A DNA stretch of 64,000 bases from Candidatus Bathyarchaeia archaeon (GTDB lineage Archaea; Thermoproteota; Bathyarchaeia; Bathyarchaeales; Bathycorpusculaceae). Below are positions 1 through 64,000 of the stretch, in pieces. Where the stretch lies: contig JAVZNE010000001.1 in NCBI GenBank assembly GCA_038882975.1, forward strand, positions 1 to 64,000, given 5' to 3'. Positions within the stretch are counted from its first letter, which is position 1; every line of letters starts with the position of its first letter. The notes below the pieces were generated by a model. The model did no database searches and was not told where the DNA came from. It saw nothing but the letters and a program-made list of their open reading frames with translations. The translations under genes were made by a program, and so were the position numbers.

Positions 1-90
1 ATACGCTTACCCGGGGCTCTATCGCGGCTGGCCGCGCCCTTCTTCGGCGCTCAAGCCGAGCCATCCCCCAGACGGCGTGGCATGTCGGGC
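1..90 (-). rRNA. rrl: 23S rRNA, 5' end (gene continues beyond the left edge of the window)
   Basis: Reverse complement reads GCCGTCTGGGGGATGGCTCGGCTTGAGCGCCGAAGAAGGGCGCGGCCAGCCGCGATAGAGCCCCGGG, matching the conserved archaeal 23S 5' region (GGATGGCTCGGCT..CGCCGA.GAAGG.CG.G.CA.GC.GCGATA). The exact mature 5' end is approximate. Confidence 0.85.
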
Positions 91-274
91 ATTTTGCGGT
101 GTCTGTTTGACGTTGGCTGTGATTGGCATTTGGCAACTTATGGGCCTATGCATGGCTTCATTATGAGCTTAAAGGCTCACTCGCCCTTCACTCCACCACC
201 ACTGCGATGGGGAGCTGCATCATGCTCAATGGCTTAACGTAACGTAGCCAAAATAATTCTGAAGCGGCTTTCAA

Positions 275-290
275 CCATATAAGGGTTACG
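275..290 (-). promoter_or_regulatory. Candidate TATA box for the 23S rRNA precursor
   Basis: Minus strand reads CCCTTATATGG about 190 nt upstream of the 23S 5' end. Confidence 0.35.
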
Positions 291-394
291 TCGCATGTAA
301 TAAAGGTTTTTAATAACTGTCTCACAATGCCAGTTAACATTTTTATTTTTGTTCTGAATATGCCTATGATAGCACACAGGCGTAAACGCTAAGC

Positions 395-471
395 GCCTCG
401 GTAGCTCAGCCTGGTAGAGCAACGGCCTTGTAAGCCGTAGGTCGCGGGATCGAAGCCCGCCCGAGGCTCCA
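395..471 (+). tRNA. tRNA-Thr(TGT)
   Basis: Acceptor stem GCCTCGG/CCGAGGC, anticodon arm ACGGC-CTTGTAA-GCCGT, encoded CCA. Confidence 0.95.
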
Positions 472-534
472 CCTAAAACCCTTAATAAGTCTTAATAGCT
501 GATGCTTCTCATGTCTAGTGTGGTAACCGACTGA

Positions 535-1704
535 ATGGTTGACGTTGAAAGTCTAATTAGCCAAATAACTTCAAAGCTTAAAGGATTCTCGAGAGAGGAA
601 ATTCTCAAAAGACTTGAGGATAGGAGGCAAAAAACTGGAGGCTTAATCTCCAACGAGGTTCTATTACGAACAATAGCTGCGGAACTTGGCGTTGAAATTA
701 CCGCAAACAAGACCGAAGAGCCGACGCTTCTGATAGGTAACCTTGTTCCAGGCCTAAGTGATGTAACCGTTGCAGGGCGTGTTATAGCCATTTTTCCTCC
801 AAAAGATTCGGATGAAAGCCATAAAGGTGGAAGGGCAAGAACTGCGGGTTTAATTATCGCCGACAAAAGCGGTACGTTACCCGTGATCTTATGGAATGAT
901 AAGACGGCTTATACTGAAAAAGGCAAAGTGAGGGTTGGGCAAATCTTGAGGTTTCGCCACGGCTACACGAAGGAGGGACGCCTAGGAAGCGTTGAACTCC
1001 ACATAGGCGAAAAGGGCGAAATAGAAATAGAGCCCAAAGACGTTGAAACGAAAATTTTTCCAAAAATCACAGAACTCGTAACAAAGGTTAAAGCACTAAA
1101 TGCCTTCAAGAACAAACGGGTAAACATGATTGGAGAAGTAAAGAAAATTTTAAGGGCGTCAACCTTTACGAGGCAGAACTCCACTTCTGGAAAAGTTATG
1201 CGCCTCATATTGGCTGACGAAACTGGCGAAATATTAGTGGCGATATGGAACGAAAAAGTTAAAGAGGCGGAAAAGCTTGCCAAAGAGGGCGTTGAACTCT
1301 ACATAGCAAACGCCAAAGTTAAAAAAGCTTTGGACGAGAACCTTGAACTACATGTTGACTCAAGGGCTTACCTAAACATCTTCACAGAAGAGCTCGGATT
1401 CCTCAAAATAGCTGACTTGAAGGATGGTTTAAGAGGGGTATGTGTCAGAGGCATAGTTGCAACCAAACCCTTGATAAGGGAAGTGAAAACTTCAAAAGGA
1501 GAAACAGTAAAACTGGCAGTTTTTGAAATCAAAGACGAAACTGGAAAAATATGGGTTTCGGCGTGGCGAAAAAACGCCGAAGTTGCCAGCAACCTAAAAG
1601 TAGGAGATAAATTAACCGTAAAAAACGCCATCGTCAAGAAAGGATTTGGAGATCAGCTGGAAATATCCACCCAAAAAACAACAACCATAGAAATATCTCT
1701 ATGA
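535..1704 (+). CDS. rpa: Replication protein A (multi-OB-fold ssDNA-binding protein)
   Basis: Three OB-fold repeats with D(K/E)(S/T)G.I...(L/A/I)W motifs and an N-terminal helical extension. Confidence 0.85.
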   Translation: MVDVESLISQITSKLKGFSREEILKRLEDRRQKTGGLISNEVLLRTIAAELGVEITANKTEEPTLLIGNLVPGLSDVTVAGRVIAIFPPKDSDESHKGGRARTAGLIIADKSGTLPVILWNDKTAYTEKGKVRVGQILRFRHGYTKEGRLGSVELHIGEKGEIEIEPKDVETKIFPKITELVTKVKALNAFKNKRVNMIGEVKKILRASTFTRQNSTSGKVMRLILADETGEILVAIWNEKVKEAEKLAKEGVELYIANAKVKKALDENLELHVDSRAYLNIFTEELGFLKIADLKDGLRGVCVRGIVATKPLIREVKTSKGETVKLAVFEIKDETGKIWVSAWRKNAEVASNLKVGDKLTVKNAIVKKGFGDQLEISTQKTTTIEISL

Positions 1705-1719
1705 GATAACTCCAACTAG

Positions 1720-1824
1720 TGCCGGGGGCGGGATTTGAGCCCGCGACCTCTGGCGTTGGGCGCTTAGCCCCCTTCGACTCCAGATTATGAGTCTGGCGCC
1801 CATTCCAGGCTAGGCTACCCCGGC
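1720..1824 (-). tRNA. tRNA-Met(CAT), elongator type, with a 30-nt non-canonical intron at position 45/46 (1748-1777)
   Basis: GCCGGGG acceptor and intact CCAGA-CTCATAA-TCTGG arm. The extra 30 nt form a BHB-like motif (CTGG/CCAG helix, AG^T and AG^G bulges); removal gives variable loop AGGTC. Confidence 0.88.
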
Positions 1825-1978
1825 TGATTTTCCGCTTTTGGTATGATTTTTGCTTGCTTATTTACGTTTCCTAAAGAACAGCAGCTTATCCCTTTCATAT
1901 ATGTCCAAATACAACTTCTAAATGGCGCTTTGGAACAAATAAAATACTCCAAGCTATAACACGCCCACCATAAAAATC

Positions 1979-2110
1979 TCAGGCTAAGGCACCGTGTGTG
2001 GGGCCGAGGCCGGGATTTGAACCCCTTTCTCTTGTTGGCTGCTGGCTCTGAACTTCCTCGTTTAACTTCTTGTCTGGCTTCTCGTCTCTCTCCTTGTCTT
2101 TTCCTTCCAT
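1979..2110 (-). pseudogene. int(N): N-terminal fragment of the split integrase of element A
   Basis: ATG at 2110 with GGAGG SD and TTTTAAA TATA box near 2157-2163. Reads MEGKDKERD...RERGSNPGLGPT through the att repeat, in frame with the 4573-5622 ORF once the att copies are joined. Confidence 0.85.
1997..2024. repeat. att site of element A (copy of the tRNA-His 3' end)
   Basis: TGTGGGGCCGAGGCCGGGATTTGAACCC is identical to 5659-5686. Confidence 0.95.
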
Positions 2111-2263
2111 CTTAGGGGTTCCTCCTTGCAGTCTCTATATTGTGGTGGCTTCTGCATTTAAAACTTATCTATGACTTGAGTTCAGAATATTGGCTGGGAG
2201 CTCTGGGGGGCTATTCGGCTTCTGGAACTTGGGGGTTCCTCCGACTGGCTCTCTGGGGCTCCC

Positions 2264-2587
2264 CTATTCGGCTGTTTTTATGAGTTGGAATTCAATGGCG
2301 TAAACGAATATTTCTGGCTGCCAGAAGCCATAAAGCCTAATCCATGTTGCCTTAAACTCTTCTAGGCTGTTGAAGCCTTCTGCTTTGGCTTCTTCTGGGG
2401 TTATGTCGCCTAGGCGCTGCTGCCAACATCTAACTATTTTGACGTAAGCCTTAGGGCCTTCCGAATAATCGTCCATGATTGGGTAGATGCAGCCTTCCTT
2501 CCATAGGGGCTTTAAGCGTCTGGTTTGAGTTTTGCGGCCTTCCAGGATGAGAAAAAGGAGGGGGCGTTTGAAGATAAGCGGCGGCAT
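2264..2587 (-). CDS. ASCH domain protein
   Basis: F....ILEGRKTQTRR signature and QRLGDITPEEAKAEGF motif. Confidence 0.85.
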   Translation of the reverse strand: MPPLIFKRPLLFLILEGRKTQTRRLKPLWKEGCIYPIMDDYSEGPKAYVKIVRCWQQRLGDITPEEAKAEGFNSLEEFKATWIRLYGFWQPEIFVYAIEFQLIKTAE

Positions 2588-2591
2588 GGGT

Positions 2592-2711
2592 TTATTCCCT
2601 TCCTGGGGGCGTTGGGAATCCGCAGCTTGGGCAAGCTTTGGGGCTTAAGCGTCTGATATATTGACGGCCGCAATAGGGGCATTTGGCATCTAGCCTAAAG
2701 GGGTCTGCCAT
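2592..2711 (-). CDS. 39-aa zinc-ribbon microprotein (absent from the ORF track)
   Basis: MADPFRLDAKCPYCGRQYIRRLSPKACPSCGFPTPPGRE, with two CxxC motifs and a GGAGG SD upstream. Confidence 0.65.
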   Translation of the reverse strand: MADPFRLDAKCPYCGRQYIRRLSPKACPSCGFPTPPGRE

Positions 2712-2944
2712 TTCGTGGGTTCCTCCTCGGTTAAAAGGCTTAAGGGTTGGCGCTATTTAAAATCAACGTCAGAATTGTTTAGAGCTGTCTGAATAAGGCT
2801 CAATATGCGGAGAAAATGGAGTTTTGGAAGCCTTTATTTTCGCCGGCCCCTCCCCCTAGGGTTTCCATTGGAAAATGTCAATTTTAGGGCCTCTGAAACT
2901 GCAAAATTGACCTACCCCCTCTAGGTTTTTAAGCATCTCTCCCC

Positions 2945-3118
2945 CTAGGTGTTGGCAGCTTTGACGTGTTCCGTTAAAAGGCTTAGGGTTTTGGCGTAAT
3001 CCATTAGGGCAGTGCGGAGGGTTTCAGATTCGCTTATTCCAAGCCTTTGGCTTATGCGTTTTAAAATCTCATGTTGCTGGCTGCTTAAGACGACTTTGAC
3101 GATGTGTTTTCTTGGCAT
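2945..3118 (-). CDS. 57-aa ribbon-helix-helix (CopG-like) regulator (absent from the ORF track)
   Basis: MPRKHIVKVVLSSQQHEILKRISQRLGISESETLRTALMDY: alternating beta strand followed by helix-GIS-helix. Confidence 0.75.
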   Translation of the reverse strand: MPRKHIVKVVLSSQQHEILKRISQRLGISESETLRTALMDYAKTLSLLTEHVKAANT

Positions 3119-3132
3119 TTTAGCCGTCGGCC

Positions 3133-3429
3133 CTAGTGTTTTGGCCCTTGTCTCGCCTGCAGTTTCTTACGGATTTTCTCCAGCTTCAGTTTGCCAGGGC
3201 TAGGGGCTGCGGCTCGCTTTTGTTTGGGCCATATTCTGGTGGCTGTTCTGAAACGCTCATAGCAGCGGGGACACTGCCAAAGGTGAATGAAAACTCGGAT
3301 TCGGCCCTTGCCGCGTTCCTCTTTGGGCGTAGCCTCCCATTCCTTAACTAGGTTGGCGGGTCTTTTGGCGATAGCGCCACAATAGGGGCATTGGGCTTCT
3401 TGTGCCAAGGCTGGCATTGGCTCTGTCAT
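3133..3429 (-). CDS. Zinc-ribbon protein resembling the Cren7 chromatin family
   Basis: CPYC...KEWEATPK...GRIRVFIHLWQCPRCYERFR resembles Cren7 [28 protein letters not shown]. Confidence 0.55.
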   Translation of the reverse strand: MTEPMPALAQEAQCPYCGAIAKRPANLVKEWEATPKEERGKGRIRVFIHLWQCPRCYERFRTATRIWPKQKRAAAPSPGKLKLEKIRKKLQARQGPKH

Positions 3430-3586
3430 TTGGCTTTCTCCTTCTTTGCAGCCTTTGCGGTCTTCTCATGATTTTGGCTTTCCAGGGAAAGACCTCCAAA
3501 AAATAAGATATGCTGGAATCAGTTTTTAGCAGTTCCGCCAAAATTTAAGTTTCTAGGTTTGAAAGGACAGAGAAAAAGGGGGATTT

Positions 3587-4015
3587 TTAACGGATTCTTT
3601 TAGAGCCTCTTTCCATGTCTGCTGTTGAGCCTCTTCCCGCTTGCAGTTCCTCGCTTTCCATGTCTTCTTCAAAATCAAAATCTGAATCCATGTTAGCCTC
3701 TGCCTCTGTGTCTGTTTCGGCTTCTCGGTGCTTTTTCCCTCGCTTAAGGTCTTCCGCCTTTATTCCTGGAAGTCCTTCGCCTGTGCTGTCTCTGAAGGCT
3801 TCCTCTTCAGGCTGCTGTTTTTTCTTTCGCCATATGCGCCTTCTTTGGTCTAGGGGCTCGTTGAAAACGCCTAGTTCTCGGTAAAGCACTGCTTTGGCGT
3901 ATTCAGAGGGCTTCATGTGGAACAGGGCTGCCACTTGCCTTAAGCGGTCTTCTGCCAAAGGGCCTATGCGGAAGGTGATTTGACGTCTTTTCCCATATTT
4001 GTCGGGCGGACTCAT
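3587..4015 (-). CDS. RHH-type DNA-binding protein with acidic C-terminal tail
   Basis: RQITFRIG...RLRQVAALFHMKPSEYAKAVL RHH pattern and a D/E-rich tail. The likely start is ATG at 4015, overlapping the upstream stop. Confidence 0.6.
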   Translation of the reverse strand: MSPPDKYGKRRQITFRIGPLAEDRLRQVAALFHMKPSEYAKAVLYRELGVFNEPLDQRRRIWRKKKQQPEEEAFRDSTGEGLPGIKAEDLKRGKKHREAETDTEAEANMDSDFDFEEDMESEELQAGRGSTADMERGSKRIR

Positions 4016-4383
4016 TTTTTCCATACCCCCATGTTTTGATGATTTTCTATGTTGTGGTTGCATGGTTTTTCTGAAAGCTGCTGCTTTGACGGTTTTATGA
4101 TGGATTCCGCTACAATGGAGTTTTGCAGTTCTGCAGCTGCTGGCGAATGAATAAAGTTAGCGTTTTCCGTCAATGTAGATGTTTTAGGTTTTCTTTTTCC
4201 ATACATGCGGGGCTTGATGCGTAAGAGTTTATGACATTGAGGACATCGGAAGGCACCATTATGAGGTACTGCTTCAGTCTTTGGGATTTTCCGCCCGCAG
4301 TTACCACACCAAAAACCGTTATCGTATATGCTGACTTTTGGAATCCATTTTTGGGCTTTGCTGTTCCACCGCCAGCGCTTCAT
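4012..4383 (-). CDS. Zinc-ribbon protein
   Basis: FWCGNCG...FRCPQCHKLLRIKPR. Confidence 0.65.
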   Translation of the reverse strand: MKRWRWNSKAQKWIPKVSIYDNGFWCGNCGRKIPKTEAVPHNGAFRCPQCHKLLRIKPRMYGKRKPKTSTLTENANFIHSPAAAELQNSIVAESIIKPSKQQLSEKPCNHNIENHQNMGVWKK

Positions 4384-4456
4384 AGATGGGCCTCCAAAGT
4401 TTTCTGATGGCCGTTAAGTTTGTCGCGGTCTTTTAGCCGTCTTTTTCTTTTCATTG

Positions 4457-4573
4457 TTAGGCCTCCGCTTCTAGGAAGGGGCAGACGGCGTGTTTTGTTA
4501 TGCATTTTCCGCCGAAGACGCAGGGTCCGTTTTTGCTGCAGTGGAAGGTTAGCTCAAGCTTTCTTTTCGCCAT
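4457..4573 (-). CDS. 38-aa Cys-rich microprotein (absent from the ORF track)
   Basis: MAKRKLELTFHCSKNGPCVFGGKCITKHAVCPFLEAEA; its ATG overlaps the integrase stop (TAATG). Confidence 0.5.
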   Translation of the reverse strand: MAKRKLELTFHCSKNGPCVFGGKCITKHAVCPFLEAEA

Positions 4574-5686
4574 TATGGCACCCACCTTGGCCGCTTAAAA
4601 AACATCGTGTCCGTTGTCTGCAGGGCTAGTTCCCAGCCTTCCGCTAGGAACCGGCTTATGGCTTCTTTGTCATGGATTCCGCAGTTTTCCACGTCAAAGC
4701 GTCTTGGCTGGTCTGGGTAAAGGTGGATGTATATCATGGTGGTTTCTAGGCTGCGGTGGCCTAGGCTTCTGCTGACCAGCGCCAAATCCTTGGTGGCATT
4801 ATATAGGCGGGTGGCAAAGGCATGGCGGTAGGCGTAAAGGCATAAGCCTCTAATGTTGTAGCCTGCGGCTGCAAGCTGCTTTTTAATCTGGTCCATGACG
4901 TGTTGGCAGTCTTTATAGTCCATGGGTTTTCCAGGCACATAGGGCTTGGTGAAAACATAGTTTTCCGGGCCTTTGTCCGCCGTATAGGTGCGCAGCATTT
5001 CTGCCAGCAGCGGGCTTATGGGAAGTTCCCTCTGCAAACATGCGCCGCTCCGCTTCTCTGAGCCTATTCGCACCAGTAAACGGTCAAAGTTGATGTCTTG
5101 TTTCCGCATTTGGAAGGGCTCGCAAGGCCTAGGCCCACACTCATAAAGCAGCCGGAAATAACAGCGCCACCTCAACTGTTTTGGAACTACTAGGCTGGCT
5201 TGAAGCGTGCTTTCCGGCGGCAGAACCGGCAGCGGCCTCCTCTTATCTCTTAAAACTTCCAATTTTTCTTTGATGCCGTTGGCTTCCCGGTACTTGTTAT
5301 AGGCGGCTATGAAGTTTTTCAATTGTCCTTTAAGCTCCGGCCTAGCAAGCACTCGGCTAACTGCTTTAACATCGTCTAGGTTTCCATGCACCATAACCGC
5401 CAGTCTAACCAAAATCTTCCTATAAGCCACAGCCACCCTTTCCTGCAACCTTCCAGAATCCACCCTCTGCTGCAAAAACACCGCAGTCCTAAAAATCCTC
5501 TGCAAAACTTCCCTAGGCAACCTCGCCTCCAAACTCTTCCAATATTCTAAACTGCGCTGTACCTGAAGCTCCCTCCCTATCTCCGCAAACCTCATGACAT
5601 TCTCAAAAACAGTGGTAGACACAGCGCCCGCCCATAAATCCCGGGCTAAGGCACCAATTGTGGGGCCGAGGCCGGGATTTGAACCC
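4573..5686 (-). CDS. int: int(C): catalytic portion of the split tyrosine integrase of element A
   Basis: Catalytic residues in GPRPCE, YAYRHAFA and LGHRSLETTMIY. The frame stays open upstream of the GTG at 5622 into the att/tRNA sequence. Confidence 0.9.
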
Positions 5687-5737
5687 GGGCGCCGGGCTCC
5701 ACAGGCCCGTAGGCTTCCAGGCTACCTCACCTCGGCC
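5661..5737 (-). tRNA. tRNA-His(GTG), target of two integrated elements
   Basis: G-1 plus GCCGAGG acceptor, CGGGC-CTGTGGA-GCCCG anticodon arm, C73 discriminator and encoded CCA. Confidence 0.95.
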
Positions 5738-5749
5738 ACTTTCATGGAC

Positions 5750-5785
5750 TTTTCCGTGACCTCGGCCGCTTTTCCGTAACCTCGA
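5750..5785. repeat. Tandem ~20-bp repeat next to the element B att site
   Basis: CTTTTCCGTGACCTCGGCCG followed by CTTTTCCGTAACCTCG; ACCTCG also occurs in the att core. Confidence 0.6.
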
Positions 5786-5797
5786 TACATCCTCAGC

Positions 5798-6994
5798 CTA
5801 TTTTCTTTTGCGGTATAGGCGGACACCGTTAACCACGTCGAAGGGTTCAAATCCTATTTCACCCAGTTTAACGGCCTCTTCAACGTTGTGGACGGCTTTG
5901 ATTATGAACTGGTCGTTTGGAAGGTTGTTGAAAAGGTTTTTGTCAAGTTGAATGTATATGAGTGTGTTGTCGATTTCCTTGTGGCCTAAGAACTCTTTGA
6001 CATGTAGAATGTCCTTCGTGTAGTGGTATTCCATTGTTGCGCGCCAATGCCTTAGAGTGTGGAAGGTTATGTTAAGCAGCCTTGGATTTTGCAGTTTAAA
6101 GGCCAAGCGTCTTCTAGCCCTGTAGAATATGGCTTTTAGGCTGTTTAAGGTGCAATCTCCAAACACGTATTGGCTTTTCCTAGGCAAAGCGTTAAGCATT
6201 CCTAGGAGTTTTCCGCTTAAGTTGTTGAAGATCCGTGGTAGGCTGCCTTTTTCAGGCGTGTTCAATATTATTATGCGTCTTTGAAAGTCTATGTCTGTCC
6301 ATTTGAGCCTTTTAGCTTCTCCGGCCCTCATGGCTGTTTCTTTAAGCAGTTGAAGGAATGTTGCCACTGTTTGGGGGCAGCCGGCTATAAGCTCGTCTAT
6401 TTCAGACTCCAAGGGTATGAAGGGGATTTTACGGGTCACTTGGCATTTCGGCTTCTCCCATTTTAACCCGTTGTATTTTAGGAAAAGCGTGTAGGCGTTG
6501 ATTATGTTTCTCCGCCTGTTAGGGCCCCATCCTTGTTCTTTAGCTAAAACTTCCTTTACGGTTTCCGGATTGAATAGGTTGGCGCCTTTAGCTGTTAAGG
6601 TTCTGAGGGCTCCAGTGTTTAGGCGTATGGTTTCAGCAGCATAGCCCTGCTTCTGCATCCACCATGCAAACTCAAAGATTTTTTCTTTTACATCTATCTC
6701 CCTTTGGGTTGTCTCCACAGCAGGGTTTCCATTTTGAGCTGTGGAGGCCAAGTTTTTCGCGCCTCTTGCCAAGGACACGCATACTTGGCGTTTAAAAGAT
6801 ATGTCGCTGTTCAAATTTAAAATCTGCCTTCCACCTTTACGTTTCGGGTTCTCTCTGAAGCGAAGCCCACAGTTTCGGCAAAGCCAACGTTGAACAGTTG
6901 AGCCGTCGCCTCGATAGCCTAAACCGTCGCGGTAAAGCTTTTCAGAGCCGCATTCAGGGCATTTAACGTTTTCCTTGGCAGAGGCCTCATACAA
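5798..6994 (-). CDS. int: Tyrosine integrase with N-terminal zinc ribbon (element B)
   Basis: CPECGS...CRNCG N-terminus; catalytic motifs TAMRAGE, FHTLRHW and LGHKEIDNTLIY. Confidence 0.92.
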   Translation of the reverse strand: MYEASAKENVKCPECGSEKLYRDGLGYRGDGSTVQRWLCRNCGLRFRENPKRKGGRQILNLNSDISFKRQVCVSLARGAKNLASTAQNGNPAVETTQREIDVKEKIFEFAWWMQKQGYAAETIRLNTGALRTLTAKGANLFNPETVKEVLAKEQGWGPNRRRNIINAYTLFLKYNGLKWEKPKCQVTRKIPFIPLESEIDELIAGCPQTVATFLQLLKETAMRAGEAKRLKWTDIDFQRRIIILNTPEKGSLPRIFNNLSGKLLGMLNALPRKSQYVFGDCTLNSLKAIFYRARRRLAFKLQNPRLLNITFHTLRHWRATMEYHYTKDILHVKEFLGHKEIDNTLIYIQLDKNLFNNLPNDQFIIKAVHNVEEAVKLGEIGFEPFDVVNGVRLYRKRK

Positions 6995-6995
6995 T

Positions 6996-7460
6996 TTAAG
7001 CCTTCAACCTCCATGGAATTGGCACTCTTTTCTTTAGGAATTTTATATCTGGACTTCCAACAACCTCGTAGCCTTGCTCTATAAGCTGCTTTATCTCTTC
7101 AAGTGACCCTGCTGGCTTAACAATGTATTCTTTAATAGGCTCTAGTAATCCGCGTTTTAGCTTTTCCAACTCGTTAATTTGGGCTTTAAGCTTAGCGATT
7201 TTCCGCATGTAAGCTTTAATGATAAGTTTAAGATTTTCGTTAACCCATTGAATTTGTAGTTGAGCTTCAGGACTTAGCTTGTTACGAGTTATTATGGCAT
7301 GGCATGAAGCGCAAAGCATGACGGTTATTTCTGGATCATAGCTGATATGGTGGACATCAAACATTTCCCTAGGCCCTCTAGCCCCACAAATAGCACATTC
7401 AAAAACGTTGGAGAACAAGAAGGAAACGACAGCCTTAGAGGGGCTAGAGGCCTCAGTCAT
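6996..7460 (-). CDS. HNH-like zinc-binding nuclease with coiled coil and integrase-like C-terminal module
   Basis: CAICG...DVHHISY...MLCASCH. Confidence 0.7.
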   Translation of the reverse strand: MTEASSPSKAVVSFLFSNVFECAICGARGPREMFDVHHISYDPEITVMLCASCHAIITRNKLSPEAQLQIQWVNENLKLIIKAYMRKIAKLKAQINELEKLKRGLLEPIKEYIVKPAGSLEEIKQLIEQGYEVVGSPDIKFLKKRVPIPWRLKA

Positions 7461-7466
7461 GACGGC

Positions 7467-7697
7467 TTAAACTCCCTTCAAAATTTTAGGGGGTCTTCCA
7501 GGCGGAAGTTTAGGCTTCTCTCTGGAAGGCTTATGGAGCAGGGGCATGAGGGCTAACAAAAGCTGGATTTCAGTAAGCAGCCGTTGGTTATGCCTGATAT
7601 AGTGAATGATTTTGTTGACTGTTGGATTCCGTTTTCGAGTTTTAATGAACTCTTCTATGGCTGTAAGCTCTTTCAGGGTGAAAATGTAGCTTCTCAT
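7467..7697 (-). CDS. Small basic protein, possible recombination-directionality or regulatory factor
   Basis: 76-aa K/R-rich ORF (MRSYIFT...PGRPPK) co-oriented upstream of HNH-int; function inferred from position only. Confidence 0.55.
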   Translation of the reverse strand: MRSYIFTLKELTAIEEFIKTRKRNPTVNKIIHYIRHNQRLLTEIQLLLALMPLLHKPSREKPKLPPGRPPKILKGV

Positions 7698-7760
7698 GGC
7701 TTGTTACCCCTTCTCTGCAAAAATTTTCGCTAAATTCCAACAGTTGGAATTTCTAGCCCC

Positions 7761-8027
7761 CTATTTTTCGCCTAGAATTTGCCTCGCTTTTTCAAGGGTT
7801 TTCTCAGCTTGTCGTCGTGCTTTAGCCCTTCCAAGACTTGTTAATTTAGCGTGAACTCTGCTTAAATTGTCCAATACTTGAAGCAGTAACATCATGTTTT
7901 TTCTATCGCCAACTTTTTCAAGCCGACTTAAAATTTTCTCGATTTTCTGCAGGGAGTCAGCTATCAATGAAGTCATTTTGGCATATTCGTAGGCGGAAAA
8001 TGAGGGTTTTTCGCTTTTGCCTTCCAT
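7761..8027 (-). CDS. Hypothetical helical protein
   Basis: 88-aa ORF in the element B operon. Confidence 0.55.
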   Translation of the reverse strand: MEGKSEKPSFSAYEYAKMTSLIADSLQKIEKILSRLEKVGDRKNMMLLLQVLDNLSRVHAKLTSLGRAKARRQAEKTLEKARQILGEK

Positions 8028-8152
8028 TTTCTCATGCGTCCTTTTATGCCTTAATCAGCACGCCATGGCCAATCAACGCCTTAAAGGGCTCAGAGCTTCC
8101 AACATCATCATTTTACATGGCATTCTATTCGCGAACCTTGATTTTCACTCCC

Positions 8153-8347
8153 TTATTTTTCCTTCGGTTTACGCGTTGAAGCCTTTGGAATTTCTCCTGG
8201 CGGTTGGGGCGTAGGCATCTCCTTTTTTGGCGGTTCAATGTAGCCGCCTGTCTGAGGGCCGCCCATTATGGGCGAAGCGCCAGCAAGTTTAGCCGGCTTG
8301 AAACGTCGGCTGTCAGGGCTTGAAGGAATCCTATCTTCTTCAGCCAT
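8153..8347 (-). CDS. Pro-rich hypothetical protein
   Basis: 64 aa, GAGGTG SD, start overlaps the upstream stop. Confidence 0.55.
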   Translation of the reverse strand: MAEEDRIPSSPDSRRFKPAKLAGASPIMGGPQTGGYIEPPKKEMPTPQPPGEIPKASTRKPKEK

Positions 8348-8523
8348 TATTTCTCACCTCTTTTCAGCTTGTTTGGCTTCGTTAGTTCCATATCAACACG
8401 GTTTAGTGAGGCTTTGGTTGGACTCATGCCATATTCGCCCGGTTCCCGGACTGTTGGCTCACCTTCAGTGTGCGGCTTATCATTGTCAAATGAAACCCAT
8501 GGCCTTTGCTTATTCTTCCCCAT
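8347..8523 (-). CDS. 58-aa hypothetical protein (absent from the ORF track)
   Basis: MGKNKQRPWVSFDNDKPH...RGEK with GAGGTG SD; fills the gap between coupled ORFs. Confidence 0.5.
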   Translation of the reverse strand: MGKNKQRPWVSFDNDKPHTEGEPTVREPGEYGMSPTKASLNRVDMELTKPNKLKRGEK

Positions 8524-8539
8524 GCTTTTTCACCTCCCC

Positions 8540-9157
8540 TCAAATTTTATACCTTTCAGCATACACTTTGACGGAGTAACCGCAGGAGCATTGAACGTTA
8601 AAGCCGTCTTTTATAAACGCGTAGACGTATTGCAGCTCAGACATGGTTCGGCATGATAGAATATTTTGAACGCCGCCAAACTGGCGCATGTCACACGTGA
8701 ATATTTTTTGGCAGTTTGGACATTGGATTTTCACCTCTGGGCCGTCGAAATCTATTAAGCCTTCACAATGGAAAACAATGTTTTTATTGTAAAATTCAAG
8801 TTTCTCGCGGATTTTTCTGGCTTTTGCCGCAAAATCTTCAACCTCTTTGTTTAAGGCTTCCATTTCGCTTTTAAGCTTGTCTACGGCTGATCGCCATTCC
8901 TTAAGCTCTGCTTCATAGTTGAAGCCTAAACTCTTTTCCAGGAAAAGCTTCAAAACGGTTAAATCAACGTCTTTAAACTGTAGCTTTTCTAATTCTCGCT
9001 GTAATTCCTCGATTTTGGCTTGCCTTTTTGAAAGTTCACTTTCTATAGAGGCAAATTGCCTCTGAAGTTCAACTTGCCTTTTTTGGAAAAGCTCTTCAAG
9101 CCTCTTCCGCTTTTCAGCCTCTAAACGTCTGATTTCCTCCATTTGCCGCCACCTCAC
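8540..9157 (-). CDS. Coiled-coil protein with C-terminal Cys (zinc) domain
   Basis: Long E/K/L heptad region, then CPNC...CSC. Confidence 0.7.
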   Translation of the reverse strand: MRWRQMEEIRRLEAEKRKRLEELFQKRQVELQRQFASIESELSKRQAKIEELQRELEKLQFKDVDLTVLKLFLEKSLGFNYEAELKEWRSAVDKLKSEMEALNKEVEDFAAKARKIREKLEFYNKNIVFHCEGLIDFDGPEVKIQCPNCQKIFTCDMRQFGGVQNILSCRTMSELQYVYAFIKDGFNVQCSCGYSVKVYAERYKI

Positions 9158-9408
9158 TACAATAAGCCTTTCTCTTTAAGCCTCTGTTGAAACTCTTCTT
9201 GAAGCCGGCGGTCTAGCCAGTATAGTTTAAGGCGGATGCTGGGCAATTCGATTTTAGGCAGCTTCTCCGCTAAAAACGCCAACAACTCCGCGGCTATTTT
9301 TTCCTGGTATGGTTTAAGCCGCCATTTGCTCTGCATTAAAGCTTCAAACTCCACGCGTTCGCGCTCTTCTTGTCGTCGCAGCATCTGCTCGATTTTTTTA
9401 TCTGTCAA
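9157..9408 (-). CDS. Hypothetical protein
   Basis: 83 aa, translationally coupled to the next ORF. Confidence 0.55.
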   Translation of the reverse strand: MTDKKIEQMLRRQEERERVEFEALMQSKWRLKPYQEKIAAELLAFLAEKLPKIELPSIRLKLYWLDRRLQEEFQQRLKEKGLL

Positions 9409-9520
9409 ACTTTACCACCACCTCACTTTTATTTTGGTTTGCGGGGCAACTGGGCTAAACCAATTGCCCATTCGCAAATTGAAGCCCAGAAAAACGTGAA
9501 TCGCGTAAAATCTCATTTTT

Positions 9521-9922
9521 CTAAGCCTCCAACTGTTTTATTTTCCAAATTTTCTTCTTTTTAATTGCCAAGAATGGGAGAACAGTTTCAATGAGGCTGT
9601 TTTTTTCAACTGGAATGTAGTTTTGGGTTAGGTAACGAGGATCCTGTAATATGTTGGTGATGGTTTTCTGAATTTTTGGAAGGTCTTTACTCAAAACCGT
9701 GAAGGCTGCAACGTCGGGGCCGAAAGCGAAGCTTTGCCTTGCAATCCATCGGCTGTTCTTATGATTAGTAATATATTGGTAGATGAGGCGGAAAAGTTTC
9801 CTTTGCCCTTCGGGCGCCAAGTTGTAGCCGACTTTGTAAAGGCATATTGTTATGTTGGCGAATTGAAGCCACCGTCTCACTTGAACCACCTTTTCCAGTT
9901 TCAATTCGGCTAGCTTGTTCAT
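9521..9922 (-). CDS. Hypothetical protein
   Basis: 133 aa, ATGA overlap with the helicase stop. Confidence 0.6.
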   Translation of the reverse strand: MNKLAELKLEKVVQVRRWLQFANITICLYKVGYNLAPEGQRKLFRLIYQYITNHKNSRWIARQSFAFGPDVAAFTVLSKDLPKIQKTITNILQDPRYLTQNYIPVEKNSLIETVLPFLAIKKKKIWKIKQLEA

Positions 9923-11610
9923 TTTGCAACCCCGAACTTGCCAACTTTAGGCACATCAACAAGCCAGCCGTCAGCCTTCAAAATGTCAACAACTTGTTTC
10001 GGCTCTAAGCCCAGCTCTTGAATTTTAGCATATAGGGCAAAAGCGTCTACCAACCCCTCGGAATCCTTATTTTCCGTAAGCCATTGGGTTAACGTTTCAA
10101 GGTTTTCTTTTAGTGTAGTTTGTGTATTTAGTGCAGTTTGTGAAGTTGGGGAGACGTAAGAGTTTTGGAGGCCTAAGCGTTCAGCAAGGTCCTGCACGGC
10201 TTTAAGTGTAAGGTAATATTCAACTCCGCGTCCAACTCTGCGTTTCTCAGTGAAACCTAAACGTTTAAGAGCGCGGCCCAGCCACTTGGTTGACAACCAT
10301 TTTTGCTCTTCATCGTAGGTTTGAGACATTGCCTCCTTGATCTGTCGGACAGAGAAGTAGCCATCTTGTGTTACAAGCTTTGTTAAAGTTTCAACTAGAA
10401 TGAATTCAGCCGTCTCCGTAATGTTTTCAACTTGTTTTTCTTGAGTTGTTCTGCTGGCGAGGTTAATCATTTTCTTTAAAAGGTTTAACTCTGGATTATA
10501 CTTGTCAAAGAAGGCTGCAAGGGTGAAAATAGGTTTCCACAGCTCCAAATCTCTAGCAGAAATGTTCATCTCCTTAACTTCACAAACTACACTTTGTGCA
10601 CAAACTACACTAAAATAGTCCACGAAAAGCATATAAAGCCCGCTGCGGATCTTCGGCCAAATTTGATCTGCAATATTGGGCTCCGCGTTTATGATTGCCC
10701 TATCCCTTCCACGCTTCATAATTATGGGAATACACCGTTCCTCTAGGACCTGCTCGATTCCCTCAATGTTGCAAACGATTTTTGGCGAGTAAACTTCAAA
10801 AGCCTCGGGAACAAGCCTTTCGCTACGTTTTTTCTCCGTGCGGTAAACTACTGCGCCTTTCTTGTAGCCTGTTAAAAGTAGATTGCGGAGCTCTTCAGCT
10901 CGCTCTTTACTCGCAAGCTTCTCGCTCTCGTCAAGAAGCAGGGTGCAACGGCCACTCTGTGTTAACCGATATAGGCTGGCTGTGCTAATATTGTTGGTGA
11001 AGATAGCGTTAAAGCAGAGGAGACTTGCAACCGTTAAAAGCTTGGTTTTCCCAGTCTGTTTTAGCCCGCCCACATAAACGTATGGATATGTGTTGAAAAG
11101 ATGGAAAAAGTATGTTCCAATTGTCCAGAGGGTAATGAAATCGTAAATGTCAGGATTTTCGAATTCTATGTATGTTTCATAGGCCTTTTTAACCATATTG
11201 TAAACTTCGGCGGGGTTGACGGATGCCCCTTCAAGCCAGGCTTTAACGCCCCCGAGAGGCCACCTGTTTTCAAAGTCAACAATGCGGTAGGCTAATCTCC
11301 AACGGAGAGGTTTAAGGGCGTCCTTATGCAGCGGAAATTTTTGCCTATCCGAAGTTATAAAAAATGGTAGCTCCTTTTCCTCTTGATTGCCTTCTTCGTC
11401 GACTGTTAAGCATGGAAGTGTAACGCCCACGACGGCTCGGCCGTCAATCACGTCTATGGCTGGATGCACTTTCCGCATTAAACCCTCAAATTTAGGCAGC
11501 ACCGTCAGTTTGCCAAGCCTAATGGCATTTCCAACCTCAATTTCAGCTTGAATCTGCTTTTCCGCCTTAACTTCAGCCTCAATTTTAGCCAACTCATCCA
11601 CAACGCTCAT
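9919..11610 (-). CDS. P-loop NTPase, primase-associated replicative helicase-like protein
   Basis: Walker A GLKQTGKT, Walker B LLLDESE, downstream R motif (ERCI) and a C-terminal wHTH-like region; coupled to the primase gene. Confidence 0.75.
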   Translation of the reverse strand: MSVVDELAKIEAEVKAEKQIQAEIEVGNAIRLGKLTVLPKFEGLMRKVHPAIDVIDGRAVVGVTLPCLTVDEEGNQEEKELPFFITSDRQKFPLHKDALKPLRWRLAYRIVDFENRWPLGGVKAWLEGASVNPAEVYNMVKKAYETYIEFENPDIYDFITLWTIGTYFFHLFNTYPYVYVGGLKQTGKTKLLTVASLLCFNAIFTNNISTASLYRLTQSGRCTLLLDESEKLASKERAEELRNLLLTGYKKGAVVYRTEKKRSERLVPEAFEVYSPKIVCNIEGIEQVLEERCIPIIMKRGRDRAIINAEPNIADQIWPKIRSGLYMLFVDYFSVVCAQSVVCEVKEMNISARDLELWKPIFTLAAFFDKYNPELNLLKKMINLASRTTQEKQVENITETAEFILVETLTKLVTQDGYFSVRQIKEAMSQTYDEEQKWLSTKWLGRALKRLGFTEKRRVGRGVEYYLTLKAVQDLAERLGLQNSYVSPTSQTALNTQTTLKENLETLTQWLTENKDSEGLVDAFALYAKIQELGLEPKQVVDILKADGWLVDVPKVGKFGVAK

Positions 11611-12611
11611 TTCACAACCTCCTTGATTACTTCGCGGATTAAACTGACTCCAGCTAGGGCGGAGCCTAGGCTTACACGGTTCTTATAATGGTAGTCGACA
11701 AGGGCAAGGCGGGCGGGCTTTTCCTCATCCCTTGTTAAATCGCAAACCCGCATAATTATCCGCTTTGCAGACTCGTAGGCTATGCCCCTCTTGACACAGA
11801 AGCCTAAGAAAGCCATCTCCAACCGGTTCCTTCGGCCCTTAACCCAATATCGGGCTAAGAATTTGGCTGCTTGCTCTTCCTCTTCGTTTGGCAAAGACAC
11901 CATAAACTCATACAGTTTTAAGGGAATTTGAACCGACTTCTCAGCCTTAAAACTCATTATCTTAGCTGTGTCGGCCTCTGAAAATGAAATTCCGCAACAT
12001 TCAAGCAGGGTTTCGTTTTGGATAGGTTGAAAAGTTTCAAAGTCAAGTAGACTGCTCCATTTACCGGCGGCTTGATGCTTGCCTAATGGAAGCTTTACAA
12101 AGTTGCCGTAGGGCCTTTCAGGTGTAAGTTCCGTTTGCTTTGGGAAAACCTCTACATCTTTAGGGTTTAACCCCGATAATTCCAAAATGCGAAGCCCAAG
12201 CCAACGGGCAACCTTAGCCGGTGTCGGAACATTGAAAAGAATCCAGATATGATAACTCGAATCGGGCCAACGGCTTGCCTCAAGCAAAACCGCATGATGC
12301 CAAATACGAGGTCTTTCAACACCGTCGGGCTCCTTTTTCTTTTCAAAACAAACCCGCAATATTTTATGGGCCGCAGCTTCTAGATCATTCAGCCTTTCAG
12401 AATCCAAGTCAAAGCATACATATTTAACTGTGTTGTCTAAGCCTAGCTGGTAGGCCCCGACGGTTAGCTTTCCCGTTAAATGATCCTGCAAAATATCCAA
12501 CGTTAATGGCTGTTCGACTTTAACGTAACTGCCATCATTTTTCTGTAGGCAGTGGCAATCTACGCGGTTGACGAAACACTTAAAAACCGCTTCAGCTAAA
12601 CAAATGGTCAT
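11607..12611 (-). CDS. Archaeo-eukaryotic primase (AEP, TOTE-primase-like)
   Basis: HLTGKLTVGAYQL, CFDLD (DxD), SYHIWILF, EVFPKQ and GNFVKLPLG motifs, plus a PriCT-like helical C-terminus. Confidence 0.85.
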   Translation of the reverse strand: MTICLAEAVFKCFVNRVDCHCLQKNDGSYVKVEQPLTLDILQDHLTGKLTVGAYQLGLDNTVKYVCFDLDSERLNDLEAAAHKILRVCFEKKKEPDGVERPRIWHHAVLLEASRWPDSSYHIWILFNVPTPAKVARWLGLRILELSGLNPKDVEVFPKQTELTPERPYGNFVKLPLGKHQAAGKWSSLLDFETFQPIQNETLLECCGISFSEADTAKIMSFKAEKSVQIPLKLYEFMVSLPNEEEEQAAKFLARYWVKGRRNRLEMAFLGFCVKRGIAYESAKRIIMRVCDLTRDEEKPARLALVDYHYKNRVSLGSALAGVSLIREVIKEVVK

Positions 12612-12757
12612 TTTAATGCCTTCTTAACGTCTCTACATGTTAAATCGCTGTGCTTTGGGCATTCCGCACAAACATTGGGCGGTATAGGCTTTCTCAAACC
12701 TATGCAACCTGCGATTGTGCTGTCCTCTTTAATTTTTTGTTTCTTAGTTTCACTCAT
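12608..12757 (-). CDS. 49-aa Cys-containing microprotein (absent from the ORF track)
   Basis: MSETKKQKIKEDSTIAGCIGLRKPIPPNVCAECPKHSDLTCRDVKKALK; its stop overlaps the primase ATG. Confidence 0.5.
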   Translation of the reverse strand: MSETKKQKIKEDSTIAGCIGLRKPIPPNVCAECPKHSDLTCRDVKKALK

Positions 12758-12847
12758 TAGTTTCACTCTTCTCTTCAACAATATGGTCCAAAAAACCGCG
12801 AAAACCGCTGAGTTTTGCGGCGGGCGTGTAACTTAAAGTGTAACCTT

Positions 12848-13246
12848 TCATATTTTCCCTTCCCTCTGCAACCTAACCAGCCGCCGCTCCTCTTTTGTCA
12901 AAAAGCTGGGCAAAGGCTCAGCAAACCAGGCGTGTTTCTCGCGGAAATCGTTCCACGACCCGCATTTTTGGCATCTGGCCCTAAATTTTCCCTTAGTTAG
13001 CTGATAGTCAAAACTTTGGAGATCATTGTTCCCACACCGACACCGCAAAATGCCTAATTCATCGTATTTTTGTGCCAAGCGAAACGTGAACCAAGCGTCT
13101 CTAAGCAGCCCAAAGCTCCAAAGAGGCACATTGTCATGGTTTAACGGCCTCTTTTTAGGCCGCCCCGGCCCTCCCGTCGTGCCCCTAACAAAACGCCCAC
13201 GCCCATTACGCTTATACTCTCGACTTTCTTCAACGATTTTATTCAT
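12848..13246 (-). CDS. Protein with N-terminal GRF..G..GGPGRPK motif and zinc ribbon
   Basis: RNGRGRFVRGTTGGPGRPKK, then CRCG...CQKCG. Confidence 0.65.
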   Translation of the reverse strand: MNKIVEESREYKRNGRGRFVRGTTGGPGRPKKRPLNHDNVPLWSFGLLRDAWFTFRLAQKYDELGILRCRCGNNDLQSFDYQLTKGKFRARCQKCGSWNDFREKHAWFAEPLPSFLTKEERRLVRLQREGKI

Positions 13247-13430
13247 GCTTCACCACATCTCTTGGCGGTTTCTCGGTGATATACAGCTTAAACGGGGCTT
13301 TCTTATCAAACACAATTTTAACGCTGCTGAAATTTCTAATATAGTCGATGACCGTGGCTATGTCCCGATACTTACCATACAAAACAACCGCGTAAAATAA
13401 TTCCATTTCTGTTAACTCCTGCTCTTTCAT
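13239..13430 (-). CDS. Small hypothetical protein, first gene of the leftward operon
   Basis: 63 aa with GGAG SD; divergent from the wHTH gene. Confidence 0.55.
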   Translation of the reverse strand: MKEQELTEMELFYAVVLYGKYRDIATVIDYIRNFSSVKIVFDKKAPFKLYITEKPPRDVVKHE

Positions 13431-13521
13431 ATTACTCCCTTTTTGGGTTTACTGTCACACTAGGTTTATCATTAAACTAAAAATATATAAGGTTTACGTT
13501 ATACTAAGTATTGGAATAAAC

Positions 13522-14181
13522 TTGACAGACAAGTTCGACATCTTAATATTCATTTATGAGGGGCAAAGGGAAAAAGGTCATGTAAGCTGGTCGGATCTGC
13601 TGGGATATTTTGTAGAGGCAGCCCCGCCCTTTCGTTATATCTCAAAACGCACGTTACATTTATGGCTTCTTGAATTAATAAAAGAGGGACTTGTTGAAAA
13701 AATCATTGATAAAGAAACGTTGAAGCCTTGTTATAGGACCACGGAAAAAGGCTGTGATGTTGCTCGGAAAAAGAATGTTGAAAAGGAATGGATAGGAGAA
13801 ATTCTAAAAGCTACAGAAAAAGTCTTCCGCGAATTTCTTGAAAGAGAAGAAGCAATGATCGATTTCTATTCAACCCAATCCACCCTCTTATATGAAGCTT
13901 GGAGAGCAATTTTAAAACATGAATTTCATATGTCAGAAACAGAGTTAGTCGCAATTTATAATTTATTTCAGTTAACAACAAATGAGCGGTTTCCCTACTT
14001 AAGTTTCTATTTTTGGTTGAAAAACCGCGAATTTGAAAAATTGAAACTAGAAGACATTAAAGATAAAATAGGTAAGGCAGTAAAATTAGGCATATACCCA
14101 AACGAAAAATTCCTTTTAGAGGATTGGAAAGTTTTACAAAGTTACCGTGAAAAAATAAGGGCAGCCCTAAAACAAAAATGA
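13522..14181 (+). CDS. Winged-helix transcriptional regulator, putative element repressor
   Basis: ISKRTLHLWLLELIKEGLVEK...YRTTEKG wHTH; divergent from the replication operon across an AT-rich spacer. Confidence 0.7.
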   Translation: MTDKFDILIFIYEGQREKGHVSWSDLLGYFVEAAPPFRYISKRTLHLWLLELIKEGLVEKIIDKETLKPCYRTTEKGCDVARKKNVEKEWIGEILKATEKVFREFLEREEAMIDFYSTQSTLLYEAWRAILKHEFHMSETELVAIYNLFQLTTNERFPYLSFYFWLKNREFEKLKLEDIKDKIGKAVKLGIYPNEKFLLEDWKVLQSYREKIRAALKQK

Positions 14182-14214
14182 TTAAAAGGAAGATTTGGCG
14201 GCTGAAGTGCGGCT

Positions 14215-14646
14215 TCATTTTTCATACCATGAATCTAAAATTTTGAGAAGTTTTTGGGTTATGGGGCTGGAATGGTTTAATGTCACTAGGTAGCCGCGTT
14301 TTCCAAAACGTGAAACCAAAACTATTCCGGCAGCTTGGAGCCTTCCGATAATCTGTCTAACCCTATGGTAGTCGTTTACGCCTATGGCTCGTGCAATTTG
14401 GCCCAATGATGAGCCGCTGCCAAGGCTTAAATAACGTATAACCTTCACCATTTTCGGGTTTTGCAGGTAATAGCTTAAATCATGCTTTTCAATTTCGTAA
14501 AAACTTTGGTGTTCAAGAAACTTTTTTAGGGCGTAACGTGCAGCCTCTTCAACGCTTAAACGTTTAAACCTTGCAAAACGCTCCAGACACGCATATAATT
14601 CAGGCGGCAACTTGATAATATAGACGCCTTCACCCCGGTTTAACAA
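14215..14646 (-). CDS. RHH plus wHTH regulator
   Basis: YIIKLPPELYACLERFAR..LSVEEAA and SLGQIARAIG...RLQAAGIV. Confidence 0.65.
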   Translation of the reverse strand: MLNRGEGVYIIKLPPELYACLERFARFKRLSVEEAARYALKKFLEHQSFYEIEKHDLSYYLQNPKMVKVIRYLSLGSGSSLGQIARAIGVNDYHRVRQIIGRLQAAGIVLVSRFGKRGYLVTLNHSSPITQKLLKILDSWYEK

Positions 14647-14652
14647 AGCCTT

Positions 14653-14813
14653 TCAGCCCTGCTGCAGCTCCTTGATAAAATCTTCCAAATATCGGGCTAA
14701 AAACAAGCAGTTTTCCGCCCGCGTCAAGTCGCCTTGGGCCTTAAACTCTGCAGCCTTTACGTGTAATGCCTTAATTTTCTCTTTCAACTTTTTTAGGTTG
14801 AATCCATATTCCA
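14653..14813 (-). CDS. Small hypothetical protein
   Basis: MEYGFNLKKLKEKIK...; start uncertain. Confidence 0.4.
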
Positions 14814-14947
14814 TGCTCATTGACATACACCCGTTTCTCTTTAACCGCCAACTCAAACTCTAAACGCTTAATTTTTCTCCTCAACTTCAAATTTTGATAT
14901 GTTAAAAAAGCAGCCAATATTGTTAAAACTAAATGTAAAGTGTCCAT
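14771..14947 (-). CDS. Small single-TM protein with basic tail
   Basis: MDTLHLVLTILAAFLTYQNLKLRRKIKRLE; GAGGTG SD upstream. Confidence 0.5.
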   Translation of the reverse strand: MDTLHLVLTILAAFLTYQNLKLRRKIKRLEFELAVKEKRVYVNEHGIWIQPKKVEREN

Positions 14948-14957
14948 CAACCCACCT

Positions 14958-15182
14958 CTAAGCCCAAAGGGCCAAAGTTTTCGTTGCCTTGCAATAATAG
15001 GCTTCAAACTCGGCTTGGCCTGTTTGGCCTTGCAAAAGCTGGTTTATTTTAGCCTTAATCTGCTCTACAAGCCCGCAGAAAACCACATTCGCGTAGTTTA
15101 TAGGATAAAATCGTTTGTCCTTCAAGGGCCGCCAATATAACAGCCAACGCTGTGGGCTGCGTTGCAAAACAATCCTCATCAA
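14958..15182 (-). CDS. Hypothetical protein
   Basis: 74 aa, coupled to the upstream ORF. Confidence 0.5.
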   Translation of the reverse strand: MMRIVLQRSPQRWLLYWRPLKDKRFYPINYANVVFCGLVEQIKAKINQLLQGQTGQAEFEAYYCKATKTLALWA

Positions 15183-15484
15183 CCAGTCACCTCAAGAAGG
15201 CTTAGCTGAACCGTTTTAGGTTCCTCTTCAACATGCCCCTCAAAAATACGCGGCAGCCTATAGCCCGTCATGTTTGGTAATTCAAACCTTATCCGGTAGC
15301 CCATATGCCTAACCGTGAAGCCCCAGCCGTTGTTTAGGCAAACCAGGACACGGTAAGCCGCCTTGACTTTTTCAACAAAACGCTCGTCATCCATTAACCA
15401 TTCAACTGAAGGCTCAACGGCTGCAAAAGTTATTCTGTCCAAGCGGATGTATCTGCGGCCCCTAACCGTCACCACATCAGTCAT
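15179..15484 (-). CDS. Hypothetical protein
   Basis: 101 aa with AGGTGA SD. Confidence 0.6.
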   Translation of the reverse strand: MTDVVTVRGRRYIRLDRITFAAVEPSVEWLMDDERFVEKVKAAYRVLVCLNNGWGFTVRHMGYRIRFELPNMTGYRLPRIFEGHVEEEPKTVQLSLLEVTG

Positions 15485-15515
15485 TTCGTTTTCACCTGTA
15501 TATACAAGTGCTACT

Positions 15516-15553
15516 CGAAATATTTAAATATTTCGGTGAATACAAGTATTCAC
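15516..15553. promoter_or_regulatory. Divergent promoter/operator with two adjacent palindromes
   Basis: Perfect 20-bp palindrome CGAAATATTTAAATATTTCG (15516-15535) abuts the inverted repeat GTGAATAC-AA-GTATTCAC (15536-15553). Confidence 0.7.
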
Positions 15554-15584
15554 GAAGAATTTAAAGGGAGTGTGGTGAATACAT

Positions 15585-15746
15585 ATGAGTATGCCTCGTA
15601 CAAAAGACTTTGTGAAGTTGCGCAAATCTGGAAACAGTCTAGTTATAACTATCCCAAAAGAAATTTTGGAAACGTTAGGCTGGAAAGTTGAAGACGAACT
15701 ATATATTGAAGCGAAAAACGGGACATTAATAGTGAAAAAAGCCTAG
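15585..15746 (+). CDS. AbrB/MazE/SpoVT-family regulator, 53 aa (absent from the ORF track)
   Basis: KLRKSGNSLVITIPKEILETLGWKVEDEL signature. Confidence 0.85.
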   Translation: MSMPRTKDFVKLRKSGNSLVITIPKEILETLGWKVEDELYIEAKNGTLIVKKA

Positions 15747-16240
15747 CATTTTTGCGCCAACGGGCAATCCTATTGCAATTGAATACTCTAACGTTAGAGT
15801 AGCCATTTTTACGCTTTTAGCCTAGCCTAAACTCGTTAAAAATGCCTAGTTGTGTCCATGCTCTTGTTTCAGTCGAGGGTATCTTCCACATTGCCCCTTT
15901 TTTGAAAAGGGCTCAATTTTGCAGCCCCTCATCATCGCAGCCCATGTTTAAAAACTAATGTGTATTAGACGTCAGAAACGTCATGACGTCATCCAACACC
16001 ATTCTGGACATCATAACTTAAGACAAGCCCACAATTTGAACAGCAAACCTCACCAGTCAAACCATCACGGACAGCTTTCCTGGAGCCGCAAACTGGACAA
16101 GGCCTCTTAAGCTCTATTTCCACTCGAATATAATGGCTAACATCTTTATCCGGCGGCTCAACCATTTTAAAGACTCCTTAAACGTTGCACAAAGAAAAAT
16201 GGGGTTTTCTGCTGGGGAGACTTCCCCAAAAGGAGTTAGA

Positions 16241-16257
16241 TACCTCACCTCGGCCAC
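16241..16257. repeat. att site of element B (copy of the tRNA-His 5' end)
   Basis: Identical to 5723-5739. Confidence 0.9.
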
Positions 16258-16275
16258 GTTTTTCCTGACCTCGCC

Positions 16276-16291
16276 TACTTTAAACGTTTCA
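16276..16291 (-). promoter_or_regulatory. Probable native tRNA-His promoter (BRE/TATA), now displaced
   Basis: Minus strand GAAACGTTTAAAGT lies about 29 nt upstream of the tRNA 5' fragment. Confidence 0.6.
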
Positions 16292-16441
16292 GTTGTCTTT
16301 TATTTTCTTTTTCTAAACCATAGTTTGAAGGCAATGGTTTTTGCTGTTTCGCTTTTGCAAAAACACTAGCTCCTCTATGGTTTTCGAAAGTGTTTGTTAT
16401 TAGGTTTTAATGTTAATTGTGAGCGTGTACGTGAAGACGGT

Positions 16442-16918
16442 TTATTCGTTTGTTTCGTTTTCTATTTTTTGGAGGAGTTTTTGGGTTCTTGTTTTCACGA
16501 ATGCTGCGATTTTTTCCGTTGTTAGTATTTCTTCTTCTCTTTGCCTTTCCAGCTTTTCTTCGATAACTTGAAGTAGCTTTTCGTAGTTGACTGGTTTTAT
16601 TAAGTAGGCGTCTGCGTTGTAGTTTAGGGATTCAACGGCGTTTTGCAGGTTTGGGTAGCCTGTCACCATTATTTTTATCGTCTTTGGTGTTGTTTCATGA
16701 AGTTTTTTCAGTAGTTCCGTTCCGGGCATGTCTGGAAGCACTATGTCTAGCAGAGCGACGTTGTAGGCTTTTTCCTTCGACTTTTCTATTGCTTCTTTTC
16801 CGGTGTTAACTGCGTCCACATTGTAGCCTTCGGCTTCAAGGATTAGGCTTAGTGTTCTGCATATGTCGGTGTCGTCGTCCACTATTAGGATGCTTGCCTT
16901 TTCCCTCAACATTTTCAC
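16442..16918 (-). CDS. Response regulator (receiver domain)
   Basis: ILIVDDD, ALLDIVLPDMPG, MVTG and YLIKP motifs. Confidence 0.9.
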   Translation of the reverse strand: MKMLREKASILIVDDDTDICRTLSLILEAEGYNVDAVNTGKEAIEKSKEKAYNVALLDIVLPDMPGTELLKKLHETTPKTIKIMVTGYPNLQNAVESLNYNADAYLIKPVNYEKLLQVIEEKLERQREEEILTTEKIAAFVKTRTQKLLQKIENETNE

Positions 16919-17334
16919 CTCCGCCTTTCAAAAACCTTCAACTTTGAGAATTTGAGGAGATACACCTCTCTAAGCTTGTCAACCCATTCAGAAAAGAGTA
17001 TGGGACCTTTCTCCTCAAACTTAACGCCGAACTTTTTACACAAAATTTCCACTATTGTCCTTTCTAAAAGCGAAACTATTCCAAGGGGCGAAACCGTGTG
17101 AAAGCGTTGTCCATCAAACTCCAGTATGCTTCTTAACTCGCTAAAGAAGAATTCCGGATTTTGCGGTATACTCCTCAAGGGGAAACCCTTCCTTCTCAAA
17201 TAGTCGTAAAAGATTTCAACTGTTTTTTCGCCAAGTGAGTAACGGAGCGTCTCGTCAATCACTTCTAACAGTATTTTGTCGAATTCTTCCAAGCTCCCAC
17301 CAAGATTAAGTTTCATCGGCGTTGCGTTTATCAC
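16915..17334 (-). CDS. Hypothetical signalling-associated helical protein
   Basis: IDETLRYSLGEKTVEIFYDYL...IPQNPEFF...LLERTIVEIL; overlaps the receiver gene. Confidence 0.6.
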   Translation of the reverse strand: MINATPMKLNLGGSLEEFDKILLEVIDETLRYSLGEKTVEIFYDYLRRKGFPLRSIPQNPEFFFSELRSILEFDGQRFHTVSPLGIVSLLERTIVEILCKKFGVKFEEKGPILFSEWVDKLREVYLLKFSKLKVFERRR

Positions 17335-17608
17335 ACCCCTGAAACTGGCAAAGTTTCAGCTGCATTTACAGTCAATTCTTTAGGGGCATAATCAAAAACT
17401 TTGTCAAGTAGCAATTCGAACTAGAAATTATGATTTTCGATTTAGGAGAAATCTGTTCTATGCTGCCTCATTAGCCCTATTCAAATTTAGGACTGCTATG
17501 ATTCCTAAATTGTACCTTCTCAAGGTTTGCCTAAATAGTCAGAAAAACGTCATGTTTCAGCGGAAAATGGCTTTCAGCAGCTTTTATTTTCTCTAGCCCC
17601 TTCCCTCT

Positions 17609-18760
17609 CTAGATTTTGAAGCATTTTGCATAGAGAATTATGCCTATGGCTAGAATGGCGACGCATGACACCGCCACGATTGTCAGGTCAAAGATTATTG
17701 TTGGACTTGTTGTGGTGGCGCCCCTTAAAAGAAGGGATGTTAAGGCGTCTGTGACGTAGTAGCTTGGCACGAATCGGCTTACTGTCTGCGCGGTGGATGA
17801 GAGGGAAGCGCCTACGAAAGTTCCGAGGAAAAGTTGTGGCAGTACAAAGAGGAAGGATATTCCTGTGGCTGCCCCAGAAGTTTTTGAAATTGTCGCCGTG
17901 ACTAAGCCGAAGCCTACGTTAGATAGTGAGAAAATTAAAAGGAAGATGAAGGCGAGGAGGTAGGCGGAAAGGCTAACTGCTGGTCTGAAGCCCATCAAAT
18001 AAGTTGCAGTGAAAACGAGCGCTGCTTGAATTAGGGCTATAAGCATGTAGGAAAATACTTGGCTTGTCATAAACTCTGCGGGTGTTATGGGCGTTGTTCT
18101 AATTCTTTTCAACATGCCGTTTTCGCGGTCCTGTGTGAAGGACTGGGCAACCATCATTATGAGGAATATGGAGGCGAAGGTAAACATGCCCGGCGCCATA
18201 AACTCGAAGGCTGAAATCCGCCTCACATCTATTAAAGAGGCAATTTGCACGTTGATAGGACTTGGGGCTGCCTGCTGATTTAAAAATGCGGCTAAAACGT
18301 TTTGGATTATGGGCGGTATAGCCTGCGTGGCAACAACTGAACCCTTATCTAAATAGAGCAGAATGGTGGCATTTATCCAACTGCTTGGATTGTTTGGTGC
18401 TACATAGTAGGAGGCGAGGCTTTGGCTGAAGACTGTTGGAATAATTATGACCGCTTGAATTTTTCCTTGAGAAAGATCATTTTGGGCTGTCTCGTTGTCG
18501 GCGTAAACTTGCACATGTAAGAGCGTAGTGTTTGACAATGCCTCAATGAATTTTTGCGGTGCACTTTCAGAACTAGCTGAGTCCAAGTTAACCACACCTA
18601 TGTTGTAAACTGGTTGGGAGTTGCCTAAACCGCCGAAGGAAACTCCAAAGGTTAAGACAAAGACTAATGGGAATAGGAAAATCATGAAGAGGACGGCTGG
18701 TTCCCGAAAAGTCTTCTTTAATTCCTTCTTTGTTAGGGCATTTATTCTTTGAAAATTCAT
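17609..18760 (-). CDS. ABC-2 type exporter permease
   Basis: N-terminal TM, extracellular loop, DRENGMLKRI motif and multiple TMs. Confidence 0.9.
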   Translation of the reverse strand: MNFQRINALTKKELKKTFREPAVLFMIFLFPLVFVLTFGVSFGGLGNSQPVYNIGVVNLDSASSESAPQKFIEALSNTTLLHVQVYADNETAQNDLSQGKIQAVIIIPTVFSQSLASYYVAPNNPSSWINATILLYLDKGSVVATQAIPPIIQNVLAAFLNQQAAPSPINVQIASLIDVRRISAFEFMAPGMFTFASIFLIMMVAQSFTQDRENGMLKRIRTTPITPAEFMTSQVFSYMLIALIQAALVFTATYLMGFRPAVSLSAYLLAFIFLLIFSLSNVGFGLVTATISKTSGAATGISFLFVLPQLFLGTFVGASLSSTAQTVSRFVPSYYVTDALTSLLLRGATTTSPTIIFDLTIVAVSCVAILAIGIILYAKCFKI

Positions 18761-19506
18761 AAGATTTCCTCCCTTATCCTTCGCCCGGTTAGTTTTATGA
18801 AAACTTCTTCGAGGTTGTTGACATTGTTTTTGGAGATTAGGTTTTTAGGAGTGCCAAGGGCGATAAGTTGTCCATAGTCAATTATGCCTACCCGGTCGCA
18901 GAGATATTCCGCCTCCTCCATATAGTGGGTTGTTAAGAAAATCGTTTTGCCCTCCTTTTTCAGTTCTTGCAGAAAGTCCCAGACGGCATGGCGAGACTGA
19001 GGGTCCATGCCTATAGTAGGTTCGTCCAAAAATATGATTTGAGGGTTGTGAATTAAAGCCAAAACAATGCTTAGCCGCCTTTTCATGCCGCCGCTGTATT
19101 TTTCAACTTTTCTACGCGCGTCTTGGGTTAAACCCAACTTTTCAAGAAGCATGTCCCGCCTGCTTTTAAGCGTTTCTTTGTCTAAGGCGTATAGGTTCCC
19201 GAAAAGCTCCACATTCTCCACACCAGTCAAATATGGGTAAACAGCGGTTTCCTGAGGGCAAACGCCTATAAGCCCCTTAACCTTAGCGCTTTCCCTTTGC
19301 ACGTCATAGCCGCCTACCCAAACAAAACCGCTTGTAGGCTTCAAAAGACCGCAGAGCATGCTCACAGTCGTGGTTTTACCAGCCCCATTAGGACCAAGCA
19401 AACCAAAAAGTTCACCACAAACTACTTTAAGGCTTACGCCATTAACGGCAACAACATCTTCAAAACGTTTAACAACATTCTCCATTACTATGGCAAACTC
19501 AACCAT
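18757..19506 (-). CDS. ABC transporter ATP-binding protein (DrrA-like)
   Basis: GPNGAGKTT, YSGGMKRR and FLDEPT motifs; start trimmed to ATG 19506 so the gene does not overlap the tRNA. Confidence 0.92.
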   Translation of the reverse strand: MVEFAIVMENVVKRFEDVVAVNGVSLKVVCGELFGLLGPNGAGKTTTVSMLCGLLKPTSGFVWVGGYDVQRESAKVKGLIGVCPQETAVYPYLTGVENVELFGNLYALDKETLKSRRDMLLEKLGLTQDARRKVEKYSGGMKRRLSIVLALIHNPQIIFLDEPTIGMDPQSRHAVWDFLQELKKEGKTIFLTTHYMEEAEYLCDRVGIIDYGQLIALGTPKNLISKNNVNNLEEVFIKLTGRRIREEIL

Positions 19507-19593
19507 AACTGGACATCCATACGCTAACATTCTAAACAGCAACTTCCACATTATAAGATTTCGCCAAAACAATAGGGGTTCACGGTAAAATAT

Positions 19594-19696
19594 TGGCGGG
19601 CCCGCCGGGAATTGAACCCGGGACCCCCGGGTTTCTTCAGCCAAGGCCTTTTGAGCTTAAAAGCCCGGTGCTCTATCCTTACTGAGCTACGGGCCC
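19594..19696 (-). tRNA. tRNA-Lys(TTT) with a 25-nt canonical intron at 37/38 (19633-19657)
   Basis: GGGCCCG acceptor, CCGGG-CTTTTA[intron]A-CCCGG anticodon arm, encoded CCA. Confidence 0.92.
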
Positions 19697-19768
19697 ATGT
19701 CTGGTTTTCGTTTTAGAGAATTTGGGAGGATGCTATTTAGTATTTCGTTTAATCTTGCATTCAAAAAG

Positions 19769-20143
19769 TTAGGATGGTGGTGATTGAACCTTTAAGAGGC
19801 TTGTTATGAAGTTCTTTATCTTATCATTAGCACTAAGAATAGTTTCTATTGTTTTTGCTCCTTTCTCTGTTAGCCTATAAACTCTTTTCCTTTCGTTCCA
19901 TGTGCCCTCTATTAACCCATTCCTTTCTAGCGAGTAGAGTAAGGAGTAGACGGTCCCTGAGCTTACTAGTAGGTGGAATTTGTTGTGGATGAAGGATATT
20001 ACGTCATAGCCGCTCATGGGGCCGTTTCTTAGTTCAGCCAAAATTATTATGTCCATGAAGTTTTTGATTATGCGTTCATGCATTTTCTTTAATATTTTTC
20101 CTTCCAACTTTCCACCGCCAACAATAATCGTCAAAGCCGTCAT
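19769..20143 (-). CDS. PadR-family transcriptional regulator
   Basis: MSGYDVI...SSGTVYSLLYSLERNGLI...YRLTEKG. Confidence 0.88.
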   Translation of the reverse strand: MTALTIIVGGGKLEGKILKKMHERIIKNFMDIIILAELRNGPMSGYDVISFIHNKFHLLVSSGTVYSLLYSLERNGLIEGTWNERKRVYRLTEKGAKTIETILSANDKIKNFITSLLKVQSPPS

Positions 20144-20308
20144 GTTTATTCACATTTTAACATTTTAGGTTGAATATAAATATTTAAATTTTATTCTAAT
20201 TCTGAATTCGAAGTTGAAATCGAATAAAACAAGTTTAAACATAACACAAATAAATTAATAAGCCCATACACCAAAATCAATACTTAAGACTGTTCAGAGG
20301 CTAATTAT

Positions 20309-21205
20309 ATGAAGACCGTGCCCAAAAGTAAGCGCATCTATTCCTTTTCGCCAAAGCATGAGCCGGCGGAATATGTCAAACCAGGAGAAAAAATTCGCTT
20401 AGAGTTGGAGGACGCCTTCGGAGGACAGATTAAAGATGAAGGAATGCCACTAGAAGAATTGGACTGGTCTAAGGTTAACGGTGCCACTGGCCCCATATTC
20501 ATTGAAGGAGCCGAGTCCGGCGACACGCTTGTCGTTCAAATAGAGGAGATAAAGGTGGCTGAAAAGGGCATCATAGCAGTTGTGCCAAAACATGGCGCCC
20601 TAAAGGATAAGACCTTCAAGGCTAAGATAAAATTTGTTCCAATAATTGGCGAGTATGCCCATTTCGAAAGGGACGTAAGGGTGAAAATTTGCCCCATGAT
20701 TGGAACCATTGGTGTGGCTCCAGTGGCTGGTGAAATTCCAACTGGCAATTTGGGCAGACATGGTGGGAACATGGACGTCAAAGAAATAACACGTGGAACA
20801 ATTCTTTATCTGCCGGTCTTTGCTGATGGGGCGCTTTTTGCTGCTGGCGACCTGCACGCAGTTCAAGCCGACGGGGAAGTTTGTGTTTCAGCAATAGAAG
20901 TTTCAGGTAAGTTGACGTTAAGCTTTGACGTTCTTAAGGGAAAAAGCGTTTCGTGGCCTATCTTGGAAACAGAAAGAAGCTATGAAATTTTGGTTTGCGC
21001 TGATTCGCTGGATGAGGCTTGCTCCTTAGCTGTTGAAGAAGCTGTTAAAGCATTAATGCACGGGTATAACTGGAGCTTTGAAAAAGCGTACATGTTTGCA
21101 AGCCTTGTTGTGGACCTTAGGATTAATCAGGTTGTGGATCCTAAAATGGGTGTCAGGGCGGTTATTCCGAAAGAATTTGTTACACATGGGGGGTTGGCGG
21201 TTTAA
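20309..21205 (+). CDS. Acetamidase/formamidase family protein
   Basis: TGPIFIEGA, HGGNMD and GDLHAVQADGE motifs. Confidence 0.9.
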   Translation: MKTVPKSKRIYSFSPKHEPAEYVKPGEKIRLELEDAFGGQIKDEGMPLEELDWSKVNGATGPIFIEGAESGDTLVVQIEEIKVAEKGIIAVVPKHGALKDKTFKAKIKFVPIIGEYAHFERDVRVKICPMIGTIGVAPVAGEIPTGNLGRHGGNMDVKEITRGTILYLPVFADGALFAAGDLHAVQADGEVCVSAIEVSGKLTLSFDVLKGKSVSWPILETERSYEILVCADSLDEACSLAVEEAVKALMHGYNWSFEKAYMFASLVVDLRINQVVDPKMGVRAVIPKEFVTHGGLAV

Positions 21206-21370
21206 AATTTCAAAGTTGCAGTAACTTTGGGGAATTTTGGGCTGACATTTTAAAGTTTAATTTTCATTAATTTTGGCTGAAAATAGCCTATTTTAACAGT
21301 TAGCGATATCTCTACATATTAACAAACGTTATTTTCTCTGTTAGCCCATTTTATGGCTGGTGTTTGGGAA

Positions 21371-21940
21371 GTGTTTTCGTGGAAGCGTTCCTTTGAGAGA
21401 TTAAACAGCGAATATGAGACTGTTATGAAAAAGAGGCAAGCTTTGAACAGTTTGCTTGAAAGCGGAAGAATTTCGCGGCCAACATATGAGCTTTTTGAGA
21501 GCGAGATGAACGAGGCCATAGCTGAGATTGAGAGGCAGAGGAAGGCTTTAATGGATAAGATGGCTGTTAAGGCAAGGGAGCTTGAAGAGCAAATCAAGAC
21601 TTTAGAGAAGTTGTTGGCGAATTTTGAGATTCAGCACGTTGGCGGTGAAATAGAGGAGGAAGTTTACCAGAGGGAGATATCCCTCCTTTCCATGGGGCTT
21701 GAAAGCACAAGGCAAGAGTTAAACGCCATCAAAGAAACCATTGAAAAGCTTACAAACCCGCAGATAACGGAAAGTATCCAACCACAACAACAAGAAGTGG
21801 AACAAAAACCCGCTGTGAGCGGTGAAACTGGAAGTCTTGAAGTGGCTGTTGTGGAACTAACCCCAAAAGTTGAAGCTGAGGGCGCAAGCGAAAACTTGCA
21901 GGAAACCCAACAACAAGTAGAACAGAAAAGCGAGGGATAG
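21371..21940 (+). CDS. CdvA-like coiled-coil protein (stand-alone)
   Basis: ALNSLLESGRISRPTY and FEIQHVGGEIEEEVY parallel motifs in the CdvA at 50072-50797. Confidence 0.7.
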   Translation: MFSWKRSFERLNSEYETVMKKRQALNSLLESGRISRPTYELFESEMNEAIAEIERQRKALMDKMAVKARELEEQIKTLEKLLANFEIQHVGGEIEEEVYQREISLLSMGLESTRQELNAIKETIEKLTNPQITESIQPQQQEVEQKPAVSGETGSLEVAVVELTPKVEAEGASENLQETQQQVEQKSEG

Positions 21941-22034
21941 CTAAAACCCTTTTCTCCTTTTTCTATTTGGTTTCGCCATCTAAGCAAGAACAAGAGAATT
22001 TTATATTCCGCGCCATCCACATTATTTTCGAGGC

Positions 22035-23126
22035 TTGTGTTTGCAGAGCGAGAATGTCTTGATGACTTTCCATGAAAAGTTTAAGCAGTACGACCTTGGA
22101 GAGGGACACCCATTTAGGGGAGACAGATTCATAAACGCTATGAACTTCTTTAGGGAACAGAGCCTTTTGAGTCTGCCTAATCTAGCGGTTGTAGAGCCTA
22201 AACCAGCATCTAAAGAAGATTTGCTAAGGGTTCATGACGAAGGATATGTAAATCTAATTTTTCGCTTGGCATCTGAAAGTAAACCCTATGACATTGAAAC
22301 CCCAGTTTCGCCGCAAATTCTTGAAGCTGCATTGCTTATTGTGGGCGGCGCTTTGGAATGCGGCAAAGCTATTTACAATGGAGAAGCGAAAAGAGGTATT
22401 TCGCTTGGTGGGGGTTTCCATCATGCTGGAAGAGACTATGGCGGAGGTTTCTGCCTATTTAACGATATAGCCATCCTCATCGAATATTTAAGAGCTGAAA
22501 AAGGCGTGAAAAAGTTCCTCGTGTTGGATTATGATGTGCACTTTGGAAACGGCACAAGCGACATTTATTACCGCGACCCCAGTGTGCTTTTCATATCAGT
22601 CCATCAAGACCCCAGAACACTTTATCCGGGCACCGGGTTCACTTGGCAGACCGGCGAAGGCGAAGGAAAAGGCTACAATGTTAACGTGCCGCTTCCACCC
22701 GGAACAAGCGATACGTCATTTCTTTACGCCGTGGAAGAAATTTTTGTCCCCTTGGCTGAAGAGTTCAGACCAGAAATAATAATTGCTAATGGCGGAAGTG
22801 ACCCACACTTTGCTGATATGCTTGGAGATTTGAGCCTAACAGTCAAAGGCTTTTTCGCCCTATCTAGCCTAATAAGGGAAATAGCAAACAAAGTCTGCAA
22901 CGGAAGGCTTATCATGCTGGTCGGAAGCGGCTACAACCCAAAAGTTTTACCACTCTGCTGGTATGCCCTCATAGCCGGAGCCATTGGAATCCAAAGTTTT
23001 AACTTGAAGGAGCTTTATACTCCGCCGGTTGAGCCTGCCTTTGTAAGAAGAAATGTTGAAAGCGTAGTTGAAGAGTTAAAGAGCATGCTCAAAGAAAAAT
23101 GGACATTAGGTAAGAGTTTTAAGTAA
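22035..23126 (+). CDS. Histone deacetylase family (AcuC/AphA) protein
   Basis: HP, GGFHHA, GFCLFND, DVHFGNGT and NVPLPPG motifs. Confidence 0.93.
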   Translation: MCLQSENVLMTFHEKFKQYDLGEGHPFRGDRFINAMNFFREQSLLSLPNLAVVEPKPASKEDLLRVHDEGYVNLIFRLASESKPYDIETPVSPQILEAALLIVGGALECGKAIYNGEAKRGISLGGGFHHAGRDYGGGFCLFNDIAILIEYLRAEKGVKKFLVLDYDVHFGNGTSDIYYRDPSVLFISVHQDPRTLYPGTGFTWQTGEGEGKGYNVNVPLPPGTSDTSFLYAVEEIFVPLAEEFRPEIIIANGGSDPHFADMLGDLSLTVKGFFALSSLIREIANKVCNGRLIMLVGSGYNPKVLPLCWYALIAGAIGIQSFNLKELYTPPVEPAFVRRNVESVVEELKSMLKEKWTLGKSFK

Positions 23127-23137
23127 TGCCTCTAAAC

Positions 23138-23503
23138 TTACACGTATCCTTCAACTCCAAACGATTTAATATCATCAATCCAAGCGTCAGGATGAATCCT
23201 TTCAACGATACTCTTCTTCCAATTATAGATCATTTTACTATAATTGCACATGATAATTTCATTATAGCAGACGTGATGTTTTCGAAATTGCCTTTCTGTT
23301 AAGTTCCAGTAATTCACACCTCTAGCAGTTAAAATTACCACTCTGTCATAATGCCGGAGCTTATTAATTAGCTCCTTATTAGGCTTTTGAAGATTAAGCG
23401 ATAGTTTAAATAGAATTTGAGCAACTTTTCTAAGGAAACGGCATATCAAACGAGATTTGAATAACGTCTCATCTACATCAACAATTATGACCCTTTCTTC
23501 CAT
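23138..23503 (-). CDS. HAD-superfamily hydrolase-like protein
   Basis: IIVDVDETL, ILTARG and WIDD motifs; likely start MEERVII. Confidence 0.7.
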   Translation of the reverse strand: MEERVIIVDVDETLFKSRLICRFLRKVAQILFKLSLNLQKPNKELINKLRHYDRVVILTARGVNYWNLTERQFRKHHVCYNEIIMCNYSKMIYNWKKSIVERIHPDAWIDDIKSFGVEGYV

Positions 23504-24240
23504 TTCCTGTCCACCACCACAGACGCAAAGGCATAAATAAGCTCTCCCATAAATATCTGCAAAGGATATTCCCACAGTGTGATGATTTGAAAGGGGAAAA
23601 ATATTAGAAAAGCCTCATAAAAGGGTTTATCAAACAACGTTCTATCGATGCTATGATAACGTATAGTAACTGATAACGTGTAACTTCTAGCATCTGTTGC
23701 TAGAAAGGGTAAATATAGGATAAGACAAGGATATAGAATGGAAATGTTGAAATTTGACATAACAATAGGAACAAGCATCGCCTTAATGAGCCTCATGTAC
23801 GGATAGAAAGTTATCCTATCACGTTTCTTTTTCCGGCTATTAAACAACACAATAGTGATGCCCAACACAACCAACCATATGAGATATGGTAGACTAGGAA
23901 TAAGCCAAGCGACAAATATTAATAATGCTATTCTTATAATGAGCGCTGCTTTGAAGTTTACATGTTTCGTGTATTCTCTGAAAGACGGAGCGTCTTCGTG
24001 CTTCACAGCAACATAATCATTTAATAAATATCCAATTTCATAGAAAGCCCATGAAGCAATATAAAGCAGGGCGAAATGCCATGTATAGGTGCAAAGATCC
24101 CACCTCAACAAATAATATAGCACTGGGTAAAAGATAACCGCGTCCTTGAATACGCTCTTTAAGCCGGAAAGCGGTGTGGACTTGCTCCGGTACAATGTTA
24201 AAGTTAACGGAAAGTGTGCAATAAAGCTCTCTAATCTCAT
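23485..24240 (-). CDS. Multi-pass membrane protein, UbiA-like
   Basis: YEIGYLLNDY motif and hydrophobic helices; AT-rich codon usage. Confidence 0.6.
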   Translation of the reverse strand: MRLESFIAHFPLTLTLYRSKSTPLSGLKSVFKDAVIFYPVLYYLLRWDLCTYTWHFALLYIASWAFYEIGYLLNDYVAVKHEDAPSFREYTKHVNFKAALIIRIALLIFVAWLIPSLPYLIWLVVLGITIVLFNSRKKKRDRITFYPYMRLIKAMLVPIVMSNFNISILYPCLILYLPFLATDARSYTLSVTIRYHSIDRTLFDKPFYEAFLIFFPFQIITLWEYPLQIFMGELIYAFASVVVDRKWKKGS

Positions 24241-24360
24241 TTTTGTCCCATTCAGGATGAGTTTGTTTGCCGCAACTGAAATTTGTCTATTACCTTTCCC
24301 TTTTTATAGTTAATTGTGGCTAATTTTAAGGTTGCCCAGAATTAGCGGGGAGTTAAATCT

Positions 24361-25488
24361 TTGGAGAATATAGAGAATATTCGCAGCCTCTTTCCAGTGG
24401 TTAAGAATAGGGTTTTCTTGAATCATGCTGCCCAGTCTCCCCTTCCAAAGCCTGTTGCCGATGCGGTTAAAAGGTGTGTGGAAGATTTCTCCGCGTTTGG
24501 GAGCGTTTCCACTTCAGAGTGGGATGACTGTGGGAAGGCTTTGTTTGCAAGGCTTATAGGCGCAAAGCCGGAGGAAATAGCCCTTGTTGAGAATACTTCT
24601 GTTGGCTTAAATATAGTTGCGAACGTGCTGGAGTATCCGCCGGGCTCAAAGGTTGTGACTACTGATTTGGAGTATCCCTCGGTGGTTTATCCATGGCTTA
24701 AACGAAGCCTAGGCGTCAAAATCCATTATGTTAAAAATGTTGGCGGGAAAATTCCGCTTGAAGATTTTGAGAAAGCCGTAGACGATAGCACTGTTGCTGT
24801 TGCAGTAAGCCACGTTGAATATGTTAATGGCTTCAGAAACGATTTGAAGGCTTTAAGCCAAATAGCCCATGAGCACGGCACATACCTAATCGTTGACGCC
24901 ATACAGTCGGCTGGCGTAATACCAATAGACGTTAAACGCGAAGGCGTAGACTTTCTGGCAACGGCATGCTACAAGTGGCTTCTAAGCCCCACTGGAGCGG
25001 CATACCTCTATGTACGGAAAGACCTCATAGAAAAATTTGAGCCGCCCTACATTGGATGGGCAAGCGTTAAACAAGAAATTTTTGAAACTGTGGATTTTTG
25101 GGACATTTGGAGTTTGAGGCTTTCAGAAGCGGCAAGTCGCTTTGAGGTGGGAACACCAAGCTTCTTAAGTTTTGTGGGCGCGGCTGAAGCCATAAAAATG
25201 CTCTTGGGCTTTGGAATTGAAAACATTGAAAAACGCGTTTTAAAGCTTACAGACCATTTGATAGAGGCTGTTAAAGCCTTAGGCTTAGAGCTTCAAACAC
25301 CAGAAGAACCTAAACACCGCTCTGGAATAGTCAACTTCAAAATTGACAAGCCAAAAGAGATTGCTGAACAATTAAGGCGCATGGGCATCGTTGTATCCGC
25401 AAGAGCCAAGGGAATAAGAGTCTCACCACACTTCTACAACACGGAGGAAGAAATAGACAAACTCATAGATGAGGTTAAAAAGGCATAA
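24361..25488 (+). CDS. Class V PLP-dependent aminotransferase (cysteine desulfurase-like)
   Basis: FLNHAAQSP, VDAIQSAG, YKWLLSP and IRVSPHFYN motifs. Confidence 0.9.
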   Translation: MENIENIRSLFPVVKNRVFLNHAAQSPLPKPVADAVKRCVEDFSAFGSVSTSEWDDCGKALFARLIGAKPEEIALVENTSVGLNIVANVLEYPPGSKVVTTDLEYPSVVYPWLKRSLGVKIHYVKNVGGKIPLEDFEKAVDDSTVAVAVSHVEYVNGFRNDLKALSQIAHEHGTYLIVDAIQSAGVIPIDVKREGVDFLATACYKWLLSPTGAAYLYVRKDLIEKFEPPYIGWASVKQEIFETVDFWDIWSLRLSEAASRFEVGTPSFLSFVGAAEAIKMLLGFGIENIEKRVLKLTDHLIEAVKALGLELQTPEEPKHRSGIVNFKIDKPKEIAEQLRRMGIVVSARAKGIRVSPHFYNTEEEIDKLIDEVKKA

Positions 25489-25581
25489 CAAGGTTAAGGC
25501 ATCAATTATTACCGAAAAACTAGAGGGGCCTATCAATTTTGCAGTTCTCCGCCAACAGCAAAATTGACATCAACATGGCCT

Positions 25582-28053
25582 TCAGTCATACTCGCTTGTG
25601 AAGCTCAATTCCGGGTATTGCGGCACCCGTCTACCATCGCCTTTTTCGGGCAAAATCTCCAGCCTTAAGATTTTACATGTGCCAGCGATATCTTCCTTAT
25701 TCTGCTCGAGGATTCTTGCGTAGTCTTTCTTCCCAGCGTAAATTTTAACCAGCTTTATGGACGCGTTGAGGGGCTTCCGCTTTTCAGCCTTCTCTCTTCT
25801 TATTTCTGTTATAACTGTTATTAGCAAGTCGCCCTCTTTCTCCGCTCTCTCGTCGATTTTGCCTGCGTCTGCCTGGGGCCATTGAGTCTTGTGTATGCTC
25901 TTTACGCCTATATGTTCGGCGTACATGTGCTGGTAGATTTCCTCTGTTATGTGGGGTGTTATAGGCGCCAGCAATTGTAGTATGCGGTATAAAACCGTGT
26001 AAAGTGTGTATTGAGCAGCCCTTCTTTTGGCCTCGCCGTAGACTTCTGGCTTGTATAGGCGGTCTTTCACGGCCTCAATGTATTGGTCGCAGAAAATGTG
26101 CCAAGTGAAATTGCGTGTTTCTTCTAGTGCTATGTTGAATTGACATTTTTCAAGGGCTTCTGTAACTTGCCGCGTCAGCCTTTCAACCTTACTTAAAATC
26201 CACCTGTCCAACAATTGAAGCTCATAATCGCCGTTGCCGGGCTTGTAGTCGGCTAGTTGGTTGCCAACGAAGCGGGCGGCATTCCAAAGCTTTGTTAGGA
26301 AACGCCTGCCATACTCCACATCTGGCCATCGGAATGGAATGTCTGAGCCTGTGGCTCCGCCTCCAGCAGCCCACTGTCGAGCGGCGTCTGCCCCATACTT
26401 GTCTAGAACTTCTGGTGTCGCCACATAGTTTTTTAGGGATTTGCTCATTTTTCTGCCGTCGGCGCCCAAAACCATGCCATTGATTAGGCAGCTTTTGTAG
26501 GGCTTCTCATCGAACAGTGCTAAATGTCTAACCATAAGGTAGTAGGCCCATGTGCGGATGATGTCCACGCCTGAAGGATGCAAATCAGCTGGGAAAAGCC
26601 TCCTCCAGTCTTTGCGGTCAGGCCAGCCAGCGTGCACTGCGCATGATATGGATGAGTCCATCCACGTGTCCAGCACGTCGGTTTCTGGAGTAAACTCGCT
26701 GCATCCACATTTTGGACAAGCTTCTATTCTTGGCTTTTCAAGTTTTGGGTCTATGGGAGTCCAGCTTTCTTCGGCTAGAATGGTTTCTCCACATTTTTTG
26801 CAGTACCATATGGGTATGGGCGTGGCGAATATGCGTTGGCGGCTTATCACCCAGTCCCAGTCCAGCGAACGCGCCCAGTCTATTAGGCGATACTTCATAT
26901 AATCGGGGTACCAGACAACTTCGTGGGCTTCTTTCTCCACGCGGTCTGTTAGGATGCGGGTCTTCATGAACCACTGTTTGCGCTCCAAAATCTCTATTGG
27001 GGTCTCGCACCTTTGACATATGCCTATCTCCTGTCTGATAGGCTCGATTTTTTCTAAAAGCCCCTCAGCCTTCAAGTCTTCAACTATGGCTTTTTTAGCT
27101 TCTTCCACCGTTAAACCATTATATTTTCCGCCGTTCTCGTTTATCAGCCCGTTTTCCGTTAGGATTGTGATTACTGGCAAGTTATGCCTTTTAACGGTGC
27201 GGACGTCCTCCTTATCGCCATAAGTGCAAATCATAACAACGCCCGTGCCAAAAGACGGTTCAACGCCCTCGTCTGGAATTATTTCCACAACACGGTTTAC
27301 AATAGGCACTGTTATGCGTTTTCCGATGTATTTCGTGTAGCGGGTGTCTGTTGGGTTTACCGCTACGGCTACGCATGCCGGTATAAATTCTGGGCGGGTT
27401 GTGGCTATTAGAAGGTGTCCGCTGCCATCAGCTAATGGAAAACGTATATAGTGGAGTTTGCCCTCCCGCTCCTCATATTCCACCTCAGCATCCGCGATGG
27501 CGGTTTCACACCTTGGACACCAGTTGACCGGATGCGTTCCTTGATAAATGAAGCCTTTGCGATACAGAATTATGAAGCTTAGCTGGGTTTTACGCCAATA
27601 ATTCGGGTCCATAGTGCGATATTCTGTTGTCCAGTCAACGCTGCATCCAAGCCTTACTATGCCTTCCTTCATCATCGCAATATACTTTTCAACTAGCCGC
27701 ATGCATAAACTGCGAAACTTGTCTGGCGGGAGGTCTCGCTTGCGAATGTTATGCTCCCTTTCCACTTGAACCTCTATGCCTAAGCCGTGGCAGTCCCATC
27801 CCTGCGGAAAATAGACGTTATAGCCCCTCATGCGCTTGTATCTGGCAACTATGTCGAAGTAGGTCCAGTTTAGGACGTTTCCCATGTGGAACTCGCCGGA
27901 AGGATAAGGCGGTGGAGTGTCTATGCTGAAAACTGGACGCTTATTGTCTTCCCAGTTAAAATGGTATATGCCCCAGTCTTCCCAAAGCTTCTGCCACTTC
28001 CGCTCAACAGCCAATACGTCAAACTCTTTGGGCAAAGGCTTCATACTAGACAT
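25582..28053 (-). CDS. valS: Valine--tRNA ligase
   Basis: IDTPPPYPSGEFHMGN, KMSKS and WVISRQR motifs. Confidence 0.96.
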   Translation of the reverse strand: MSSMKPLPKEFDVLAVERKWQKLWEDWGIYHFNWEDNKRPVFSIDTPPPYPSGEFHMGNVLNWTYFDIVARYKRMRGYNVYFPQGWDCHGLGIEVQVEREHNIRKRDLPPDKFRSLCMRLVEKYIAMMKEGIVRLGCSVDWTTEYRTMDPNYWRKTQLSFIILYRKGFIYQGTHPVNWCPRCETAIADAEVEYEEREGKLHYIRFPLADGSGHLLIATTRPEFIPACVAVAVNPTDTRYTKYIGKRITVPIVNRVVEIIPDEGVEPSFGTGVVMICTYGDKEDVRTVKRHNLPVITILTENGLINENGGKYNGLTVEEAKKAIVEDLKAEGLLEKIEPIRQEIGICQRCETPIEILERKQWFMKTRILTDRVEKEAHEVVWYPDYMKYRLIDWARSLDWDWVISRQRIFATPIPIWYCKKCGETILAEESWTPIDPKLEKPRIEACPKCGCSEFTPETDVLDTWMDSSISCAVHAGWPDRKDWRRLFPADLHPSGVDIIRTWAYYLMVRHLALFDEKPYKSCLINGMVLGADGRKMSKSLKNYVATPEVLDKYGADAARQWAAGGGATGSDIPFRWPDVEYGRRFLTKLWNAARFVGNQLADYKPGNGDYELQLLDRWILSKVERLTRQVTEALEKCQFNIALEETRNFTWHIFCDQYIEAVKDRLYKPEVYGEAKRRAAQYTLYTVLYRILQLLAPITPHITEEIYQHMYAEHIGVKSIHKTQWPQADAGKIDERAEKEGDLLITVITEIRREKAEKRKPLNASIKLVKIYAGKKDYARILEQNKEDIAGTCKILRLEILPEKGDGRRVPQYPELSFTSEYD

Positions 28054-28104
28054 CCTAACAAACTTCGACTTTAGGAAAGATAAATATACAAGTACATAAC
28101 AATT

Positions 28105-28216
28105 ACTCCGCTCAAGGGTTTAGGGGAGCTGGGCGGTGACCCGGCTGAGAGGACGGCTGAGCGCCGTCGACCCTCAGAACCTGATCCGGGTAATGCCGGC
28201 GGAGGGAAAATGGAGT
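28105..28216 (+). ncRNA. TPP riboswitch upstream of thiC
   Basis: GGGG.GC...GCTGAGA...GACCC.AGAACCTGATCCGGGTAATGCCGGCGGAGGGAA consensus; ACTCC/GGAGT closing stem. Confidence 0.9.
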
Positions 28217-28285
28217 GAACAGAGGTGCCTTCAAACTTCTCTAAACAAAAAATAACGATCTATTCTGGTTTCTGGAGGGTTTTGA

Positions 28286-29587
28286 TTGACAACGCAGATG
28301 GAGGCAGCTAGGAGAGGGCAAATAACTGAGGAAATGCGGATAGTTGCAGAGGACGAAGGCGAATCTCCCCAAGCCCTTTGCCAGCGCATAGCACAGGGCA
28401 CTGTCATAATAACTCGCAACATTAAACGAGGAAACGTTCACCCGGTGGGGATTGGCAAAGGCTTACGCACAAAGGTTAACGCCAACATTGGCACAAGCCC
28501 AGACCTATGTGACCTAAACTTGGAGGTTGAGAAGGCTAGGGTTGCCGTCAAATATGGCGCCGACACCATCATGGATTTAAGCACCGCTGGCGACTTGGAC
28601 GAAATAAGAAGAGACATAATCAAGGCTGTAAATGTGCCCATTGGAACAGTGCCGATTTATCAGGCAGCAGTAGAGGTCGCAAAAAAGAAGGGAGCAATAA
28701 TCCACATGACGGAAGACGACATATTCAACACCATAGAGAAGCACGCCAAAGACGGCGTTGACTTCATGACTGTGCACTGCGGCGTCACACAGCAAATAGT
28801 CAAAAAACTCGCGAAGCACCCTAGACTCATGGGAGTTGTAAGCCGTGGCGGAACATTCCTAGCCGCTTGGATACTCCACCACAACAAAGAAAACCCATTA
28901 TACGCCAACTACGACTACCTTCTGGAACTAGCCAAAAAATACGATTTTGCCCTAAGCCTAGGAGACGGCTTAAGGCCGGGCTGCATATTTGACTCCACAG
29001 ACTGGGCTCAAATTCAAGAGCTGCTAACAATCGGAGAGCTTGTAGAAAGGGCGAGAGACGCAAACGTTCAAGTCATGGTGGAGGGGCCCGGCCATCTGCC
29101 ATTAAACGATGTGGCTGCCAACGTTCAGCTTGAAAAATCCATATGTAAGGATGCACCCTTCTACGTGCTTGGTCCAGTTGTCACCGAGATAGCGCCTGGA
29201 TACGACCACATTGTTGGGGCTATAGGCGGAGCATTGGCTGGTTTGGCAGGCGCCGACTTCCTATGCTACTTGACACCAGCGGAGCATCTAGGACTGCCAA
29301 GCCTAGAAGATGTTAAAGAGGGCGTTATAGCCACAAAAATTGCTGCCCATGCCGCTGACATTGCGAAGCTTGGAGCAAAAGCCGCCGCACAAGACTTAGC
29401 CATGGCGAAAGCTAGGGCGAATCTCGACTGGAGGGGGCAGTTTGAAAATGCCATAGACCCAGAAAAAGCAAAAAAGGTTCATGGACGTGTAAAGCCGAAA
29501 AGTCCAGAGACATGCTCCATGTGCTCGGAATACTGCGCCATAAAAATCTTGAGGGAAGCCTTGAAAGCGGAGGGACAATGCCTATGA
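28286..29587 (+). CDS. thiC: Phosphomethylpyrimidine synthase
   Basis: KVNANIGTS, SRGG, GDGLRPG, EGPGH and CSMCSEYC motifs. Confidence 0.96.
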   Translation: MTTQMEAARRGQITEEMRIVAEDEGESPQALCQRIAQGTVIITRNIKRGNVHPVGIGKGLRTKVNANIGTSPDLCDLNLEVEKARVAVKYGADTIMDLSTAGDLDEIRRDIIKAVNVPIGTVPIYQAAVEVAKKKGAIIHMTEDDIFNTIEKHAKDGVDFMTVHCGVTQQIVKKLAKHPRLMGVVSRGGTFLAAWILHHNKENPLYANYDYLLELAKKYDFALSLGDGLRPGCIFDSTDWAQIQELLTIGELVERARDANVQVMVEGPGHLPLNDVAANVQLEKSICKDAPFYVLGPVVTEIAPGYDHIVGAIGGALAGLAGADFLCYLTPAEHLGLPSLEDVKEGVIATKIAAHAADIAKLGAKAAAQDLAMAKARANLDWRGQFENAIDPEKAKKVHGRVKPKSPETCSMCSEYCAIKILREALKAEGQCL

Positions 29588-30945
29588 AAAGCCGAATTCC
29601 AGTGGCAATAACAATTGCTGGAAGCGACTCTGGCGGCGGCGCCGGAATTCAAGCAGACTTAAAAACTTTTGCAGCTTTAGGTGTTCATGGAACAGTCGCT
29701 ATCACGTCTATCACAGCTCAAAACACTTATGCTGTCAGGGCTGTTCAAGACTTAAAGCCAGAGATCATCAGTGAGCAGATTAGAGCTGTGGCTGAAGATT
29801 TTGGGGTTGATGCTGGAAAGACTGGCATGCTCCACACGGATGAAATCATAAAGGCTGTGGCTTCAGAAGTCTCCAAATACAATTTTCCACTAGTTGTGGA
29901 CCCGGTGATGGTGGCGAAGTCTGGTGCACCACTGCTAAAACCCGAAGTCATAAACGCCCTAAAAGAGCATTTGCTTCCCTTGGCGACCGTCGTTACCCCC
30001 AACAAGTTTGAGGCTGAAAGGCTCTCCGACATTGAGATAAAAAGCCTAAGGGAAGCTGAAAATGCCGCCAAGAAAATCTCAGAGATGGGACCTGAAGCTG
30101 TTGTGGTTAAGGGCGGACACATCGAAGGCGCAGAGGTAACAGACATCCTCTACTATAAAGGTAAGTTCCGGCGTTTCACATTGCCTAGACTAGATGAAAA
30201 AACCACACATGGAACTGGATGCAGCTTCTCAGCAGCCATAGCCGCCGGACTCGCCAAAAAATTGACTGTTCCGGAAGCTGTTGAAAAAGCCAAAAACTTT
30301 GTGGCTTTAAGTATAAAGTTTGGTTTAAAAATTGGGAAGGGTTACGGTCCAGTTAATCCTATGGCTTATCTTTATCGCGAAGCCTCGAGATATGAGGTTT
30401 TGCTCAACTTGGAGGAAGCCAAGAACCTTTTGGAGATGCATCCAGAGGTTGCAGAACTCATTCCAGAAGTGGGCATGAATGTTGCCATGGCTGTCAGATA
30501 TGCTGAAAGTGTTAATGATGTTGCCGCCATAGACGGAAGAATCGTCAGAACATCAAGCGGTGTTAAGGCTGCCGGAAACCCGAAATTTGGGTGTTCCCGC
30601 CACCTTGCCAAGTATTTAGTTGAAATTGTTAGGCACGATGAGGATAAGAGGGCTGCAATAAACCTAAAGTTTTCAGAGGAAACCTTGAAAATTTTGGAGA
30701 AACGCGGTTTAACTGTATCCTTTTATGACCGCTCAAAAGAGCCTGAAGAAATCAAGAGGGTTGAGGGTATGACCATACCTTGGGGCGTGAAAGAAGCCAT
30801 AAAAAATGTTGGAAAAGTACCAGATGTGATATATCATAGGGGCGACGTTGGGAAGGAGCCCATGATAGTTGTCTTTGGTAGGGACGCCCTTTCCTTGGCT
30901 AAAATGGTCGTGGAAATTGCTGGAGGGAAAAAGGGCGATGCATAG
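29578..30945 (+). CDS. thiDN: HMP/HMP-P kinase fused to ThiN thiamine-phosphate synthase
   Basis: IAGSDSGGGAGIQADLK, HGTGC, and a C-terminal IPEVGMN...GKEPM ThiN domain. Confidence 0.92.
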   Translation: MPMKSRIPVAITIAGSDSGGGAGIQADLKTFAALGVHGTVAITSITAQNTYAVRAVQDLKPEIISEQIRAVAEDFGVDAGKTGMLHTDEIIKAVASEVSKYNFPLVVDPVMVAKSGAPLLKPEVINALKEHLLPLATVVTPNKFEAERLSDIEIKSLREAENAAKKISEMGPEAVVVKGGHIEGAEVTDILYYKGKFRRFTLPRLDEKTTHGTGCSFSAAIAAGLAKKLTVPEAVEKAKNFVALSIKFGLKIGKGYGPVNPMAYLYREASRYEVLLNLEEAKNLLEMHPEVAELIPEVGMNVAMAVRYAESVNDVAAIDGRIVRTSSGVKAAGNPKFGCSRHLAKYLVEIVRHDEDKRAAINLKFSEETLKILEKRGLTVSFYDRSKEPEEIKRVEGMTIPWGVKEAIKNVGKVPDVIYHRGDVGKEPMIVVFGRDALSLAKMVVEIAGGKKGDA

Positions 30946-31157
30946 GTCATATTTGACGTTTAAGCCAGTTTCTAGCCCATTTTCGCAAGCACTCTTCAGA
31001 GCAGAAAACGTAAAGCTTGTTCACACAACATGTTTTACGCATAACCGGTTTTCCGGTTATGATTTTTCCGCAGACTTGGCATCGCATGTTTGGCTACCTA
31101 ACGAGGAAATGGTTTTAAGCTGTATAAAGCTCTTCCTAAAGGCTGGAGGCATAATCA

Positions 31158-31964
31158 ATGACTGAGAAGATTAGGGAGGTTGAGGAGGAAGTCATAACAA
31201 GGGCGATAATTCGGAAAGCTATGGAAGACTGGATAGACTTGGCTGAAACAGACGTTGTCGTTGTTGGGGCTGGTCCTTCCGGTTTGACGGCGGCAAGACA
31301 CTTGGCAAAGGCTGGATTGAAAACTGTTGTTTTTGAGAGGAAGCTCTCTTTTGGCGGCGGAATAGGCGGCGGAGGCATGCAGTTCCACAAAATTGTTGTG
31401 CAATCGCCTGCAGACAAGATTCTCCGGGAAGTGGGCTGCAAACTTGAGCCATTAGAGAAGGGACTCTTCATTGTGGACACGGCTGACATGATTGCGAAGC
31501 TGGCTTGCGGAACCATCGACGCTGGAGCAAAGATAATTTTAGGCGTAACTGTTGACGACCTAATATACCGTGACCCACCCACAAGGATTGTTGGCGTCGT
31601 CGTCCAGTGGACATCTGTTATTATGGCTGGCATTCATGTTGACCCTTTGGCTGTTAAGGCTAAGGCTGTTATTGACTGCACTGGTCATGATGCGGAGGTT
31701 CTCGCGGTAGCCTCTAGAAAGATCCCAGAGCTGGGAATCACCATCCAAGGCGAGAAGTCTATGTGGTCTTCCCGCGCCGAAGAGCTGACGGTTAAAAACA
31801 CTAGGGAGATTTGTCCGGGACTTTTTGCCGCAGGCATGGCTGTAGCCGCCATAGACCAGGCGCCACGTATGGGACCAATATTTGGCGGCATGCTCCTTAG
31901 CGGCGTGAAGGTGGCACAGCTGGTTATAGAGAAGCTTAAGAGTAGGGCGCCTAAATCTTCATGA
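31158..31964 (+). CDS. thi4: Thiazole synthase (Thi4 family)
   Basis: [18 protein letters not shown] and [14 protein letters not shown] motifs. Confidence 0.93.
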
Positions 31965-32080
31965 ACTTTTGCAGCATCTGTAAAAGAAAAGTCGCAAACT
32001 ACACTTGCCGAAGATGTGGCAAGCGCGTCTGCGAAGACTGCTATTTCCATCACGGAATTTGCATTGAATGTGCTAGGCTT

Positions 32081-32854
32081 TTAGGAAAGTAATATCCTTT
32101 CAGGAGCATTGTAGACGTTCATCCGCCATCCACGAACAAAACCTATCAGCGTTAAGTTCGTCTTTTTGGCGATTTCTATGCCGGAATCCAGCGCCACGGC
32201 TAATGAGGCAATGATGGGTATGCCAACCCTTGCAGCTTTTAAGACTATGTCTGCTGTTAGCCTACCACTTAGGGTTATCAAACACTCATTGAAAGCCATC
32301 TTTTGTAAGGCGCATTTTCCTATCGCCTTGTCCACTGCGTTGTGGCGTCCAACATCCTCGGCGAAAGCCAAAAGGGTTCCATCAGTCTTGTAAATGGCGG
32401 CTGCATGCACTCCATGCGTTTTTCTGTAAGTTTCTGCTAGGCAGTTTAGTTTATTTACGCAGCTTTGAATCGTTTCAGCTTTAACGGTTGTCTTTGTGTC
32501 GATCTTCTTTAGGGTTTTTAGGGCATGGGGCTGATAGGGTCCTCCGCATGCTGATGGAATTATTAAAGAGAACCGCTCCACAAGTTTTAGGCGAATTTTT
32601 AGGTTTATATTTGGTTTCAGGTTTATGTAGCACTTGTCCTTTTTGATGGTTATTTTTTCGATTTCTTCAACAGTTTTAATTATGCCCTCTGCAAGTAGGT
32701 GTCCAACAGCCAGCTCCTTGAGGTCTTTCGGGGTGCACATTATTGTGGAGTAGTGTCTTTTGTTTAAGAATATGTGGATGTGCTTTTCTTCAGCCACATA
32801 CTCTTCGGTTTTCTCAAGTTTCTTGGCTTCCATATCAATTTTGACTATCGCCAC
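32081..32854 (-). CDS. fdhD: Formate dehydrogenase accessory sulfurtransferase
   Basis: EDVGRHNAVDKAIG and SGR motifs. Confidence 0.92.
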   Translation of the reverse strand: MAIVKIDMEAKKLEKTEEYVAEEKHIHIFLNKRHYSTIMCTPKDLKELAVGHLLAEGIIKTVEEIEKITIKKDKCYINLKPNINLKIRLKLVERFSLIIPSACGGPYQPHALKTLKKIDTKTTVKAETIQSCVNKLNCLAETYRKTHGVHAAAIYKTDGTLLAFAEDVGRHNAVDKAIGKCALQKMAFNECLITLSGRLTADIVLKAARVGIPIIASLAVALDSGIEIAKKTNLTLIGFVRGWRMNVYNAPERILLS

Positions 32855-32877
32855 CTTTGCTAAATTGGATACCCCCT

Positions 32878-33756
32878 CTATTTTTTCAGCTCCGAAAGCA
32901 CAAAATTGACTATCTCATCTGCAATGTTGACCTGCGTGACGGACTGCAAGCCACGCCATCCAGGTTGGCTGTTAACCTCCACCACTAGTGGACCTTTTGC
33001 GCTTTCTAGGATGTCCACTCCTGCAATTTTGCATTTTATCAGTTGGGCAGACCTTATGGCTAATTCCTCAAGCTGGCTGTCAAGTTTTATTGGTTCTGGG
33101 CGGGCTCCTTGGCTGTAATTAGTTTTCCAGCTTTGGGCGACACGGCGCATGGCGGCGACCACATGGTCGCCTATAACGAAGGCGCGAATGTCAGAATATC
33201 CATGAGGCACAAACTCCTGAATGTAAATTACGCCATGATAGAAAGTTACAGCTCTAAAGGCTGTGTAAGCTACTTCTGGGTCGTTTATGCGTGTTGAGCC
33301 AATCCCCCTAGAGCCGAAAATGGGCTTTAAAACAACGTCTCCGCCAAGCTCATGAAAAGCCTTCAAGGCTTCATCAACATCCTCAGTAACAGCGGTTCGC
33401 GGCACTGGTATGCCAGCATCCTCCAAAATCGCCAGCAAATCGTACTTGTCAACGCAATGCTCGATGGCTTCTGGCGGGTTTATAACGTAGAAGCCGAGCC
33501 TTTCAAGCCGATACAGCAGGTCCATGCGGAAAACAATCTCCTCCAAAGAGCCGCGCCCAATTGGACGAATTATTAGGGCGTCCAAGTCTTTCAAGACATC
33601 GACGCTGCGCACGTTTAGGTAGGGCCTATAACCAACACGCGCAACAAGCCACGGAAAGCTGAAACAGACATGGGGAATTTTGCGCTTTGACAATGCCTCA
33701 CGAAGCTGAGCTGAACTATAAGCGTTTGGGTTTCGCGTGACTATGCCAATTTTCAA
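32878..33756 (-). CDS. RimK-family alpha-L-glutamate ligase (MptN/Orf5-like)
   Basis: ATP-grasp motifs KPIFGSRGIG, YIQEFV and EVNSQPGW. Confidence 0.88.
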   Translation of the reverse strand: MKIGIVTRNPNAYSSAQLREALSKRKIPHVCFSFPWLVARVGYRPYLNVRSVDVLKDLDALIIRPIGRGSLEEIVFRMDLLYRLERLGFYVINPPEAIEHCVDKYDLLAILEDAGIPVPRTAVTEDVDEALKAFHELGGDVVLKPIFGSRGIGSTRINDPEVAYTAFRAVTFYHGVIYIQEFVPHGYSDIRAFVIGDHVVAAMRRVAQSWKTNYSQGARPEPIKLDSQLEELAIRSAQLIKCKIAGVDILESAKGPLVVEVNSQPGWRGLQSVTQVNIADEIVNFVLSELKK

Positions 33757-33832
33757 TTTTATCCGTCCTAGTCAGCCTTGCCATGAAATCCTCCTTGGCT
33801 AGGTTCTTAAAAGTTTCCCACACTATAAAATC

Positions 33833-34765
33833 CTAGAATTTATGAATGTTTTTCATGAGTTCTCCTAAGTTTTGTGGTTTTTGAGAAAGTTCCAGCTTCA
33901 AGTATGCACCATGCTGATTATAGTATGGCGGCCCCTTTCTTGAGAAGAGTGTTAAAACTTTTCCGTTGTGTTCTATTTTGTAGCCCTCTTCGCATGGCTC
34001 GTGTCCCCTTATCAGAAATTTAACGCCAAAATTTTGCAGAACAGTGTCGGTCACTTTTTGTCCGAAGAGTTTTCCCGCGCCGCGGGGCGATGCGCATGTT
34101 TCGCTTATGGCGTTTGTTGGGTCGCTCCAAAGTAGGTCCTCCAGTAGGCTTTCTTTAGGGTGTCTCTCGTGGGCGTAGGCTAAATCTTCAAGGCTTCTTG
34201 CCTGCGGTGGCAGGCCACCGTGAACCATCAGGTAGCGTTCCTCAACAACCACAGCGTTATATAAGCATTTGAAAAGTTTGAAGGTTTCCTTGTAGGCTTC
34301 TTGCCACGAGTTGCCAAATTTTGCTTGGAACTGCCATGGCAGGTCGTGGGGCGAAGCCAAAAGGTCTTCTGGCCCCTCATGGTTTCCCCTCATTAGGATT
34401 ATCTGCCTTGGAAAATGCAGCTTAAGCTTTAAGATTATGTAGTAGACCTCGGCGGATAATGGTCCTCTGTCCCCATAATCGCCTAGAAAAATCATGGCTG
34501 TGTTTGCGTTTTGGTTTAGCTTGATTAGGAAATTGCTTCTGGTTAAGATTTCTATTAGGCTTTCTAAGTCGCCGTGCAAATCCCCAACAACCAACGCCTC
34601 GCCAACTGGCAAAAGCTTAACAAGCCTCCCTAAAACCTCAAAATTACCCATTTTACCATTTTCTTTACAAATTAGCTCCCTAGCCTCTTGGACAACACGG
34701 CAGAAATCTTCAGCTGAAGCTTCGAAGGCTTCTTTGACTATTTGTTTAAGGTTTAGCTCTTGCAA
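33833..34765 (-). CDS. PPP-family Ser/Thr protein phosphatase
   Basis: GDLHG, GDYGDRG, RGNHE, HGG, LLWSDP and IRGHE motifs. Confidence 0.9.
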   Translation of the reverse strand: MQELNLKQIVKEAFEASAEDFCRVVQEARELICKENGKMGNFEVLGRLVKLLPVGEALVVGDLHGDLESLIEILTRSNFLIKLNQNANTAMIFLGDYGDRGPLSAEVYYIILKLKLHFPRQIILMRGNHEGPEDLLASPHDLPWQFQAKFGNSWQEAYKETFKLFKCLYNAVVVEERYLMVHGGLPPQARSLEDLAYAHERHPKESLLEDLLWSDPTNAISETCASPRGAGKLFGQKVTDTVLQNFGVKFLIRGHEPCEEGYKIEHNGKVLTLFSRKGPPYYNQHGAYLKLELSQKPQNLGELMKNIHKF

Positions 34766-34775
34766 AATCGCTTCC

Positions 34776-36032
34776 TCAAACTTCTATGGCTATTTCAACT
34801 TTTTTCCCAGAAAAGTTTAGGATGTTCCTCTCCATGCGACTTTTATACTCAAGAACTTTTGCGGCGACATCCTTTAAGCCTTTTTCAGCTGCATCCATTT
34901 CAGCTTCTAAGTTTTCAGCCTTCTTCTTCAGCCTATCCATATGCTCTTTTAGTTTTGCCATTTCACTTTTGGCTTCAGTCAGAGTTGAGGATGCCGAAAG
35001 TTTGGCTTTACGCTGATGGGCTTCCACACATTTTTGATGCAAGCTTGCAAGTGAATCCTTACTGAGAATTTCTTCTATGGCTTGTCTTGCTTTACGCTCT
35101 TTATCCGGCTTAAGTTTGAGCTTGTCATCCGCCATAAGCCTCAGGGTTTTCTGCAAAATCTGCCTTAAAAGCGGATAACCCACATTTTCCATGGCTAAAG
35201 CCTCAAAAGAATCTTCCAAATACTGGTTAAGCTTTTTCAACTCTTCTGGTGTCAAGCCGCTTCCCTCACCGTGAGAAGCCAATGACTGAAGCTTTATGAG
35301 GGGCTTTTGAAGGTGCCTTAGGCAATATTCAACTTCTCTTCTTAAGCCGTTTATTGCTTTGTCCAACTCTGCCAAGTGGCTTAAACCGCCACTTTCCTCA
35401 AGTTCAAAGATTCTCCGTTGAACGCTAACTAATTCTTCCTCAATTTTCCCCCGTTCAGCTTCAACCCTCTTCCTCTTCTCTTTTAGGTTTGCCGCTTGCT
35501 CCTTCAATCTATTAACATCATCTATAAGCTGGAAGGTTTCCTCTAAGGCTTTAGCTTTAACATACTCTTTTGTTAGAAACTCGTTAAGCTCCTTGAGTGA
35601 GCCTTTAGCACCTTCAAAAGCCCTTAAGAATCTGCCTCTATCCATTATGAAGAAGGGCGAAATCCTTGGAAACCAGTTTCTCACGTCAACATCCGTGACG
35701 GCGTAAGCCTTCTGGGCTGTGTTAACAAAACCTTCAACGTCCTTAAAGGATGGCTTATCGGGAACCCTAATCGGCTGCATCCTTTCGAGGAAAATTTTGG
35801 CAAGCTTGTTTAGGGCTTGAGCCCTCTTAAAAGTGCGCATATTACGCTTCTCAATCTCTTTACGGCTGCTCTCTAAAAGCATACGGCAAGCATCAACCAA
35901 ACCTTGATGGGCTTCTCGCACCTCGCTGAGAAGCCTCTCAGCCTTGGCATGCACCGGACCGAGAACAGCGCTAGTTTCGCCCTCGAGCCAGCCCCTAAGC
36001 TCATTGAAAGCGATTTTAAGGCTTGTTGACAA
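34776..36032 (-). CDS. Long coiled-coil hypothetical protein
   Basis: Heptad-rich; start trimmed to the TTG at 36032. Confidence 0.7.
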   Translation of the reverse strand: MSTSLKIAFNELRGWLEGETSAVLGPVHAKAERLLSEVREAHQGLVDACRMLLESSRKEIEKRNMRTFKRAQALNKLAKIFLERMQPIRVPDKPSFKDVEGFVNTAQKAYAVTDVDVRNWFPRISPFFIMDRGRFLRAFEGAKGSLKELNEFLTKEYVKAKALEETFQLIDDVNRLKEQAANLKEKRKRVEAERGKIEEELVSVQRRIFELEESGGLSHLAELDKAINGLRREVEYCLRHLQKPLIKLQSLASHGEGSGLTPEELKKLNQYLEDSFEALAMENVGYPLLRQILQKTLRLMADDKLKLKPDKERKARQAIEEILSKDSLASLHQKCVEAHQRKAKLSASSTLTEAKSEMAKLKEHMDRLKKKAENLEAEMDAAEKGLKDVAAKVLEYKSRMERNILNFSGKKVEIAIEV

Positions 36033-36165
36033 AGCTTCTCCCAAATAAAGATAGACAAAAGCCATATTAATCTTTAAAGTTAAAAATGTACTTATTTTTA
36101 AGTAGCTACTCTTAAATAATAATTGCGAAGATTCTCGTAACGGAAGGGGCAAGGAGCAGCAAACA

Positions 36166-36735
36166 ATGATAAAACGGGTTAAGATAAGTGCCAAAACAAT
36201 AGCAGTTATAGCCATATTCGCCGCACTCACAATCGCGTTTAATCTTTCTCCAATAAAAATACCAGCACCTTACGCGCCATACTTAATATATCAAGTGTGG
36301 GAAATTCCAATAGTTACAGCGTTCCTTCTTTACGGCTTCTTAGTCGGAATAGCCATCGCGGTACTAAATACGCTTGTATTACTCATGGTCTTTCCGGGCA
36401 TGCTGTTAACTGGTCCACTTTATAATTTGGCGGCGGTAATCAGCATGCTTATAGGTATCGCCATACCGAAAGTTATTCATAAAAACCCTAAAGCGAGCAA
36501 GCAGACACTAGCGGTTGTGCTTACGGCTTTCGGAATAGTTTTTAGGGTGGGAATTATGACAGTGGTAAACTGGGCTTTTCTTCGTTTTCCACCGCCAGTT
36601 GGATTTGGAATGCCAGAGTCGGCGATAATTATGTCTCTTCCGTTTATCGCGCTTTTTAATGCTACTTTAGCCCTTTACACTATCCCGTTAGGTTACGTCA
36701 TAGCAGAAGCAATAAAGCTCCATGCTAAGGTTTGA
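36166..36735 (+). CDS. ECF transporter S-component-like membrane protein
   Basis: IAVIAIFAAL N-terminal motif and about six TMs. Confidence 0.7.
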   Translation: MIKRVKISAKTIAVIAIFAALTIAFNLSPIKIPAPYAPYLIYQVWEIPIVTAFLLYGFLVGIAIAVLNTLVLLMVFPGMLLTGPLYNLAAVISMLIGIAIPKVIHKNPKASKQTLAVVLTAFGIVFRVGIMTVVNWAFLRFPPPVGFGMPESAIIMSLPFIALFNATLALYTIPLGYVIAEAIKLHAKV

Positions 36736-37705
36736 GGTTAAAATTAGAAATTAGGGCTTCTATCAATATTTTCGGGTTAACTTCTCCCGCGGTAAACGTC
36801 TTGCCTGTTTTCAAGTTGTTTATGGTTATTTTTGCTGGTGCGAATATGTTTGGGTCTATTTTGTAGAAGTCGTATTTGGCGGCTTTGAAAATTTCCAGGA
36901 AGGGTTTCCCATAGTCTTTTGATGCTTTTGATGGTGCTTTCTCCACTATTTTGGCGAGTCCCTCTTCGTTTTCGTAGTCGACTATGTAGTTGGTTATGCC
37001 TCCATATAGGATGGCGTCGTTGGTTCGTGCCATGGCTTTGACAAATTTTGGGTGGGTTGGCGGTATGGGAGCACATCCCCAAGCATAAAGGATGGCGTTT
37101 GGGTTGAAGCCCAACTTTGTAAGCTTGTGGATTCCCGTCTCAACTATTCTTCCAGCTACTTGTGTTGCCCCGGCTAGGCTTGCCGTCGGAGTTAATATTA
37201 AAGCCAAATTTTCGCATTGAACGTGGCAGTCTTCAGCTAACCTCCGCATAAGCCTTTCTGGCGGCACTTTGTCGGTTTCTAAGACCACTATGGCTTTATC
37301 AAATTCGTCTTTATAGCCTATCTTCTCATAGATTTCCTTTGGTTTTTGGGCTAGGGCTCTTGCCGGACCAGAGCCTATGGCGAAATATTCGCCCTCCTTA
37401 ATGTTCCATCCTGCGAACTGGGAGCCCAGAGTGGCTATTGCCGGGTGGTCTGTGTAAACAAATATTGCTGGAAGCTCGAATTCACCGTACCGCTCAAAGC
37501 CTATTTTGGCTTTTCCACATCCACCCATACAGATTTCCGTTATAACCTTGCCAGTTTGAAAGCCACCCTTAGCCTTTATTCCAGCATCCACAACTGTGGC
37601 GCCGCAATCAGCCTTTTCAACCTTCACGCCGTAGTATTCCGAGTTTTCGCAGAGCTTTTCCAATAGTTTCCATGCCAAACGGTTTACACTTAAACCACCA
37701 TTCAT
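36725..37705 (-). CDS. mch: Methenyltetrahydromethanopterin cyclohydrolase
   Basis: LGSQFAGW, GSGPARA, TNDAILYGG and FYKIDP..FAPA motifs. Confidence 0.95.
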   Translation of the reverse strand: MNGGLSVNRLAWKLLEKLCENSEYYGVKVEKADCGATVVDAGIKAKGGFQTGKVITEICMGGCGKAKIGFERYGEFELPAIFVYTDHPAIATLGSQFAGWNIKEGEYFAIGSGPARALAQKPKEIYEKIGYKDEFDKAIVVLETDKVPPERLMRRLAEDCHVQCENLALILTPTASLAGATQVAGRIVETGIHKLTKLGFNPNAILYAWGCAPIPPTHPKFVKAMARTNDAILYGGITNYIVDYENEEGLAKIVEKAPSKASKDYGKPFLEIFKAAKYDFYKIDPNIFAPAKITINNLKTGKTFTAGEVNPKILIEALISNFNLKP

Positions 37706-37723
37706 TGGCTGTACTCTCCTATT

Positions 37724-38551
37724 TTAGAGAAGCTTTTCATAATGGCTTAAATGGGGGTTTGGCTCCTTAGCCACATAAAGCTTGCCCCTACCATTTTCCG
37801 TTAAGTCTCCAAGGAAGAGGTAGAAGGGCGCTTCCACCACTTCGCCCTCTTCGATTTTAACCTTCTTTCTCACACCTTCAATTGTAAATGTGGGGAGAAC
37901 CGACTCTAAAAAGCCGCCAACAATTATTGTTCCATCCGTCATGCATGCCCCAGTCCTTCCGCCGCAGTCTTTCTGCACATAGATTGTGCCACCATGCATT
38001 CTGAAGCCCGCAAACTGTCCGGCATTTCCATAAATTTTTATTAAGCCTTTCTTCATGTGGGCTCCGGCTTCATTTCCAACATTTCCATGCACAATTATTT
38101 TTCCGCCTTTCATGCCTTCTGTGCTTCCACGGTATGGTGCACCCAGATAGTCGCCAGCGTTTCCGTGGATTTCTATTGTTCCACCCTTCATCATTGAGCC
38201 AGCCCAGCCCAAAACATTGCCGTAAACGGTTATTTTTCCGCCTCTCATTTCTTCGCCTAAATGCATGCCAGCGTCGCCTTTAACAACTATTTCGCCGCTT
38301 CTCATGCCGGCGCCTATTCGCCTTACATGGCTAACATTTCCATGAATTGTTATCACAGTTGCTTCTGAGGCGCCTTTCTCCTTTGTCACTTCAACTTTGA
38401 AGAGTTCTCCAAGCCTTTTCTGCTTGTTCCCTTCCCAAACCTCCAGCTTTTCAATTTCTTTCGGCTTTTTCCCTTGGAAAATATCTGGGTTTATGCAGTC
38501 AGCCATTATTGGCAGTTTAAACTCTTTTAATGGGTATAAGTTCACAATCAT
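37724..38551 (-). CDS. fwdC: Formylmethanofuran dehydrogenase subunit C
   Basis: Repeated G..M.GG.I.I.G beta-helix motifs. Confidence 0.93.
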   Translation of the reverse strand: MIVNLYPLKEFKLPIMADCINPDIFQGKKPKEIEKLEVWEGNKQKRLGELFKVEVTKEKGASEATVITIHGNVSHVRRIGAGMRSGEIVVKGDAGMHLGEEMRGGKITVYGNVLGWAGSMMKGGTIEIHGNAGDYLGAPYRGSTEGMKGGKIIVHGNVGNEAGAHMKKGLIKIYGNAGQFAGFRMHGGTIYVQKDCGGRTGACMTDGTIIVGGFLESVLPTFTIEGVRKKVKIEEGEVVEAPFYLFLGDLTENGRGKLYVAKEPNPHLSHYEKLL

Positions 38552-40242
38552 TAAACATCAGCCTTCACGGTTATTGGTTGAGAAATTGCCAAATAATCCT
38601 CACTTACGGGGTAATTCTCAAACTCAACAGTCCAATACTCTTTGAATCGCCTTTTCATTTCCTCTGTTATTTTTGCCTCTTCGCTGGTTTGCACGTCTAG
38701 CCACATGGTTGCTCCTTCAATGTGTTTTAGGACTTCTCCGTCCTTAACAACCACTTGCCCACTTTTGATGGTGTAGGCTGCCCTTTTGAAAGCCCTCCTC
38801 AAAGCCTTATACTTCTTCGACGGGTCCATGGTTTCCGGATTAAAGTTGTATATGGCTATGTCTGCGTCTGCGCCAACGCCCAAGTGTCCCTTGTTTTTAA
38901 GCCCTAGGGCTTTTGCTTGCCCCGCCCTTGTCACTATGGCTATTTCATAGAAGCCTAATTCACGGTCTATTGTTGGGAGGAGGCTTCTGCTTCTGGCTTT
39001 TGAATTAATCTTTTTCAGCGTGGCTTCTCTGGCTTTTCTGCTCATAAGCCAAGCCACAATCCTCGGATAAGCGATAAATGGTCCACCGTTGGGGTGGTCC
39101 GTTGTCATTAAGATTTTCCACGGGTCTTTAATTAGGAGGACTAGTTCCAGCCCAATAGACCATTGTGTTGCGTGAACGTAGCTTTTCCTCTTATAGTGGA
39201 ATGGCACAATTCCGGCGCTTGTTTCTGTTTCAACGTCGTGGTTCACCCACTTGTTTCCGCTTAAAGTGTAGAGTATGTATTGGAATGGGCCGTCAGCCGT
39301 CATTGTTGTGGTGTCTGTGAATATTACTTGCCCCATGTCCATTGTCACATGGGAGTGTGCATTAACGTAGTTGGCTATTTCCTCCGCTCCGGATTCGAAG
39401 GTTCTCCAGTCGTCGCCTTTGAAGGCGCTGAACTGGCAGTGGGTTATGTGAATTACTGGCTTATTGTCTTCGGCTAAATCCTCCACACATTTCATTGTTT
39501 CCAAGGCTGTCACATAGTTGCCCGGCTTCCCAAGGTTGTTTGTGTGCACGTGGATTGTGTGTGGCAGGTTTAGAAGCTTATTAACTTTGCACAATCCGCG
39601 GATGATCTCGCGGGGTGTAATCCCGAAATATGGGACTGGGTCGTCTATGTTTTTTACGTTGCGCCCAAAGCCCCAAGCCTCAAGCCCTCCTGGGTTGACA
39701 AGCTTTATCGCGTAGCCCTTAGTCGCCTTAATCATCCATGCCACGTGGCGGGCGCACTCCTCTATTTTGCCGTCCCTCAAATATTCGAGGACAAACCACC
39801 AGTCGCCTATCAGTGGATAACTAGACTTATCAATTATTGGCGTGTCGCTTAACTCTTCATGGGTGTGTTTCGCCTCCAGTGGTGGCATGGCTGGGTCCAT
39901 AACTGTTGTCCAGCCCATCCTAGCGTAACGGTAGCCGGTTGTAAAAGTGGATGGAATAGAATAGCCCACACCAGACCTTGTTACGGCTGTTTTGCGTTCA
40001 AAATCCTTAAAGTGGTCTTCTGGGCGTAAAAGCCTACCGGAGTTCACTTTTCCTCCAGCTATGTGGCTGTGGATGTCAACCCCGCCTGGCATGACAACCA
40101 TTCCGGAGGCATCAATCTTCTTTGCTCTTCGCTCGTTGACTTTCTCAACTATTTTGCCGTCTTTTATGGCTATGTCCATTTTTTCTCCGTCAACACCGTT
40201 AATTGGGTCGTAAACGAAGCCGTTTTTTATTAGAAGCTCCAT
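38551..40242 (-). CDS. fwdA: Formylmethanofuran dehydrogenase subunit A
   Basis: PGGVDIHSHIAG, KLVNPGG and TTDHPNGGPF motifs. Confidence 0.96.
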   Translation of the reverse strand: MELLIKNGFVYDPINGVDGEKMDIAIKDGKIVEKVNERRAKKIDASGMVVMPGGVDIHSHIAGGKVNSGRLLRPEDHFKDFERKTAVTRSGVGYSIPSTFTTGYRYARMGWTTVMDPAMPPLEAKHTHEELSDTPIIDKSSYPLIGDWWFVLEYLRDGKIEECARHVAWMIKATKGYAIKLVNPGGLEAWGFGRNVKNIDDPVPYFGITPREIIRGLCKVNKLLNLPHTIHVHTNNLGKPGNYVTALETMKCVEDLAEDNKPVIHITHCQFSAFKGDDWRTFESGAEEIANYVNAHSHVTMDMGQVIFTDTTTMTADGPFQYILYTLSGNKWVNHDVETETSAGIVPFHYKRKSYVHATQWSIGLELVLLIKDPWKILMTTDHPNGGPFIAYPRIVAWLMSRKAREATLKKINSKARSRSLLPTIDRELGFYEIAIVTRAGQAKALGLKNKGHLGVGADADIAIYNFNPETMDPSKKYKALRRAFKRAAYTIKSGQVVVKDGEVLKHIEGATMWLDVQTSEEAKITEEMKRRFKEYWTVEFENYPVSEDYLAISQPITVKADV

Positions 40243-40243
40243 T

Positions 40244-41701
40244 TTAGGCAGCCTCCCCCATCTTCTTTTTTATCCGCCTAACTTCAGCCAGTATCCGCCT
40301 CAAAATCTCCTCGTCTGGGAGGATGCCCCTCGGCGGGTTCACCACCTTCTTTAGGGGTATGGGCACGTGGTCCATTCGGTAGGCTGTTCCAGAGGCTTCT
40401 ATGCCAACAAAAGCCGATGGAATGAGCACGTCAGCCATTTGGGCTGTCACATTCATATGGGGGTCAATAACTATTAGGGGATTTTCCACAAGATGTTCAG
40501 CAGCCTTTCTTGGAAAGTTTGAAACTGGGTCTGAAGCCACTATTAGGGCGGCGTCGGACTCCTTCCGAAGCAAAACATCAACAACAGAAGTTTCGCCCGG
40601 ATTATACCGTGGATAGCCAAGGGAGAAGTCCACCGCGTATGGGTAGCCCGTCTGCCAAGTGAAAACAGTGTTGGCGCCGGTCACGTTAAAGTGTCCCCGC
40701 ATTGGCATTATGACGAATTTTGTCCGCATGTTTAGGTCCCGCACCAATGAAAGCGCTGCGTCTATGTTTCGCAGTTTGCCACTGCTCATTGTTAAGCCAA
40801 GCCCAAAGAACAGGGCGCCAAAATCGCAGCTTACCATGGCGTCGGCAACCTCCTCCAAATACTCTACTGGAACACCAGCCACTTTGTCAACTTCAAGCTC
40901 TTGGTCTCGGATCAACGCCCTAAAAGCCTGTAAAAGCTCATAGTCCTTGTTGGGTTCAACTTGCACGAAGTAGTCTGCAATTTCAGCCGACTTTGTCCGC
41001 CTAACATCAATCACTATAAGTTTTCTGCCTTCCTTGGTTATTGACGGGTAGGGCTTATACTCTGAAACTGGTGGGGGAACCGGCGCCGGCTTTTTGAAGA
41101 AGAGCCTTTTTATGGCGCTTTGAATCTTTTTCTGCCCAACCAAAGCCTTAACCTTGTTTACGTAGCTTCTCCATGCACTTTTCTCGAATCTTCCCTCTGA
41201 GAAGGCTGTATAACGCTCTATGTGCCTTGGATGGGCGCTCCAAGGGTTGCTTCCCCAATAAACTATTAGGTCGGCCCTATGCCTAATCTGTCCCAAAGTG
41301 CATGATGGAATTCCCACGTCTTGGATGCTCAAAATTGATGGTCCATGGCAGACAACGGAGGTGTTGTCTATTACTCCGCCAACTTCTTCGGCTAGTTCTA
41401 TGCCTACACTTATGGCTTCACAGCTTGTGTTACTCCAGCCGTAAAGCACTGGATAGTTGGCTTCAGCCAAGATTTCGGCAGCCCTTCTAACAGCCTCTTT
41501 GAGGGTTGTCTTGACAAGTTCGCCGTTCTTCCTTATCATGGGCTTCAAAACCCGATGCTCGCCGCAGTATCCCAAAAACTTGGCTTCACACATGGCGCAG
41601 CCATTCTTAACCTTAACTATACGCCCATTTTCAATGGTTAGTTCTATATCGTCGCATAGGCTTCCACAAACAGGACAAGTCACAGCCTTAACAACTGGCA
41701 T
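40244..41701 (-). CDS. fwdB: Formylmethanofuran dehydrogenase subunit B
   Basis: CPVCGSLCDD, VCHGPS, PMRGHFNV and GTAYRMD motifs. Confidence 0.95.
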   Translation of the reverse strand: MPVVKAVTCPVCGSLCDDIELTIENGRIVKVKNGCAMCEAKFLGYCGEHRVLKPMIRKNGELVKTTLKEAVRRAAEILAEANYPVLYGWSNTSCEAISVGIELAEEVGGVIDNTSVVCHGPSILSIQDVGIPSCTLGQIRHRADLIVYWGSNPWSAHPRHIERYTAFSEGRFEKSAWRSYVNKVKALVGQKKIQSAIKRLFFKKPAPVPPPVSEYKPYPSITKEGRKLIVIDVRRTKSAEIADYFVQVEPNKDYELLQAFRALIRDQELEVDKVAGVPVEYLEEVADAMVSCDFGALFFGLGLTMSSGKLRNIDAALSLVRDLNMRTKFVIMPMRGHFNVTGANTVFTWQTGYPYAVDFSLGYPRYNPGETSVVDVLLRKESDAALIVASDPVSNFPRKAAEHLVENPLIVIDPHMNVTAQMADVLIPSAFVGIEASGTAYRMDHVPIPLKKVVNPPRGILPDEEILRRILAEVRRIKKKMGEAA

Positions 41702-41704
41702 CCA

Positions 41705-42115
41705 TTAACCCTTCCTAAAAACTGTTTTAAGAAGCTCCTCCAAGCCCAGAACAGGCTTGTCTGGAGCTGGCTCCACAGTGGCCGGAATCCCCTTAAAGGA
41801 TGGCATACCAATGCCATGAGTTTCAGGGTCAACAACAACGTTCGCCCAAAGACCATAAGGGATAAACACCACACCGGGATGCGGCGCCCTCAAAGATTTC
41901 TTGGCTTTAACCACCACAGAGCCGAAAGCTGTTGAAACTTGAATGTTTGTTCCATCTTTTACGCCGAGCTTTTTCATGTCTTCTGGATCCATGTAGCAGA
42001 CTGAGACGCTTTCCACATACTCTTTGGAGGATTTTCCCCGCTCTTTTCCAGCGCCCTGCTCTATTGTCCGTCCAGTCAACAATGTAACTTTAAGCTTAGG
42101 CTTTTCTTCCATCAC
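41705..42115 (-). CDS. fwdD: Formylmethanofuran dehydrogenase subunit D
   Basis: LLTGRTIEQG, FIPYGLWAN and GMPSFKG motifs. Confidence 0.93.
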   Translation of the reverse strand: MMEEKPKLKVTLLTGRTIEQGAGKERGKSSKEYVESVSVCYMDPEDMKKLGVKDGTNIQVSTAFGSVVVKAKKSLRAPHPGVVFIPYGLWANVVVDPETHGIGMPSFKGIPATVEPAPDKPVLGLEELLKTVFRKG

Positions 42116-42271
42116 TCAACCTCAACATTATCTATTAAACGCCCTAACATCCTTGAAAGCTACATACAGAAAACTCAATCCTAATTAATTTATCCCCTTT
42201 AAAGGCTGGAAAATCATGTATTTTTGGTTGCTGGAAAAGCCAATAGCAGGCTATCCCCTCTAGTTTTCTGT

Positions 42272-43234
42272 TTATGGTCTGTAGCCGCCCAGAACAGCCA
42301 ATGCAAGGGCAGCCGCAATAATGTCCGCTGTTGTTCCCGGATTTAAAAGATTGCTTTCTTTTCGCAGCATGGAGTCAAATTCGCGGAGCCTTTCCCTCCC
42401 AATGGCGGTTTTAAGCCCGCCGCTTTTCAAGACTTCTTCAGCCACGGCTGAGACTTCGCAAGCCCTTTTAAGCCCGACCTTTCTTGCGATAAATGTGTCT
42501 GGATGCTTAGCTAAAACTGCAAGGAAAGTATGGATTATCGCTGTGTTTAGGTCTCCATCATCCTTAAGATTTCGCATTAACATTGGATAGGCATATTCGA
42601 AGGTTACTGGGTAATTGTTAACCCATTCTGAGCAAACCATGTCATAGGGTGAGGCTATTTTAAAAACTTGGTAGAGCGAAATTCTCTCATCAATAATGCG
42701 TTTCACAGAGTTTGGGTCATTAACGTCTAGGTCTGGTGCTTTTCCCAAACCGCTGGGCTTGGCAATCCCAACAGCCTCATAAACTGCAACGGCATCGTCA
42801 GGCGTTGTTGCCTCAACAACCCTTCGCAGGTTTTGCCTCAAAACAGAAAGGTTGAAAACACCTTTTTCATCCGTTGTCATGCCAGCCGCCACAGCCAAAG
42901 GCATAAAAAGGATTATTGTGCCAAGCAGCGTGTTGCCGCCACTCTGCCAAGCATGCACGTCGGCTACACAATCGCGGATAATTCTTCCAACACCAACATC
43001 TTCCACGCCTATATCGCCATTTAAAACGGCTATGCCCCGTTCAGCAGCCAACCTAAAATGGGGAGCCGCCGCCACAGCAGAAGCCAAAAAATGCATGTGA
43101 TTGGTGCCCTCGAAACCAACCACCAGGTTCACGTTTCCAGGCTTGTCAGCACTAACTTCAAGGAGGATAGCTAACTCTAAACAGCGCGAAACATGCTCAG
43201 CTTTGTTGAACGGGAAAGGCATCAAACATTGCAC
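42272..43234 (-). CDS. citG: CitG family (triphosphoribosyl-dephospho-CoA synthase-like) protein
   Basis: LEVSADKPGNV, NTLLG and NPGTTAD motifs. Confidence 0.88.
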   Translation of the reverse strand: MQCLMPFPFNKAEHVSRCLELAILLEVSADKPGNVNLVVGFEGTNHMHFLASAVAAAPHFRLAAERGIAVLNGDIGVEDVGVGRIIRDCVADVHAWQSGGNTLLGTIILFMPLAVAAGMTTDEKGVFNLSVLRQNLRRVVEATTPDDAVAVYEAVGIAKPSGLGKAPDLDVNDPNSVKRIIDERISLYQVFKIASPYDMVCSEWVNNYPVTFEYAYPMLMRNLKDDGDLNTAIIHTFLAVLAKHPDTFIARKVGLKRACEVSAVAEEVLKSGGLKTAIGRERLREFDSMLRKESNLLNPGTTADIIAAALALAVLGGYRP

Positions 43235-43321
43235 CTTACAGTATATTTTGCATGGAAAGGCTTATTAACGTTGTGTAAAAAATTACACAGCAATTACCAA
43301 AAATACATAAGGTGGAGCAAA

Positions 43322-44071
43322 ATGCTGCGAAAATATTTTGCAAACGTTTTTCTCTTGGCTTTAACTGGAGTTTGGACGGCTCTGAACTTGGCATTTGCAT
43401 TGATACCAACATACCCGATTTTGGGAACACCAGCAGTTATAACATTGTCTGGAATCGTTTTTTCAGCATTAACAGCCCCTCTACTCGGTCCATTTTGGGG
43501 AACCATTTCAGGCTTCATATTTGGGTGGCTGGTTCCCTACGTGAACCCATCAACAAATATGGGTTTGCTGACATTTCTCGGACCGACCATGTGCGCATTG
43601 ATGGGCGGACTACTGCTATTTAACAGATGGAAAGAGGCGACACTAGTTCTCGCAGTCCAGCTGGCTGTATGGTTTGCCCATCCATTTGCATGGTACCAAT
43701 TAATGCCAATTATAACATGGCAGTACATACCAGTCGCAATATTTATTCTCGTACCGCCGATAAGAAAATGGATTATAAACGCCATAACAGCCAGAGACAA
43801 CCCAACAAAAATGATAGTAGCCCTATGGTGCCTCGCATGGACTGCACGAATAGGCGGCGAAGTGGCAGCCAGCAACAACAATGCCGTTTGGGTTTTGGGT
43901 TGGGGCGTTCCCGAAATGTATGCTTTCTGGGCGCCATTGACAGCCTATTATGCCATTGCTGACTCACTGAACAGTCTTGCAGGAGCCATCATTGGGGCTG
44001 CGGTGCTTATGGCGCTTAAAAGGACTAATATAAGGACCCTCGCAATAGATTCCTTGGAGTCCAAGACTTGA
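43322..44071 (+). CDS. Multi-pass membrane protein, ECF S-component-like
   Basis: LLGPFWGTISGFIFG motif and hydrophobic helices. Confidence 0.65.
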   Translation: MLRKYFANVFLLALTGVWTALNLAFALIPTYPILGTPAVITLSGIVFSALTAPLLGPFWGTISGFIFGWLVPYVNPSTNMGLLTFLGPTMCALMGGLLLFNRWKEATLVLAVQLAVWFAHPFAWYQLMPIITWQYIPVAIFILVPPIRKWIINAITARDNPTKMIVALWCLAWTARIGGEVAASNNNAVWVLGWGVPEMYAFWAPLTAYYAIADSLNSLAGAIIGAAVLMALKRTNIRTLAIDSLESKT

Positions 44072-45099
44072 GAAAAACGTTGGCAGAACTGCGAGAAGGA
44101 TACCTCATAGAGTCTGTTGAGGGCGTAATCTTTGACGTGAAGGGGCTAGTTCACCCGCCAGACAAAGTAATAGCTTTCCCCCGTTTTATTTCAGACTTGA
44201 AGGGTCCCCGCATCCGCAAAGGTGTCAGATACGGCAAAGTTTATAGTCTTTCTGAAAGGTTTGCCTTTCTTAAAAGAGCCATTCCAGAGTGTGTTGTCCA
44301 CGACCCAGTTTTTGACGAGAAACTTTGCGAAGTTCCACTAGAAAAGGTCAAAAAAGCCTACAGTCCAGTTGAGGGCTTAAGAAGGCTTAGGAAAAGCGAA
44401 AAACTTGATAGTCTTGAAAGGACGGCTCTACAATGCCTCACGACTCTAAAGGAAAAAGCGAAAGTGCCATGGAACAAACTTGGGGTTTCTGGTTCAGTTC
44501 TGGTTGGCTTGCACACCATGGCTTCAGACATCGACCCGGTCGTTTATGGCACTAAAAACTGCCGAAAAGTGCACGCAACCTTAAAGAAACTGCTTGAGGA
44601 GGGCGACACGCCTTTTAAACCCTACAGCTTAGAGGATTTGCGGAGGCTTTTCGCTTTCCGTTCGAAAGACACTTTTATGAGCTTCGATGACTTCGTAAAG
44701 GTCGAGTCTAGAAAGGTTTTCCAAGGCAAGTTTATGGATAGAGACTATTTCATCCGTTTTGTAAAGGACTGGAATGAAGTTGGCGAGAAGTATGGTGATG
44801 TCCGCTACAAGAATTGTGGTTATGCGAAGATTGAGGCGGTTGTTGTTGATGATTCTGAAGCCATATTCACGCCGTGCACCTACAAAATTGAAAATGTCAA
44901 GATTGTTGAGGGACCAAAACTCGAGCCAATAAGGGAGATTGCATCCTTCCGCGGAAGGTTCTGCGAACAAGCGAGGAAAGGTGAGACTGTTGTGACGCAG
45001 GGAAAACTTGAACAAGTAATGGACTATAGAAGTGGCTATGAGTATTTTAGGCTGCTTCTTGGGAATAAGCCCACAGACTACATGATTCTAAAAGGCTAA
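44068..45099 (+). CDS. Predicted pol-beta-superfamily nucleotidyltransferase (COG1665-like), paralog 1
   Basis: VKGLVHP, GVSGS...SDIDPVVYG, and FTPCTY...SFRGRF..QA in the C-terminal domain. Confidence 0.8.
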   Translation: MRKTLAELREGYLIESVEGVIFDVKGLVHPPDKVIAFPRFISDLKGPRIRKGVRYGKVYSLSERFAFLKRAIPECVVHDPVFDEKLCEVPLEKVKKAYSPVEGLRRLRKSEKLDSLERTALQCLTTLKEKAKVPWNKLGVSGSVLVGLHTMASDIDPVVYGTKNCRKVHATLKKLLEEGDTPFKPYSLEDLRRLFAFRSKDTFMSFDDFVKVESRKVFQGKFMDRDYFIRFVKDWNEVGEKYGDVRYKNCGYAKIEAVVVDDSEAIFTPCTYKIENVKIVEGPKLEPIREIASFRGRFCEQARKGETVVTQGKLEQVMDYRSGYEYFRLLLGNKPTDYMILKG

Positions 45100-46178
45100 A
45101 ATTTTGATGGCTCTGCAACCTTTAAAACTTGCTCGTAATAGCGAGGTCCATAGGTTAATGTTATTTGGTGGAAGCCCCCGCCGTTTCGCAACTCAACTTT
45201 TTCAAGGTTTCCTTCAGCATAAACGGTCTCATCCTTCCACGCCTGCATCCTAAACTCCTCAAGATAGGAGACAACCCTTCTCAAGTCCTCAACCCTTGGA
45301 CCCCCAACAATCTTAACAGTTTCAACATGGTAGATTGAGGGCATGAAAAGCGCTTCAGAATCATCCTTTACGCGGAGATAAGCCTTAACCCAACCTTCAC
45401 GGGTTATCCTCATAATTTGGCTGTATTCGTTGATGATTTCGCTCCAGCCTTTAACAGGTTCAAACTCAACCTTAATAGCCCTTTTAGAAGCCTCGTCGCG
45501 GAAAACTCCATAGATTGTTTTGCGCCTCTGGTGCCAGACAAACTCTTTTGGGCTTATGTTCTTGAAGCGCCAAGCCTTTCCTCTGATGGGTGAGTCGTCC
45601 TCAAACTCGTTGGAAAACCGCGAGCCTTTATCCATGTAAAGCTCTTGTAGAATTTCTCGTATCCGCTCCAAATTTTTCCTGCCATAAACAACTATGTCGA
45701 TGTCAGAAAACCTCGAATGGTAAAAGCCTTGGAGAAGCGAACCGAAAACACCAAAATCCTCCATGGATAAGCCAGAACGGACCACGGTTGCTTCAAGAAC
45801 CTTTTGAAGGGCCTTTAAAAGCTCGTCTTTAGGCTCTTTTTCAATAAGCCTTTTTAGGGCTTCTTCCGGCTTTCTGACACTCGCCACATCAGAGTGCCTC
45901 ACGCCTACAACTTTTCTACCAATAGGCTCATGCAAAATCATGTATTGCGGAAAGTTTGCCTCAACAAAACGCCAGCCCTCATCCTCATAAAACTTGTAAA
46001 AGACATTTGCGCCGTCGGTCCGGTAAGCTTTCGGGTTTGAGGATTCGAAAAGGCTGGAAGGCGCATACTCAGCATCACATATGAAACCGCCTGGAGGGTG
46101 AGTGTAGCCAAAAACTCGGAAAATCAAGCCTTCGGGTGTTACTATTGCGTCCCGGTCCCTAAGCCTTAAACTGGCCAA
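45096..46178 (-). CDS. Predicted nucleotidyltransferase (COG1665-like), paralog 2
   Basis: LRDRD, VFGYTHP and GVFGS...SDIDIVVYG motifs. Confidence 0.8.
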
Positions 46179-47203
46179 ATGTACTCTTCCTCGCTGCCAG
46201 CGGTTCCAACAACAACTTGATGGAACGCTTCGCCACTCCCAACTTTTTCCACACGTTCCAGCATGCCCGAAACTTCCATTTTTTGGCCGTTTTTGGCGAC
46301 GTTTCTATAGCATCCAATCATGGAGACAACAGCCTCCGGAACCATTTCCTTTGGAAGCTTTGAGATTTGGCTTAGCGGCGTATAGTCTTCAATTTTGTAT
46401 ATGGCTGGGCGGAACATGGCTTCACTGTCGTCTTTAACTTTACATTGGAATCTAACCGAGGCTATTGGCGTGTAGAAGTATTCGCCATATTTGGTTGTTA
46501 CTTCCTCTGGTTTGCGGACGGCATTATACATGAAAATCTTTTCGCGGTAACGCCCCTTAAACCGTCTCGCGGCGTCCAAACGGTTGTTAAACACATAGCT
46601 TAGGGTTCCCTCCTCAACAAGCTTGTCAATCGCCTTTTCCACTTTTCGGAAGTTTCGGCTGCCGTAAACAACTATGTCAATGTCTGACTCTTGAGAGTGC
46701 ATGTTTAGGGCTATGGAGCCGTGAACACCAAAATCTTCAAGGGCGACTTTCGAAGCGTTGGAAACCAAATCCAAAAAATCAAGCGTCATCCTCTGCAGTT
46801 TATCCAGCCTTTTCATCTTCAAAAGCCTTTGAAGACGTTCCAAAGGAACGTACACTCGCCTAATACTTTCTAGTGGTGCGCTGATGACTTCCTTTTTTCT
46901 GAAGGGACAGTGGTAAACATAGTCTGGGAAGTTTCTCCTAAAAACTTCTAGGAAAGTTTGGTAGTTTTTCGCCGTGTAGAGCTTCTCAGCCCTAAAAAGC
47001 TCAGTTTCCCCATAACGCCACGTCCTTTCTAAAAGGCGAACGCTGAAGAGTTCTTTGAACTTTGATGGAATGTATTTTAGAAAGGCGAAGACGTGCTTTT
47101 GTGGGTGCTCATAGCCAAAAACGTTTAGTATGAAGCCTTCTTTGGTTGTGAATGTGTCTCCGTCCGTTGGAAGCCAGTTTTTAGGCGCAGCCGTCAATGT
47201 CAC
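46166..47203 (-). CDS. Predicted nucleotidyltransferase (COG1665-like), paralog 3
   Basis: VFGYEHP, GVHGS...SDIDIVVYG and FRPAIY motifs. Confidence 0.8.
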
Positions 47204-47298
47204 CTTGATAAAATTTGGCTGACTGTTTTAAAAGTGTTGACGCTGGAGAGAAAACAATTTAAGATTAACGGTAAAGACTTTCTGATGGTGCATTCAGA

Positions 47299-47769
47299 GT
47301 GAGTTCCCTACATCCCTATGTAGTTTTTCTTCCAGCCGAGGAAAAAAATCGCATACTAAGTGCAATTTTCGGCTCTAAGGCTTCCCTTGCCATTTTAAGA
47401 TTCTTCCTTAAAACCGGAATTTCGAACAAGGTTTACCAGAAAGACCTTGTTAGGAAGCTTTCTTACTCAAACAAGACGATAATTGAAAACTTGAAAACTT
47501 TGACCAAGCTTGGAATCTTAACGGAGAATATGGAGAAAACGCAGCATGAAGGACGTGTGGTTTGGGTTAAATTCTATAAGCTTTCGGACGCTGGAAAATG
47601 GTTCGCCCTTCTTTTAGCAGAGGAAAAGGAACTTACGGACAAGGAAAAGGCGGAAGTACTACAAAACATTTTCAGAAGCTACATAAAATGGGTAAAAAAC
47701 CTATCGGAAAAACTCCACATGGAAAAAGCTACGTTTAAAAGAATCTTTAGCGAAGAGATGGCAAGTTAG
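47299..47769 (+). CDS. Winged-helix DNA-binding protein
   Basis: YQKDLVRKLSYSNKTIIENLKTL...YKLSDAGKW. Confidence 0.7.
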   Translation: MSSLHPYVVFLPAEEKNRILSAIFGSKASLAILRFFLKTGISNKVYQKDLVRKLSYSNKTIIENLKTLTKLGILTENMEKTQHEGRVVWVKFYKLSDAGKWFALLLAEEKELTDKEKAEVLQNIFRSYIKWVKNLSEKLHMEKATFKRIFSEEMAS

Positions 47770-47945
47770 ATTTGGGACTCGTGAAAAAATTATTAAGGAA
47801 AAAGAGGTGTTTGGAGAGCAGCCCTTGCAGAGCGCCATGCTTATTTATGGGGTTTGGAGATTCCGAGGGGGGAGAAGGGGGAGAAAGGAGAGCTTTTAAA
47901 AATATAGAAGTGGTTTCTCCAAACCTTTCCACTTTGTGGGCGCTC

Positions 47946-49115
47946 CTATAGGGCTTTGAAGGCTTCAAACCACCTGTTGTATAGAGCTAGCATGTCGAGG
48001 GAAACGCTTGGTTTTCGCTCTTCAAGAATCTGCCTAAAATCACTCATGCGCAGAGGTCTTGGCTTGGCAAGCTTATTCGATGCTTGACCAGACTCGAAGA
48101 ATTCACCTATAACTTTTAGGTGGGCTGCTTGGCAGACATCTTTTATGTCGCTTCCTGAAAAGCCTTCTGAAAGCCTAGCCAACTCATGCAAGTCCACATC
48201 AGGGGCCAAAAGCAAATTGCTTGTATAATGTTTAAACATCATTAAGCGGGCGTGGTGGTCTGGAAGCGGCACGAGGATGCGCTTTTGGAAACGCCTAATG
48301 AAGGGCCAATCCAGATCCCAAGGCTTGTTTGTAGCGCCGATAACGTAGACGTGGATGTTTTTACCCTTGTCTATTATGCCGTCCATTTCCTTCAAAAACT
48401 GGTTTCGCACCCGAACTTCGCCGCCCACTTCGTTAGAATGCTTCCCCATCAAAGAGTCCAACTCGTCAATGAAGATTATGGCTGGCTTCTTATCATCCAA
48501 AGCAGATTTTCTAGCAGATTCAAAAAGACGGGCAACATTCTGCTCAGCTTCACCCAACCACTTGGACATTATCGAGGCGGCATCCACAGAAATGAAAACC
48601 GCGTCAATTTCTGTTGCAGCTGCCGCTGCCAACAAGGTTTTGCCGCATCCGGGCGGCCCAAATAGAAGTATGCCCCTAGGCCAGCCAAGTGGAAAAAGGT
48701 CTGGCCTTTGAACTGGGTAGATTATGGCTTCCTTTATGGCTTTCTTTGCAGTGTCAAGTCCAATAACTTCGTCCCATTTCACGTTTGGCTTTTCCTTAAC
48801 GATTAGATCTTCGTAGCTGGCCTTCTTTTCTTCGCCTGTTTTTGCTCCTTCAACACCTTTGGCTTCCATTGCTCTTGGCTCTGTTGAGCCAACTGCTCCC
48901 TGCAGCACCTTTATTCTTTCCTGGTAGGCTATAGCCCTTTGAATGTAAACCTTGTTTAGGCTGTAGTCTGGATAAAGCTGGACAAGCTTCAGAAGAGTTT
49001 CTATGGCCTTCTGATACATGGTTATAGCCATGCCCCTTGCCCCCTGCTTGTCAAGGCGAACAGCCTCTAATGCGTAATTTGTGGCGGATTTTTCAAGTTC
49101 CTGCGACGCTTCCAT
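47946..49115 (-). CDS. cdvC: Vps4/CdvC AAA+ ATPase with MIT domain
   Basis: N-terminal MIT domain (AVRLD..G....AI..YQKAI), GPPGCGKT, IFIDELD and ATNKPWDLD motifs. Confidence 0.93.
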   Translation of the reverse strand: MEASQELEKSATNYALEAVRLDKQGARGMAITMYQKAIETLLKLVQLYPDYSLNKVYIQRAIAYQERIKVLQGAVGSTEPRAMEAKGVEGAKTGEEKKASYEDLIVKEKPNVKWDEVIGLDTAKKAIKEAIIYPVQRPDLFPLGWPRGILLFGPPGCGKTLLAAAAATEIDAVFISVDAASIMSKWLGEAEQNVARLFESARKSALDDKKPAIIFIDELDSLMGKHSNEVGGEVRVRNQFLKEMDGIIDKGKNIHVYVIGATNKPWDLDWPFIRRFQKRILVPLPDHHARLMMFKHYTSNLLLAPDVDLHELARLSEGFSGSDIKDVCQAAHLKVIGEFFESGQASNKLAKPRPLRMSDFRQILEERKPSVSLDMLALYNRWFEAFKAL

Positions 49116-49122
49116 GGAGAGT

Positions 49123-50040
49123 TCACCTTCTAGCTTCAATCTTTATCTTGCCCTTAGCCCCAAGACTTTGAAGAGCCTTCTCAATATCCTCATATGAGGC
49201 GCCCAACTCCCGAGAACAACGTGTCAAGTCTATTTCGCCTCCGCTTTTCCGAACATATTCCAGGAGGGCTTCTTCAAGGGTTGGTTTTCCAACTCGAAGC
49301 GAAATCTCCTGAATTTCAGCCTTTCTAAAGGAGATGAGTTGCTGAGAGTTGCTCCCTTCAGTTTCGATGGTTTCGCCGCCCACGGATTGGGAGCATGAAG
49401 CGGCTAGGGCAACCATCTGCTTAATCTGGGCTTGGGCTGGCTCAAGTTTCACCTCCAATTGTGGTGTTGGTGTTTCCTCCTGCATAGCGGGCGGTTCAGG
49501 AAGTTTCTCAGCTAATCGCTTCTCCAAGAAACTTGAAACTTCTTTCAGAATCTGCTCTCCAGCCGGCGTAACTCTGTCAACCGGAATTACCACTTCATCA
49601 GCGGATATCTTTGTGGAATAAATTGTCTCGCCTATAACGTCGTTGATTTCGCTAAGTTCTGAGGAGACCTCAGGCAAAACATTAAAGAGCTGTTTGGAAA
49701 CGCTTTGGAGAGTTCTCAAAGCTGGCTTTAGGTCTATGATTATGTCGCTTAGCTCTTTCACGGTTTCGAGGCGGAGGATAACCCTTTCAATTGCAAGCTC
49801 CACTTGCTGGAGAAAATTGATTAACTTTCGAACTTCGGCAAGCTCATTTGCGCATATTGCGGCTCTTTCCTTGTTGTTGGTTCTCAGCGCCGTTACGCAT
49901 GTCTGGAATAGGCTTTTGTCCCTCTCCTTAAGCCTCAGCGACGCTTGAACTACTCTGTGTTGTTGTATTCGCAGTTTATGCACCGACTTGATTATAACTT
50001 CCCGTAGTGGTGGAGGGGTTTGGGTGAAAGGATTTTTTAT
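49123..50040 (-). CDS. cdvB: ESCRT-III protein CdvB with C-terminal winged helix
   Basis: Snf7 core AAICANELAEVRK...ERVILRLET and C-terminal wH LLEYVRKSGGEID; start placed at a proposed ATA (50040). Confidence 0.85.
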   Translation of the reverse strand: MKNPFTQTPPPLREVIIKSVHKLRIQQHRVVQASLRLKERDKSLFQTCVTALRTNNKERAAICANELAEVRKLINFLQQVELAIERVILRLETVKELSDIIIDLKPALRTLQSVSKQLFNVLPEVSSELSEINDVIGETIYSTKISADEVVIPVDRVTPAGEQILKEVSSFLEKRLAEKLPEPPAMQEETPTPQLEVKLEPAQAQIKQMVALAASCSQSVGGETIETEGSNSQQLISFRKAEIQEISLRVGKPTLEEALLEYVRKSGGEIDLTRCSRELGASYEDIEKALQSLGAKGKIKIEARR

Positions 50041-50071
50041 TTTTGCTCCCTCCGCCCGCTACGCAGAAGCC

Positions 50072-50797
50072 CTAAATTCCGGATTCGCCTGCTTCTTTCA
50101 CGTAAACTATGACTGGTGGTTCTGGAAGACTTGGAGACGGGGGAGTTGGGGCTTCCTCAACATGCTCTTCAGCAACTGTTTTCGGCGGCGCCTCTCCTAA
50201 CAAAATATTTGAAAGCTTGCTCTTCATACTTTCAAGGTCTGTCTTCTCCAAATTCGCCCTCTTTAGGCACTCTTGAATCGTCGTGAATGCCGCCTGATAA
50301 GATTGGTCGTCAACCTCGCCTATTTCATGCTCCACTTCCAAGTGGACAAGTGCATAATTTAGTTCTCTAATCTCCTGGTTGCATCTCTCAATCTCTTTAT
50401 CGATTCTTTCCAGCATGGTTTGGGCTTCACTTTTAAGCTGGTTTAGGGCGCCCTCAAAACTTCTATGCAAGTCCTCATAAACTTCTGGTGAAATCTTCTT
50501 TTTCTCCAGAAGCTCTTTTAGGGCCTGGTCTTTACGCCATATAAGTGGAATTTGGTCGCAGAAAACCGAGGTGTCATATTTAACTTTTGAAAGGAAAATT
50601 ACGTCTGAGCCTTCAACCTTTATGGTTCCAGCCGGATACTTAACGAAGCGCCCATCACTGTGCCTTATGTAAACGGCGTCCACCACACCATGGGGCTTTA
50701 CAGCTAAGGATGCTACCTCGCCTATTGGGCGTCCATACTCATCTTTAACGACTTTACCAAGGGACAAAAAAAGATTGGAGTCTTGCGGCATAGACAT
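50072..50797 (-). CDS. cdvA: CdvA (PRC barrel plus coiled coil)
   Basis: GKVVKDEYGRPIG PRC motif and ALKELL..KISPEVY coiled region; adjacent to cdvB/C. Confidence 0.85.
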   Translation of the reverse strand: MSMPQDSNLFLSLGKVVKDEYGRPIGEVASLAVKPHGVVDAVYIRHSDGRFVKYPAGTIKVEGSDVIFLSKVKYDTSVFCDQIPLIWRKDQALKELLEKKKISPEVYEDLHRSFEGALNQLKSEAQTMLERIDKEIERCNQEIRELNYALVHLEVEHEIGEVDDQSYQAAFTTIQECLKRANLEKTDLESMKSKLSNILLGEAPPKTVAEEHVEEAPTPPSPSLPEPPVIVYVKEAGESGI

Positions 50798-50812
50798 TCC
50801 TCCATCATATTG

Positions 50813-51475
50813 CTAAGATGTTTCCGTTGGGGATTTTTCTGGCAGCGGCACTTGCGGGATTCCCGCCGGAAGCTCTGGGAACTTCTCCTTAATTCTCTGC
50901 TCAGCAACAGCGGCAGCCTCTGTGAGTATTTTTTGGGCGTCTTCGTTGGCAGTTTCAAAGTTTATGGATAATCCTGTGCTTTGTCCAGCCTCAACTATTA
51001 TTCCACTTAGAAGGTTGCCTATTTGCCCCAACTCCCTCTCCGCTTCTGGGAAGATGTTAGCCATTCCAGTCTTTACAGCTCTTAGAACGCTTACTGCGGG
51101 GCCAAGGGTTGAAACTACGTCTCCAAGCTCTGATACCGTGCGTAATCTTAAGACTATTTGTTCGAGGGCCAATCTAGCCTGCATAATCATCTTTTCCATT
51201 TTCCTTATCTCAGCCAACTCATTGGCGAAGACGTTTGCCCGTGCCATGTCATGCTTTGTGTAAGCATCAACAATTCTGGCAAATATCGACTTATCTCTCT
51301 GGCTAAACCTTTCACTCGCTTGGTCTAGCTTCTGTATTTGGAGTTCTATGCGGCGGACAGCCATGTCAAGTCTCGGCTTTAATGGACCTGGCGGCCTAAC
51401 AGCCTCTTTAATGCGTTCTGTTAGTGGTTGCTCGTCGCGTCTCTCATCCCATCTTCTACTAAATCTTTCTGACAA
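50813..51475 (-). CDS. ESCRT-III/Snf7 paralog (CdvB1/B2-like)
   Basis: ANVFANELAEIRK...LEQIVLRLRTVSELGD...EDAQKILTEA...KFPELP; TTG start. Confidence 0.9.
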   Translation of the reverse strand: MSERFSRRWDERRDEQPLTERIKEAVRPPGPLKPRLDMAVRRIELQIQKLDQASERFSQRDKSIFARIVDAYTKHDMARANVFANELAEIRKMEKMIMQARLALEQIVLRLRTVSELGDVVSTLGPAVSVLRAVKTGMANIFPEAERELGQIGNLLSGIIVEAGQSTGLSINFETANEDAQKILTEAAAVAEQRIKEKFPELPAGIPQVPLPEKSPTETS

Positions 51476-51695
51476 GCTTGATTCCTCCAAGAAGAGGCTT
51501 AAGGGGCTTGGCAAATCTTTATACATTCTTAATATGCCCGCATTATCCACGTATATATGTAGAGCTATATGTGCCGTTTGAAACCTCTTTGAGCTTTAAT
51601 TTTCCAGTGAAAAGAACTCCTTGCTGCTTTTTCAGAAATAGACAAAAAAGTGTAAGTTAGACTAAAAAGAGGCCGATAATTCAATTCTAGGCTAG

Positions 51696-51920
51696 GTGGA
51701 AAAGATGGGCGAAAGATTAAAGGTATTCGTGTTTGTCGCAATCCTCGGATTCTTCGCTGGAATCGTAGCTGAACTAACAATAGAGTACGTTATCCCAGCG
51801 CTTGCAGCTATACTACCAGTTCTATTCAGTAAATACATCCTTGCAGGACTAACAGGTGCCTTCCTAACACTCATAATAGTCAGCGTATGGGCGTACATAA
51901 CAGGACCGAAAGAACCATAG
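51696..51920 (+). CDS. Small two-TM membrane protein
   Basis: Two hydrophobic segments; AGGTG SD-like sequence upstream. Confidence 0.6.
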   Translation: MEKMGERLKVFVFVAILGFFAGIVAELTIEYVIPALAAILPVLFSKYILAGLTGAFLTLIIVSVWAYITGPKEP

Positions 51921-51991
51921 CCATTCAAAACTTCCGTTCACCTTTTTACTCCTATTCAGCAAATTGTTAGCTGATTGTATAACCTTTCATT

Positions 51992-52630
51992 TTGGACTCA
52001 GGAGCGGAAAAACCAATCATTAGGCTCATTGTACCTCGATCTCTTCATCGTCCAAAAATAACAAGTGTTAACGAAATTATTTATGTTTTGCAAAACATTG
52101 TAAGTGTGGAAGAGGAGAGAAAAACTTTGCAAGGAAGCCGCATCGAAAATTATCGTTTAAGGCTTGAAAACGCTTCGAGTTATGGCGACATTTGGGAGAT
52201 TGTTAAGGACACTGTTGCCTTTTCTCTGAACCAACGGAGGGCTGGAATGATGCTTTTCCTTGACGATTTGCCCATACAGCTAGGCGCCTACCACCCAATT
52301 GGAACAAACAACATCATTTTGAACCGCATTCTCGTTAGGGCTGTTGAAGCATCTACAAATTCGAAGCGTGTTGTAAACGCCTTAATATATAACCTGCTTC
52401 TCCACGAGTACCTCCACGCCTTGGGGCATGTCTCCGAATTGAAGGTTAGACGGTTGGTCTATCAGATTGCAAGGGAGTGCTTCGGCGAAGAGCACATAGC
52501 CACAGCCATAGCGAAAAGCAGTCCATGGGCTTTGCTGAAGAGCATACCCTTAGACAAGGTATTTCACGCCAAGCGGGTCATGGAAATAGTTAAGGACTTT
52601 GAGAAGACAGACCAGAAATACGTAGTTTAG
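51992..52630 (+). CDS. Zincin-like metallopeptidase (HExxH)
   Basis: LGAYHPIGTNNIILN and LLHEYLHALG motifs; true start probably downstream. Confidence 0.7.
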   Translation: MDSGAEKPIIRLIVPRSLHRPKITSVNEIIYVLQNIVSVEEERKTLQGSRIENYRLRLENASSYGDIWEIVKDTVAFSLNQRRAGMMLFLDDLPIQLGAYHPIGTNNIILNRILVRAVEASTNSKRVVNALIYNLLLHEYLHALGHVSELKVRRLVYQIARECFGEEHIATAIAKSSPWALLKSIPLDKVFHAKRVMEIVKDFEKTDQKYVV

Positions 52631-52647
52631 CAAGGCGGATGCGAAAT

Positions 52648-53463
52648 ATGTGTGGCATATTTGGCTACACACTAAAAAAGCCCATAGAAGTCGCATATGC
52701 CCTAAAGGTTCTCCAGAAGCTTGAAAGGCATCAATACCCAAACGAGCCTAAACAAGTTGGGGGTTATGGTGCTGGAATAGCCATCCTCACGAGTTCTGGA
52801 GCCGTCTTGCTTGAGAAAGTTGGAAGGATCAATGGTTCACCAGCGGAACACTTGGCGGAAACGTGCAAGTTTGAAAAAGCATCGGTCTTGGTTGGACATG
52901 TGCGGCTGCCAAGCCCATGGTTCATGAAAACAGCCCATTTTCGGGAAACAGCCCAGCCATACGTAGTACAATGTTTTTCTGGCTTAACGGTGATTTCAGC
53001 CCATAATGGAAACGTGACAAACTATAAGGCTATTAGGGAAAGGCTCAGTGGAAAACATATCTTCGAGTCTGAAAGGGCTGAGCTCATAGATTCTGAGGTT
53101 ATACCCCACTTGTTTGAAGAACTCCTATTTGAGAAAGGCAGCCCCGAAGAAGCCTTAAACACGCTTTACACAGCCATAGAAGGACCAAACACCGTAAGTC
53201 TCCTACAAATCGAAAAGGGGTGGGTGCTCCTACACTTCCTTCATAAGGGGAAGACGAGAGGTTTAACCATATGGAAAAACGAGAAAGACGAAGTCGTTTT
53301 CTGTTCGAGAAAAGAACCGTTGATGGAAACGCTGGGCTTTTTCCTCGCCAAAGGCAATTTTGCGGAGCATTTGTCCATTCCATACGGTGAAGAGAGAAGC
53401 TTTAAAGCAACCTTCATTTTTAATCTAAACAAAACTATTAGGACGGAGCCGGATACATCTTAG
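52648..53463 (+). CDS. Class II glutamine amidotransferase (Ntn) domain protein
   Basis: MCGIFG N-terminus, GHVR, HNG and DSEVI motifs. Confidence 0.8.
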   Translation: MCGIFGYTLKKPIEVAYALKVLQKLERHQYPNEPKQVGGYGAGIAILTSSGAVLLEKVGRINGSPAEHLAETCKFEKASVLVGHVRLPSPWFMKTAHFRETAQPYVVQCFSGLTVISAHNGNVTNYKAIRERLSGKHIFESERAELIDSEVIPHLFEELLFEKGSPEEALNTLYTAIEGPNTVSLLQIEKGWVLLHFLHKGKTRGLTIWKNEKDEVVFCSRKEPLMETLGFFLAKGNFAEHLSIPYGEERSFKATFIFNLNKTIRTEPDTS

Positions 53464-53477
53464 AGAAAATATCACGG

Positions 53478-54020
53478 TTGAGTAAATACTTGCGCCGAGA
53501 CGAGAAGATCTTATGGAGTGGCAAGCCAGAAATTATACCGTTTATATTTTCTGGGTATGCAGGTTTTTCCCTTTTTGGTTTCATCTTGCTTATTTTTATC
53601 CTCATCATGATTATGTCCATGCCTATGACTAGCGCACCACCATTTCCATTCATGTTCTTTACAGCGTTCTTCATAGTACTTGGATTATGCATATCCATAG
53701 GTCCACTAGCAATGGAGCTTTTGAGGTACAGAAACACGGAGTATGCAATCACGAATCAGAGGCTCATAGCGCAAACAGGAGCCATAGGGTTAGATACAAG
53801 ATTTGTTGAATTAGACAAAATTCAAGAAGTCTACGTGACTGTCGGCTTGCTGGATAGGGTTTATGGAACTGGGTCAATTATCGCGGTTACGGCTGGCTAC
53901 GTTCCAGTTGAAACCAGAATCCATCATGGGGTGTTAGTGCGCCCAGCATTTAGGGCTGTAAAAAATCCATACGAGGTTCAGAGGCTTCTCCAAGAAGCCA
54001 TAAAAGGGAAGCAATCCTAA
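53478..54020 (+). CDS. Membrane protein with bacterial PH (bPH_2) domain
   Basis: YLRRDEKILWSGKP, two TMs, YAITNQRLI...GTGSI. Confidence 0.8.
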   Translation: MSKYLRRDEKILWSGKPEIIPFIFSGYAGFSLFGFILLIFILIMIMSMPMTSAPPFPFMFFTAFFIVLGLCISIGPLAMELLRYRNTEYAITNQRLIAQTGAIGLDTRFVELDKIQEVYVTVGLLDRVYGTGSIIAVTAGYVPVETRIHHGVLVRPAFRAVKNPYEVQRLLQEAIKGKQS

Positions 54021-54077
54021 AAGCCTAGCAAAGAATAAGTGATTGAGACGGCCCAAAAATATTGGCGAAACTAAATA

Positions 54078-56990
54078 ATGAGAGAAACTGCTGACTTAGA
54101 TGTTTTCAAACTTCTTGCCAAGCCCATTCAAGAAGGGCTAGTTGAGCTTGGCTTTTCAAAACCAACTTCGCCACAGGTTTTGGCTATTCCCCACATTTTG
54201 GCTGGAGAAAATGTTCTTTTGATTGCGCCTACTGGAAGTGGCAAAACTGAGGCTGTTCTTTTACCAGTTTTCTCAAACTTTATCCAGCATAAAGACGAGA
54301 GGGGCATATCAATTGTTTATGTTACACCTTTGAGGGCTTTAAACCGCGACCTTTTGAAGCGCTTAGCCTTTTGGGCTTTAAGGCTTGGCATAACTGTTGA
54401 GGTTAGGCACGGCGACACAGAATTGAAACTGCGGAGAAAACAAGCAGTTTCGCCTCCCAACATGCTTGTAACAACTCCGGAAACTCTTCAGGCAGTTCTT
54501 CCCGGCGCCCGCATGAAGGAGCACCTAAAGCATGTTAGATGGTTGGTTGTAGACGAGGTGCATGAGCTTGCCTCCAGCAAGCGAGGCGCCCAATTGACAG
54601 TGGCTCTTGAACGCCTATACGAGATAGTCGGCAAAGAGTTTCAGAGGATAGGCTTATCAGCCACCGTTGGAAATCCAGAACAAGTTGCCCAATTCATAGC
54701 TGGAACAAGCAGAGGCATAAGGGTTGTTCAAGCTTCAATTTCTAAGGGCTACAGGTATACTGTTGAATATCCAGCGCCAACAGACGCCGATTACGAGTTG
54801 GCTGGGAGAATTGGCATTTCGCCAGAAGGCGCTGCAAGAATAAGGCGCATAGCCGAGCTTGTGGACAGCCACAAGTCCACCCTCATTTTTGTTAACAGCA
54901 GAACAGTGGCGGAGATGCTTGGTCATCGCTTTACCCAGCTTGGGAGAGGCGACATAGCCGTTCATCATGGCTCTTTATCAAAGGAGGAGCGCATCCAAAT
55001 CGAGGATGACTTTAAGGCTGGAGCCTTGAAGGCTATAATTTGCACCAGCACGTTAGAGCTTGGCATAGACATTGGAAGCGTGGACCTAGTCATCCAATAC
55101 CTCTCGCCGAGGCAAGTTTCCAGCCTAATCCAGAGGGTTGGAAGAAGCGGACACCGCTTGGACATACTTTCAGAAGGCATAATATTAACGGCTTTCCCAG
55201 ACGACTTGATGGAGTCTCTGGCAGCTGTTAGAAACGCCTACAATGGCAGAATTGAGCCCGTTCTTATTCATGAAAACGCCTTGGACGTTCTAGCCCACCA
55301 AGTTGCCGGCATACTCATGGACAAGGAAAACATAACCATAGACGAGCTTTTGGCAATTCTTCGAAGAGTCTACCCCTATAGGCATTTAGCCAAACAAACC
55401 CTTTTAGAAGTGGTACACTTTTTAGCCAACCTCAACCAATTAAAAATCGACGAGGAAGAAAAGATTTTGAGGAAAACAAGGAAAACGAGGAGCTACTACT
55501 ACGAGAACCTTTCAATGATTCCAGATGAGAGACGCTACCCGGTAATAAACGTCCTAACAGACAGACGAATCGGCACACTGGGCGACGAGTTTATGGCTTT
55601 GAAAGCCCGGGTAGGCTTAAACATAATTGTCCGCGGAAAAGTTTGGCGCATAGTCCAGATAGAAGATGAAACCGGCACCGTTTATGTTGTTCCCTCAGAA
55701 GACCCGTTCGCAGCCATCCCGGGATGGGACGGTGAAATGCTACCAGTTCCCTTCAACCTAGCCCAAGAAACTGGGAAACTACGCCAAGAGATTGGTGAAC
55801 TACTGAAGACTTTGGGAAATGCAGATGCTGTAGCAGAAAAGGTTGCGGAAAAATTCAACACAAACCGAGAAGCGTTAAACGAAGCAGTTAAGGAGATTGA
55901 AGAACATGTGGGTCAAGGGGCACCATTGCCAACACACGACTATATTCTCGTCGAGGCTTTTGACAAGTATTTGGTGGTGCATGCATGTTTCGGCGAGATT
56001 GTAAACAGCACCCTTGGAGGCATTTTCGACGCGATCCTTTCCGATAAAGAGCTTATTGTTGGCTGGTGGAATGACGGCTACCGCATCTTAATAGAGGCTC
56101 CGCGAAAAATTTCGCCCCGAGAAGTTGAGAAAATGCCAGAAACGCTTTTCAACTTAAGTGATGAACAAGTTGAAGAAGCCTTCAGAGATTATTTGGAGGC
56201 AAAGTTTCCATACGCCTACAAAATGAAGTTTGTGGCTGAAAGGTTTGGTGCTCTCCCAAGGGGAAAAACTATGGGTCCAAAGAGGCAGAGTCAGCTTCCA
56301 GCCATTTTTAAGGGAACACCTATCTATGACGAGACCTTAAGGGAAGCCATGTTTGAGAAAGCTGACTTGGAAAAAGTTAAGGAGATAATGCGAAACATTA
56401 AAAGTGGAAAAATTAAAGTTAGCACCTTGTATAGAGCTGAAAATCCAACGCCGCTAGCCTATCATATTTTGGCGAAGTATGGCGACATTTCAGAGCTCAT
56501 GGCTCCAGAACGCATCCTACTAAGCAACATTGAAAAAATGAAGAGGGCAATGGATGCGAAAATGGCGACGTTAATGTGCATTGAATGTGCAGAGTGGGCT
56601 TCAGAAAAGAGGATTAAAGAGCTGCCAGAACACCCAAAATGCGAAAAATGTGGTTCAAGGCTCTTGGCACTTCTATACCCGAGCCAAGAGGCAAAATGCC
56701 TCCAAGAAATACTGAGGAAAAGGCGCATGGGCAAAAGCCTAACAGAAGATGAGCTTAAAGAAATAGCTCATGCAAGACGCACAGCCGACCTAATCCTTAG
56801 TTACGGAAGAAAAGCAATAATAGCCCTAAAAGTTAAGGGCGTAGGACCAGAAACAGCCTTCAGAATCCTCGGAAAAATGCATCCCAGCGAAGAGGAATTC
56901 TACATGGACCTTTTAAAGGCGAAAATCCAATACTTGAAGACAAGGGAGTTCTGGGAAGATAAGGAGAGCCGCCTGAAAACTTTCGCCTAG
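54078..56990 (+). CDS. lhr: Lhr-family SF2 helicase (archaeal, with C-terminal Zn and HhH motifs)
   Basis: APTGSGKT, DEVH, SAT, LELGIDIG and QRVGRSGH motifs; C-terminal CIEC..CEKC and GVGPETA. Confidence 0.9.
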   Translation: MRETADLDVFKLLAKPIQEGLVELGFSKPTSPQVLAIPHILAGENVLLIAPTGSGKTEAVLLPVFSNFIQHKDERGISIVYVTPLRALNRDLLKRLAFWALRLGITVEVRHGDTELKLRRKQAVSPPNMLVTTPETLQAVLPGARMKEHLKHVRWLVVDEVHELASSKRGAQLTVALERLYEIVGKEFQRIGLSATVGNPEQVAQFIAGTSRGIRVVQASISKGYRYTVEYPAPTDADYELAGRIGISPEGAARIRRIAELVDSHKSTLIFVNSRTVAEMLGHRFTQLGRGDIAVHHGSLSKEERIQIEDDFKAGALKAIICTSTLELGIDIGSVDLVIQYLSPRQVSSLIQRVGRSGHRLDILSEGIILTAFPDDLMESLAAVRNAYNGRIEPVLIHENALDVLAHQVAGILMDKENITIDELLAILRRVYPYRHLAKQTLLEVVHFLANLNQLKIDEEEKILRKTRKTRSYYYENLSMIPDERRYPVINVLTDRRIGTLGDEFMALKARVGLNIIVRGKVWRIVQIEDETGTVYVVPSEDPFAAIPGWDGEMLPVPFNLAQETGKLRQEIGELLKTLGNADAVAEKVAEKFNTNREALNEAVKEIEEHVGQGAPLPTHDYILVEAFDKYLVVHACFGEIVNSTLGGIFDAILSDKELIVGWWNDGYRILIEAPRKISPREVEKMPETLFNLSDEQVEEAFRDYLEAKFPYAYKMKFVAERFGALPRGKTMGPKRQSQLPAIFKGTPIYDETLREAMFEKADLEKVKEIMRNIKSGKIKVSTLYRAENPTPLAYHILAKYGDISELMAPERILLSNIEKMKRAMDAKMATLMCIECAEWASEKRIKELPEHPKCEKCGSRLLALLYPSQEAKCLQEILRKRRMGKSLTEDELKEIAHARRTADLILSYGRKAIIALKVKGVGPETAFRILGKMHPSEEEFYMDLLKAKIQYLKTREFWEDKESRLKTFA

Positions 56991-57011
56991 AAGCTAGCTG
57001 GTGCGGAAAGT

Positions 57012-58286
57012 TTGGCTGAAATCAACTCTCGTGGTGAGCTTAAGCCCACTTTAGGATTGCTTGACGCAACAGCCATAAGTATAGGCGCAATAGTTGGCGC
57101 AGGCATATATGTTGTGACCGGCATAGCCGCTGGCTCCGCCGGTCCAGCCTTAATTGTTTCTATGGTTTTGGCTGCAGCCATATCCATGCTTACGGCTATG
57201 AGTTTTGCCGAATTAACCGCTTGGAAGCCTATAGAGGGAAGCATTTACGAGTATGCTTATCAGCTGATTTCGCCTTTTGCTGGCTTCTTAACTGGCTGGA
57301 TGTGGGTTATCTCCAACACCTTTGCCGGTGCAGCCGTCTCTCTTGGATTTGCAAACTATTTATGCGCCCTTTTCCCATCGCTACCGTCAAACATTGTGGC
57401 AGCTGTTTTCTGCTTCCTCTTTACGATGCTTAACTATTTTGGAATACGCCAATCAGCGCTCTTAAACAATATTCTTGTGGCAGCTAAACTTTCCATTTTG
57501 GGATTCTTCACGATTTACGGGTTCTTCCACGTTAACCCCTCAAATTTTGCCTCCTTTAATCCTTTTCAAGTTGGAGTTTTGTCCGGCGCATTTTACATTT
57601 TCTTTGCTTATGGAGGGTTTGCAAGAGTTGCCGTAGTAGCGGAAGAGGTTAAGGACGCTAGGAAAAATGTGCCTAGGGCTATAATGCTTTCTCTGGCAAT
57701 ATCAACAGTGGTTTACATTTTAGTGGGTTTTGTGGCTGTTGGACTTGTGGAAGCCTCAAGGCTTGCTGGTTCAAACTCGCCCCTTGCAGAGGCTATAAGC
57801 GTTACCGGAAACAGCCTCGCGGTCTACATAGTTTCAGCTGGCGGTTTAATTGCAACAGCAAGCGTTTTGCTAACAGCCGTTTTGGGGGTTTCCCGCATGG
57901 CATATGCCATGGCAAGAAGAAAAGATTTACCCCAAGCCCTAAGCAGGCTCCATCCAAAATATAACACGCCGTATCTCTCCATATGGATTGTGGGCGCCAC
58001 CATGATGCTGCTTGTTCTCTTCGTGGACATAGCGCGAGTTGTAGCCATAAGCAATTTTGCACTGCTTTTCTATTATATGCTGGCTAACGTTTCAGCATTA
58101 AGGCTAAAAATGCATAATAGAATGCACCCAAAAATTGTGCCATTCTTAGGGGCAATATCATGCATAGCTCTTTTAATTTTTACGCTTTTCGTTTTGCCCC
58201 AAGCATGGATTTTGGGTGCTGCAACACTGGCTGCGGGTGTCGTCTACTTCTGGCTTAAAAGGCTTAAAGGGCATGGCGGTTCATGA
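57012..58286 (+). CDS. APC-family amino acid permease
   Basis: GAIVGAGI and FFAYGGF motifs; about 12 TMs. Confidence 0.9.
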   Translation: MAEINSRGELKPTLGLLDATAISIGAIVGAGIYVVTGIAAGSAGPALIVSMVLAAAISMLTAMSFAELTAWKPIEGSIYEYAYQLISPFAGFLTGWMWVISNTFAGAAVSLGFANYLCALFPSLPSNIVAAVFCFLFTMLNYFGIRQSALLNNILVAAKLSILGFFTIYGFFHVNPSNFASFNPFQVGVLSGAFYIFFAYGGFARVAVVAEEVKDARKNVPRAIMLSLAISTVVYILVGFVAVGLVEASRLAGSNSPLAEAISVTGNSLAVYIVSAGGLIATASVLLTAVLGVSRMAYAMARRKDLPQALSRLHPKYNTPYLSIWIVGATMMLLVLFVDIARVVAISNFALLFYYMLANVSALRLKMHNRMHPKIVPFLGAISCIALLIFTLFVLPQAWILGAATLAAGVVYFWLKRLKGHGGS

Positions 58287-58787
58287 AAACCATGGATTCG
58301 GAAAAATTTTGATGGGTTTTCCCGTTTCTCGCTTGTATTCGCCAGCATAATACCCTTTTACAATTTCTTTAAGGGCGTTGGGCTTCAACAAAACATCGCC
58401 GTCCATTACGATTATTGCTTCTCCAAAAGCCCTACCTACCCCCATTCTAAGGACCTCAGCCCTCCCTATTGGAGCGCTGTTTCTGACGATTCGTCCTTTG
58501 ATGTTTGGCCATCTTTTTCGACATTTTTGGATTGTTACCCATGCAGCTTCATACGTATAGTCATTACTTCCGTCATCAACAATTAAGATTTCACAAAAGT
58601 TTGGGTACTGCGCTCCGCTTTCGAAGAGACTATTTATGCATTTCGAAATTTGTCTTTCTCTGTTATAAGCTGGAACGATTATGGAGACGGATGGATAATG
58701 TATCCTTTTGTACGGCAAACCGTTCTCGCGTAGTTTCCTTTTCATTAGAATTGCCGGCCCTCTCCTCTCCCAGCTTCTACTAGCCAC
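58281..58787 (-). pseudogene. GT2 glycosyltransferase fragment (N-terminal GT-A domain only)
   Basis: VSIIVPAYN, VDDGSNDYT and MDGD motifs, then a stop shortly after DxD. Confidence 0.6.
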
Positions 58788-58925
58788 TTTTCAAGATAAA
58801 GCAGGTATTCCCCTCGTGAAATATATCGAAAAGCTATAGTCCAAAAAGCTGTATTGCAAATTGTATTAAAGGTTAACAAGACATAAATATTCAACGTTTA
58901 ACGTTTCTGATTCCGAGGAAGAGTC

Positions 58926-59759
58926 ATGGAAGAAGACTTATCACGTTACTACACACTCTTAAAAGACCCGGCGAGACGAAAAATGATTGAGATTTTGGGT
59001 ACTCAGGAGAAGGTTGGTTTTAAGGAGCTCCGTGAAACTTTAGGCTTAGGCGTCGGCACTGTTTACTATCATCTCGACATGCTCTCAGACTTTATTGAAC
59101 AAGACAAACACCGCAAGTACAAGCTGAACGAAAAGGGACAAATACTCTACAGAGTCCTAAAAGAGGGAAGCGTACCAGCAAGCCTCGGAATAAGCGAAAC
59201 CCTAAGCAACCGCGCGGCAAAGTGGCTATTTCTCTCACCACTCTTCGCCCAAACAATAAAACCTTTGAGGCTGCTACCACTTTCCTTAATAATCCTCTTT
59301 TTGGGAGCTATTGGAGCATCCACGGCAAGACTTGAACCAGCCCTATTCTTTTATTTCGAATATTCCACCCGTAGCTCAACCAGCACCATAGCACTGTTTA
59401 TATTCAACTGGATAGGGCTGTTTCTATTCACAGAAGCCTTAGCCATCGCATTTTTCAAACGCACGGGAAACGAGCTCCAACTCTTCACATGCATTGGGTT
59501 AGCAGCCCTTCCATTAGCGGTTTTTCCATACATATACATGGCAGTTCCAAAAGCCCTGAGCGGATTCAACCTATATTTCGTAGAGATTGAAATGATAAGA
59601 CAAGTCATACTAATTGTTCTGCAAATTTGGAGCTTGCTACTTGTTTCTGCGGCAGTATGCCATGGCAAAGGCTTAAGGCTGGACAAAGGCATAATCATAA
59701 GCCTAACAGCCATATACCTAAACATAGCCGTCCTCTTCATACTTGGACGTTTCATGTAA
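58926..59759 (+). CDS. ArsR-like HTH regulator fused to a multi-TM domain
   Basis: LKDPARRKMI...GTVYYHL..L followed by about five TMs. Confidence 0.8.
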   Translation: MEEDLSRYYTLLKDPARRKMIEILGTQEKVGFKELRETLGLGVGTVYYHLDMLSDFIEQDKHRKYKLNEKGQILYRVLKEGSVPASLGISETLSNRAAKWLFLSPLFAQTIKPLRLLPLSLIILFLGAIGASTARLEPALFFYFEYSTRSSTSTIALFIFNWIGLFLFTEALAIAFFKRTGNELQLFTCIGLAALPLAVFPYIYMAVPKALSGFNLYFVEIEMIRQVILIVLQIWSLLLVSAAVCHGKGLRLDKGIIISLTAIYLNIAVLFILGRFM

Positions 59760-59859
59760 AAGTTCGAGGTTTCTAGAACTTTTGATGGGTGAAGTTCGGG
59801 TTTTTTGGAAGCGTTTTTCTTAATAAGCCGTTTTACATAGTCTTTTTCGGTGAAAAAAC

Positions 59860-61236
59860 ATGAAAAACGTGAGAAAAACAATATTGGCTTTGAGTTTAGC
59901 CTTGCTTCTGGCTGCACCAGCATTTGCGGTTTTGAGCCCGAGGGTGAATGCCGACGACTCCGTTGAGAACATTCAAAAATTACATGTGGAACCGCCATAT
60001 ATCTGGAATAATACGTGGTATAGGTTCAACAGCTCTCTAGTAACGCTGATTTTTCCAGCAAACGGCACAAAGCCCATGTTCTTGTGGTGGTACACCAACG
60101 ACAGCAGCAATATATATGTGGTGAAGTTTCAAGGCGTCATCGAGTACTTAATGCTTGAGCTTGACAAGCCTTATTATAGGCATAGGTTCCACGCAGACAA
60201 CGCCACCATAAACGCAACGCTGTGGGATAGTTATGTCGGACCAGAACTGTACCAAAGAAGAAATCGGTTTGACCCTAGATGGTATGAAAGCAGAGTTGCC
60301 GAATTCAAGGAACTTTTGCAAAATTTGCATAGGGCTTACTTGCCTTTCAGTGCCTGCAACTGGACGTTAAGCGGACCTGTGTTTGTTGAGGACAAAGACT
60401 ATTGGTCCTTCAACTTCACACTAACCGAAGTTCATGGTCATCCAAGATTTAAGGAATTCGCGGAAAAAAGTATCGAGATACGGTGCAGATTCTATAACAA
60501 GACAGTTACGGAAATTCCAGACAAGACTTATAGTGATTACAATTATACTGTTGCTGCTGGTCAGCTGAAATTTGACTTTGTTGTTAAGCATTGGGAGTGG
60601 AACATAGACAAAATCAACAAGTTTCTAAAAGAACATGGCATCCCGACAATACCAGAAAACAAAACTGGATTAGCTCTATGGATTAAGATGGCTTCAATAG
60701 AACTTGAAGATTTACCGAATGTTGGCGAAGAGGTTCAGAACCGAGCAGAAAATCAAGTTGAGGCTTGTTCTCGGATGCGGGAAACATCGATAAACGGAGA
60801 ACGCTATGCCGTAGACAAGAATGAAACAAGCCAAGATGAGAAGCCCGTGCGGGCTACGCTTCAGCTTAGGGAGAGATTCAGGGAGCGCATTAGGCTGCAC
60901 TATGCTATTGGAAAGACAGACGTGCCAGTGGGCTTCTTGGAGTTTGTTCCATGGGCTAGGCTGCTTAACGAAACCGGCACCGTTGAATTCGTGAATGTTA
61001 CCGCCTCTTATGTTGCTGCCGGCGGTCACTTGAGACTTTTCATTTGTTACCCATACTTTGGCAATTACACGCTGGAGCATGATCCAAAAATAGGTTTAAC
61101 ATCAGCTCCGCTGATTCCTGAGCTTATAAATCAGAAAGTTCTACTGGTTTTGCTTGGCGCCACCGCTGTCATAGTCTTGGTTGTTGCTGCTATAAAAGCC
61201 CGGAAGAAGCCCATCAACATATTAGCTGTTAAATAA
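59860..61236 (+). CDS. Secreted/surface protein with signal peptide and C-terminal TM anchor
   Basis: MKNVRK plus hydrophobic signal, many N-x-S/T sequons, HDPKIG motif, then TM and basic tail. Confidence 0.75.
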   Translation: MKNVRKTILALSLALLLAAPAFAVLSPRVNADDSVENIQKLHVEPPYIWNNTWYRFNSSLVTLIFPANGTKPMFLWWYTNDSSNIYVVKFQGVIEYLMLELDKPYYRHRFHADNATINATLWDSYVGPELYQRRNRFDPRWYESRVAEFKELLQNLHRAYLPFSACNWTLSGPVFVEDKDYWSFNFTLTEVHGHPRFKEFAEKSIEIRCRFYNKTVTEIPDKTYSDYNYTVAAGQLKFDFVVKHWEWNIDKINKFLKEHGIPTIPENKTGLALWIKMASIELEDLPNVGEEVQNRAENQVEACSRMRETSINGERYAVDKNETSQDEKPVRATLQLRERFRERIRLHYAIGKTDVPVGFLEFVPWARLLNETGTVEFVNVTASYVAAGGHLRLFICYPYFGNYTLEHDPKIGLTSAPLIPELINQKVLLVLLGATAVIVLVVAAIKARKKPINILAVK

Positions 61237-61267
61237 AATCCCTTTTCCCTTTTTATTTTTGTTTTGG
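61237..61267 (+). terminator. Oligo-T archaeal terminator
   Basis: CCCTTTTCCCTTTTATTTTGTTTT directly after the stop codon. Confidence 0.55.
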
Positions 61268-61314
61268 GAATAAAAGTTTATATTGTGTATTGCTACGTAA
61301 TATTTGGGATTTAG

Positions 61315-61434
61315 ATGGGCCACAGAAGAGGAGAAAACGATGAAATCCGCTGGCAAATAATAAAGGCGATGCTGGACGAATTTCCAAACTTAAGAGAAAG
61401 AGTTAAGGTCTACATCGAAAAGCAGAAACGATAG
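61315..61434 (+). CDS. 39-aa small protein (absent from the ORF track)
   Basis: MGHRRGENDEIRWQIIKAMLDEFPNLRERVKVYIEKQKR, with AAAGTTTATAT BRE/TATA about 35 nt upstream. Confidence 0.5.
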   Translation: MGHRRGENDEIRWQIIKAMLDEFPNLRERVKVYIEKQKR

Positions 61435-61452
61435 GAAAAGGCTTAGACGCTT

Positions 61453-61803
61453 TTAGACGTGGTTTCTTTTCAGCAAATGCGGTGGTGGAACCTTAACATT
61501 ATTTTTGCCATTCTCATTTTCAGACTTAAGAAGTCCCGTCAACTCGCGGTAGCGCTGGAGAAAATCTAAACCCTTAGGCGTCGCCTTATAAATCTCCTTA
61601 TCCCTTTCGACAATTTTATCAAGGAGGTTGACTTTCAGCATGAACTCCAAATAATCGTTAAGCTGTGTAAAGCTCAAATTAGCCCTATACATAATCTGAG
61701 TTTTTAAAACACCGTCTTTAGCGATGTCCAAAATTTCAGCAATTATGTATAGTTTGTCTCTCCTCTTTTGGGATGGGGTGGTGCCCCAAACATTCATTTC
61801 CAC
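61453..61803 (-). CDS. Archaeal winged-helix regulator
   Basis: RRDKLYIIAEIL...KTQIMYRANLSF...YKATPKG. Confidence 0.85.
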   Translation of the reverse strand: MEMNVWGTTPSQKRRDKLYIIAEILDIAKDGVLKTQIMYRANLSFTQLNDYLEFMLKVNLLDKIVERDKEIYKATPKGLDFLQRYRELTGLLKSENENGKNNVKVPPPHLLKRNHV

Positions 61804-61975
61804 AATATTCCTCTTCTACAAATCCTTCTACGATAAGAATGGTGGATGGCATGTTTTAAGCGGTGTTTCTCATAGGCTACTATTACAATTATCGAAATAT
61901 TCTCTAGAACAAACTTCTATAAGAAAAAACTTTAATCCTCAAATGAAAAACATTGCCCTAGGAAGCGTGTGGAAA

Positions 61976-62476
61976 ATGCTGATTGGGTTAATGGCTGACA
62001 CACATGATAACTTGCCTATGGTGGAAAAAGCCATAAAAAGGTTAAACGAAGAAAATGTTGAGCTTGTGCTTCATGCTGGAGATTATGTTGCGCCTTTTGT
62101 CATACCGAAATTTAGGGATTTAAGGGCTAGGCTGATAGGGGTTTTTGGCAATAATGATGGGGACCGAGAACTTTTAAAAAAGAGGTTTGGCGAAAATGAG
62201 AGGCTGGAGGTTAGGGGAAACTTTGCGGAAATAAACATTGGAAAAGCAAAAATCGTGTTGTTGCATGGAAGTGAAGAGGAACTTTTGAGGGCTATAATCA
62301 ACAGTGGAAACTTCGATGCGGTTGTCCACGGACACACCCATAAGGCTGAAATATACAGGAAAGGCAAAACGTTGGTGGTGAATCCAGGCGAGGTTTGCGG
62401 TTACTTAACTGGAAAATCAACCATCGCCTTATTGGACGTGGAGAAACTTGAAGCAAAAATGATAGATTTAATTTAA
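61976..62476 (+). CDS. MJ0936/YfcE-family metallophosphoesterase
   Basis: ADTHDN, HAGD, GNND, HGHTH and NPGE motifs. Confidence 0.9.
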   Translation: MLIGLMADTHDNLPMVEKAIKRLNEENVELVLHAGDYVAPFVIPKFRDLRARLIGVFGNNDGDRELLKKRFGENERLEVRGNFAEINIGKAKIVLLHGSEEELLRAIINSGNFDAVVHGHTHKAEIYRKGKTLVVNPGEVCGYLTGKSTIALLDVEKLEAKMIDLI

Positions 62477-63423
62477 ACAGTTGATGGAATTTCAGTTTTG
62501 GCTGAGTTGTATGGCTGTCTTCTTTGATTGGCTATTTTGAAAAGTTTCGCTAGCTCTTCGTCTTTTGCTCCGTTTCGCGTAGGCGTTAGAATATCCACTG
62601 TATTGTCGTTTCTCATTAGGCATGGTTTAAGTTTTCCGTCGCTTGTTAGGCGTAAACGTGTGCAGTGCCAACAGAAGTCTGTATTCTCTATTGGGTGGAC
62701 AACCTCAACTTTTACGTCTGGCAAGTGATATATGTGGCGGTTTTGCATGTGTTTTCTGGCTTCTATTTTTATGGCTTTCTGCTTTAACATCTCATCATAC
62801 TCGTTAAGAGGCTTGTGATAGGCGGCATAGTATTCGCTGCTTATGTTTACTGGTTCAAGCTCGATGAGTTGTAGAACTGCGTCAACTTTCCTTGCAAAAT
62901 TGATCATTTCTGGCACTTGAGAGTCGTTAACTCCCTTTAAAACAAGCATGTTTAGCTTTACTGGGTTAAGTCCAGCCTCAACAGCCGCCCTAACACCATT
63001 TAAAACGTCTTCCAGTCTGCCGCCAGTCAGTTTACGGTATGTTTCTCCGTCAATTGTTGGCAAGTTTATGTTTACACGCTTCAAGCCATTCGCCTTAAGC
63101 TCTTTTGCTAGGGGTTCAAGCAATGTCCCGTTGGTTGTCATTGATAGCTCTTCTAAGCCCGGTATGGAGGCTAAGCCCTTGACTATTTGTAGTATGTCCT
63201 TTCGGAGCAAAGGTTCCCCGCCCGTCAGCTTAATTCTTGAAATGCCCAAACCGACGGCTATCTTTGAAATGCGCACGACTTCTTCAACAGTCATTTCTGT
63301 TGTGTTTTCGGCTGTTTTTTCTTCGCCTTCAGCGTGGCAGAAACTGCAGTGTAAATTGCATGGCTTTGTGAGGGCTATTCGTAGATTTAAAAGTGGGCGT
63401 CCATAGTTGTCGAATAGCACCAT
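62473..63423 (-). CDS. moaA: GTP 3',8-cyclase
   Basis: CNLHCSFCH radical SAM motif and FCWHCTRLRLTSDGKLKPCL. Confidence 0.95.
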   Translation of the reverse strand: MVLFDNYGRPLLNLRIALTKPCNLHCSFCHAEGEEKTAENTTEMTVEEVVRISKIAVGLGISRIKLTGGEPLLRKDILQIVKGLASIPGLEELSMTTNGTLLEPLAKELKANGLKRVNINLPTIDGETYRKLTGGRLEDVLNGVRAAVEAGLNPVKLNMLVLKGVNDSQVPEMINFARKVDAVLQLIELEPVNISSEYYAAYHKPLNEYDEMLKQKAIKIEARKHMQNRHIYHLPDVKVEVVHPIENTDFCWHCTRLRLTSDGKLKPCLMRNDNTVDILTPTRNGAKDEELAKLFKIANQRRQPYNSAKTEIPSTV

Positions 63424-63425
63424 CG

Positions 63426-63953
63426 TTATTCCCGCGCGTGCTTAACGATGTGTGCAGCTTCCGGCAATATAAGCTTTTCAAGACAAAGCATCGCAGCATC
63501 CATGGAGCCTGGAATGCAAAAGAAAACTTTGCCTTTCGCGACTCCGGCAGCAGCTCTCGACAAGACCGCGGCGGAACCAATCTCTTTATAGCTTAGAAAT
63601 CTGAAGATTTCGCCGAAGCCGGGCAGGGTTTTCTCAAAGAATGGCGAAACCGTTTCGATGGTTATATCAGAGGGCGCTATGCCGGTTCCACCGCAAAAAA
63701 TAACGACGTCCACGTCGGAGTTTAGGGCGTATTTCACGCCATCTTCGATGAAAGCCTTATCGTCGGGTATAAGCCTTCGAAAGGATACTGTGTGTTCGGC
63801 ATGCTTAACCAATCCTTCGATTAGGTCGCCTGATTCGTCGCTAATTTTTTCGCCTTTCATTAGCTGGTTGTAGCGGGATGTGCTAACGACAAAGATTCCA
63901 AAACTAAGCCTTTTTGGAGCCTCAGCCCTATGCCTACGCGTGCTCTCACTCAT
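63426..63953 (-). CDS. moaB: Molybdopterin adenylyltransferase
   Basis: GGTGIAPSDIT, PGFGEIFR, SRA and PGS motifs. Confidence 0.92.
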   Translation of the reverse strand: MSESTRRHRAEAPKRLSFGIFVVSTSRYNQLMKGEKISDESGDLIEGLVKHAEHTVSFRRLIPDDKAFIEDGVKYALNSDVDVVIFCGGTGIAPSDITIETVSPFFEKTLPGFGEIFRFLSYKEIGSAAVLSRAAAGVAKGKVFFCIPGSMDAAMLCLEKLILPEAAHIVKHARE

Positions 63954-64000
63954 GCTTAAGCCTTTTCCTTTCCAGTCCTTTAAACGCTGGATTCTCTTCT

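Follow-up and report, generated by a model that had tools for sequence, protein, structure and literature searches.

The only tRNA-His gene of a hot-spring archaeon, Candidatus Bathyarchaeia archaeon (G000, the genome under study), is occupied on both sides, with element A at its 3' end and a larger, apparently plasmid-like element B at its 5' end. We suggest, with a probability of roughly 0.8, that these are two unrelated elements, each inserted by its own tyrosine recombinase with rebuilding of the tRNA, and that they occupy an integration hot spot independently of each other. The gene is the sole tRNA-His among 39 tRNAs found in a genome of 1.42 Mb (94.7% complete). Positions below refer to the window, the whole stretch of 64,000 nt that was analyzed.

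Two integrases at one tRNA gene

5661-5737, minus strand: tRNA-His(GTG) by ARAGORN and Rfam, body 5661-5736, G-1 encoded at 5737, CCA encoded
1997-2024: distal att site of A, displaced 28-bp copy of the tRNA 3' end
2025-5658, minus strand: element A, 3634 bp, 5 of 5 greedy-called ORFs on the tRNA strand
4573-5622, minus strand: IntA, 349 aa, PF00589 E 8.9e-24, starting 39 nt past the tRNA 3' end
5659-5686: proximal att site of A, tRNA 3' end (T-arm, acceptor 3' strand, CCA and 2 nt)
5723-5739: proximal att site of B, tRNA nt 14 to 1, G-1 and 2 nt upstream
5740-16240, minus strand: element B, 10501 bp, 13 of 17 greedy-called ORFs on the tRNA strand
5798-6994, minus strand: IntB, 398 aa, PF00589 E 7.1e-15, N-terminal Zn ribbon, intact
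16241-16257: distal att site of B, displaced 17-bp copy of the tRNA 5' end

Both repeats are exact. The 28-bp repeat (1997/5659), made of the final 26 nt of tRNA-His including CCA and 2 nt beyond, has 2 matches in the window when up to 3 mismatches are allowed, versus 0.00 expected (100 shuffles), and the 17-bp repeat (5723/16241) has 2 versus 0.07 expected by chance. They are separated by 36 bp within the tRNA and do not overlap. The catalytic residues of tyrosine recombinases are R...HxxR...Y, and the motifs located by eye, from each sequence and its pairwise alignment rather than from a profile-column alignment, are YRHAF ... LGH ... MIYIH in IntA and LRHWR ... LGH ... LIYIQ in IntB. Both integrases are intact and full length, adjoin the tRNA and score above the PF00589 cut-off of 27.1 bits (84.6 bits for IntA, 55.6 for IntB), with archaeal XerA (4a8e) as the nearest solved structure for both; they share only 25% identity. 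The sequence-only reading, which had described the two repeats as bounding a 3.66-kb and a 10.5-kb element with separate att sites and an integrase each, is thus borne out. Capsid or packaging genes, by which proviruses are recognized, gave no structural match in the 21 ORFs of A and B (Pfam and PHROGs, which remote homologues may escape), and we do not class either element as a provirus.

Each element would enter by conservative site-specific recombination that rebuilds tRNA-His. The attP of A would carry the last 26 nt of the tRNA, leaving the integrase gene behind the tRNA and the 28-bp fragment at the far end. The attP of B would lie just behind the integrase stop and carry tRNA nt 1-14 with G-1, and its integration would set a mostly co-directional array between the TATA box and the body of the tRNA, with the integrase gene last and directly upstream.

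The physical linkage of A to B is known from the assembly only: no read or contig spanning A, the tRNA and B on one molecule was seen, and the listed Logan pieces, including those of the run that holds the region best, break within the tRNA. Since the same metagenomes hold several strains with different neighbors of an identical 76-nt tRNA, A and B could belong to tRNA-His of two co-occurring strains and have been joined through it by the assembler. Variant strains are clearly present, and in run X1 the listed pieces of the A region show differences at 4-5 positions and a depth of 107-145, versus about 64 for exact B pieces. On the other hand, the depth of exact X1 pieces is similar along the contig (65.5 for the left chromosomal flank at 761-1527, 64.2 and 63.9 in B, 55.8 at the distal junction and 49.5 in the right flank), and the left flank reaches the tRNA in the contig through A only. 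We therefore consider such a chimera unlikely.

Element A and its relation to B

2264-2587, minus strand: ASCH-domain protein, cargo, 41% identical to a gene in the IntB-type element of G031
3133-3429, minus strand: Zn-ribbon protein, cargo, 98 aa
3587-4063, minus strand: probable ribbon-helix-helix (RHH) protein, cargo, 158 aa, N-terminal RHH and acidic tail read from sequence, no family match
4012-4383, minus strand: Zn-ribbon protein, cargo, 123 aa

Element A is a classical 3'-end island, given the rebuilt tRNA, the displaced 3' fragment and the integrase beside the tRNA, and homologues placed likewise at tRNA 3' ends. Of 300 other genomes of the order, 6 have IntA homologues, at 7 places in all and never at tRNA-His; in 6 of the 7 the integrase gene has its 5' end against, or overlapping, a tRNA 3' end (Glu, Ala twice, Cys twice and one intron-bearing). 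Archaeal non-split integrases are known as pNOB8-type, and A shares with such islands the intact tRNA, the downstream Xer-like integrase and the displaced 3' fragment. There is no essential difference from them; A is small (3.6 kb) and has no recognizable replication or structural genes.

No full-length copy of A and no clean empty site were found among relatives (40 searched for the former). The ancestral 3' neighbor of tRNA-His is a GNAT gene in G004, G013 and G015, which lies on another contig in G000, and it was not possible to align an exact empty site because the 3' flank is rearranged in this genome. The likeness between the two A repeats extends outward to 51 nt at 90% (1974-2024 and 5636-5686). 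The outer flank of A resembles an older A-type arm.

The earlier reading had further proposed that sharing one gene avoids competition for att sites and may reflect a relationship of helper (B, with a replicon) and passenger (A, with none). In such a pairing A would need B in order to replicate or transfer, and the common tRNA would let the two travel and persist together. The premise stands: the genes of B include a primase and a Walker-A protein, whereas Pfam and PHROGs detect no replication gene in A, and the two are adjacent in the contig. The pairs formed by pSSVx or pSSVi with fuselloviruses are of the satellite-helper kind, and here too a small element without a replicon adjoins a larger one. 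Unlike those pairs, A and B show neither co-occurrence nor common sequence beyond short weak repeats. IntA-type integrases are confined to the 6 genomes above, all at other tRNAs, and IntB homologues occur in 240 of the 300, often in several copies, which makes co-occurrence with IntA uninformative. Among 24 other 5'-occupied loci, just one has an integrase ORF within 1.6 kb of the tRNA 3' side, and this is an IntB-type fragment. G013 holds a B-like element without any A DNA. Moreover, relatives of the RHH and ASCH genes of A (75% identity over the N-terminal 64 aa of the 158-aa protein) belong in G031 to a 4.1-kb element that lacks a primase and has an IntB-type integrase of its own. Dependence of A on B is therefore very unlikely. 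Nor is avoidance of att competition needed, because integration regenerates the tRNA, and G013 has an element with a 45-bp att at the same tRNA-His 3' half, beside the same downstream motif that follows the 28-bp att of A.

Element B, its site and the tRNA-His promoter

5740-5797, minus strand: integrase-to-tRNA spacer (P' arm), conserved in the IntB family
6996-8027, minus strand: integrase-proximal small ORFs, 154 aa (weak HNH-like matches), 76 aa and 88 aa
9919-11610, minus strand: putative replicative NTPase, 563 aa, Walker A motif (GLKQTGKT)
11607-12611, minus strand: archaeo-eukaryotic primase (AEP) domain protein
14215-15484, minus strand: distal module, small ORFs of 143, 67, 74 and 101 aa
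15989-16165, minus strand: 58-aa Zn-ribbon ORF like the IntB N-terminus, first ORF behind the displaced tRNA promoter
16279-16284, minus strand: TTTAAA box, 25-30 nt upstream of the displaced 5' fragment, read as the tRNA-His promoter left behind
16300-16323, minus strand: 7-codon relic (LWFRKRK and stop) like the IntB-family C-terminus, weak on its own

The primase and the P-loop NTPase suggest that B is plasmid-like; the 563-aa protein has no Pfam, PHROG or PDB sequence match. Parts of B recur elsewhere: the 76- and 88-aa ORFs lie beside IntB-family integrases in G013 and G004 (protein level), the DNA of 6996-8027 matches beside such integrases in G031 and G018 too, and the distal module is 73-90% identical to a B-like element on contig 4 of G013.

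B is confirmed as an insertion, being absent from two congeners, G005 and G004, at tRNA-His. In G005, window positions 5661-5740 abut 16241-19633 with the repeat as the overlap and a right flank 96.5-97% identical, and in G004 the tRNA is joined directly to the right flank, as in the congener G005. A contig of run X2 joins 5740 to 16300 via 39 nt of G005-type upstream sequence. A related element is polymorphic in G031, where the tRNA-His site is empty on contig 12 and holds a 4.06-kb IntB-type element on contig 101, between the same flanks at 98.6-98.9% identity. Comparison of the locus across relatives thus yielded both empty and occupied states, and the possibility that B is conserved chromosomal DNA found no support among 40 relatives, which hold mosaic patches of it and no full-length copy. 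For neither A nor B did this strain show a circle junction or a precise empty site. It is barely credible that 5740-16240 is ordinary chromosome with a chance or promoter-related 17-bp duplicate, short as the repeat is and with degenerate copies of the tRNA 5' end also in the upstream region, against 0.07 matches expected, the empty sites in G005 and G004, the polymorphism in G031, a boundary at tRNA nt 14 that recurs in 4 other genomes, and the integrase and primase genes.

At the "empty" B sites of G005 and G004, the 40 nt beside the repeat are unlike those of G000, and these sites may be old relics themselves. Upstream of tRNA-His, relics of IntB-type C-termini (18-24 codons) were found in 6 of 8 congener loci, with E values of 8e-8 to 9e-5 versus a best of 0.002 in 20 shuffles, suggesting that this site has long been in use by IntB-type elements. 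Tandem arrays of elements re-using one att site are mentioned in PMC6563490, and the tRNA-His locus is similar in having several elements at one tRNA as well as older relics. It differs in that the two current tenants are at opposite ends of the gene, on opposite sides, and do not form a tandem on one side.

The IntB gene shares the strand of the tRNA and has its stop 60 nt before G-1. In the spacer between them the tRNA 5' end recurs in two degenerate direct copies (5753-5772 and about 5775-5794), and there is no TATA-like box and no T5 run; T5 runs are likewise absent from all 26 integrase-to-tRNA spacers compared. By a crude promoter measure (a window with at least 6 of 7 A/T at -38 to -18), an A/T-rich window is present at 6 of 26 occupied sites versus 8 of 9 sites without an intact integrase, and also at the displaced fragment here. 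The native TATA box thus appears to have stayed with the 17-bp fragment, separated from the tRNA body, so that tRNA-His now follows the integrase gene. We infer that the tRNA now owes its transcription to read-through that begins at the integrase gene or upstream of it, and that its old promoter probably fires into the distal end of B.

The IntB family in Bathyarchaeia

The IntB family is very common in Bathyarchaeia and seemingly undescribed. Among the Bathyarchaeia loci with at least 45% identity to IntB, 7 of 9 show a same-strand tRNA-His 41-101 nt past the integrase stop. In the best 27 loci from 27 further genomes, a tRNA follows on the same strand within about 150 nt of the stop in 19 (tRNA-His 13, tRNA-Phe 3, tRNA-Ser 1, intron-bearing 2). 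The remaining ones comprise a locus with tRNA-Met 392 nt away and 7 without a tRNA, 3 of which end within 170 nt of the stop. Of 11 IntB-type loci examined, 4 gave distal direct repeats, 4.5-16.7 kb away, with the boundary at tRNA nt 14 in G269, G042 and G234 and at nt 11 in G268; the boundary of the G031 element is also at nt 14. Close members of the family thus seem nearly all to sit at tRNA 5' ends, mostly of tRNA-His. Two IntB-family paralogues in G000 itself face tRNA 3' ends, so the family is not all of the 5' type.

The earlier statement that tRNA-targeting integrases usually use the anticodon loop, T-arm or 3' end is incomplete, since 5'-half targeting is published for pTN3-like integrases, which passages of a 2021 review (PMC8371274) call unique among archaeal integrases in this respect. 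As those passages and parts of PMC5495485 describe them, pTN3/TKV4-type integrases of Thermococcales target the 5' half of tRNA-Leu, with attB in the 5' part and, as in B, a rebuilt tRNA cut off from its own promoter behind integrase-gene sequence. Such 5' targeting is known, if rare, with the split pTN3-like integrases as the example. In the pTN3 type the 41-bp attP falls within the integrase ORF, so that integration splits the gene ("suicidal"). Unlike pTN3- and SSV-type genes, IntB remains whole as one 398-aa ORF, and its 17-bp att (nt -3 to +14) begins 58 nt past the stop. The hosts differ too, mesophilic-to-thermophilic Bathyarchaeia as opposed to Thermococcales, and the integrases are set apart by description. 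A tblastn search against plasmids and phages gave, among the matches listed, distant bacterial ones only, with no Thermococcus record among the 15 best of 77 plasmid records matched or among 10 of 27 genera tallied. Krupovic et al. 2019 also list 5'-distal tRNA integrations for CalSub-E1 of Ca. Caldiarchaeum subterraneum and a few others; again by description, CalSub-E1 is a single element in one genome, whereas the IntB family holds the 5' position in many.

A wider reading, tentative as a whole and somewhat doubtful, is that IntB stands for a family of non-split integrases that, across Bathyarchaeia, insert whole co-directional gene arrays between tRNA promoter and body at nt 14. The transcription unit of the element would then end with an essential, often single-copy tRNA, whose strong promoter would pass to the element's distal genes. 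As the acceptor stem looks the same when read from either end, one family could change between entry on the 5' side (co-directional) and on the 3' side (convergent). The arrangement would stabilize the element, since any imprecise loss would silence the tRNA. If true, this would explain why relics of integrase 3' ends persist as the upstream region of tRNA-His across the genus.

The double occupancy is a curiosity, one 77-nt gene serving as two independent landing pads. IntB would be a second, unrelated-looking family that uses the tRNA 5' half, with an intact gene and a separate att. The family is not rare, as 240 of the 300 genomes sampled from a single order carry homologues. The arrangement also raises the question of how an essential tRNA is expressed when its promoter has moved 10 kb away. 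Bathyarchaeia lack a cultured host-virus system, and a simple rule for finding integrated elements in their metagenome-assembled genomes may be to look for a tRNA start about 50 nt past the stop of an integrase gene.

The two elements at tRNA-His

The window covers the opening 64 kb of contig 1 in an assembly of 1.42 Mb and 15 contigs (94.7% complete), and the runs holding this stretch are hot-spring metagenomes. The sole tRNA-His gene among the 39 tRNAs found in the genome is flanked by two integrative elements, A on its 3' side and B on its 5' side, whose integrases lie on the strand of the tRNA.

Features of the tRNA-His locus
1997-2024 and 5659-5686: 28-bp exact repeat, spanning the tRNA 3' end
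2025-5658: element A
4573-5622 (-): IntA, tyrosine recombinase, start 39 nt past the tRNA 3' end
5661-5736 (-): tRNA-His(GTG), with G-1 encoded at 5737 and CCA encoded too
5723-5739 and 16241-16257: 17-bp exact repeat of tRNA nt 1-14, G-1 and two further upstream bases
5740-16240: element B
5798-6994 (-): IntB, tyrosine recombinase, stop 60 nt ahead of G-1
9919-11610: 563-aa protein with a Walker A motif, in B
11607-12611: archaeo-eukaryotic primase, in B
15585-15746 (+): AbrB/SpoVT-like ORF (likeness by eye), distal end of B
15989-16165 (-): 58-aa Zn-ribbon ORF, resembling the N-terminus of IntB (small search, E 1.3e-5)

With up to 3 mismatches allowed, each repeat has two copies in the window, against a chance expectation of 0.00 (28 bp) and 0.07 (17 bp). 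The two repeats leave a gap of 36 bp in the tRNA gene, and IntA and IntB share only 25% identity. The sequence-only reading, with its two exact repeats, two elements and an integrase on either side, was right in every detail. As assembled, the tRNA is truly occupied on both sides, which is an incidental feature. Our full-text search found no tRNA occupied at both ends, although such a case may already be in print.

Element A, a classical 3'-end island, contains IntA, two Zn-ribbon proteins, an ASCH protein and a putative ribbon-helix-helix (RHH) protein, with no replication gene detected in it. A survey of 300 other genomes gave IntA homologues at 7 places in 6 of them. In 6 of the 7 places the integrase gene adjoins or overlaps, with its 5' end, the 3' end of a tRNA (one Glu, two Ala, two Cys and one intron-bearing), none of them tRNA-His. 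The inner and outer sides of the A repeat are alike over 51 nt at 90%, and the same similarity is found downstream of tRNA-His in four relatives (G003, G006, G007 and G013), which we read as the probable arm of older A-type elements. In the relatives G004, G013 and G015, the 3' neighbour of tRNA-His is a GNAT gene. Here, the GNAT gene is found on contig 7 (55483-56000), as against 1825-1996 in the window, and the homology ends about 35 nt short of the expected tRNA, which places a chromosomal breakpoint at the 3' att of tRNA-His; no exact empty counterpart of A could be aligned in the relatives. A supposed tRNA-His fragment beside the GNAT gene (contig 7, 57708-57737) turned out to be the T-arm of tRNA-Asp. 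In the relative G005 (locus L021, 10794-11837), another tyrosine integrase of 347 aa, 22% against IntA, lies directly past the tRNA-His 3' end, with no 3' repeat within the next 29 kb.

Segment 5740-16240 is not conserved chromosomal DNA, since G005 and G004 join tRNA-His to the right flank without B. In G005 the counterparts of 5661-5740 and 16241-19633 lie next to each other and overlap by the repeat, with 96.5-97% identity in the flank; the join is the same in G004, and a contig of metagenome run X2 connects 5740 to 16300 via 39 nt matching G005 there. Full-length A and full-length B were both absent from the 40 relatives searched, where only mosaic patches of B occur. The fullest patches belong to a B-like element on contig 4 of G013, whose integrase is another member of the IntB family; neither an att repeat nor a tRNA was found for this element. 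Besides the primase and the Walker A protein, B encodes small regulators, and its distal 750 bp are ORF-poor apart from the 58-aa and AbrB/SpoVT-like ORFs. The 563-aa protein had no match among PDB sequences, PHROGs assigned no function to most ORFs, and no recognisable capsid gene was found in B. From this content, B is read as a putative integrated plasmid-like element.

For the presence of A and B on one molecule, the basis is the assembly alone. Read-level evidence came from Logan contigs, with depth compared for exact-match pieces only. These contigs break inside tRNA-His, and the metagenomes hold several strains with identical tRNA and different neighbours. Among the Logan contigs examined there was neither a circle junction of A or B nor a piece that crosses the tRNA and extends 31 nt to either side of it; apparent joints from 1745 to 5661/5665, with 25-nt sides in the look-alike T-arms of two tRNAs, are taken as artefacts. 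Depths in run X1 were 65.5 for the left chromosomal flank (761-1527), 64.2 and 63.9 for two pieces of B, 55.8 for the distal junction and 49.5 for the right flank; these similar values agree with one genome and are no proof of it. An X1 contig (3581 to 4340) has 758 bp of A replaced, and a contig of run X4 joins 7819 to 16163, skipping 8.3 kb of B, which may be a shorter B variant. Both suggest shorter or variant forms of B and A in other samples.

The IntB family at tRNA 5' ends

In a scan of species-representative genomes, 9 Bathyarchaeia loci had at least 45% identity to IntB. In 7 of them tRNA-His begins 41-101 nt past the integrase stop on the same strand, and the other 2 have no tRNA nearby. 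Homologues of IntB (E <= 1e-20) are present in 240 of 300 other genomes of the same order, often several in each, and the genome studied has six family matches itself. The matches listed by tblastn of IntB against plasmids and phages were all distant bacterial integrases.

We tallied the same-strand tRNA after the stop in the 27 best family loci, one each from 27 further genomes. It is tRNA-His in 13, tRNA-Phe in 3, an intron-bearing tRNA in 2, tRNA-Ser in 1 and, 392 nt off, tRNA-Met in 1; the remaining 7 have none, with the contig ending within 170 nt of the stop in 3 of these. Of 11 family loci searched over up to 20 kb behind the integrase, 4 have the 5' end of the tRNA repeated in direct orientation.

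Distal repeats of tRNA 5' ends at IntB-family loci (genome: tRNA; repeat; content; distance)
G269: tRNA-His; 18 bp; 4 upstream nt and nt 1-14; 9.3 kb
G042: tRNA-Phe; 14 bp; nt 1-14; 4.55 kb
G234: tRNA-Phe; 14 bp; nt 1-14; 8.5 kb
G268: tRNA-His; 23 bp; 12 upstream nt and nt 1-11; 16.7 kb

Another 6 of the 11 loci gave no distal repeat over the stretch searched (up to 20 kb), and an 11-bp repeat at a tRNA-Ser locus was too short to count. The relative G031 holds both states, with an empty tRNA-His site on contig 12 and an occupied one on contig 101 (4198 bp), where the inserted element measures 4.06 kb and has an IntB-type integrase; their common flanks are 98.6-98.9% identical and the repeat of the element ends at nt 14. 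The idea that the imperfect repeat of the tRNA 5' end within the P' arm co-varies with the target tRNA was dropped because His and Phe share their first 8 nt and only one Ser case is available.

The family is not uniformly 5'-directed. On contig 3 of the genome studied (86496-97982), a 24-bp repeat of the 3' end of tRNA-Leu(TAG) marks the limits of an 11.4-kb element whose integrase, a paralogue 43% identical to IntB, is convergent with the tRNA. A family pseudogene on the same contig faces the 3' end of tRNA-Asn, and further copies are found on contig 5, ahead of tRNA-Ser on contig 8 and, as a relic ahead of tRNA-Pro, on contig 9. The 5' and 3' geometries are alike in that the att lies directly behind the integrase stop and starts at the acceptor stem.

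Integration into the 5' part of tRNA genes is already published but rare, with pTN3/TKV4 and CalSub-E1 as known cases (PMC8371274, PMC5495485, PMC6563490). According to these, pTN3/TKV4 of Thermococcales have split integrases, whereas the IntB family has an intact gene and a separate att. In the main texts of the literature searched, we found no widespread integrase family of this kind at tRNA 5' ends, no conserved boundary at nt 14 and no integrase relics upstream of tRNA-His.

An unlikely partnership of A and B, and long use of the site

The sequence-only reading had also proposed that A is a passenger of the helper B, which is unlikely. The 4.1-kb element of G031 has an IntB-type integrase and no primase, and behind the integrase follow, in unchanged order, homologues of the RHH (75% over 64 aa) and ASCH (41%) proteins of A, so that A-type cargo is not tied to B. 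Conversely, G013 has B-like DNA without A. At 24 further loci where an IntB-type integrase occupies the 5' side of the tRNA, 38 long ORFs within 1.6 kb on the 3' side were scanned, and only one (tRNA-Phe, G018) is an integrase fragment. The proposed avoidance of att competition is not needed either, since overlapping att sites are no bar to co-residence. On contig 2 of G013 (286000-305999, locus L079, about 10165-18840), an 8.5-kb element extends from tRNA-His to a displaced 45-nt 3' fragment, and ORFs of 115 and 313 aa read through the tRNA at its two ends. These look like the halves of a split, SSV-type integrase.

Upstream of tRNA-His, 18-24 codons resembling the C-terminus of the IntB family (...FRKRK*) are found in 6 of the 8 congener loci without an intact integrase there, with the stop at the usual distance from the tRNA. 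Their E-values range from 8e-8 to 9e-5, while 20 shuffles gave 0.002 at best. Such relics show long use of the tRNA-His site. At 16300-16323, in the right flank of B, and at the "empty" G005 and G004 sites there are only 7-9 such codons, not significant alone, so that these two relatives have sites which are free of B but probably not pristine.

The adjoining response-regulator/ABC-transporter block (3.3 kb, 16300-19633) is 97% identical to that of G005, compared with about 86% for the backbone, which suggests that it was itself recently exchanged. In G005, G004, G011 and G013, this block ends in a 40-47-nt 3' fragment of an intron-bearing tRNA, which is intact in the window at 19597-19696 (-). 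One end point of a rearrangement relative to G005, apparently an inversion of about 200 kb, is in this tRNA, and synteny with G005 breaks off exactly at the 5' end of a second intron-bearing tRNA at 1720-1824 (-); both genes are found by Rfam and missed by ARAGORN at default settings. The window also has a TPP riboswitch at 28112-28224 (+; 69.9 bits), and the contig begins within the 5' end of a large-subunit rRNA gene (1-92, -).

Probable displacement of the tRNA promoter

A TTTAAA box (16279-16284) lies 25-30 nt upstream of the displaced 17-bp fragment, at the same position as in the tRNA-His genes of relatives without an intact integrase. The functional tRNA-His is preceded by the 58-nt spacer of B, which has no such box. 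By a crude measure (6 or 7 A/T among 7 nt, in a window at -38 to -18), an A/T box is present in 6 of 26 sites with an intact integrase upstream; where such an integrase is lacking, the figure is 8 of 9. Runs of five T are absent from all 26 spacers between integrase and tRNA, and 78-100% of the ORF bases are co-directional with the tRNA in 6 IntB-type elements (B and relatives). After integration, the native tRNA promoter would read into distal B, where the 58-aa Zn-ribbon ORF would come first, and read-through, from the integrase gene or from some point upstream of it, would yield tRNA-His. We infer from this arrangement that tRNA-His probably lost its promoter and is transcribed by read-through, as a review of archaeal recombinases states for pTN3-like elements (PMC8371274).

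Follow-up and report, generated by a model that had tools for sequence, protein, structure and literature searches.

Archaeal integrases are reportedly classified by She et al. into types that include the SSV-type (type I). These 'suicidal' integrases are represented by those of SSV1/SSV2, pTN3 and pT26-2, as described in PMC7253208 (Badel et al. 2020) and PMC8371274 (Badel et al. 2021). The catalytic domain in the SSV, pTN3 and pT26-2 families is PF16795 (Phage_integr_3), and the 2021 review, which deals with tyrosine recombinases of archaea, treats self-splitting integrases as one monophyletic PF16795 lineage that arose by a 'single event' in hyperthermophilic archaea (PMC8371274). Outside this set, NitEve-E3, a cryptic integrated element of Thaumarchaeota, is described in its entry in PMC6563490 as carrying an 'SSV1-like integrase split into two fragments'.

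Here we analyze a locus in the window, by which we mean the whole 64,000-nt stretch of DNA under study. The locus shares with the SSV-type elements a tyrosine recombinase whose ORF encloses attP, corresponding to the 3′ part of a tRNA gene, and the outcome of integration, in which int(N) stands at one end and the catalytic int(C) beside the rebuilt tRNA gene. The enzymes themselves are different: SSV1 Int matches PF16795 and PF07935, whereas the family represented in the window matches PF00589. The elements also differ in size, SSV1 having 15.5 kb and pT26-2-type elements 8-38 kb (in the part of PMC7253208 concerned with them), in contrast to 2.5-4.4 kb for the window family. As in NitEve-E3, the integrase is split, the element is small and cryptic, and the host lies outside the classic hyperthermophiles; however, the integrase of NitEve-E3, compared here by its published description only, is called SSV1-like.

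A mini-element integrated at the 3′ end of a tRNA-His gene

Among the repeats present twice within the first 12 kb of the window, the longest is a direct repeat of 51 nt with 90% identity, the two copies of which (attR and attL, Table 1) bound an element of 3,662 bp inserted in the 3′ end of tRNA-His(GTG). The copies are identical over a core of 28 nt, which in attL occupies 5659-5686, and beyond which a further 23 nt are imperfectly matched; mismatches are found at five of the 51 positions, all outside the core. The 3′ 26 nt of the tRNA gene fall within the core, and in the flank below attR a resemblance to the 5′ region of the integrase gene is still visible. The source genome contains only one copy of the element. 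Variants of 90-99% identity are present in contigs from four runs belonging to four studies. No syntenic empty site was detected in the 10 best-matching loci, which came from nine genomes of the same genus and from the window's own genome. Hosts of the integrase homologs are Bathyarchaeia in eight of eight NCBI-named matches and in four of four genome loci, and judging from this sequence kinship the host of the element is probably Bathyarchaeial as well. Altogether, we consider it very probable that the locus (1997-5686) represents a mini-element of 3.66 kb, integrated in a Bathyarchaeia-like archaeon from a hot spring, which entered the 3′ end of tRNA-His site-specifically by means of a tyrosine recombinase and has attP inside its own integrase gene.

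Table 1. Features of the element and of its target gene, in window positions; L numbers denote related loci described in the text
Feature	Position	Strand	Basis
attR, distal att copy	1974..2024	(-)	exact core 1997-2024
int(N): ATG, charged leader, att-coded peptide	1979..2110	(-)	ORF, translation
Integrase expression signals: TATA-like box and GGAGG	2121..2163	(-)	sequence, side-by-side upstream regions
107-aa ASCH-domain protein	2264..2587	(-)	PF04266, E 1.1e-10; conserved in 5/5 related elements
39-aa zinc-ribbon ORF	2592..2711	(-)	ORF list, comparison with related elements
57-aa ribbon-helix-helix (RHH)-like protein	2945..3118	(-)	weak RHH_1/NikA-like matches, E 0.013-0.023; phrog_876, 8.7e-4
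98-aa zinc-ribbon protein	3133..3429	(-)	conserved in L014, L021, L027, L031
158-aa protein, RHH-like N-terminal part, acidic tail	3587..4063	(-)	ORFs of relatives
123-aa zinc-ribbon protein	4012..4383	(-)	blastp to L014/L017/L021 ORFs, 4e-8 to 4e-5
42-aa Cys-rich candidate ORF overlapping the end of int	4457..4585	(-)	weak zf-CCCH_2 match, E 0.037
int(C), integrase body without own promoter, SD or conserved start	4573..5658	(-)	ORFs; PF00589
attL, tRNA-proximal att copy	5636..5686	(-)	repeat search, sequence, translation
tRNA-His(GTG), integration target	5661..5736	(-)	ARAGORN; Rfam RF00005, 53 bits

An integrase gene interrupted by its own attachment site

The int(N) ORF (minus strand, 2110 to 1979) codes for 43 aa with the C-terminal end ...GSNPGLGPTHGALA and then stops. 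On the same strand its ATG is preceded by GGAGG at 2121-2125, 10 nt upstream, and by a TATA-like TTTTAAAT at 2156-2163, ~45 nt upstream. At the opposite end of the element, mechanical ORF calling gives int(C) a GTG start and 349 aa (5622 to 4573, minus strand); the frame nevertheless stays open upstream as far as 5721, where it reads ...GSNPGLGPTIGALARDLWAGAVSTT, and neither GTG 5622 nor ATG 5592 has a GGAGG before it in the sequence. In this frame attL is translated as GSNPGLGPT followed by IGALARDL. Since the end of int(N) and the frame upstream of int(C) read the att core alike, both core copies lie in one frame, and in-silico circularisation, with the parts joined by their coordinates, yields an integrase of 399 aa, in which attP takes up codons ~29-47. 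An earlier note, made from the letters of the DNA, had proposed just this: an ORF starting at 2110 behind a TATA box and a GGAGG SD, crossing the att with the same peptide, ending after 43 aa in the integrated state and giving 399 aa once the att copies are joined in frame with the catalytic ORF. Each of these elements was recovered at the expected place. A frame match taken alone has 1-in-3 odds of arising by chance. The arrangement is that of type I/SSV-type integrases, as joining the att copies restores a single open frame, and the two gene parts occupy opposite ends, int(C) next to tRNA-His and int(N) at the distal att.

Sequence family and predicted structure of the integrase

The sequence of int(C) matches PF00589 with an E-value of 8.9e-24, and this Xer-like domain is matched by 25/25 aligned family members, whereas PF16795 is matched by 0/25, even at E up to 10. 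In a control, SSV1 Int itself gave 1.5e-61 with PF16795 and 2.6e-34 with PF07935. The hhalign comparison of the integrase family (A1) with SSV1 Int returned a probability of 1.7% over 29 columns, and the SSV1 Int chain did not appear among PDB profile matches at E up to 0.01. With neither PF16795 nor profile similarity to SSV1 Int, membership in the SSV/pTN3/pT26-2 sequence superfamily can be ruled out. Thus, the label 'SSV1-type' given in the earlier note is apt for the arrangement of the gene and has to be dropped for the sequence of the enzyme. Residues R186, K211, R287, H310 and Y319 (numbering of the 370-aa query), which we take to be the catalytic R-K-(H/Y)xxR-H-Y residues of tyrosine recombinases, are invariant in all 25 members, and by these sequence features the family belongs to the tyrosine recombinase superfamily (PF00589).

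The best matches among solved structures and curated models are archaeal XerA and bacterial XerC/XerD/IntI, with 1.3e-18 for 4a8e, 3e-11 for 5hxy (Foldseek) and 6.9e-20 for NF040815. The family is not XerA, the chromosome dimer resolvase, because its 71.7 bits with NF040815 fall short of the curated cutoff, which is 220; unlike XerA, it resides on a mobile element, uses tRNA targets instead of dif and carries an additional domain at the C-terminus. Outside the family, the nearest sequence relatives are Zn-ribbon integrases from integrated elements of archaea (P0061, P0076, P0080, P0082 and the one at 5798-6994 of the window), a sister group that scores ~100-115 bits with the family profile and has 27% identity. 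The tail that follows the catalytic Tyr is conserved and similar in these enzymes, but they possess a folded N-terminal zinc ribbon and are intact when integrated. The representative in the window is whole and adjoins the 5′ end of the same tRNA-His.

In the AF2 model (370 aa), residues 1-23, corresponding to the att-coded part and a linker, have pLDDT <50, and the fold begins at about residue 24. According to the model and Foldseek, int(C) contains both recombinase domains and an extra C-terminal beta domain, with ~300 columns aligned to the two-domain recombinases XerA, IntI4, Tn1549 Int and Cre. Hence the split is predicted to take away just a disordered leader. This is different from SSV1, in which att covers codons ~63-78 of 335 and lies largely in the PF07935-matching stretch (residues 7-74), whereas in the window family it falls in the low-confidence leader. 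Because only the leader would be lost and int(C) keeps both recombinase domains, integration looks like a disconnection of promoter and start codon. In the type I class the separated halves are expected to be inactive, with integration and excision both catalysed by the intact enzyme. By the same model, however, int(C) could be active if translated, and since all folded domains are kept, its inactivity should not be assumed.

Conservation of the in-frame fusion in related loci

In addition to the window, 20 related loci have a same-strand tRNA gene directly upstream of int(C), the tRNAs at these 21 loci being Glu, Ala, Pro, His, Arg, Cys, Lys and Leu. Between the final 25 nt of the tRNA and the point where homology begins, the integrase frame is open at 21/21 loci compared with 10/21 and 11/21 for the control frames, although such counts overstate independence because numerous loci are closely related or nearly identical to each other (L017-19, L029/30, L034/35, L006/7). 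Att direct repeats of 24-28 nt were found at five of the 20 (L014, L017, L021, L027 and L031), whose elements of 2.5-4.4 kb reside in tRNA genes other than that of the window. In all six elements with both ends, that is, these five and the window, an ATG-started charged leader continues in frame into int(C). These leaders, with a MEEKQP-type start, are homologous across elements whose integrase bodies are just 47-53% identical. In 5/6 a comparable TATA-like box and GGAG(G/A) precede them, a layout kept in L014, L017, L021 and L031. A further scan for leaders used a pattern composed after the leaders were known and so gives no independent evidence. There are also loci that depart from this scheme: no matching second end was found for L006, L007 and L029/30. 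At L006 the closest leader ORF passes through its att in a different frame and the att copies have only 17 nt in common, and L029 and L030 have no att common to both ends.

Two database proteins, P0018 and P0023, are natural contiguous forms consisting of leader, tRNA-coded peptide and body. The N-terminus is complete in P0018, which reads the tRNA-His core in another frame, and partial in P0023; P0045 is a possible third contiguous form. The called N-termini of 59 family proteins are scattered over many different alignment positions, and in one subclade a Cys motif is conserved ahead of the called starts. The split gene suggested in the earlier note has therefore withstood both comparisons to which it was exposed: homologs do not converge on a start at GTG 5622, and the in-frame fusion with a homologous charged leader recurs at all five loci with both att copies besides the window.

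Exchange of leader modules

Two family members translate one tRNA-His core in different frames, and the same is true of one tRNA-Ala core; the att-coded segment is presumably a linker. As the att core is readable in two frames, any leader could be combined with any att and body, provided that the frame is kept. Such free combination fits a mosaic exchange of leader modules between elements with different tRNA targets. For example, L014 (tRNA-Ala) and L021 (tRNA-Lys) have 93% nucleotide identity over ~1,036 nt, ending inside att, whereas their int bodies show only ~74% alignment identity over 263 nt.

Cargo genes

The eight ORFs of the element are all open, and gene content and order are common to the related elements. 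No recognisable Rep was found in these 2.5-4.4-kb elements. The most conserved cargo is the 158-aa protein, with 77-81% identity over 64-78 aa in L014, L017 and L021; it has no Pfam, NCBIfam or PHROG family, its start is probably Met17 (4015), and an RHH/NikA-like assignment from Atlas may serve as a lead. The 57-aa RHH-like protein also occurs in L014 and L021. The SD context of the 39-aa ORF is identical to that of int(N) (repeat 2104-2126 / 2705-2727). The 42-, 123- and 158-aa ORFs are packed behind int and are probably on the int transcript.

Proposed mechanism and alternative explanations

In the circle, one promoter with its TATA-like box, one SD and one ATG would give rise to the 399-aa integrase, in which a charged leader (~28 aa) and a linker encoded by att precede the two domains of an Xer-like recombinase and, at the C-terminus, a small beta domain. 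In the integrated state, promoter, SD, ATG and the first 38 codons remain at the distal att, with a stop after 43 codons, and the entire folded enzyme follows the tRNA gene, lacking its own promoter, SD and conserved start. Integration would thereby turn the integrase off, and the layout of the sequence suggests that the intact integrase is expressed only from the circle; excision would then require integrase from an intact copy, from a related element or from leaky int(C) expression. We lean, by a little, towards a scenario where the att-in-gene design arose a second time, independently of SSV/pTN3/pT26-2, in an Xer-like clade on Rep-less 2.5-4.4-kb mini-elements of Bathyarchaeia. In this second-origin scenario att lies in a disordered leader, so integration purely disconnects promoter and start codon, and the swapping of leader-plus-promoter modules provides a simple route to new tRNA specificities; the tRNAs in use cover at least eight amino-acid classes.

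Alternatively, the split may not be 'suicidal', if readthrough from the tRNA-His promoter and an internal GTG/ATG give a leaderless, active int(C) capable of self-excision, which we hold to be unlikely. The location of int(C), which shares the strand of the tRNA gene and follows it at 38 nt, the retention of the whole fold and the Met at the ATG 5592 position, common to the close relatives P0003-P0005, speak for it, but this Met is not conserved across the wider family, neither candidate start is preceded by an SD, and the leader is under selection, having remained homologous despite the divergence of the integrase bodies. For SSV2, pTN3 and pT26-2, the truncated Int(C) is reported to have no activity in vitro (PMC8371274), which by analogy would speak against an active int(C) here, yet the analogy is weak, because those enzymes lose a folded part. 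We judge it improbable that the element is a decaying, immobile relic with an in-frame fit left over from a past event: the att mismatches, the single genomic copy and the related loci lacking a matching second end would agree with decay, whereas the 28-nt core is exact, all eight ORFs are open, all invariant catalytic residues are present, and the close variants in four runs of four studies suggest a living population. Finally, a classical type II/pNOB8-type organization (attP outside int, own start kept), with the integrase complete as the 349-aa ORF from GTG 5622 or ATG 5592 and the 43-aa ORF unrelated or due to chance, has very little probability, for although both recombinase domains and all catalytic residues are within int(C), public annotations give stand-alone integrases of 290-380 aa, and the prediction for the leader and the att-coded part is disorder or low confidence, it is contradicted by the frame that is open into the tRNA at every locus, well above the control frames, by the lack of a conserved start or SD in int(C), by the homologous in-frame leader ORF with similar promoter/SD layout at the other end in 6/6 elements, by the contiguous P0018 and P0023, and by the Cys motif upstream of called starts in one subclade.

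Implications

The self-splitting design is known in other archaea; in this family it rests on an unrelated, Xer-like integrase scaffold. Finding the same gene-splitting logic on another scaffold argues for repeated evolution of the design. Gene callers treat the int(C) pieces as whole integrases and give them arbitrary starts, and the elements are therefore hidden in Bathyarchaeia genomes. As the whole enzyme fold survives the split, the family offers a clean natural test of silencing by loss of expression signals versus loss of a protein part. Tiny conserved elements of 7-8 genes with exchangeable leaders also make a simple system for the switching of tRNA target specificity.

The divided integrase frame and its attachment sites

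Within the first 12 kb of the window, the longest direct repeat present in two copies pairs positions 1974-2024 with 5636-5686 (51 nt, 90% identity), and the exact att core read from the sequence is 28 nt long (1997-2024 and 5659-5686), comprising the final 26 nt of tRNA-His plus 2 nt. The distal copy is crossed by the 5' piece of the gene, int(N), while at the tRNA-side copy the frame of the integrase body, int(C), remains open upstream as far as 5721, reading ...GSNPGLGPTIGALARDLWAGAVSTT there; thus, both copies of the core are read in one frame. A scripted coordinate join of int(N) and int(C) yields a product of 399 aa. These results bear out the earlier note, which had claimed that an ORF starting at 2110 crosses att in frame with the catalytic ORF, stopping after 43 codons in the integrated state, and that a 399-aa integrase arises when the att copies are joined. 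A GGAGG motif is located at 2121-2125, 10 nt upstream of the int(N) ATG, and a TATA-like TTTTAAAT at 2156-2163, about 45 nt upstream of the same codon. The output of a promoter scan was set aside, because it models bacterial sigma-70 promoters and the host is archaeal.

Features of the element and of its surroundings in the window
Feature	Position	Strand	Remarks
LSU rRNA 5' end	1-92	minus
tRNA-His(gtg)	5661-5736	minus	ARAGORN; Rfam match
int(C), 349-codon integrase ORF (element gene 1)	GTG 5622 to 4573	minus	PF00589, E 8.9e-24
42-aa Cys-rich ORF (element gene 2)		minus
123-aa zinc-ribbon protein (element gene 3)		minus
158-aa protein (element gene 4)		minus	N-terminal part RHH-like (lead only)
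98-aa zinc-ribbon protein (element gene 5)		minus
57-aa RHH-like protein (element gene 6)		minus
39-aa zinc ribbon (element gene 7)		minus
107-aa ASCH-domain protein (element gene 8)		minus	PF04266, 1.1e-10
int(N), 43-codon ORF, with promoter (element end, after the ASCH gene)	2110 to 1979	minus	crosses distal att copy; terminates ...GSNPGLGPTHGALA then stop
398-aa zinc-ribbon integrase, intact	5798-6994	minus	second element, adjoining tRNA-His
AEP primase-domain protein	11607-12611		second element; PF22548 at 1e-22
563-aa ORF	within 5737-16257		second element

The supposedly chromosomal flank below attR (window 1950-1996, minus strand) is still similar to the integrase 5' region, reading HGALA, a stop and DFYGGRV versus IGALARDLWAGAV within the element. 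Two of the public sequencing runs containing sequence from the element, X1 and X6, include a contig that joins a variant of the int(C) 5' region to exactly the attR-flank variant of att (loose end 1984). One possible explanation of the likeness is that a related element visited this site in the past and left a footprint in the flank.

Gene content of the element and its neighbourhood

The element unit measures 3,662 bp, has a GC content of 0.49 (versus 0.45 for window positions 17001-64000) and carries every gene on the minus strand. Searches against Pfam, NCBIfam and PHROGs recognised no replication protein in the element and assigned the 158-, 123-, 98- and 39-aa proteins to no family beyond zinc-ribbon and RHH hints. 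The Atlas search produced RHH/NikA-like leads only, scoring under Atlas's own bar.

The same tRNA-His has a second integrated element (5737-16257) at its 5' side and is thus flanked by one split-type and one classical-type element. The 5' end of the tRNA recurs as an exact 17-nt direct repeat (5723-5739 and 16241-16257) that bounds this second element; similarity extends further, and host genes (response regulator) resume past 16257. Elsewhere in the window, at positions 1720-1824 (minus strand), a 105-nt tRNA gene that contains an intron received 53.8 bits from Rfam and no ARAGORN call; its homolog at the related locus L096 was called as tRNA-Met(cat) with a 36-nt intron.

Conservation of the fused frame in relatives

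When the att-coded part together with int(C) was used as a query, 49 of 50 hits were close homologs (E 7e-53 or better). All eight hits named at NCBI are from Bathyarchaeia or Bathyarchaeales, and all four genome loci belong to Bathyarchaeota or Bathyarchaeia records. In 39 related genome loci (L001-L039), ARAGORN detected 28 tRNA genes, with none in 15 loci, and a same-strand tRNA gene is positioned directly upstream of int(C) in 20. These genes encode tRNAs for Glu(ttc, ctc), Ala(tgc, ggc), Pro, His, Arg, Cys, Lys and Leu, plus one doubtful Ser call. Between the final 25 nt of the tRNA and the point where homology begins, the integrase frame stays uninterrupted in 21 of 21 cases (the 20 loci and the window), compared to 10/21 and 11/21 for the other frames, a count that includes several near-duplicate loci and hence overstates their independence.

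In five of the 20 loci (L014, L017, L021, L027 and L031), att recurs downstream over 24-28 nt, delimiting units of 2,505-4,387 bp; most of the remaining loci end too early to reveal one. In these five loci and in the window, the frame that continues int(C) invariably bears an ATG-started charged leader, with 22-38 codons to the end of the att core. The leaders are homologous across the six elements, have a MEEKQP-type start and, in five of the six, are preceded by a similar TATA-like box and GGAG(G/A). The in-frame leader-att-body arrangement is thus kept in all six two-ended elements, which supports interpretation of the locus as a split gene.

Naturally contiguous forms occur among the homologous database proteins. 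P0018, with a complete N-terminus, passes from a charged leader through the tRNA-His core, here in a third frame (GFKSRPRP), into the integrase body. P0023, partial at its N-terminus, has a leader followed by GSNPAPST from a tRNA-Ala core, and the same core is read as VQIPPRPP in L014. P0045 may represent a third such form. Queried with the first 60 residues of P0023, a word-based search recovered nothing but P0023 itself, and the best 150 HMMER representatives added P0018 and possibly P0045, with no further clear contiguous case among them. Since a given core can be read in more than one frame, the att-coded peptide appears to be a linker free of sequence constraint.

Several loci do not fit the pattern. 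The nearest leader ORF of L006 reads att in a frame other than that of its int(C), and its att copies have only 17 nt in common, with one mismatch; in L029 and L030 the int(C) and leader sides lack a common att, sharing only 9 nt; and no second end was seen in L007. These loci may be chimeras, arrays or tandem elements, or decayed copies. Non-matching leader-type ORFs are found at L006 2951-3161, L029 3430 and L030 11238; the pattern for this leader scan was devised with the leaders already in view, making the scan descriptive only. Among viral contigs, 17 pattern matches were obtained, none of which was confirmed as a relative by tblastn.

Consequences of the split

For the 370 residues that start at the att core, AlphaFold gave a model with a mean pLDDT of 82.9; its residues 1-23, corresponding to the att-coded part and linker, stay below 50, and helices begin at about residue 24. 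Foldseek aligned about 300 columns to two-domain recombinases, with XerA (5hxy, 3e-11) followed by IntI4, Tn1549 Int and Cre. Judging from the predicted fold and this two-domain alignment, int(C) encodes the whole enzyme together with a conserved beta domain at the C-terminus (model residues 329-367). The last 40 residues of the integrase (window 4573-4690, minus strand) make up this small beta domain, which follows the catalytic tyrosine and displays the invariant motif EGWE...RPRWVP; sequences of the zinc-ribbon sister family end in a similar conserved tail.

Left at the opposite end from int(C) are the promoter, the SD motif, the ATG and the charged leader. In the window sequence, no GGAGG precedes either GTG 5622 or ATG 5592 of int(C); other genes of the element have a GGAGG-type motif, e.g. 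2592-2711 (repeat D18). The called starts of 59 family proteins are scattered over many alignment positions. The subclade comprising L001, L008, L009, L010 and P0009 has retained a Cys-rich motif (C-P-x-E-x-C ... C-P) ahead of the annotated start codons, where the tRNA-coded part gives way to the integrase body; this conservation argues that translation in this subclade begins upstream of the called integrase starts.

At the level of sequence, att is located inside the ORF, the two halves reside at opposite ends of the element, int(C) lacks signals of its own, and the tRNA gene has been restored. From the promoter at 2156-2163, the circle would express the 399-aa enzyme; integration would cut the enzyme off from this promoter and from its start codon, probably disconnecting the three tightly packed genes behind int as well. 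Subsequent excision would require an intact copy, a relative element or leaky expression of int(C).

Over about 1,036 nt ending inside att, L014 2291-3323 (tRNA-Ala) and L021 3371-4401 (tRNA-Lys) are 93% identical in nucleotide sequence. This stretch takes in the ASCH gene together with promoter and leader, whereas the corresponding int bodies are only about 74% identical over 263 nt. The mosaic fits the passage of leader modules between elements that target different tRNAs and is consistent with the int(N)/int(C) shuffling proposed by Badel et al.

Of the 31 genomes searched, one of them the window's own, 30 contained a match to the attR flank. In 10 loci inspected for an empty site (nine same-genus genomes and the window's own), no tRNA-His followed the flank, and hence none of them yielded an empty site. 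Sixteen of the 18 listed sequencing runs, from seven studies, contain the element stretch or part of it, with half or more of its words present only in X1, possibly the sample from which the window came; all 18 are labelled hot springs metagenome, and no RNA dataset containing the stretch is among them. Contigs of X1, X2, X4 and X6 are too short to span att and provided no usable circle or empty-site joint.

Relationship to known integrases

The designation "SSV1-type" in the earlier note is appropriate for the split arrangement but not for the sequence family. PF00589 is matched by 25 of 25 family members and PF16795 by none of the 25, whereas SSV1 Int, used as a control, matches PF16795 (1.5e-61) and PF07935 (2.6e-34). 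The hhalign probability against SSV1 Int is 1.7%, with similarity below any alignable level. The nearest curated or solved relatives are XerA, XerC/D and IntI, but the family's 71.7 bits fall far short of the XerA cutoff of 220. Among the matches listed in tblastn searches of phage and plasmid collections, none exceeded about 30% identity, and the best of those listed all came from bacterial phages or plasmids that encode Xer-like integrases. An exhaustive HMMER search delineated a tight family, in which 15 cluster representatives reach E 1e-30 or better, followed by a score drop; below this drop lies a sister group of integrases, 380-400 aa long, whose N-terminus carries a zinc ribbon. The window's second integrase is a member of this sister group.

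The suicidal integrases of SSV, pTN3-like and pT26-2-like elements are described as all carrying PF16795, with a suggested single origin and a tie to hyperthermophilic archaea (PMC8371274), five mesophilic Methanosarcinales members are listed (PMC7253208), and one thaumarchaeal cryptic element carries an SSV1-like split integrase (PMC6563490). No description of split integrases in Bathyarchaeia was found in the literature searched, including passages of PMC10541130, PMC11697101 and PMC11529989; related sequences could sit in the family tables of PMC8371274 and PMC7253208. The mechanism is of a known kind, and the integrase scaffold and the split point are new.

Follow-up and report, generated by a model that had tools for sequence, protein, structure and literature searches.

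A 10.5-kb integrative element separates tRNA-His from its promoter in a hot-spring Bathyarchaeia genome and may provide its transcription by read-through

A 10.5-kb integrative element (5740–16240 plus one 17-nt core) is inserted on the 5' side of the tRNA-His gene in a hot-spring Bathyarchaeia MAG (1.42-Mb assembly, 15 contigs, 94.7% complete); positions refer to the window, the 64,000-nt stretch of DNA that was analysed. The insertion arose by conservative site-specific recombination, at a target made up of the first 14 nt of the tRNA and the 3 nt upstream; the element brings a fresh copy of the tRNA-His 5' end, and the orphan 5' fragment and the native promoter are left 10.5 kb away. The rebuilt tRNA-His appears to have no recognisable promoter of its own. 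Judging from the sequence, we give about an even chance to the reading that it is transcribed by read-through from the element, 3' of integrase B.

The intact tRNA-His(GTG), with encoded CCA, lies at 5661–5736 on the minus strand, and its G-1 is encoded at 5737 (ARAGORN; Rfam tRNA, 53 bits). The exact 17-nt direct repeat TACCTCACCTCGGCCAC forms the tRNA-proximal att core (5723–5739) and the distal att core (16241–16257), which is the orphan tRNA-His 5' fragment. On the tRNA strand the core covers positions −3 to +14, i.e., 14 nt of the mature tRNA, G-1, and 2 more nucleotides, and thus reaches the acceptor and D stem at the extreme 5' end. The core boundary is identical in two attP-like loci (L033 and L016), in which the integrase is followed by a spacer, a 14-nt tRNA fragment, and then unrelated DNA. 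As expected of a tRNA-targeting island, the integrase lies within the interval, the intact tDNA and the fragment are co-oriented with the fragment on the upstream side, and empty sites in relatives join the flanks exactly at the repeat, as shown for the right flank; the left flank in this comparison is the tRNA-His itself.

A second, 3.7-kb element (A) occupies the 3' side of the same tRNA-His in the window. [quoted passage not shown] Bathyarchaeia MAG assemblies often break at tRNA-His loci.

The empty sites come from two same-genus genomes, G005 (94% identity to the window over 1160 nt) and G004 (80%). In both, an intact tRNA-His is separated by about 20 nt from a box of the TTAAAAG type, beyond which the conserved flank of the window follows. 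Because both carry the same box and flank as the window, they verify where the element ends (16257/16258) and which promoter was displaced. The displaced native BRE/TATA box, GAAACGTTTAAAG (16278–16290, minus strand, 12.9 bits), matches the empty-site boxes, ends 23 nt upstream of the +1 equivalent, and faces the non-coding right end of the element. The preliminary description had proposed that 5'-end integration displaced the tRNA-His promoter, leaving a BRE/TATA-like box upstream of a 15-nt tRNA 5' fragment and aimed into the right end, and that the DNA upstream of empty sites would match the sequence from 16258 onward. All of this holds: the native box adjoins the tRNA in G005 and G004 and is stranded at the distal att here, their flank matches as predicted, and the fragment length is essentially right if G-1 is counted. 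The structural part of the accompanying proposal, that precise (conservative) excision would put the tRNA back beside its own promoter, is also right.

Promoters were scored with a matrix trained on the upstream regions of the genome's other 38 tRNAs; trained on one genome, it under-scores BRE-less TATA boxes such as ATTAAAAAT (4.7 bits). A promoter was accepted when the matrix matched 12–66 nt upstream of the tRNA, and the rebuilt tRNA-His has no such match; no canonical BRE/TATA box was found before it with this matrix. The highest score in the 80 nt upstream of it is 1.6 bits, at a site that overlaps the stop codon of integrase B; this is the lowest value among the 39 tRNAs, the other 38 spanning 5.7–14.3 bits, and within 400 nt the best site reaches 6.3 bits, 191 nt upstream. 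In a random control, 0.3% of 5000 80-nt genomic segments reached 13 bits, and the median was 2.2 bits. The earlier statement that the intact gene lacks a TATA box at the equivalent position is borne out.

Integrase B is an intact 398-aa tyrosine recombinase (5798–6994, minus strand; Pfam PF00589, 55.6 bits against a cut-off of 27.1; PHROG integrase) with the box residues R...HxxR...Y, identified by eye, and an N-terminal IS1-type zinc ribbon (NCBIfam zinc-binding domain, 30.2 bits, cut-off 28). Assignment to the archaeal XerA chromosome-dimer resolvases (NCBIfam NF040815) was rejected for both integrases, which score 69.6 (B) and 71.7 bits (A) against a cut-off of 220. Integrase B begins immediately next to the stop codon of the preceding ORF; its own stop codon (5798–5800) is followed, in the same orientation, by 60 nt (5738–5797) up to G-1 of the tRNA, exactly the distance previously given.

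On the sense strand, no oligo-T (T5) terminator was found from position 7060 through the integrase start to the tRNA 3' end, and within the 61-nt spacer between integrase B and the tRNA, T-runs do not exceed 2. Runs of T4 or more are absent from all 17 related integrase–tRNA spacers examined, against a genome baseline of 51% (T4+) and 21% (T5+) in the 60-nt stretches past 976 long ORFs. Together with the precedent of pTN3-like integrases discussed below, these features make read-through plausible. The tRNA would then form the 3' terminus of one or more minus-strand element transcripts ending in integrase B, from which RNase P and 3' processing would release it, and excision would rejoin it to its own promoter. 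A contig of run X1 spans the integrase B/tRNA-His junction (5713–7464). A 1045-nt contig from RNA-Seq run X16 contains the 3' part of a related integrase, tRNA-His, and 332 nt beyond; this is a weak hint of an integrase–tRNA co-transcript, as DNA carry-over is possible and assembled contigs cannot reveal start sites or transcripts.

Members of the integrase family are present in 156 of the 201 sampled genomes of the order. They habitually target tRNA 5' ends, and a canonical replacement promoter is present in some members and missing from others. Among the best 30 loci with integrase B homologues in the order, a tRNA in the same orientation lies 33–86 nt past the integrase stop at 16, and at seven of nine Bathyarchaeia loci taken from genome contigs the tRNA in this position is tRNA-His. 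Within the integrase B clade (at least 60% identity), the spacer of every member is devoid of a canonical box. Independent MAGs contain an almost identical junction (loci L050 and L078; 97% identity in the last 60 aa of the integrase).

Canonical BRE/TATA boxes are found in the spacers of sister elements, namely, on contig C101 of G031, on C8 of G000 (tRNA-Ser, 13.7 bits), and at L036 (14.8 bits), which places element-borne promoters within the repertoire of the family. A serious, if less probable, alternative to read-through is that the element here brings a weak, non-canonical promoter of its own, whose box ACGGAAAAG at about −41 to −33 would recruit TBP/TFB and give a leader of about 10 nt independently of the integrase. 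The arm between the integrase B stop and the core (5740–5797, minus strand) has no canonical box; it carries two tandem core-like repeats, CGAGGT(T/C)ACGGAAAAG, at 5749–5764 and 5769–5784. The arm is locally homologous to the native tRNA-His leader at 19 of 23 positions (AAAGCGGCCGAGGTCACGGAAAA versus AAAGTAGGCGAGGTCA-GGAAAA), with ACGGAAAAG where the native leader has ACGTTTAAAG, and this score was reached by none of 2000 shuffles; the leader-like stretch could be a weak promoter. Boxes at the equivalent position in sister elements and native loci form a graded series (TTTAAAAG, TTAAAAAG, ATAAAAAG, ATAAAAG, TGAAAAG, GGTAAAG, and GGAAAAG), and in the G031 element a canonical GAAAGTTTAAAAG of its own comes after an att repeat of 34 nt. 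The sole tRNA-His found in G017 has the arm of the present element in front of it, but the integrase gene is gone, so the integrase transcript is not required there; no other site of at least 7.5 bits lies within 300 nt of this tRNA, which again favours a promoter in the arm. However, the arm box falls far below all functional tRNA promoters of the genome, the best matrix site at −70 to −8 scoring −5.8 bits, and the arm has G, or no base at all, at the two matrix T positions with 77–91% conservation. Moreover, the block adjoining the core is conserved across elements with different tRNA targets and is better explained as a putative integrase-binding site.

Read-through from the element operon, as the preliminary description had it, thus stands as plausible on account of the missing T-run terminator and the precedent; the degenerate promoter copy in the arm, the TATA boxes of sister elements, and G017 speak against its stricter claim of dependence on the integrase transcript. 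Its suggestion that the host could then not silence the element is speculative.

The tRNA supply of the cell could also be unaffected by the displacement if a second tRNA-His lay in the unassembled ~5% of the genome or a subpopulation kept the empty site. A search of the 94.7% complete assembly for a second gene found only the one, in line with the earlier description of a single-copy tRNA. The incompleteness and the 15 contigs leave some room for this alternative, as do the four of 27 relatives (G013, G023, G030, and G031) with more than one tRNA-His match and the G031 assembly, which contains both an empty (C12) and an occupied (C101) contig and thus represents a polymorphic site. Exactly one tRNA-His was found in the other 23 of the 27 genomes with a match, however; no contig joining 5739 to 16258, as at an excised site, occurs among the joints listed for X1, X2, X7, and X16; and the promoter-less junction is conserved in many genomes. 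Every element-carrying cell would still need tRNA-His, and we consider a displacement without consequence very unlikely.

The gene content of the element bears on one more possibility, that the intact displaced promoter (12.9 bits) is active toward the element and yields one transcript that runs across the 10.5-kb array as far as tRNA-His. The rightmost (promoter-distal) gene encodes a 58-aa TFIIB-type zinc-ribbon protein (15989–16165; Pfam PF08271, 33.1 bits, cut-off 29), followed by a putative CopG/MarR-like regulator (14215–14646; weak matches, PHROG E = 1e-4), an archaeo-eukaryotic primase (AEP, prim-pol) domain protein (11607–12611; Pfam PF22548, 81.3 bits; PHROG DNA primase, 1.6e-20), a 563-aa protein of no known family (9919–11610; no Pfam, PHROG, or NCBIfam match), and a 154-aa Cys-rich, weakly HNH-endonuclease-like protein (6996–7460; PHROG E = 1e-4, no Pfam match), all on the minus strand. 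From its Walker A-like (GKT) and Walker B-like (LLLDE) motifs, seen by eye, the 563-aa protein is likely a replicative NTPase partner of the primase. Not counting ORFs nested in others, every ORF of at least 75 aa has the same strand as the tRNA, as a single long transcript would require, except one at 13522–14181. That opposite-strand gene, the 10.5-kb distance, and the many internal promoter-like sites make such a transcript improbable. In addition, some 45 nt downstream from the orphan fragment, a T5 run (minus strand, 16195–16199) occurs in the non-coding right end (16166–16240, minus strand), whose sequence is conserved in the related G011 element, where T5 plus T5 is found. The fold of the right end is no more stable than that of shuffled sequences (z = −0.39), and the oligo-T tract alone is notable. 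We therefore regard transcription from the displaced promoter through the element as scarcely credible.

A broader interpretation of the read-through reading is that this integrase family takes over the transcription of an essential single-copy tRNA. In the promoter-less variants, the only tRNA-His would be the last cistron of the integrase operon, the native promoter would be insulated by the conserved oligo-T tract, and the host could not shut the element down without losing tRNA-His. We hold this to be unlikely; if true, it would be addiction through promoter displacement, with no toxin involved.

Krupovic and Bamford are said to have described in 2008 the pTN3-like (SSV-type, 'suicidal') integrases, for example those of pTN3 and of TKV4 at tRNA-Leu. 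By split-gene organisation, integrase B does not belong to the SSV-type suicidal integrases. Badel et al. (2021, PMC8371274) state that in Thermococcales with pTN3-like integrases the integrase promoter serves to express the rebuilt tRNA, and they term these integrases 'unique in archaea' for their 5' targeting; the S2 Fig legend of Cossu et al. (2017, PMC5495485) has the tRNA as 'separated from its original promoter'. Both systems have attB in the 5' part of the tRNA, part the tRNA from its promoter, and leave the displaced promoter facing the element. In the pTN3-like case, attP lies inside the integrase ORF and integration splits it into Int(N) and Int(C), whereas here the ORF is intact and the core lies 58 nt past its stop; the shared stretch is 41 bp for pTN3 and 17 bp here, and the Bathyarchaeia host and the N-terminal zinc ribbon of integrase B are further differences.

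Islands with a displaced 5' tDNA fragment make up 159 of 3919 in the Islander survey (Hudson, Lau, and Williams 2015, PMC4383910, Table 1) and have the same signature, in which an integrase accompanies an intact tDNA and a 5' fragment lies upstream in the same orientation; unlike in that class, the core here is at the extreme tRNA 5' end. CalSub-E1 of Ca. Caldiarchaeum subterraneum, in the 5'-distal region of tRNA-Ser, is given as the single exception to the 3'-distal integrations in thaumarchaeal tRNA genes (Krupovic et al. 2019, PMC6563490); by description only, the short att sites of that study (median 17 bp) are like the core here. Promoters are mentioned neither by Hudson et al. nor by Krupovic et al., with no occurrence of the word in either paper. 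The idea of promoter displacement is thus already published for pTN3-like integrases, and the layout is not new in itself. The novelty lies in a second integrase family, which is non-suicidal, keeps its integrase intact, and is set apart from the pTN3-like one by its architecture.

Integration into tRNA genes almost always leaves the promoter intact because elements replace the 3' end. The mirror-image 5' insertion poses the problem of how an essential tRNA is then transcribed. In the 2021 review of archaeal tyrosine recombinases, one archaeal family, the split, 'suicidal' pTN3-like one, inserts in this way (PMC8371274). The family described here comes from an uncultured, ecologically abundant class and precedes tRNA-His in many genomes. 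With promoter-bearing and promoter-less arms, the polymorphic site of G031, and the integrase-deleted G017, it offers natural comparisons of tRNA-supply dependence, which would address whether a mobile element can tie the tRNA supply of its host to its own transcription.

The tRNA-His(GTG) gene lies at 5661–5736 on the minus strand (ARAGORN and Rfam), and the sequence itself, read directly, encodes both G−1 (5737) and CCA. The 17-nt stretch TACCTCACCTCGGCCAC is repeated exactly and in direct orientation at 5723–5739 and 16241–16257; on the tRNA strand it reads GTG followed by GCCGAGGTGAGGTA and spans tRNA positions −3 to +14. About 10.5 kb separate the two copies, and all ORFs in this interval except 13522–14181 are on the tRNA strand. 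First in transcription order is a 58-aa TFIIB-type zinc-ribbon protein (15989–16165), followed by small proteins that weakly match CopG/MarR-like regulators, an archaeo-eukaryotic primase (11607–12611; Pfam PF22548, 81 bits), a 563-aa protein that matches no family but shows Walker-like motifs by eye, and several small ORFs. Last before the tRNA is integrase B (5798–6994), a 398-aa tyrosine integrase with an N-terminal IS1-type zinc ribbon, whose start adjoins the preceding ORF's stop; 60 nt lie between the integrase B stop codon and G−1.

The preliminary description had proposed that integration at the tRNA 5′ end displaced the native BRE/TATA promoter, and the exact repeat together with empty sites in relatives bears this out. 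In a search for the right flank in 40 relatives, an intact tRNA-His was found joined straight to it in two genomes of the same genus as the window, G005 (94% identity, 1160 nt) and G004 (80%), and the upstream DNA in both matches the flank from 16258. Going upstream from the tRNA, these sites have about 20 nt, then a CTTAAAAG-type box and then a conserved stretch starting near 16279 of the window. The empty sites therefore fix the element boundary at 16257/16258 and identify GAAACGTTTAAAG at 16278–16290 as the native tRNA-His promoter; the usual archaeal TATA-to-start spacing would put its transcription start at about G−1. The 5739–16258 joint, which would represent an empty site of the window strain, was not found among the 15 contig joints listed of 39.

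The tRNA-proximal junction is backed by three independent sources. One contig of a public sequencing run (X1) spans 5713–7464. Other MAGs have near-identical integrase–arm–tRNA-His junctions (L050, L078; 97% identity in the 60 C-terminal aa of the integrase), the arm being the element stretch between the integrase B stop and the att core. In two attP-like loci (L033, L016), only a 14-nt piece of the tRNA follows integrase and spacer, and the DNA beyond it is unrelated. L078 (G018:C9) and L050 place the integrase B C-terminus and arm beside tRNA-His in a genome classified in another genus (g6), which suggests recent horizontal spread; the tRNA-His there is followed by a T7 run, and element A, the second element on the tRNA-His 3′ side in the window, is absent.

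If a second tRNA-His copy or population heterogeneity supplied the cell, the loss of the promoter would matter little, and we consider this improbable. Only one tRNA-His was found across the 15 contigs of the host Bathyarchaeia MAG (1.42 Mb, 94.7% complete, with about 5% of the genome missing), as the preliminary description had supposed, and 23 of the 27 genomes with a tRNA-His match, out of 41, have exactly one copy. More than one match was found in G013, G023, G030 and G031, one of the two in G031 being an alternative assembly of the same site.

The loss of the promoter was quantified with a 13-column matrix, EM-trained on the 80 nt in front of each of the 38 remaining ARAGORN tRNAs of the genome (consensus GAAACCTTTAAAA). 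The best scores of these 38 regions are 5.7–14.3 bits, whereas the 80 nt upstream of the intact tRNA-His reach 1.6 bits, at a site overlapping the integrase stop codon, in agreement with the earlier statement that this gene has no TATA box at the position equivalent to that of the displaced one; the matrix favours its training tRNAs by construction and under-scores TATA boxes without a BRE, and the contrast is large despite these biases. The displaced box, which ends 23 nt before the +1 equivalent, scores 12.9 bits. For 5000 random 80-nt genomic windows the median is 2.2 bits, with 5% reaching 9 and 0.3% reaching 13 bits.

When the search is extended to 400 nt upstream of tRNA-His, the best site has 6.3 bits and lies 191 nt away within the integrase; being unremarkable, it was rejected as a promoter within integrase B. 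Adaptation of the integrase RKRK-stop codons (e.g., GAAACGTAAATGA) to serve as a tRNA promoter was also rejected, since the same C-terminus is found in members facing tRNA 3′ ends (L030, L039). These sequences score up to 8.5 bits in relatives and 1.6 bits in the window, and may act as a weak promoter site in some relatives.

The displaced promoter now points at the orphan tRNA-His 5′ fragment (16241–16257) and the non-coding right end of the element. A T5 tract (16195–16199, minus strand) is located about 45 nt downstream of this fragment, and a related element at the same site in G011 conserves the right-end sequence and has two T5 runs in it. The T5 tract is a likely insulator against the displaced promoter, and transcription of tRNA-His from the native promoter across the whole element seems very improbable to us. 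A hairpin terminator at the right end was rejected because shuffled sequences fold equally well (z = −0.39), and only the T5 tract was kept.

Archaeal tRNA genes rely on upstream BRE/TATA promoters; the possible sources of transcription for the rebuilt tRNA-His are therefore read-through from the element or something in the 61-nt arm. According to the first possibility, element transcripts would continue across the integrase B stop codon into the tRNA, and we give such read-through about an even chance of being what supplies tRNA-His. The sense strand has no T5 run between a point ahead of the integrase start and the tRNA 3′ end, and the longest T-run in the integrase–tRNA spacer is 2. None of 17 related integrase–tRNA spacers contains a T4+ run, and the 60-nt stretches after 976 long ORFs of the genome have T4+ in 51% and T5+ in 21% of cases, a comparison that is indicative rather than a statistical test because the 17 spacers are mutually related.

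Alternatively, a degenerate promoter carried in the arm could drive tRNA-His, which we regard as possible, with some doubt. The arm is nonrandom, with two tandem core-like repeats, CGAGGT(T/C)ACGGAAAAG (tandem repeat unit CGAGGTNACGGAAAAG), and it aligns locally with the native leader (AAAGCGGCCGAGGTCACGGAAAA versus AAAGTAGGCGAGGTCA-GGAAAA) at a score reached by none of 2000 shuffles, the position of the native ACGTTTAAAG being taken by ACGGAAAAG. The element thus contains a copy of the promoter-proximal region of tRNA-His, one with a degenerate TATA box and about 9 inserted nt. The fold of leader plus tRNA (z = −3.4) was discarded as a signal, since most of it is due to the tRNA.

G017 has a natural deletion (L079, G017:C9, locus 1420–1577) that bears on the read-through explanation. 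Of the integrase ORF only the final 18 nt are left here, with about 60 nt of arm, before the only tRNA-His found, downstream of a flavodoxin-like host gene, and no promoter site of at least 7.5 bits is present within 300 nt of this tRNA-His. The locus is a decayed copy of an integrase B-type element, and it is possible that its tRNA-His is served by read-through from the co-oriented upstream host gene. The preliminary description had suggested that tRNA expression may be coupled to the integrase transcript: the oligo-T-free spacer permits this, but the promoter copy in the arm argues against a strict need for it, and the G017 deletion argues that the integrase transcript as such would not be indispensable.

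The public runs compared with the window were Logan contigs of hot-spring metagenomes, including two labelled “metatranscriptomic WGS” but probably DNA, plus one RNA-Seq run with 6% of the sampled words. Assembled contigs show no transcript starts, ends or strand, and element parts uncovered in runs X2, X7 and X16 (the RNA-Seq run) carry no meaning.

An occupied site (L064, C101:1-4198) and an empty site (L065, C12) are both present in the MAG G031. The occupied contig is 4.2 kb, with an element of about 4.1 kb whose integrase shares 56% identity with integrase B and whose att repeat measures 34 nt. The two forms point to a polymorphic, probably active element. At L070, L072, L074 and L077 (G007, G003, G013, G024), a different ORF end (...LFRKRK-stop) is followed by ATGATTAAAAATGGTCGAGGCTACC before tRNA-His, an integrase being recognized by eye only, from C-terminal residues. 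With these other types, most sampled tRNA-His loci of the lineage are therefore occupied by some element type.

Element A (3.7 kb, 1982–5685), which flanks tRNA-His at its 3′ end, is bounded by a 43-nt att repeat (1982–2024 and 5643–5685, 3 mismatches) and encodes integrase A (4573–5622), which begins 38 nt past the tRNA-His 3′ end, an ASCH-domain protein (2264–2587) and small zinc-finger proteins. Only about 37 nt of the tRNA-His gene (5686–5722) are outside the att repeats of both elements. The native downstream T5 run (near 1965–1975, minus strand) is TTT in the copy borne by element A, so tRNA-His transcripts might run on into integrase A. An intron-containing tRNA-Met (1720–1824, minus strand; CAT anticodon by eye, Rfam 53.8 bits), missed by default ARAGORN, has a 9.1-bit promoter match nearby at 1858–1870. 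A 1745–5661 contig joint was rejected as an empty site of element A, being a cross-match between the T-arms of tRNA-His and this tRNA-Met. The contig starts within the 5′ part of an archaeal LSU rRNA gene (1–92, minus strand; Rfam RF02540), which the window edge cuts.

Of 201 sampled genomes in the order, 156 have homologues of integrase B (E ≤ 1e-20). Among the 30 best-scoring homologue loci, the window's own included, a co-oriented tRNA follows the integrase stop by 33–86 nt in 16 (mostly His, also Val and Phe; one of them truncated where its contig ends). Another 3 are attP-like and have just a tRNA 5′ fragment, 2 face a tRNA 3′ end, 3 abut a ParA/MinD-like gene start, 3 are cut by contig ends or N runs, and 3 have an unclear context. 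Two of the 16, L032 and L034, have tRNAs that ARAGORN assigns to Tyr, Thr or Cys according to its settings, with a 5′ end that reads like tRNA-His. In 7 of 9 Bathyarchaeia loci from genome_contigs, tRNA-His directly follows the integrase. Targeting of the tRNA 5′ end is thus a habit of the integrase B family, judging by the best loci and this set.

The own genome (1.4 Mb) has six integrase B-family matches, several adjoining tRNAs: the integrase at C8:4053-5192 is upstream of tRNA-Ser(GCT), that at C3:85402-86343, with an internal stop, faces tRNA-Asn, and that at C3:96616-97830 faces tRNA-Leu(TAG). No distal repeat for the C8 element was found in the assembly, and this element probably runs off the contig start. 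At L022, L023 and L035 the integrases stop about 45–60 nt short of where a ParA/MinD-like P-loop ATPase gene (VKIAVSGKGGVGKT) has its start codon, with no tRNA there; this hints at the 5′ end of a protein gene as another kind of target, or at a cargo gene.

A canonical BRE/TATA is present in the spacers of G031 C101 (the 34-nt att repeat, then its own GAAAGTTTAAAAG), of the tRNA-Ser(GCT) locus on C8 (13.7 bits) and of L036 (14.8 bits). No canonical box occurs in the integrase B clade members seen (at least 60% identity: the window, L014, L043–L046, L048 and L050); L051 is borderline, with an A-rich GAAAAAGTAAAAA (7.4 bits).

The mechanism proposed in the preliminary description is already in print for another family, that of pTN3. 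Cossu et al. (2017, PMC5495485, S2 Fig legend) write of a tRNA “separated from its original promoter”. The window element behaves as a pTN3-type insertion does but is outside the pTN3 family, of which a split integrase is a defining feature; integrase B is unsplit, carries a zinc ribbon, scores 69.6 bits against XerA (cut-off 220) and uses a 17-nt core at the extreme tRNA 5′ end. Table 1 of the Islander paper (PMC4383910) gives a 5′ fragment in 159 of 3919 islands, and Krupovic et al. (2019, PMC6563490) give one 5′-distal case for their thaumarchaeal set and describe such events as considerably less frequent. A Bathyarchaeia virus paper (PMC10848311) mentions integrases in passing only, and a literature search of main texts found no published description of the Bathyarchaeia integrase B family or its 5′ targeting.

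Taken together, the observation of a displaced promoter is confirmed, and its interpretation stands in part only. The integrase B family matters because it is pervasive and offers natural promoter-bearing, promoter-less and integrase-deleted variants in which this idea can be tested.
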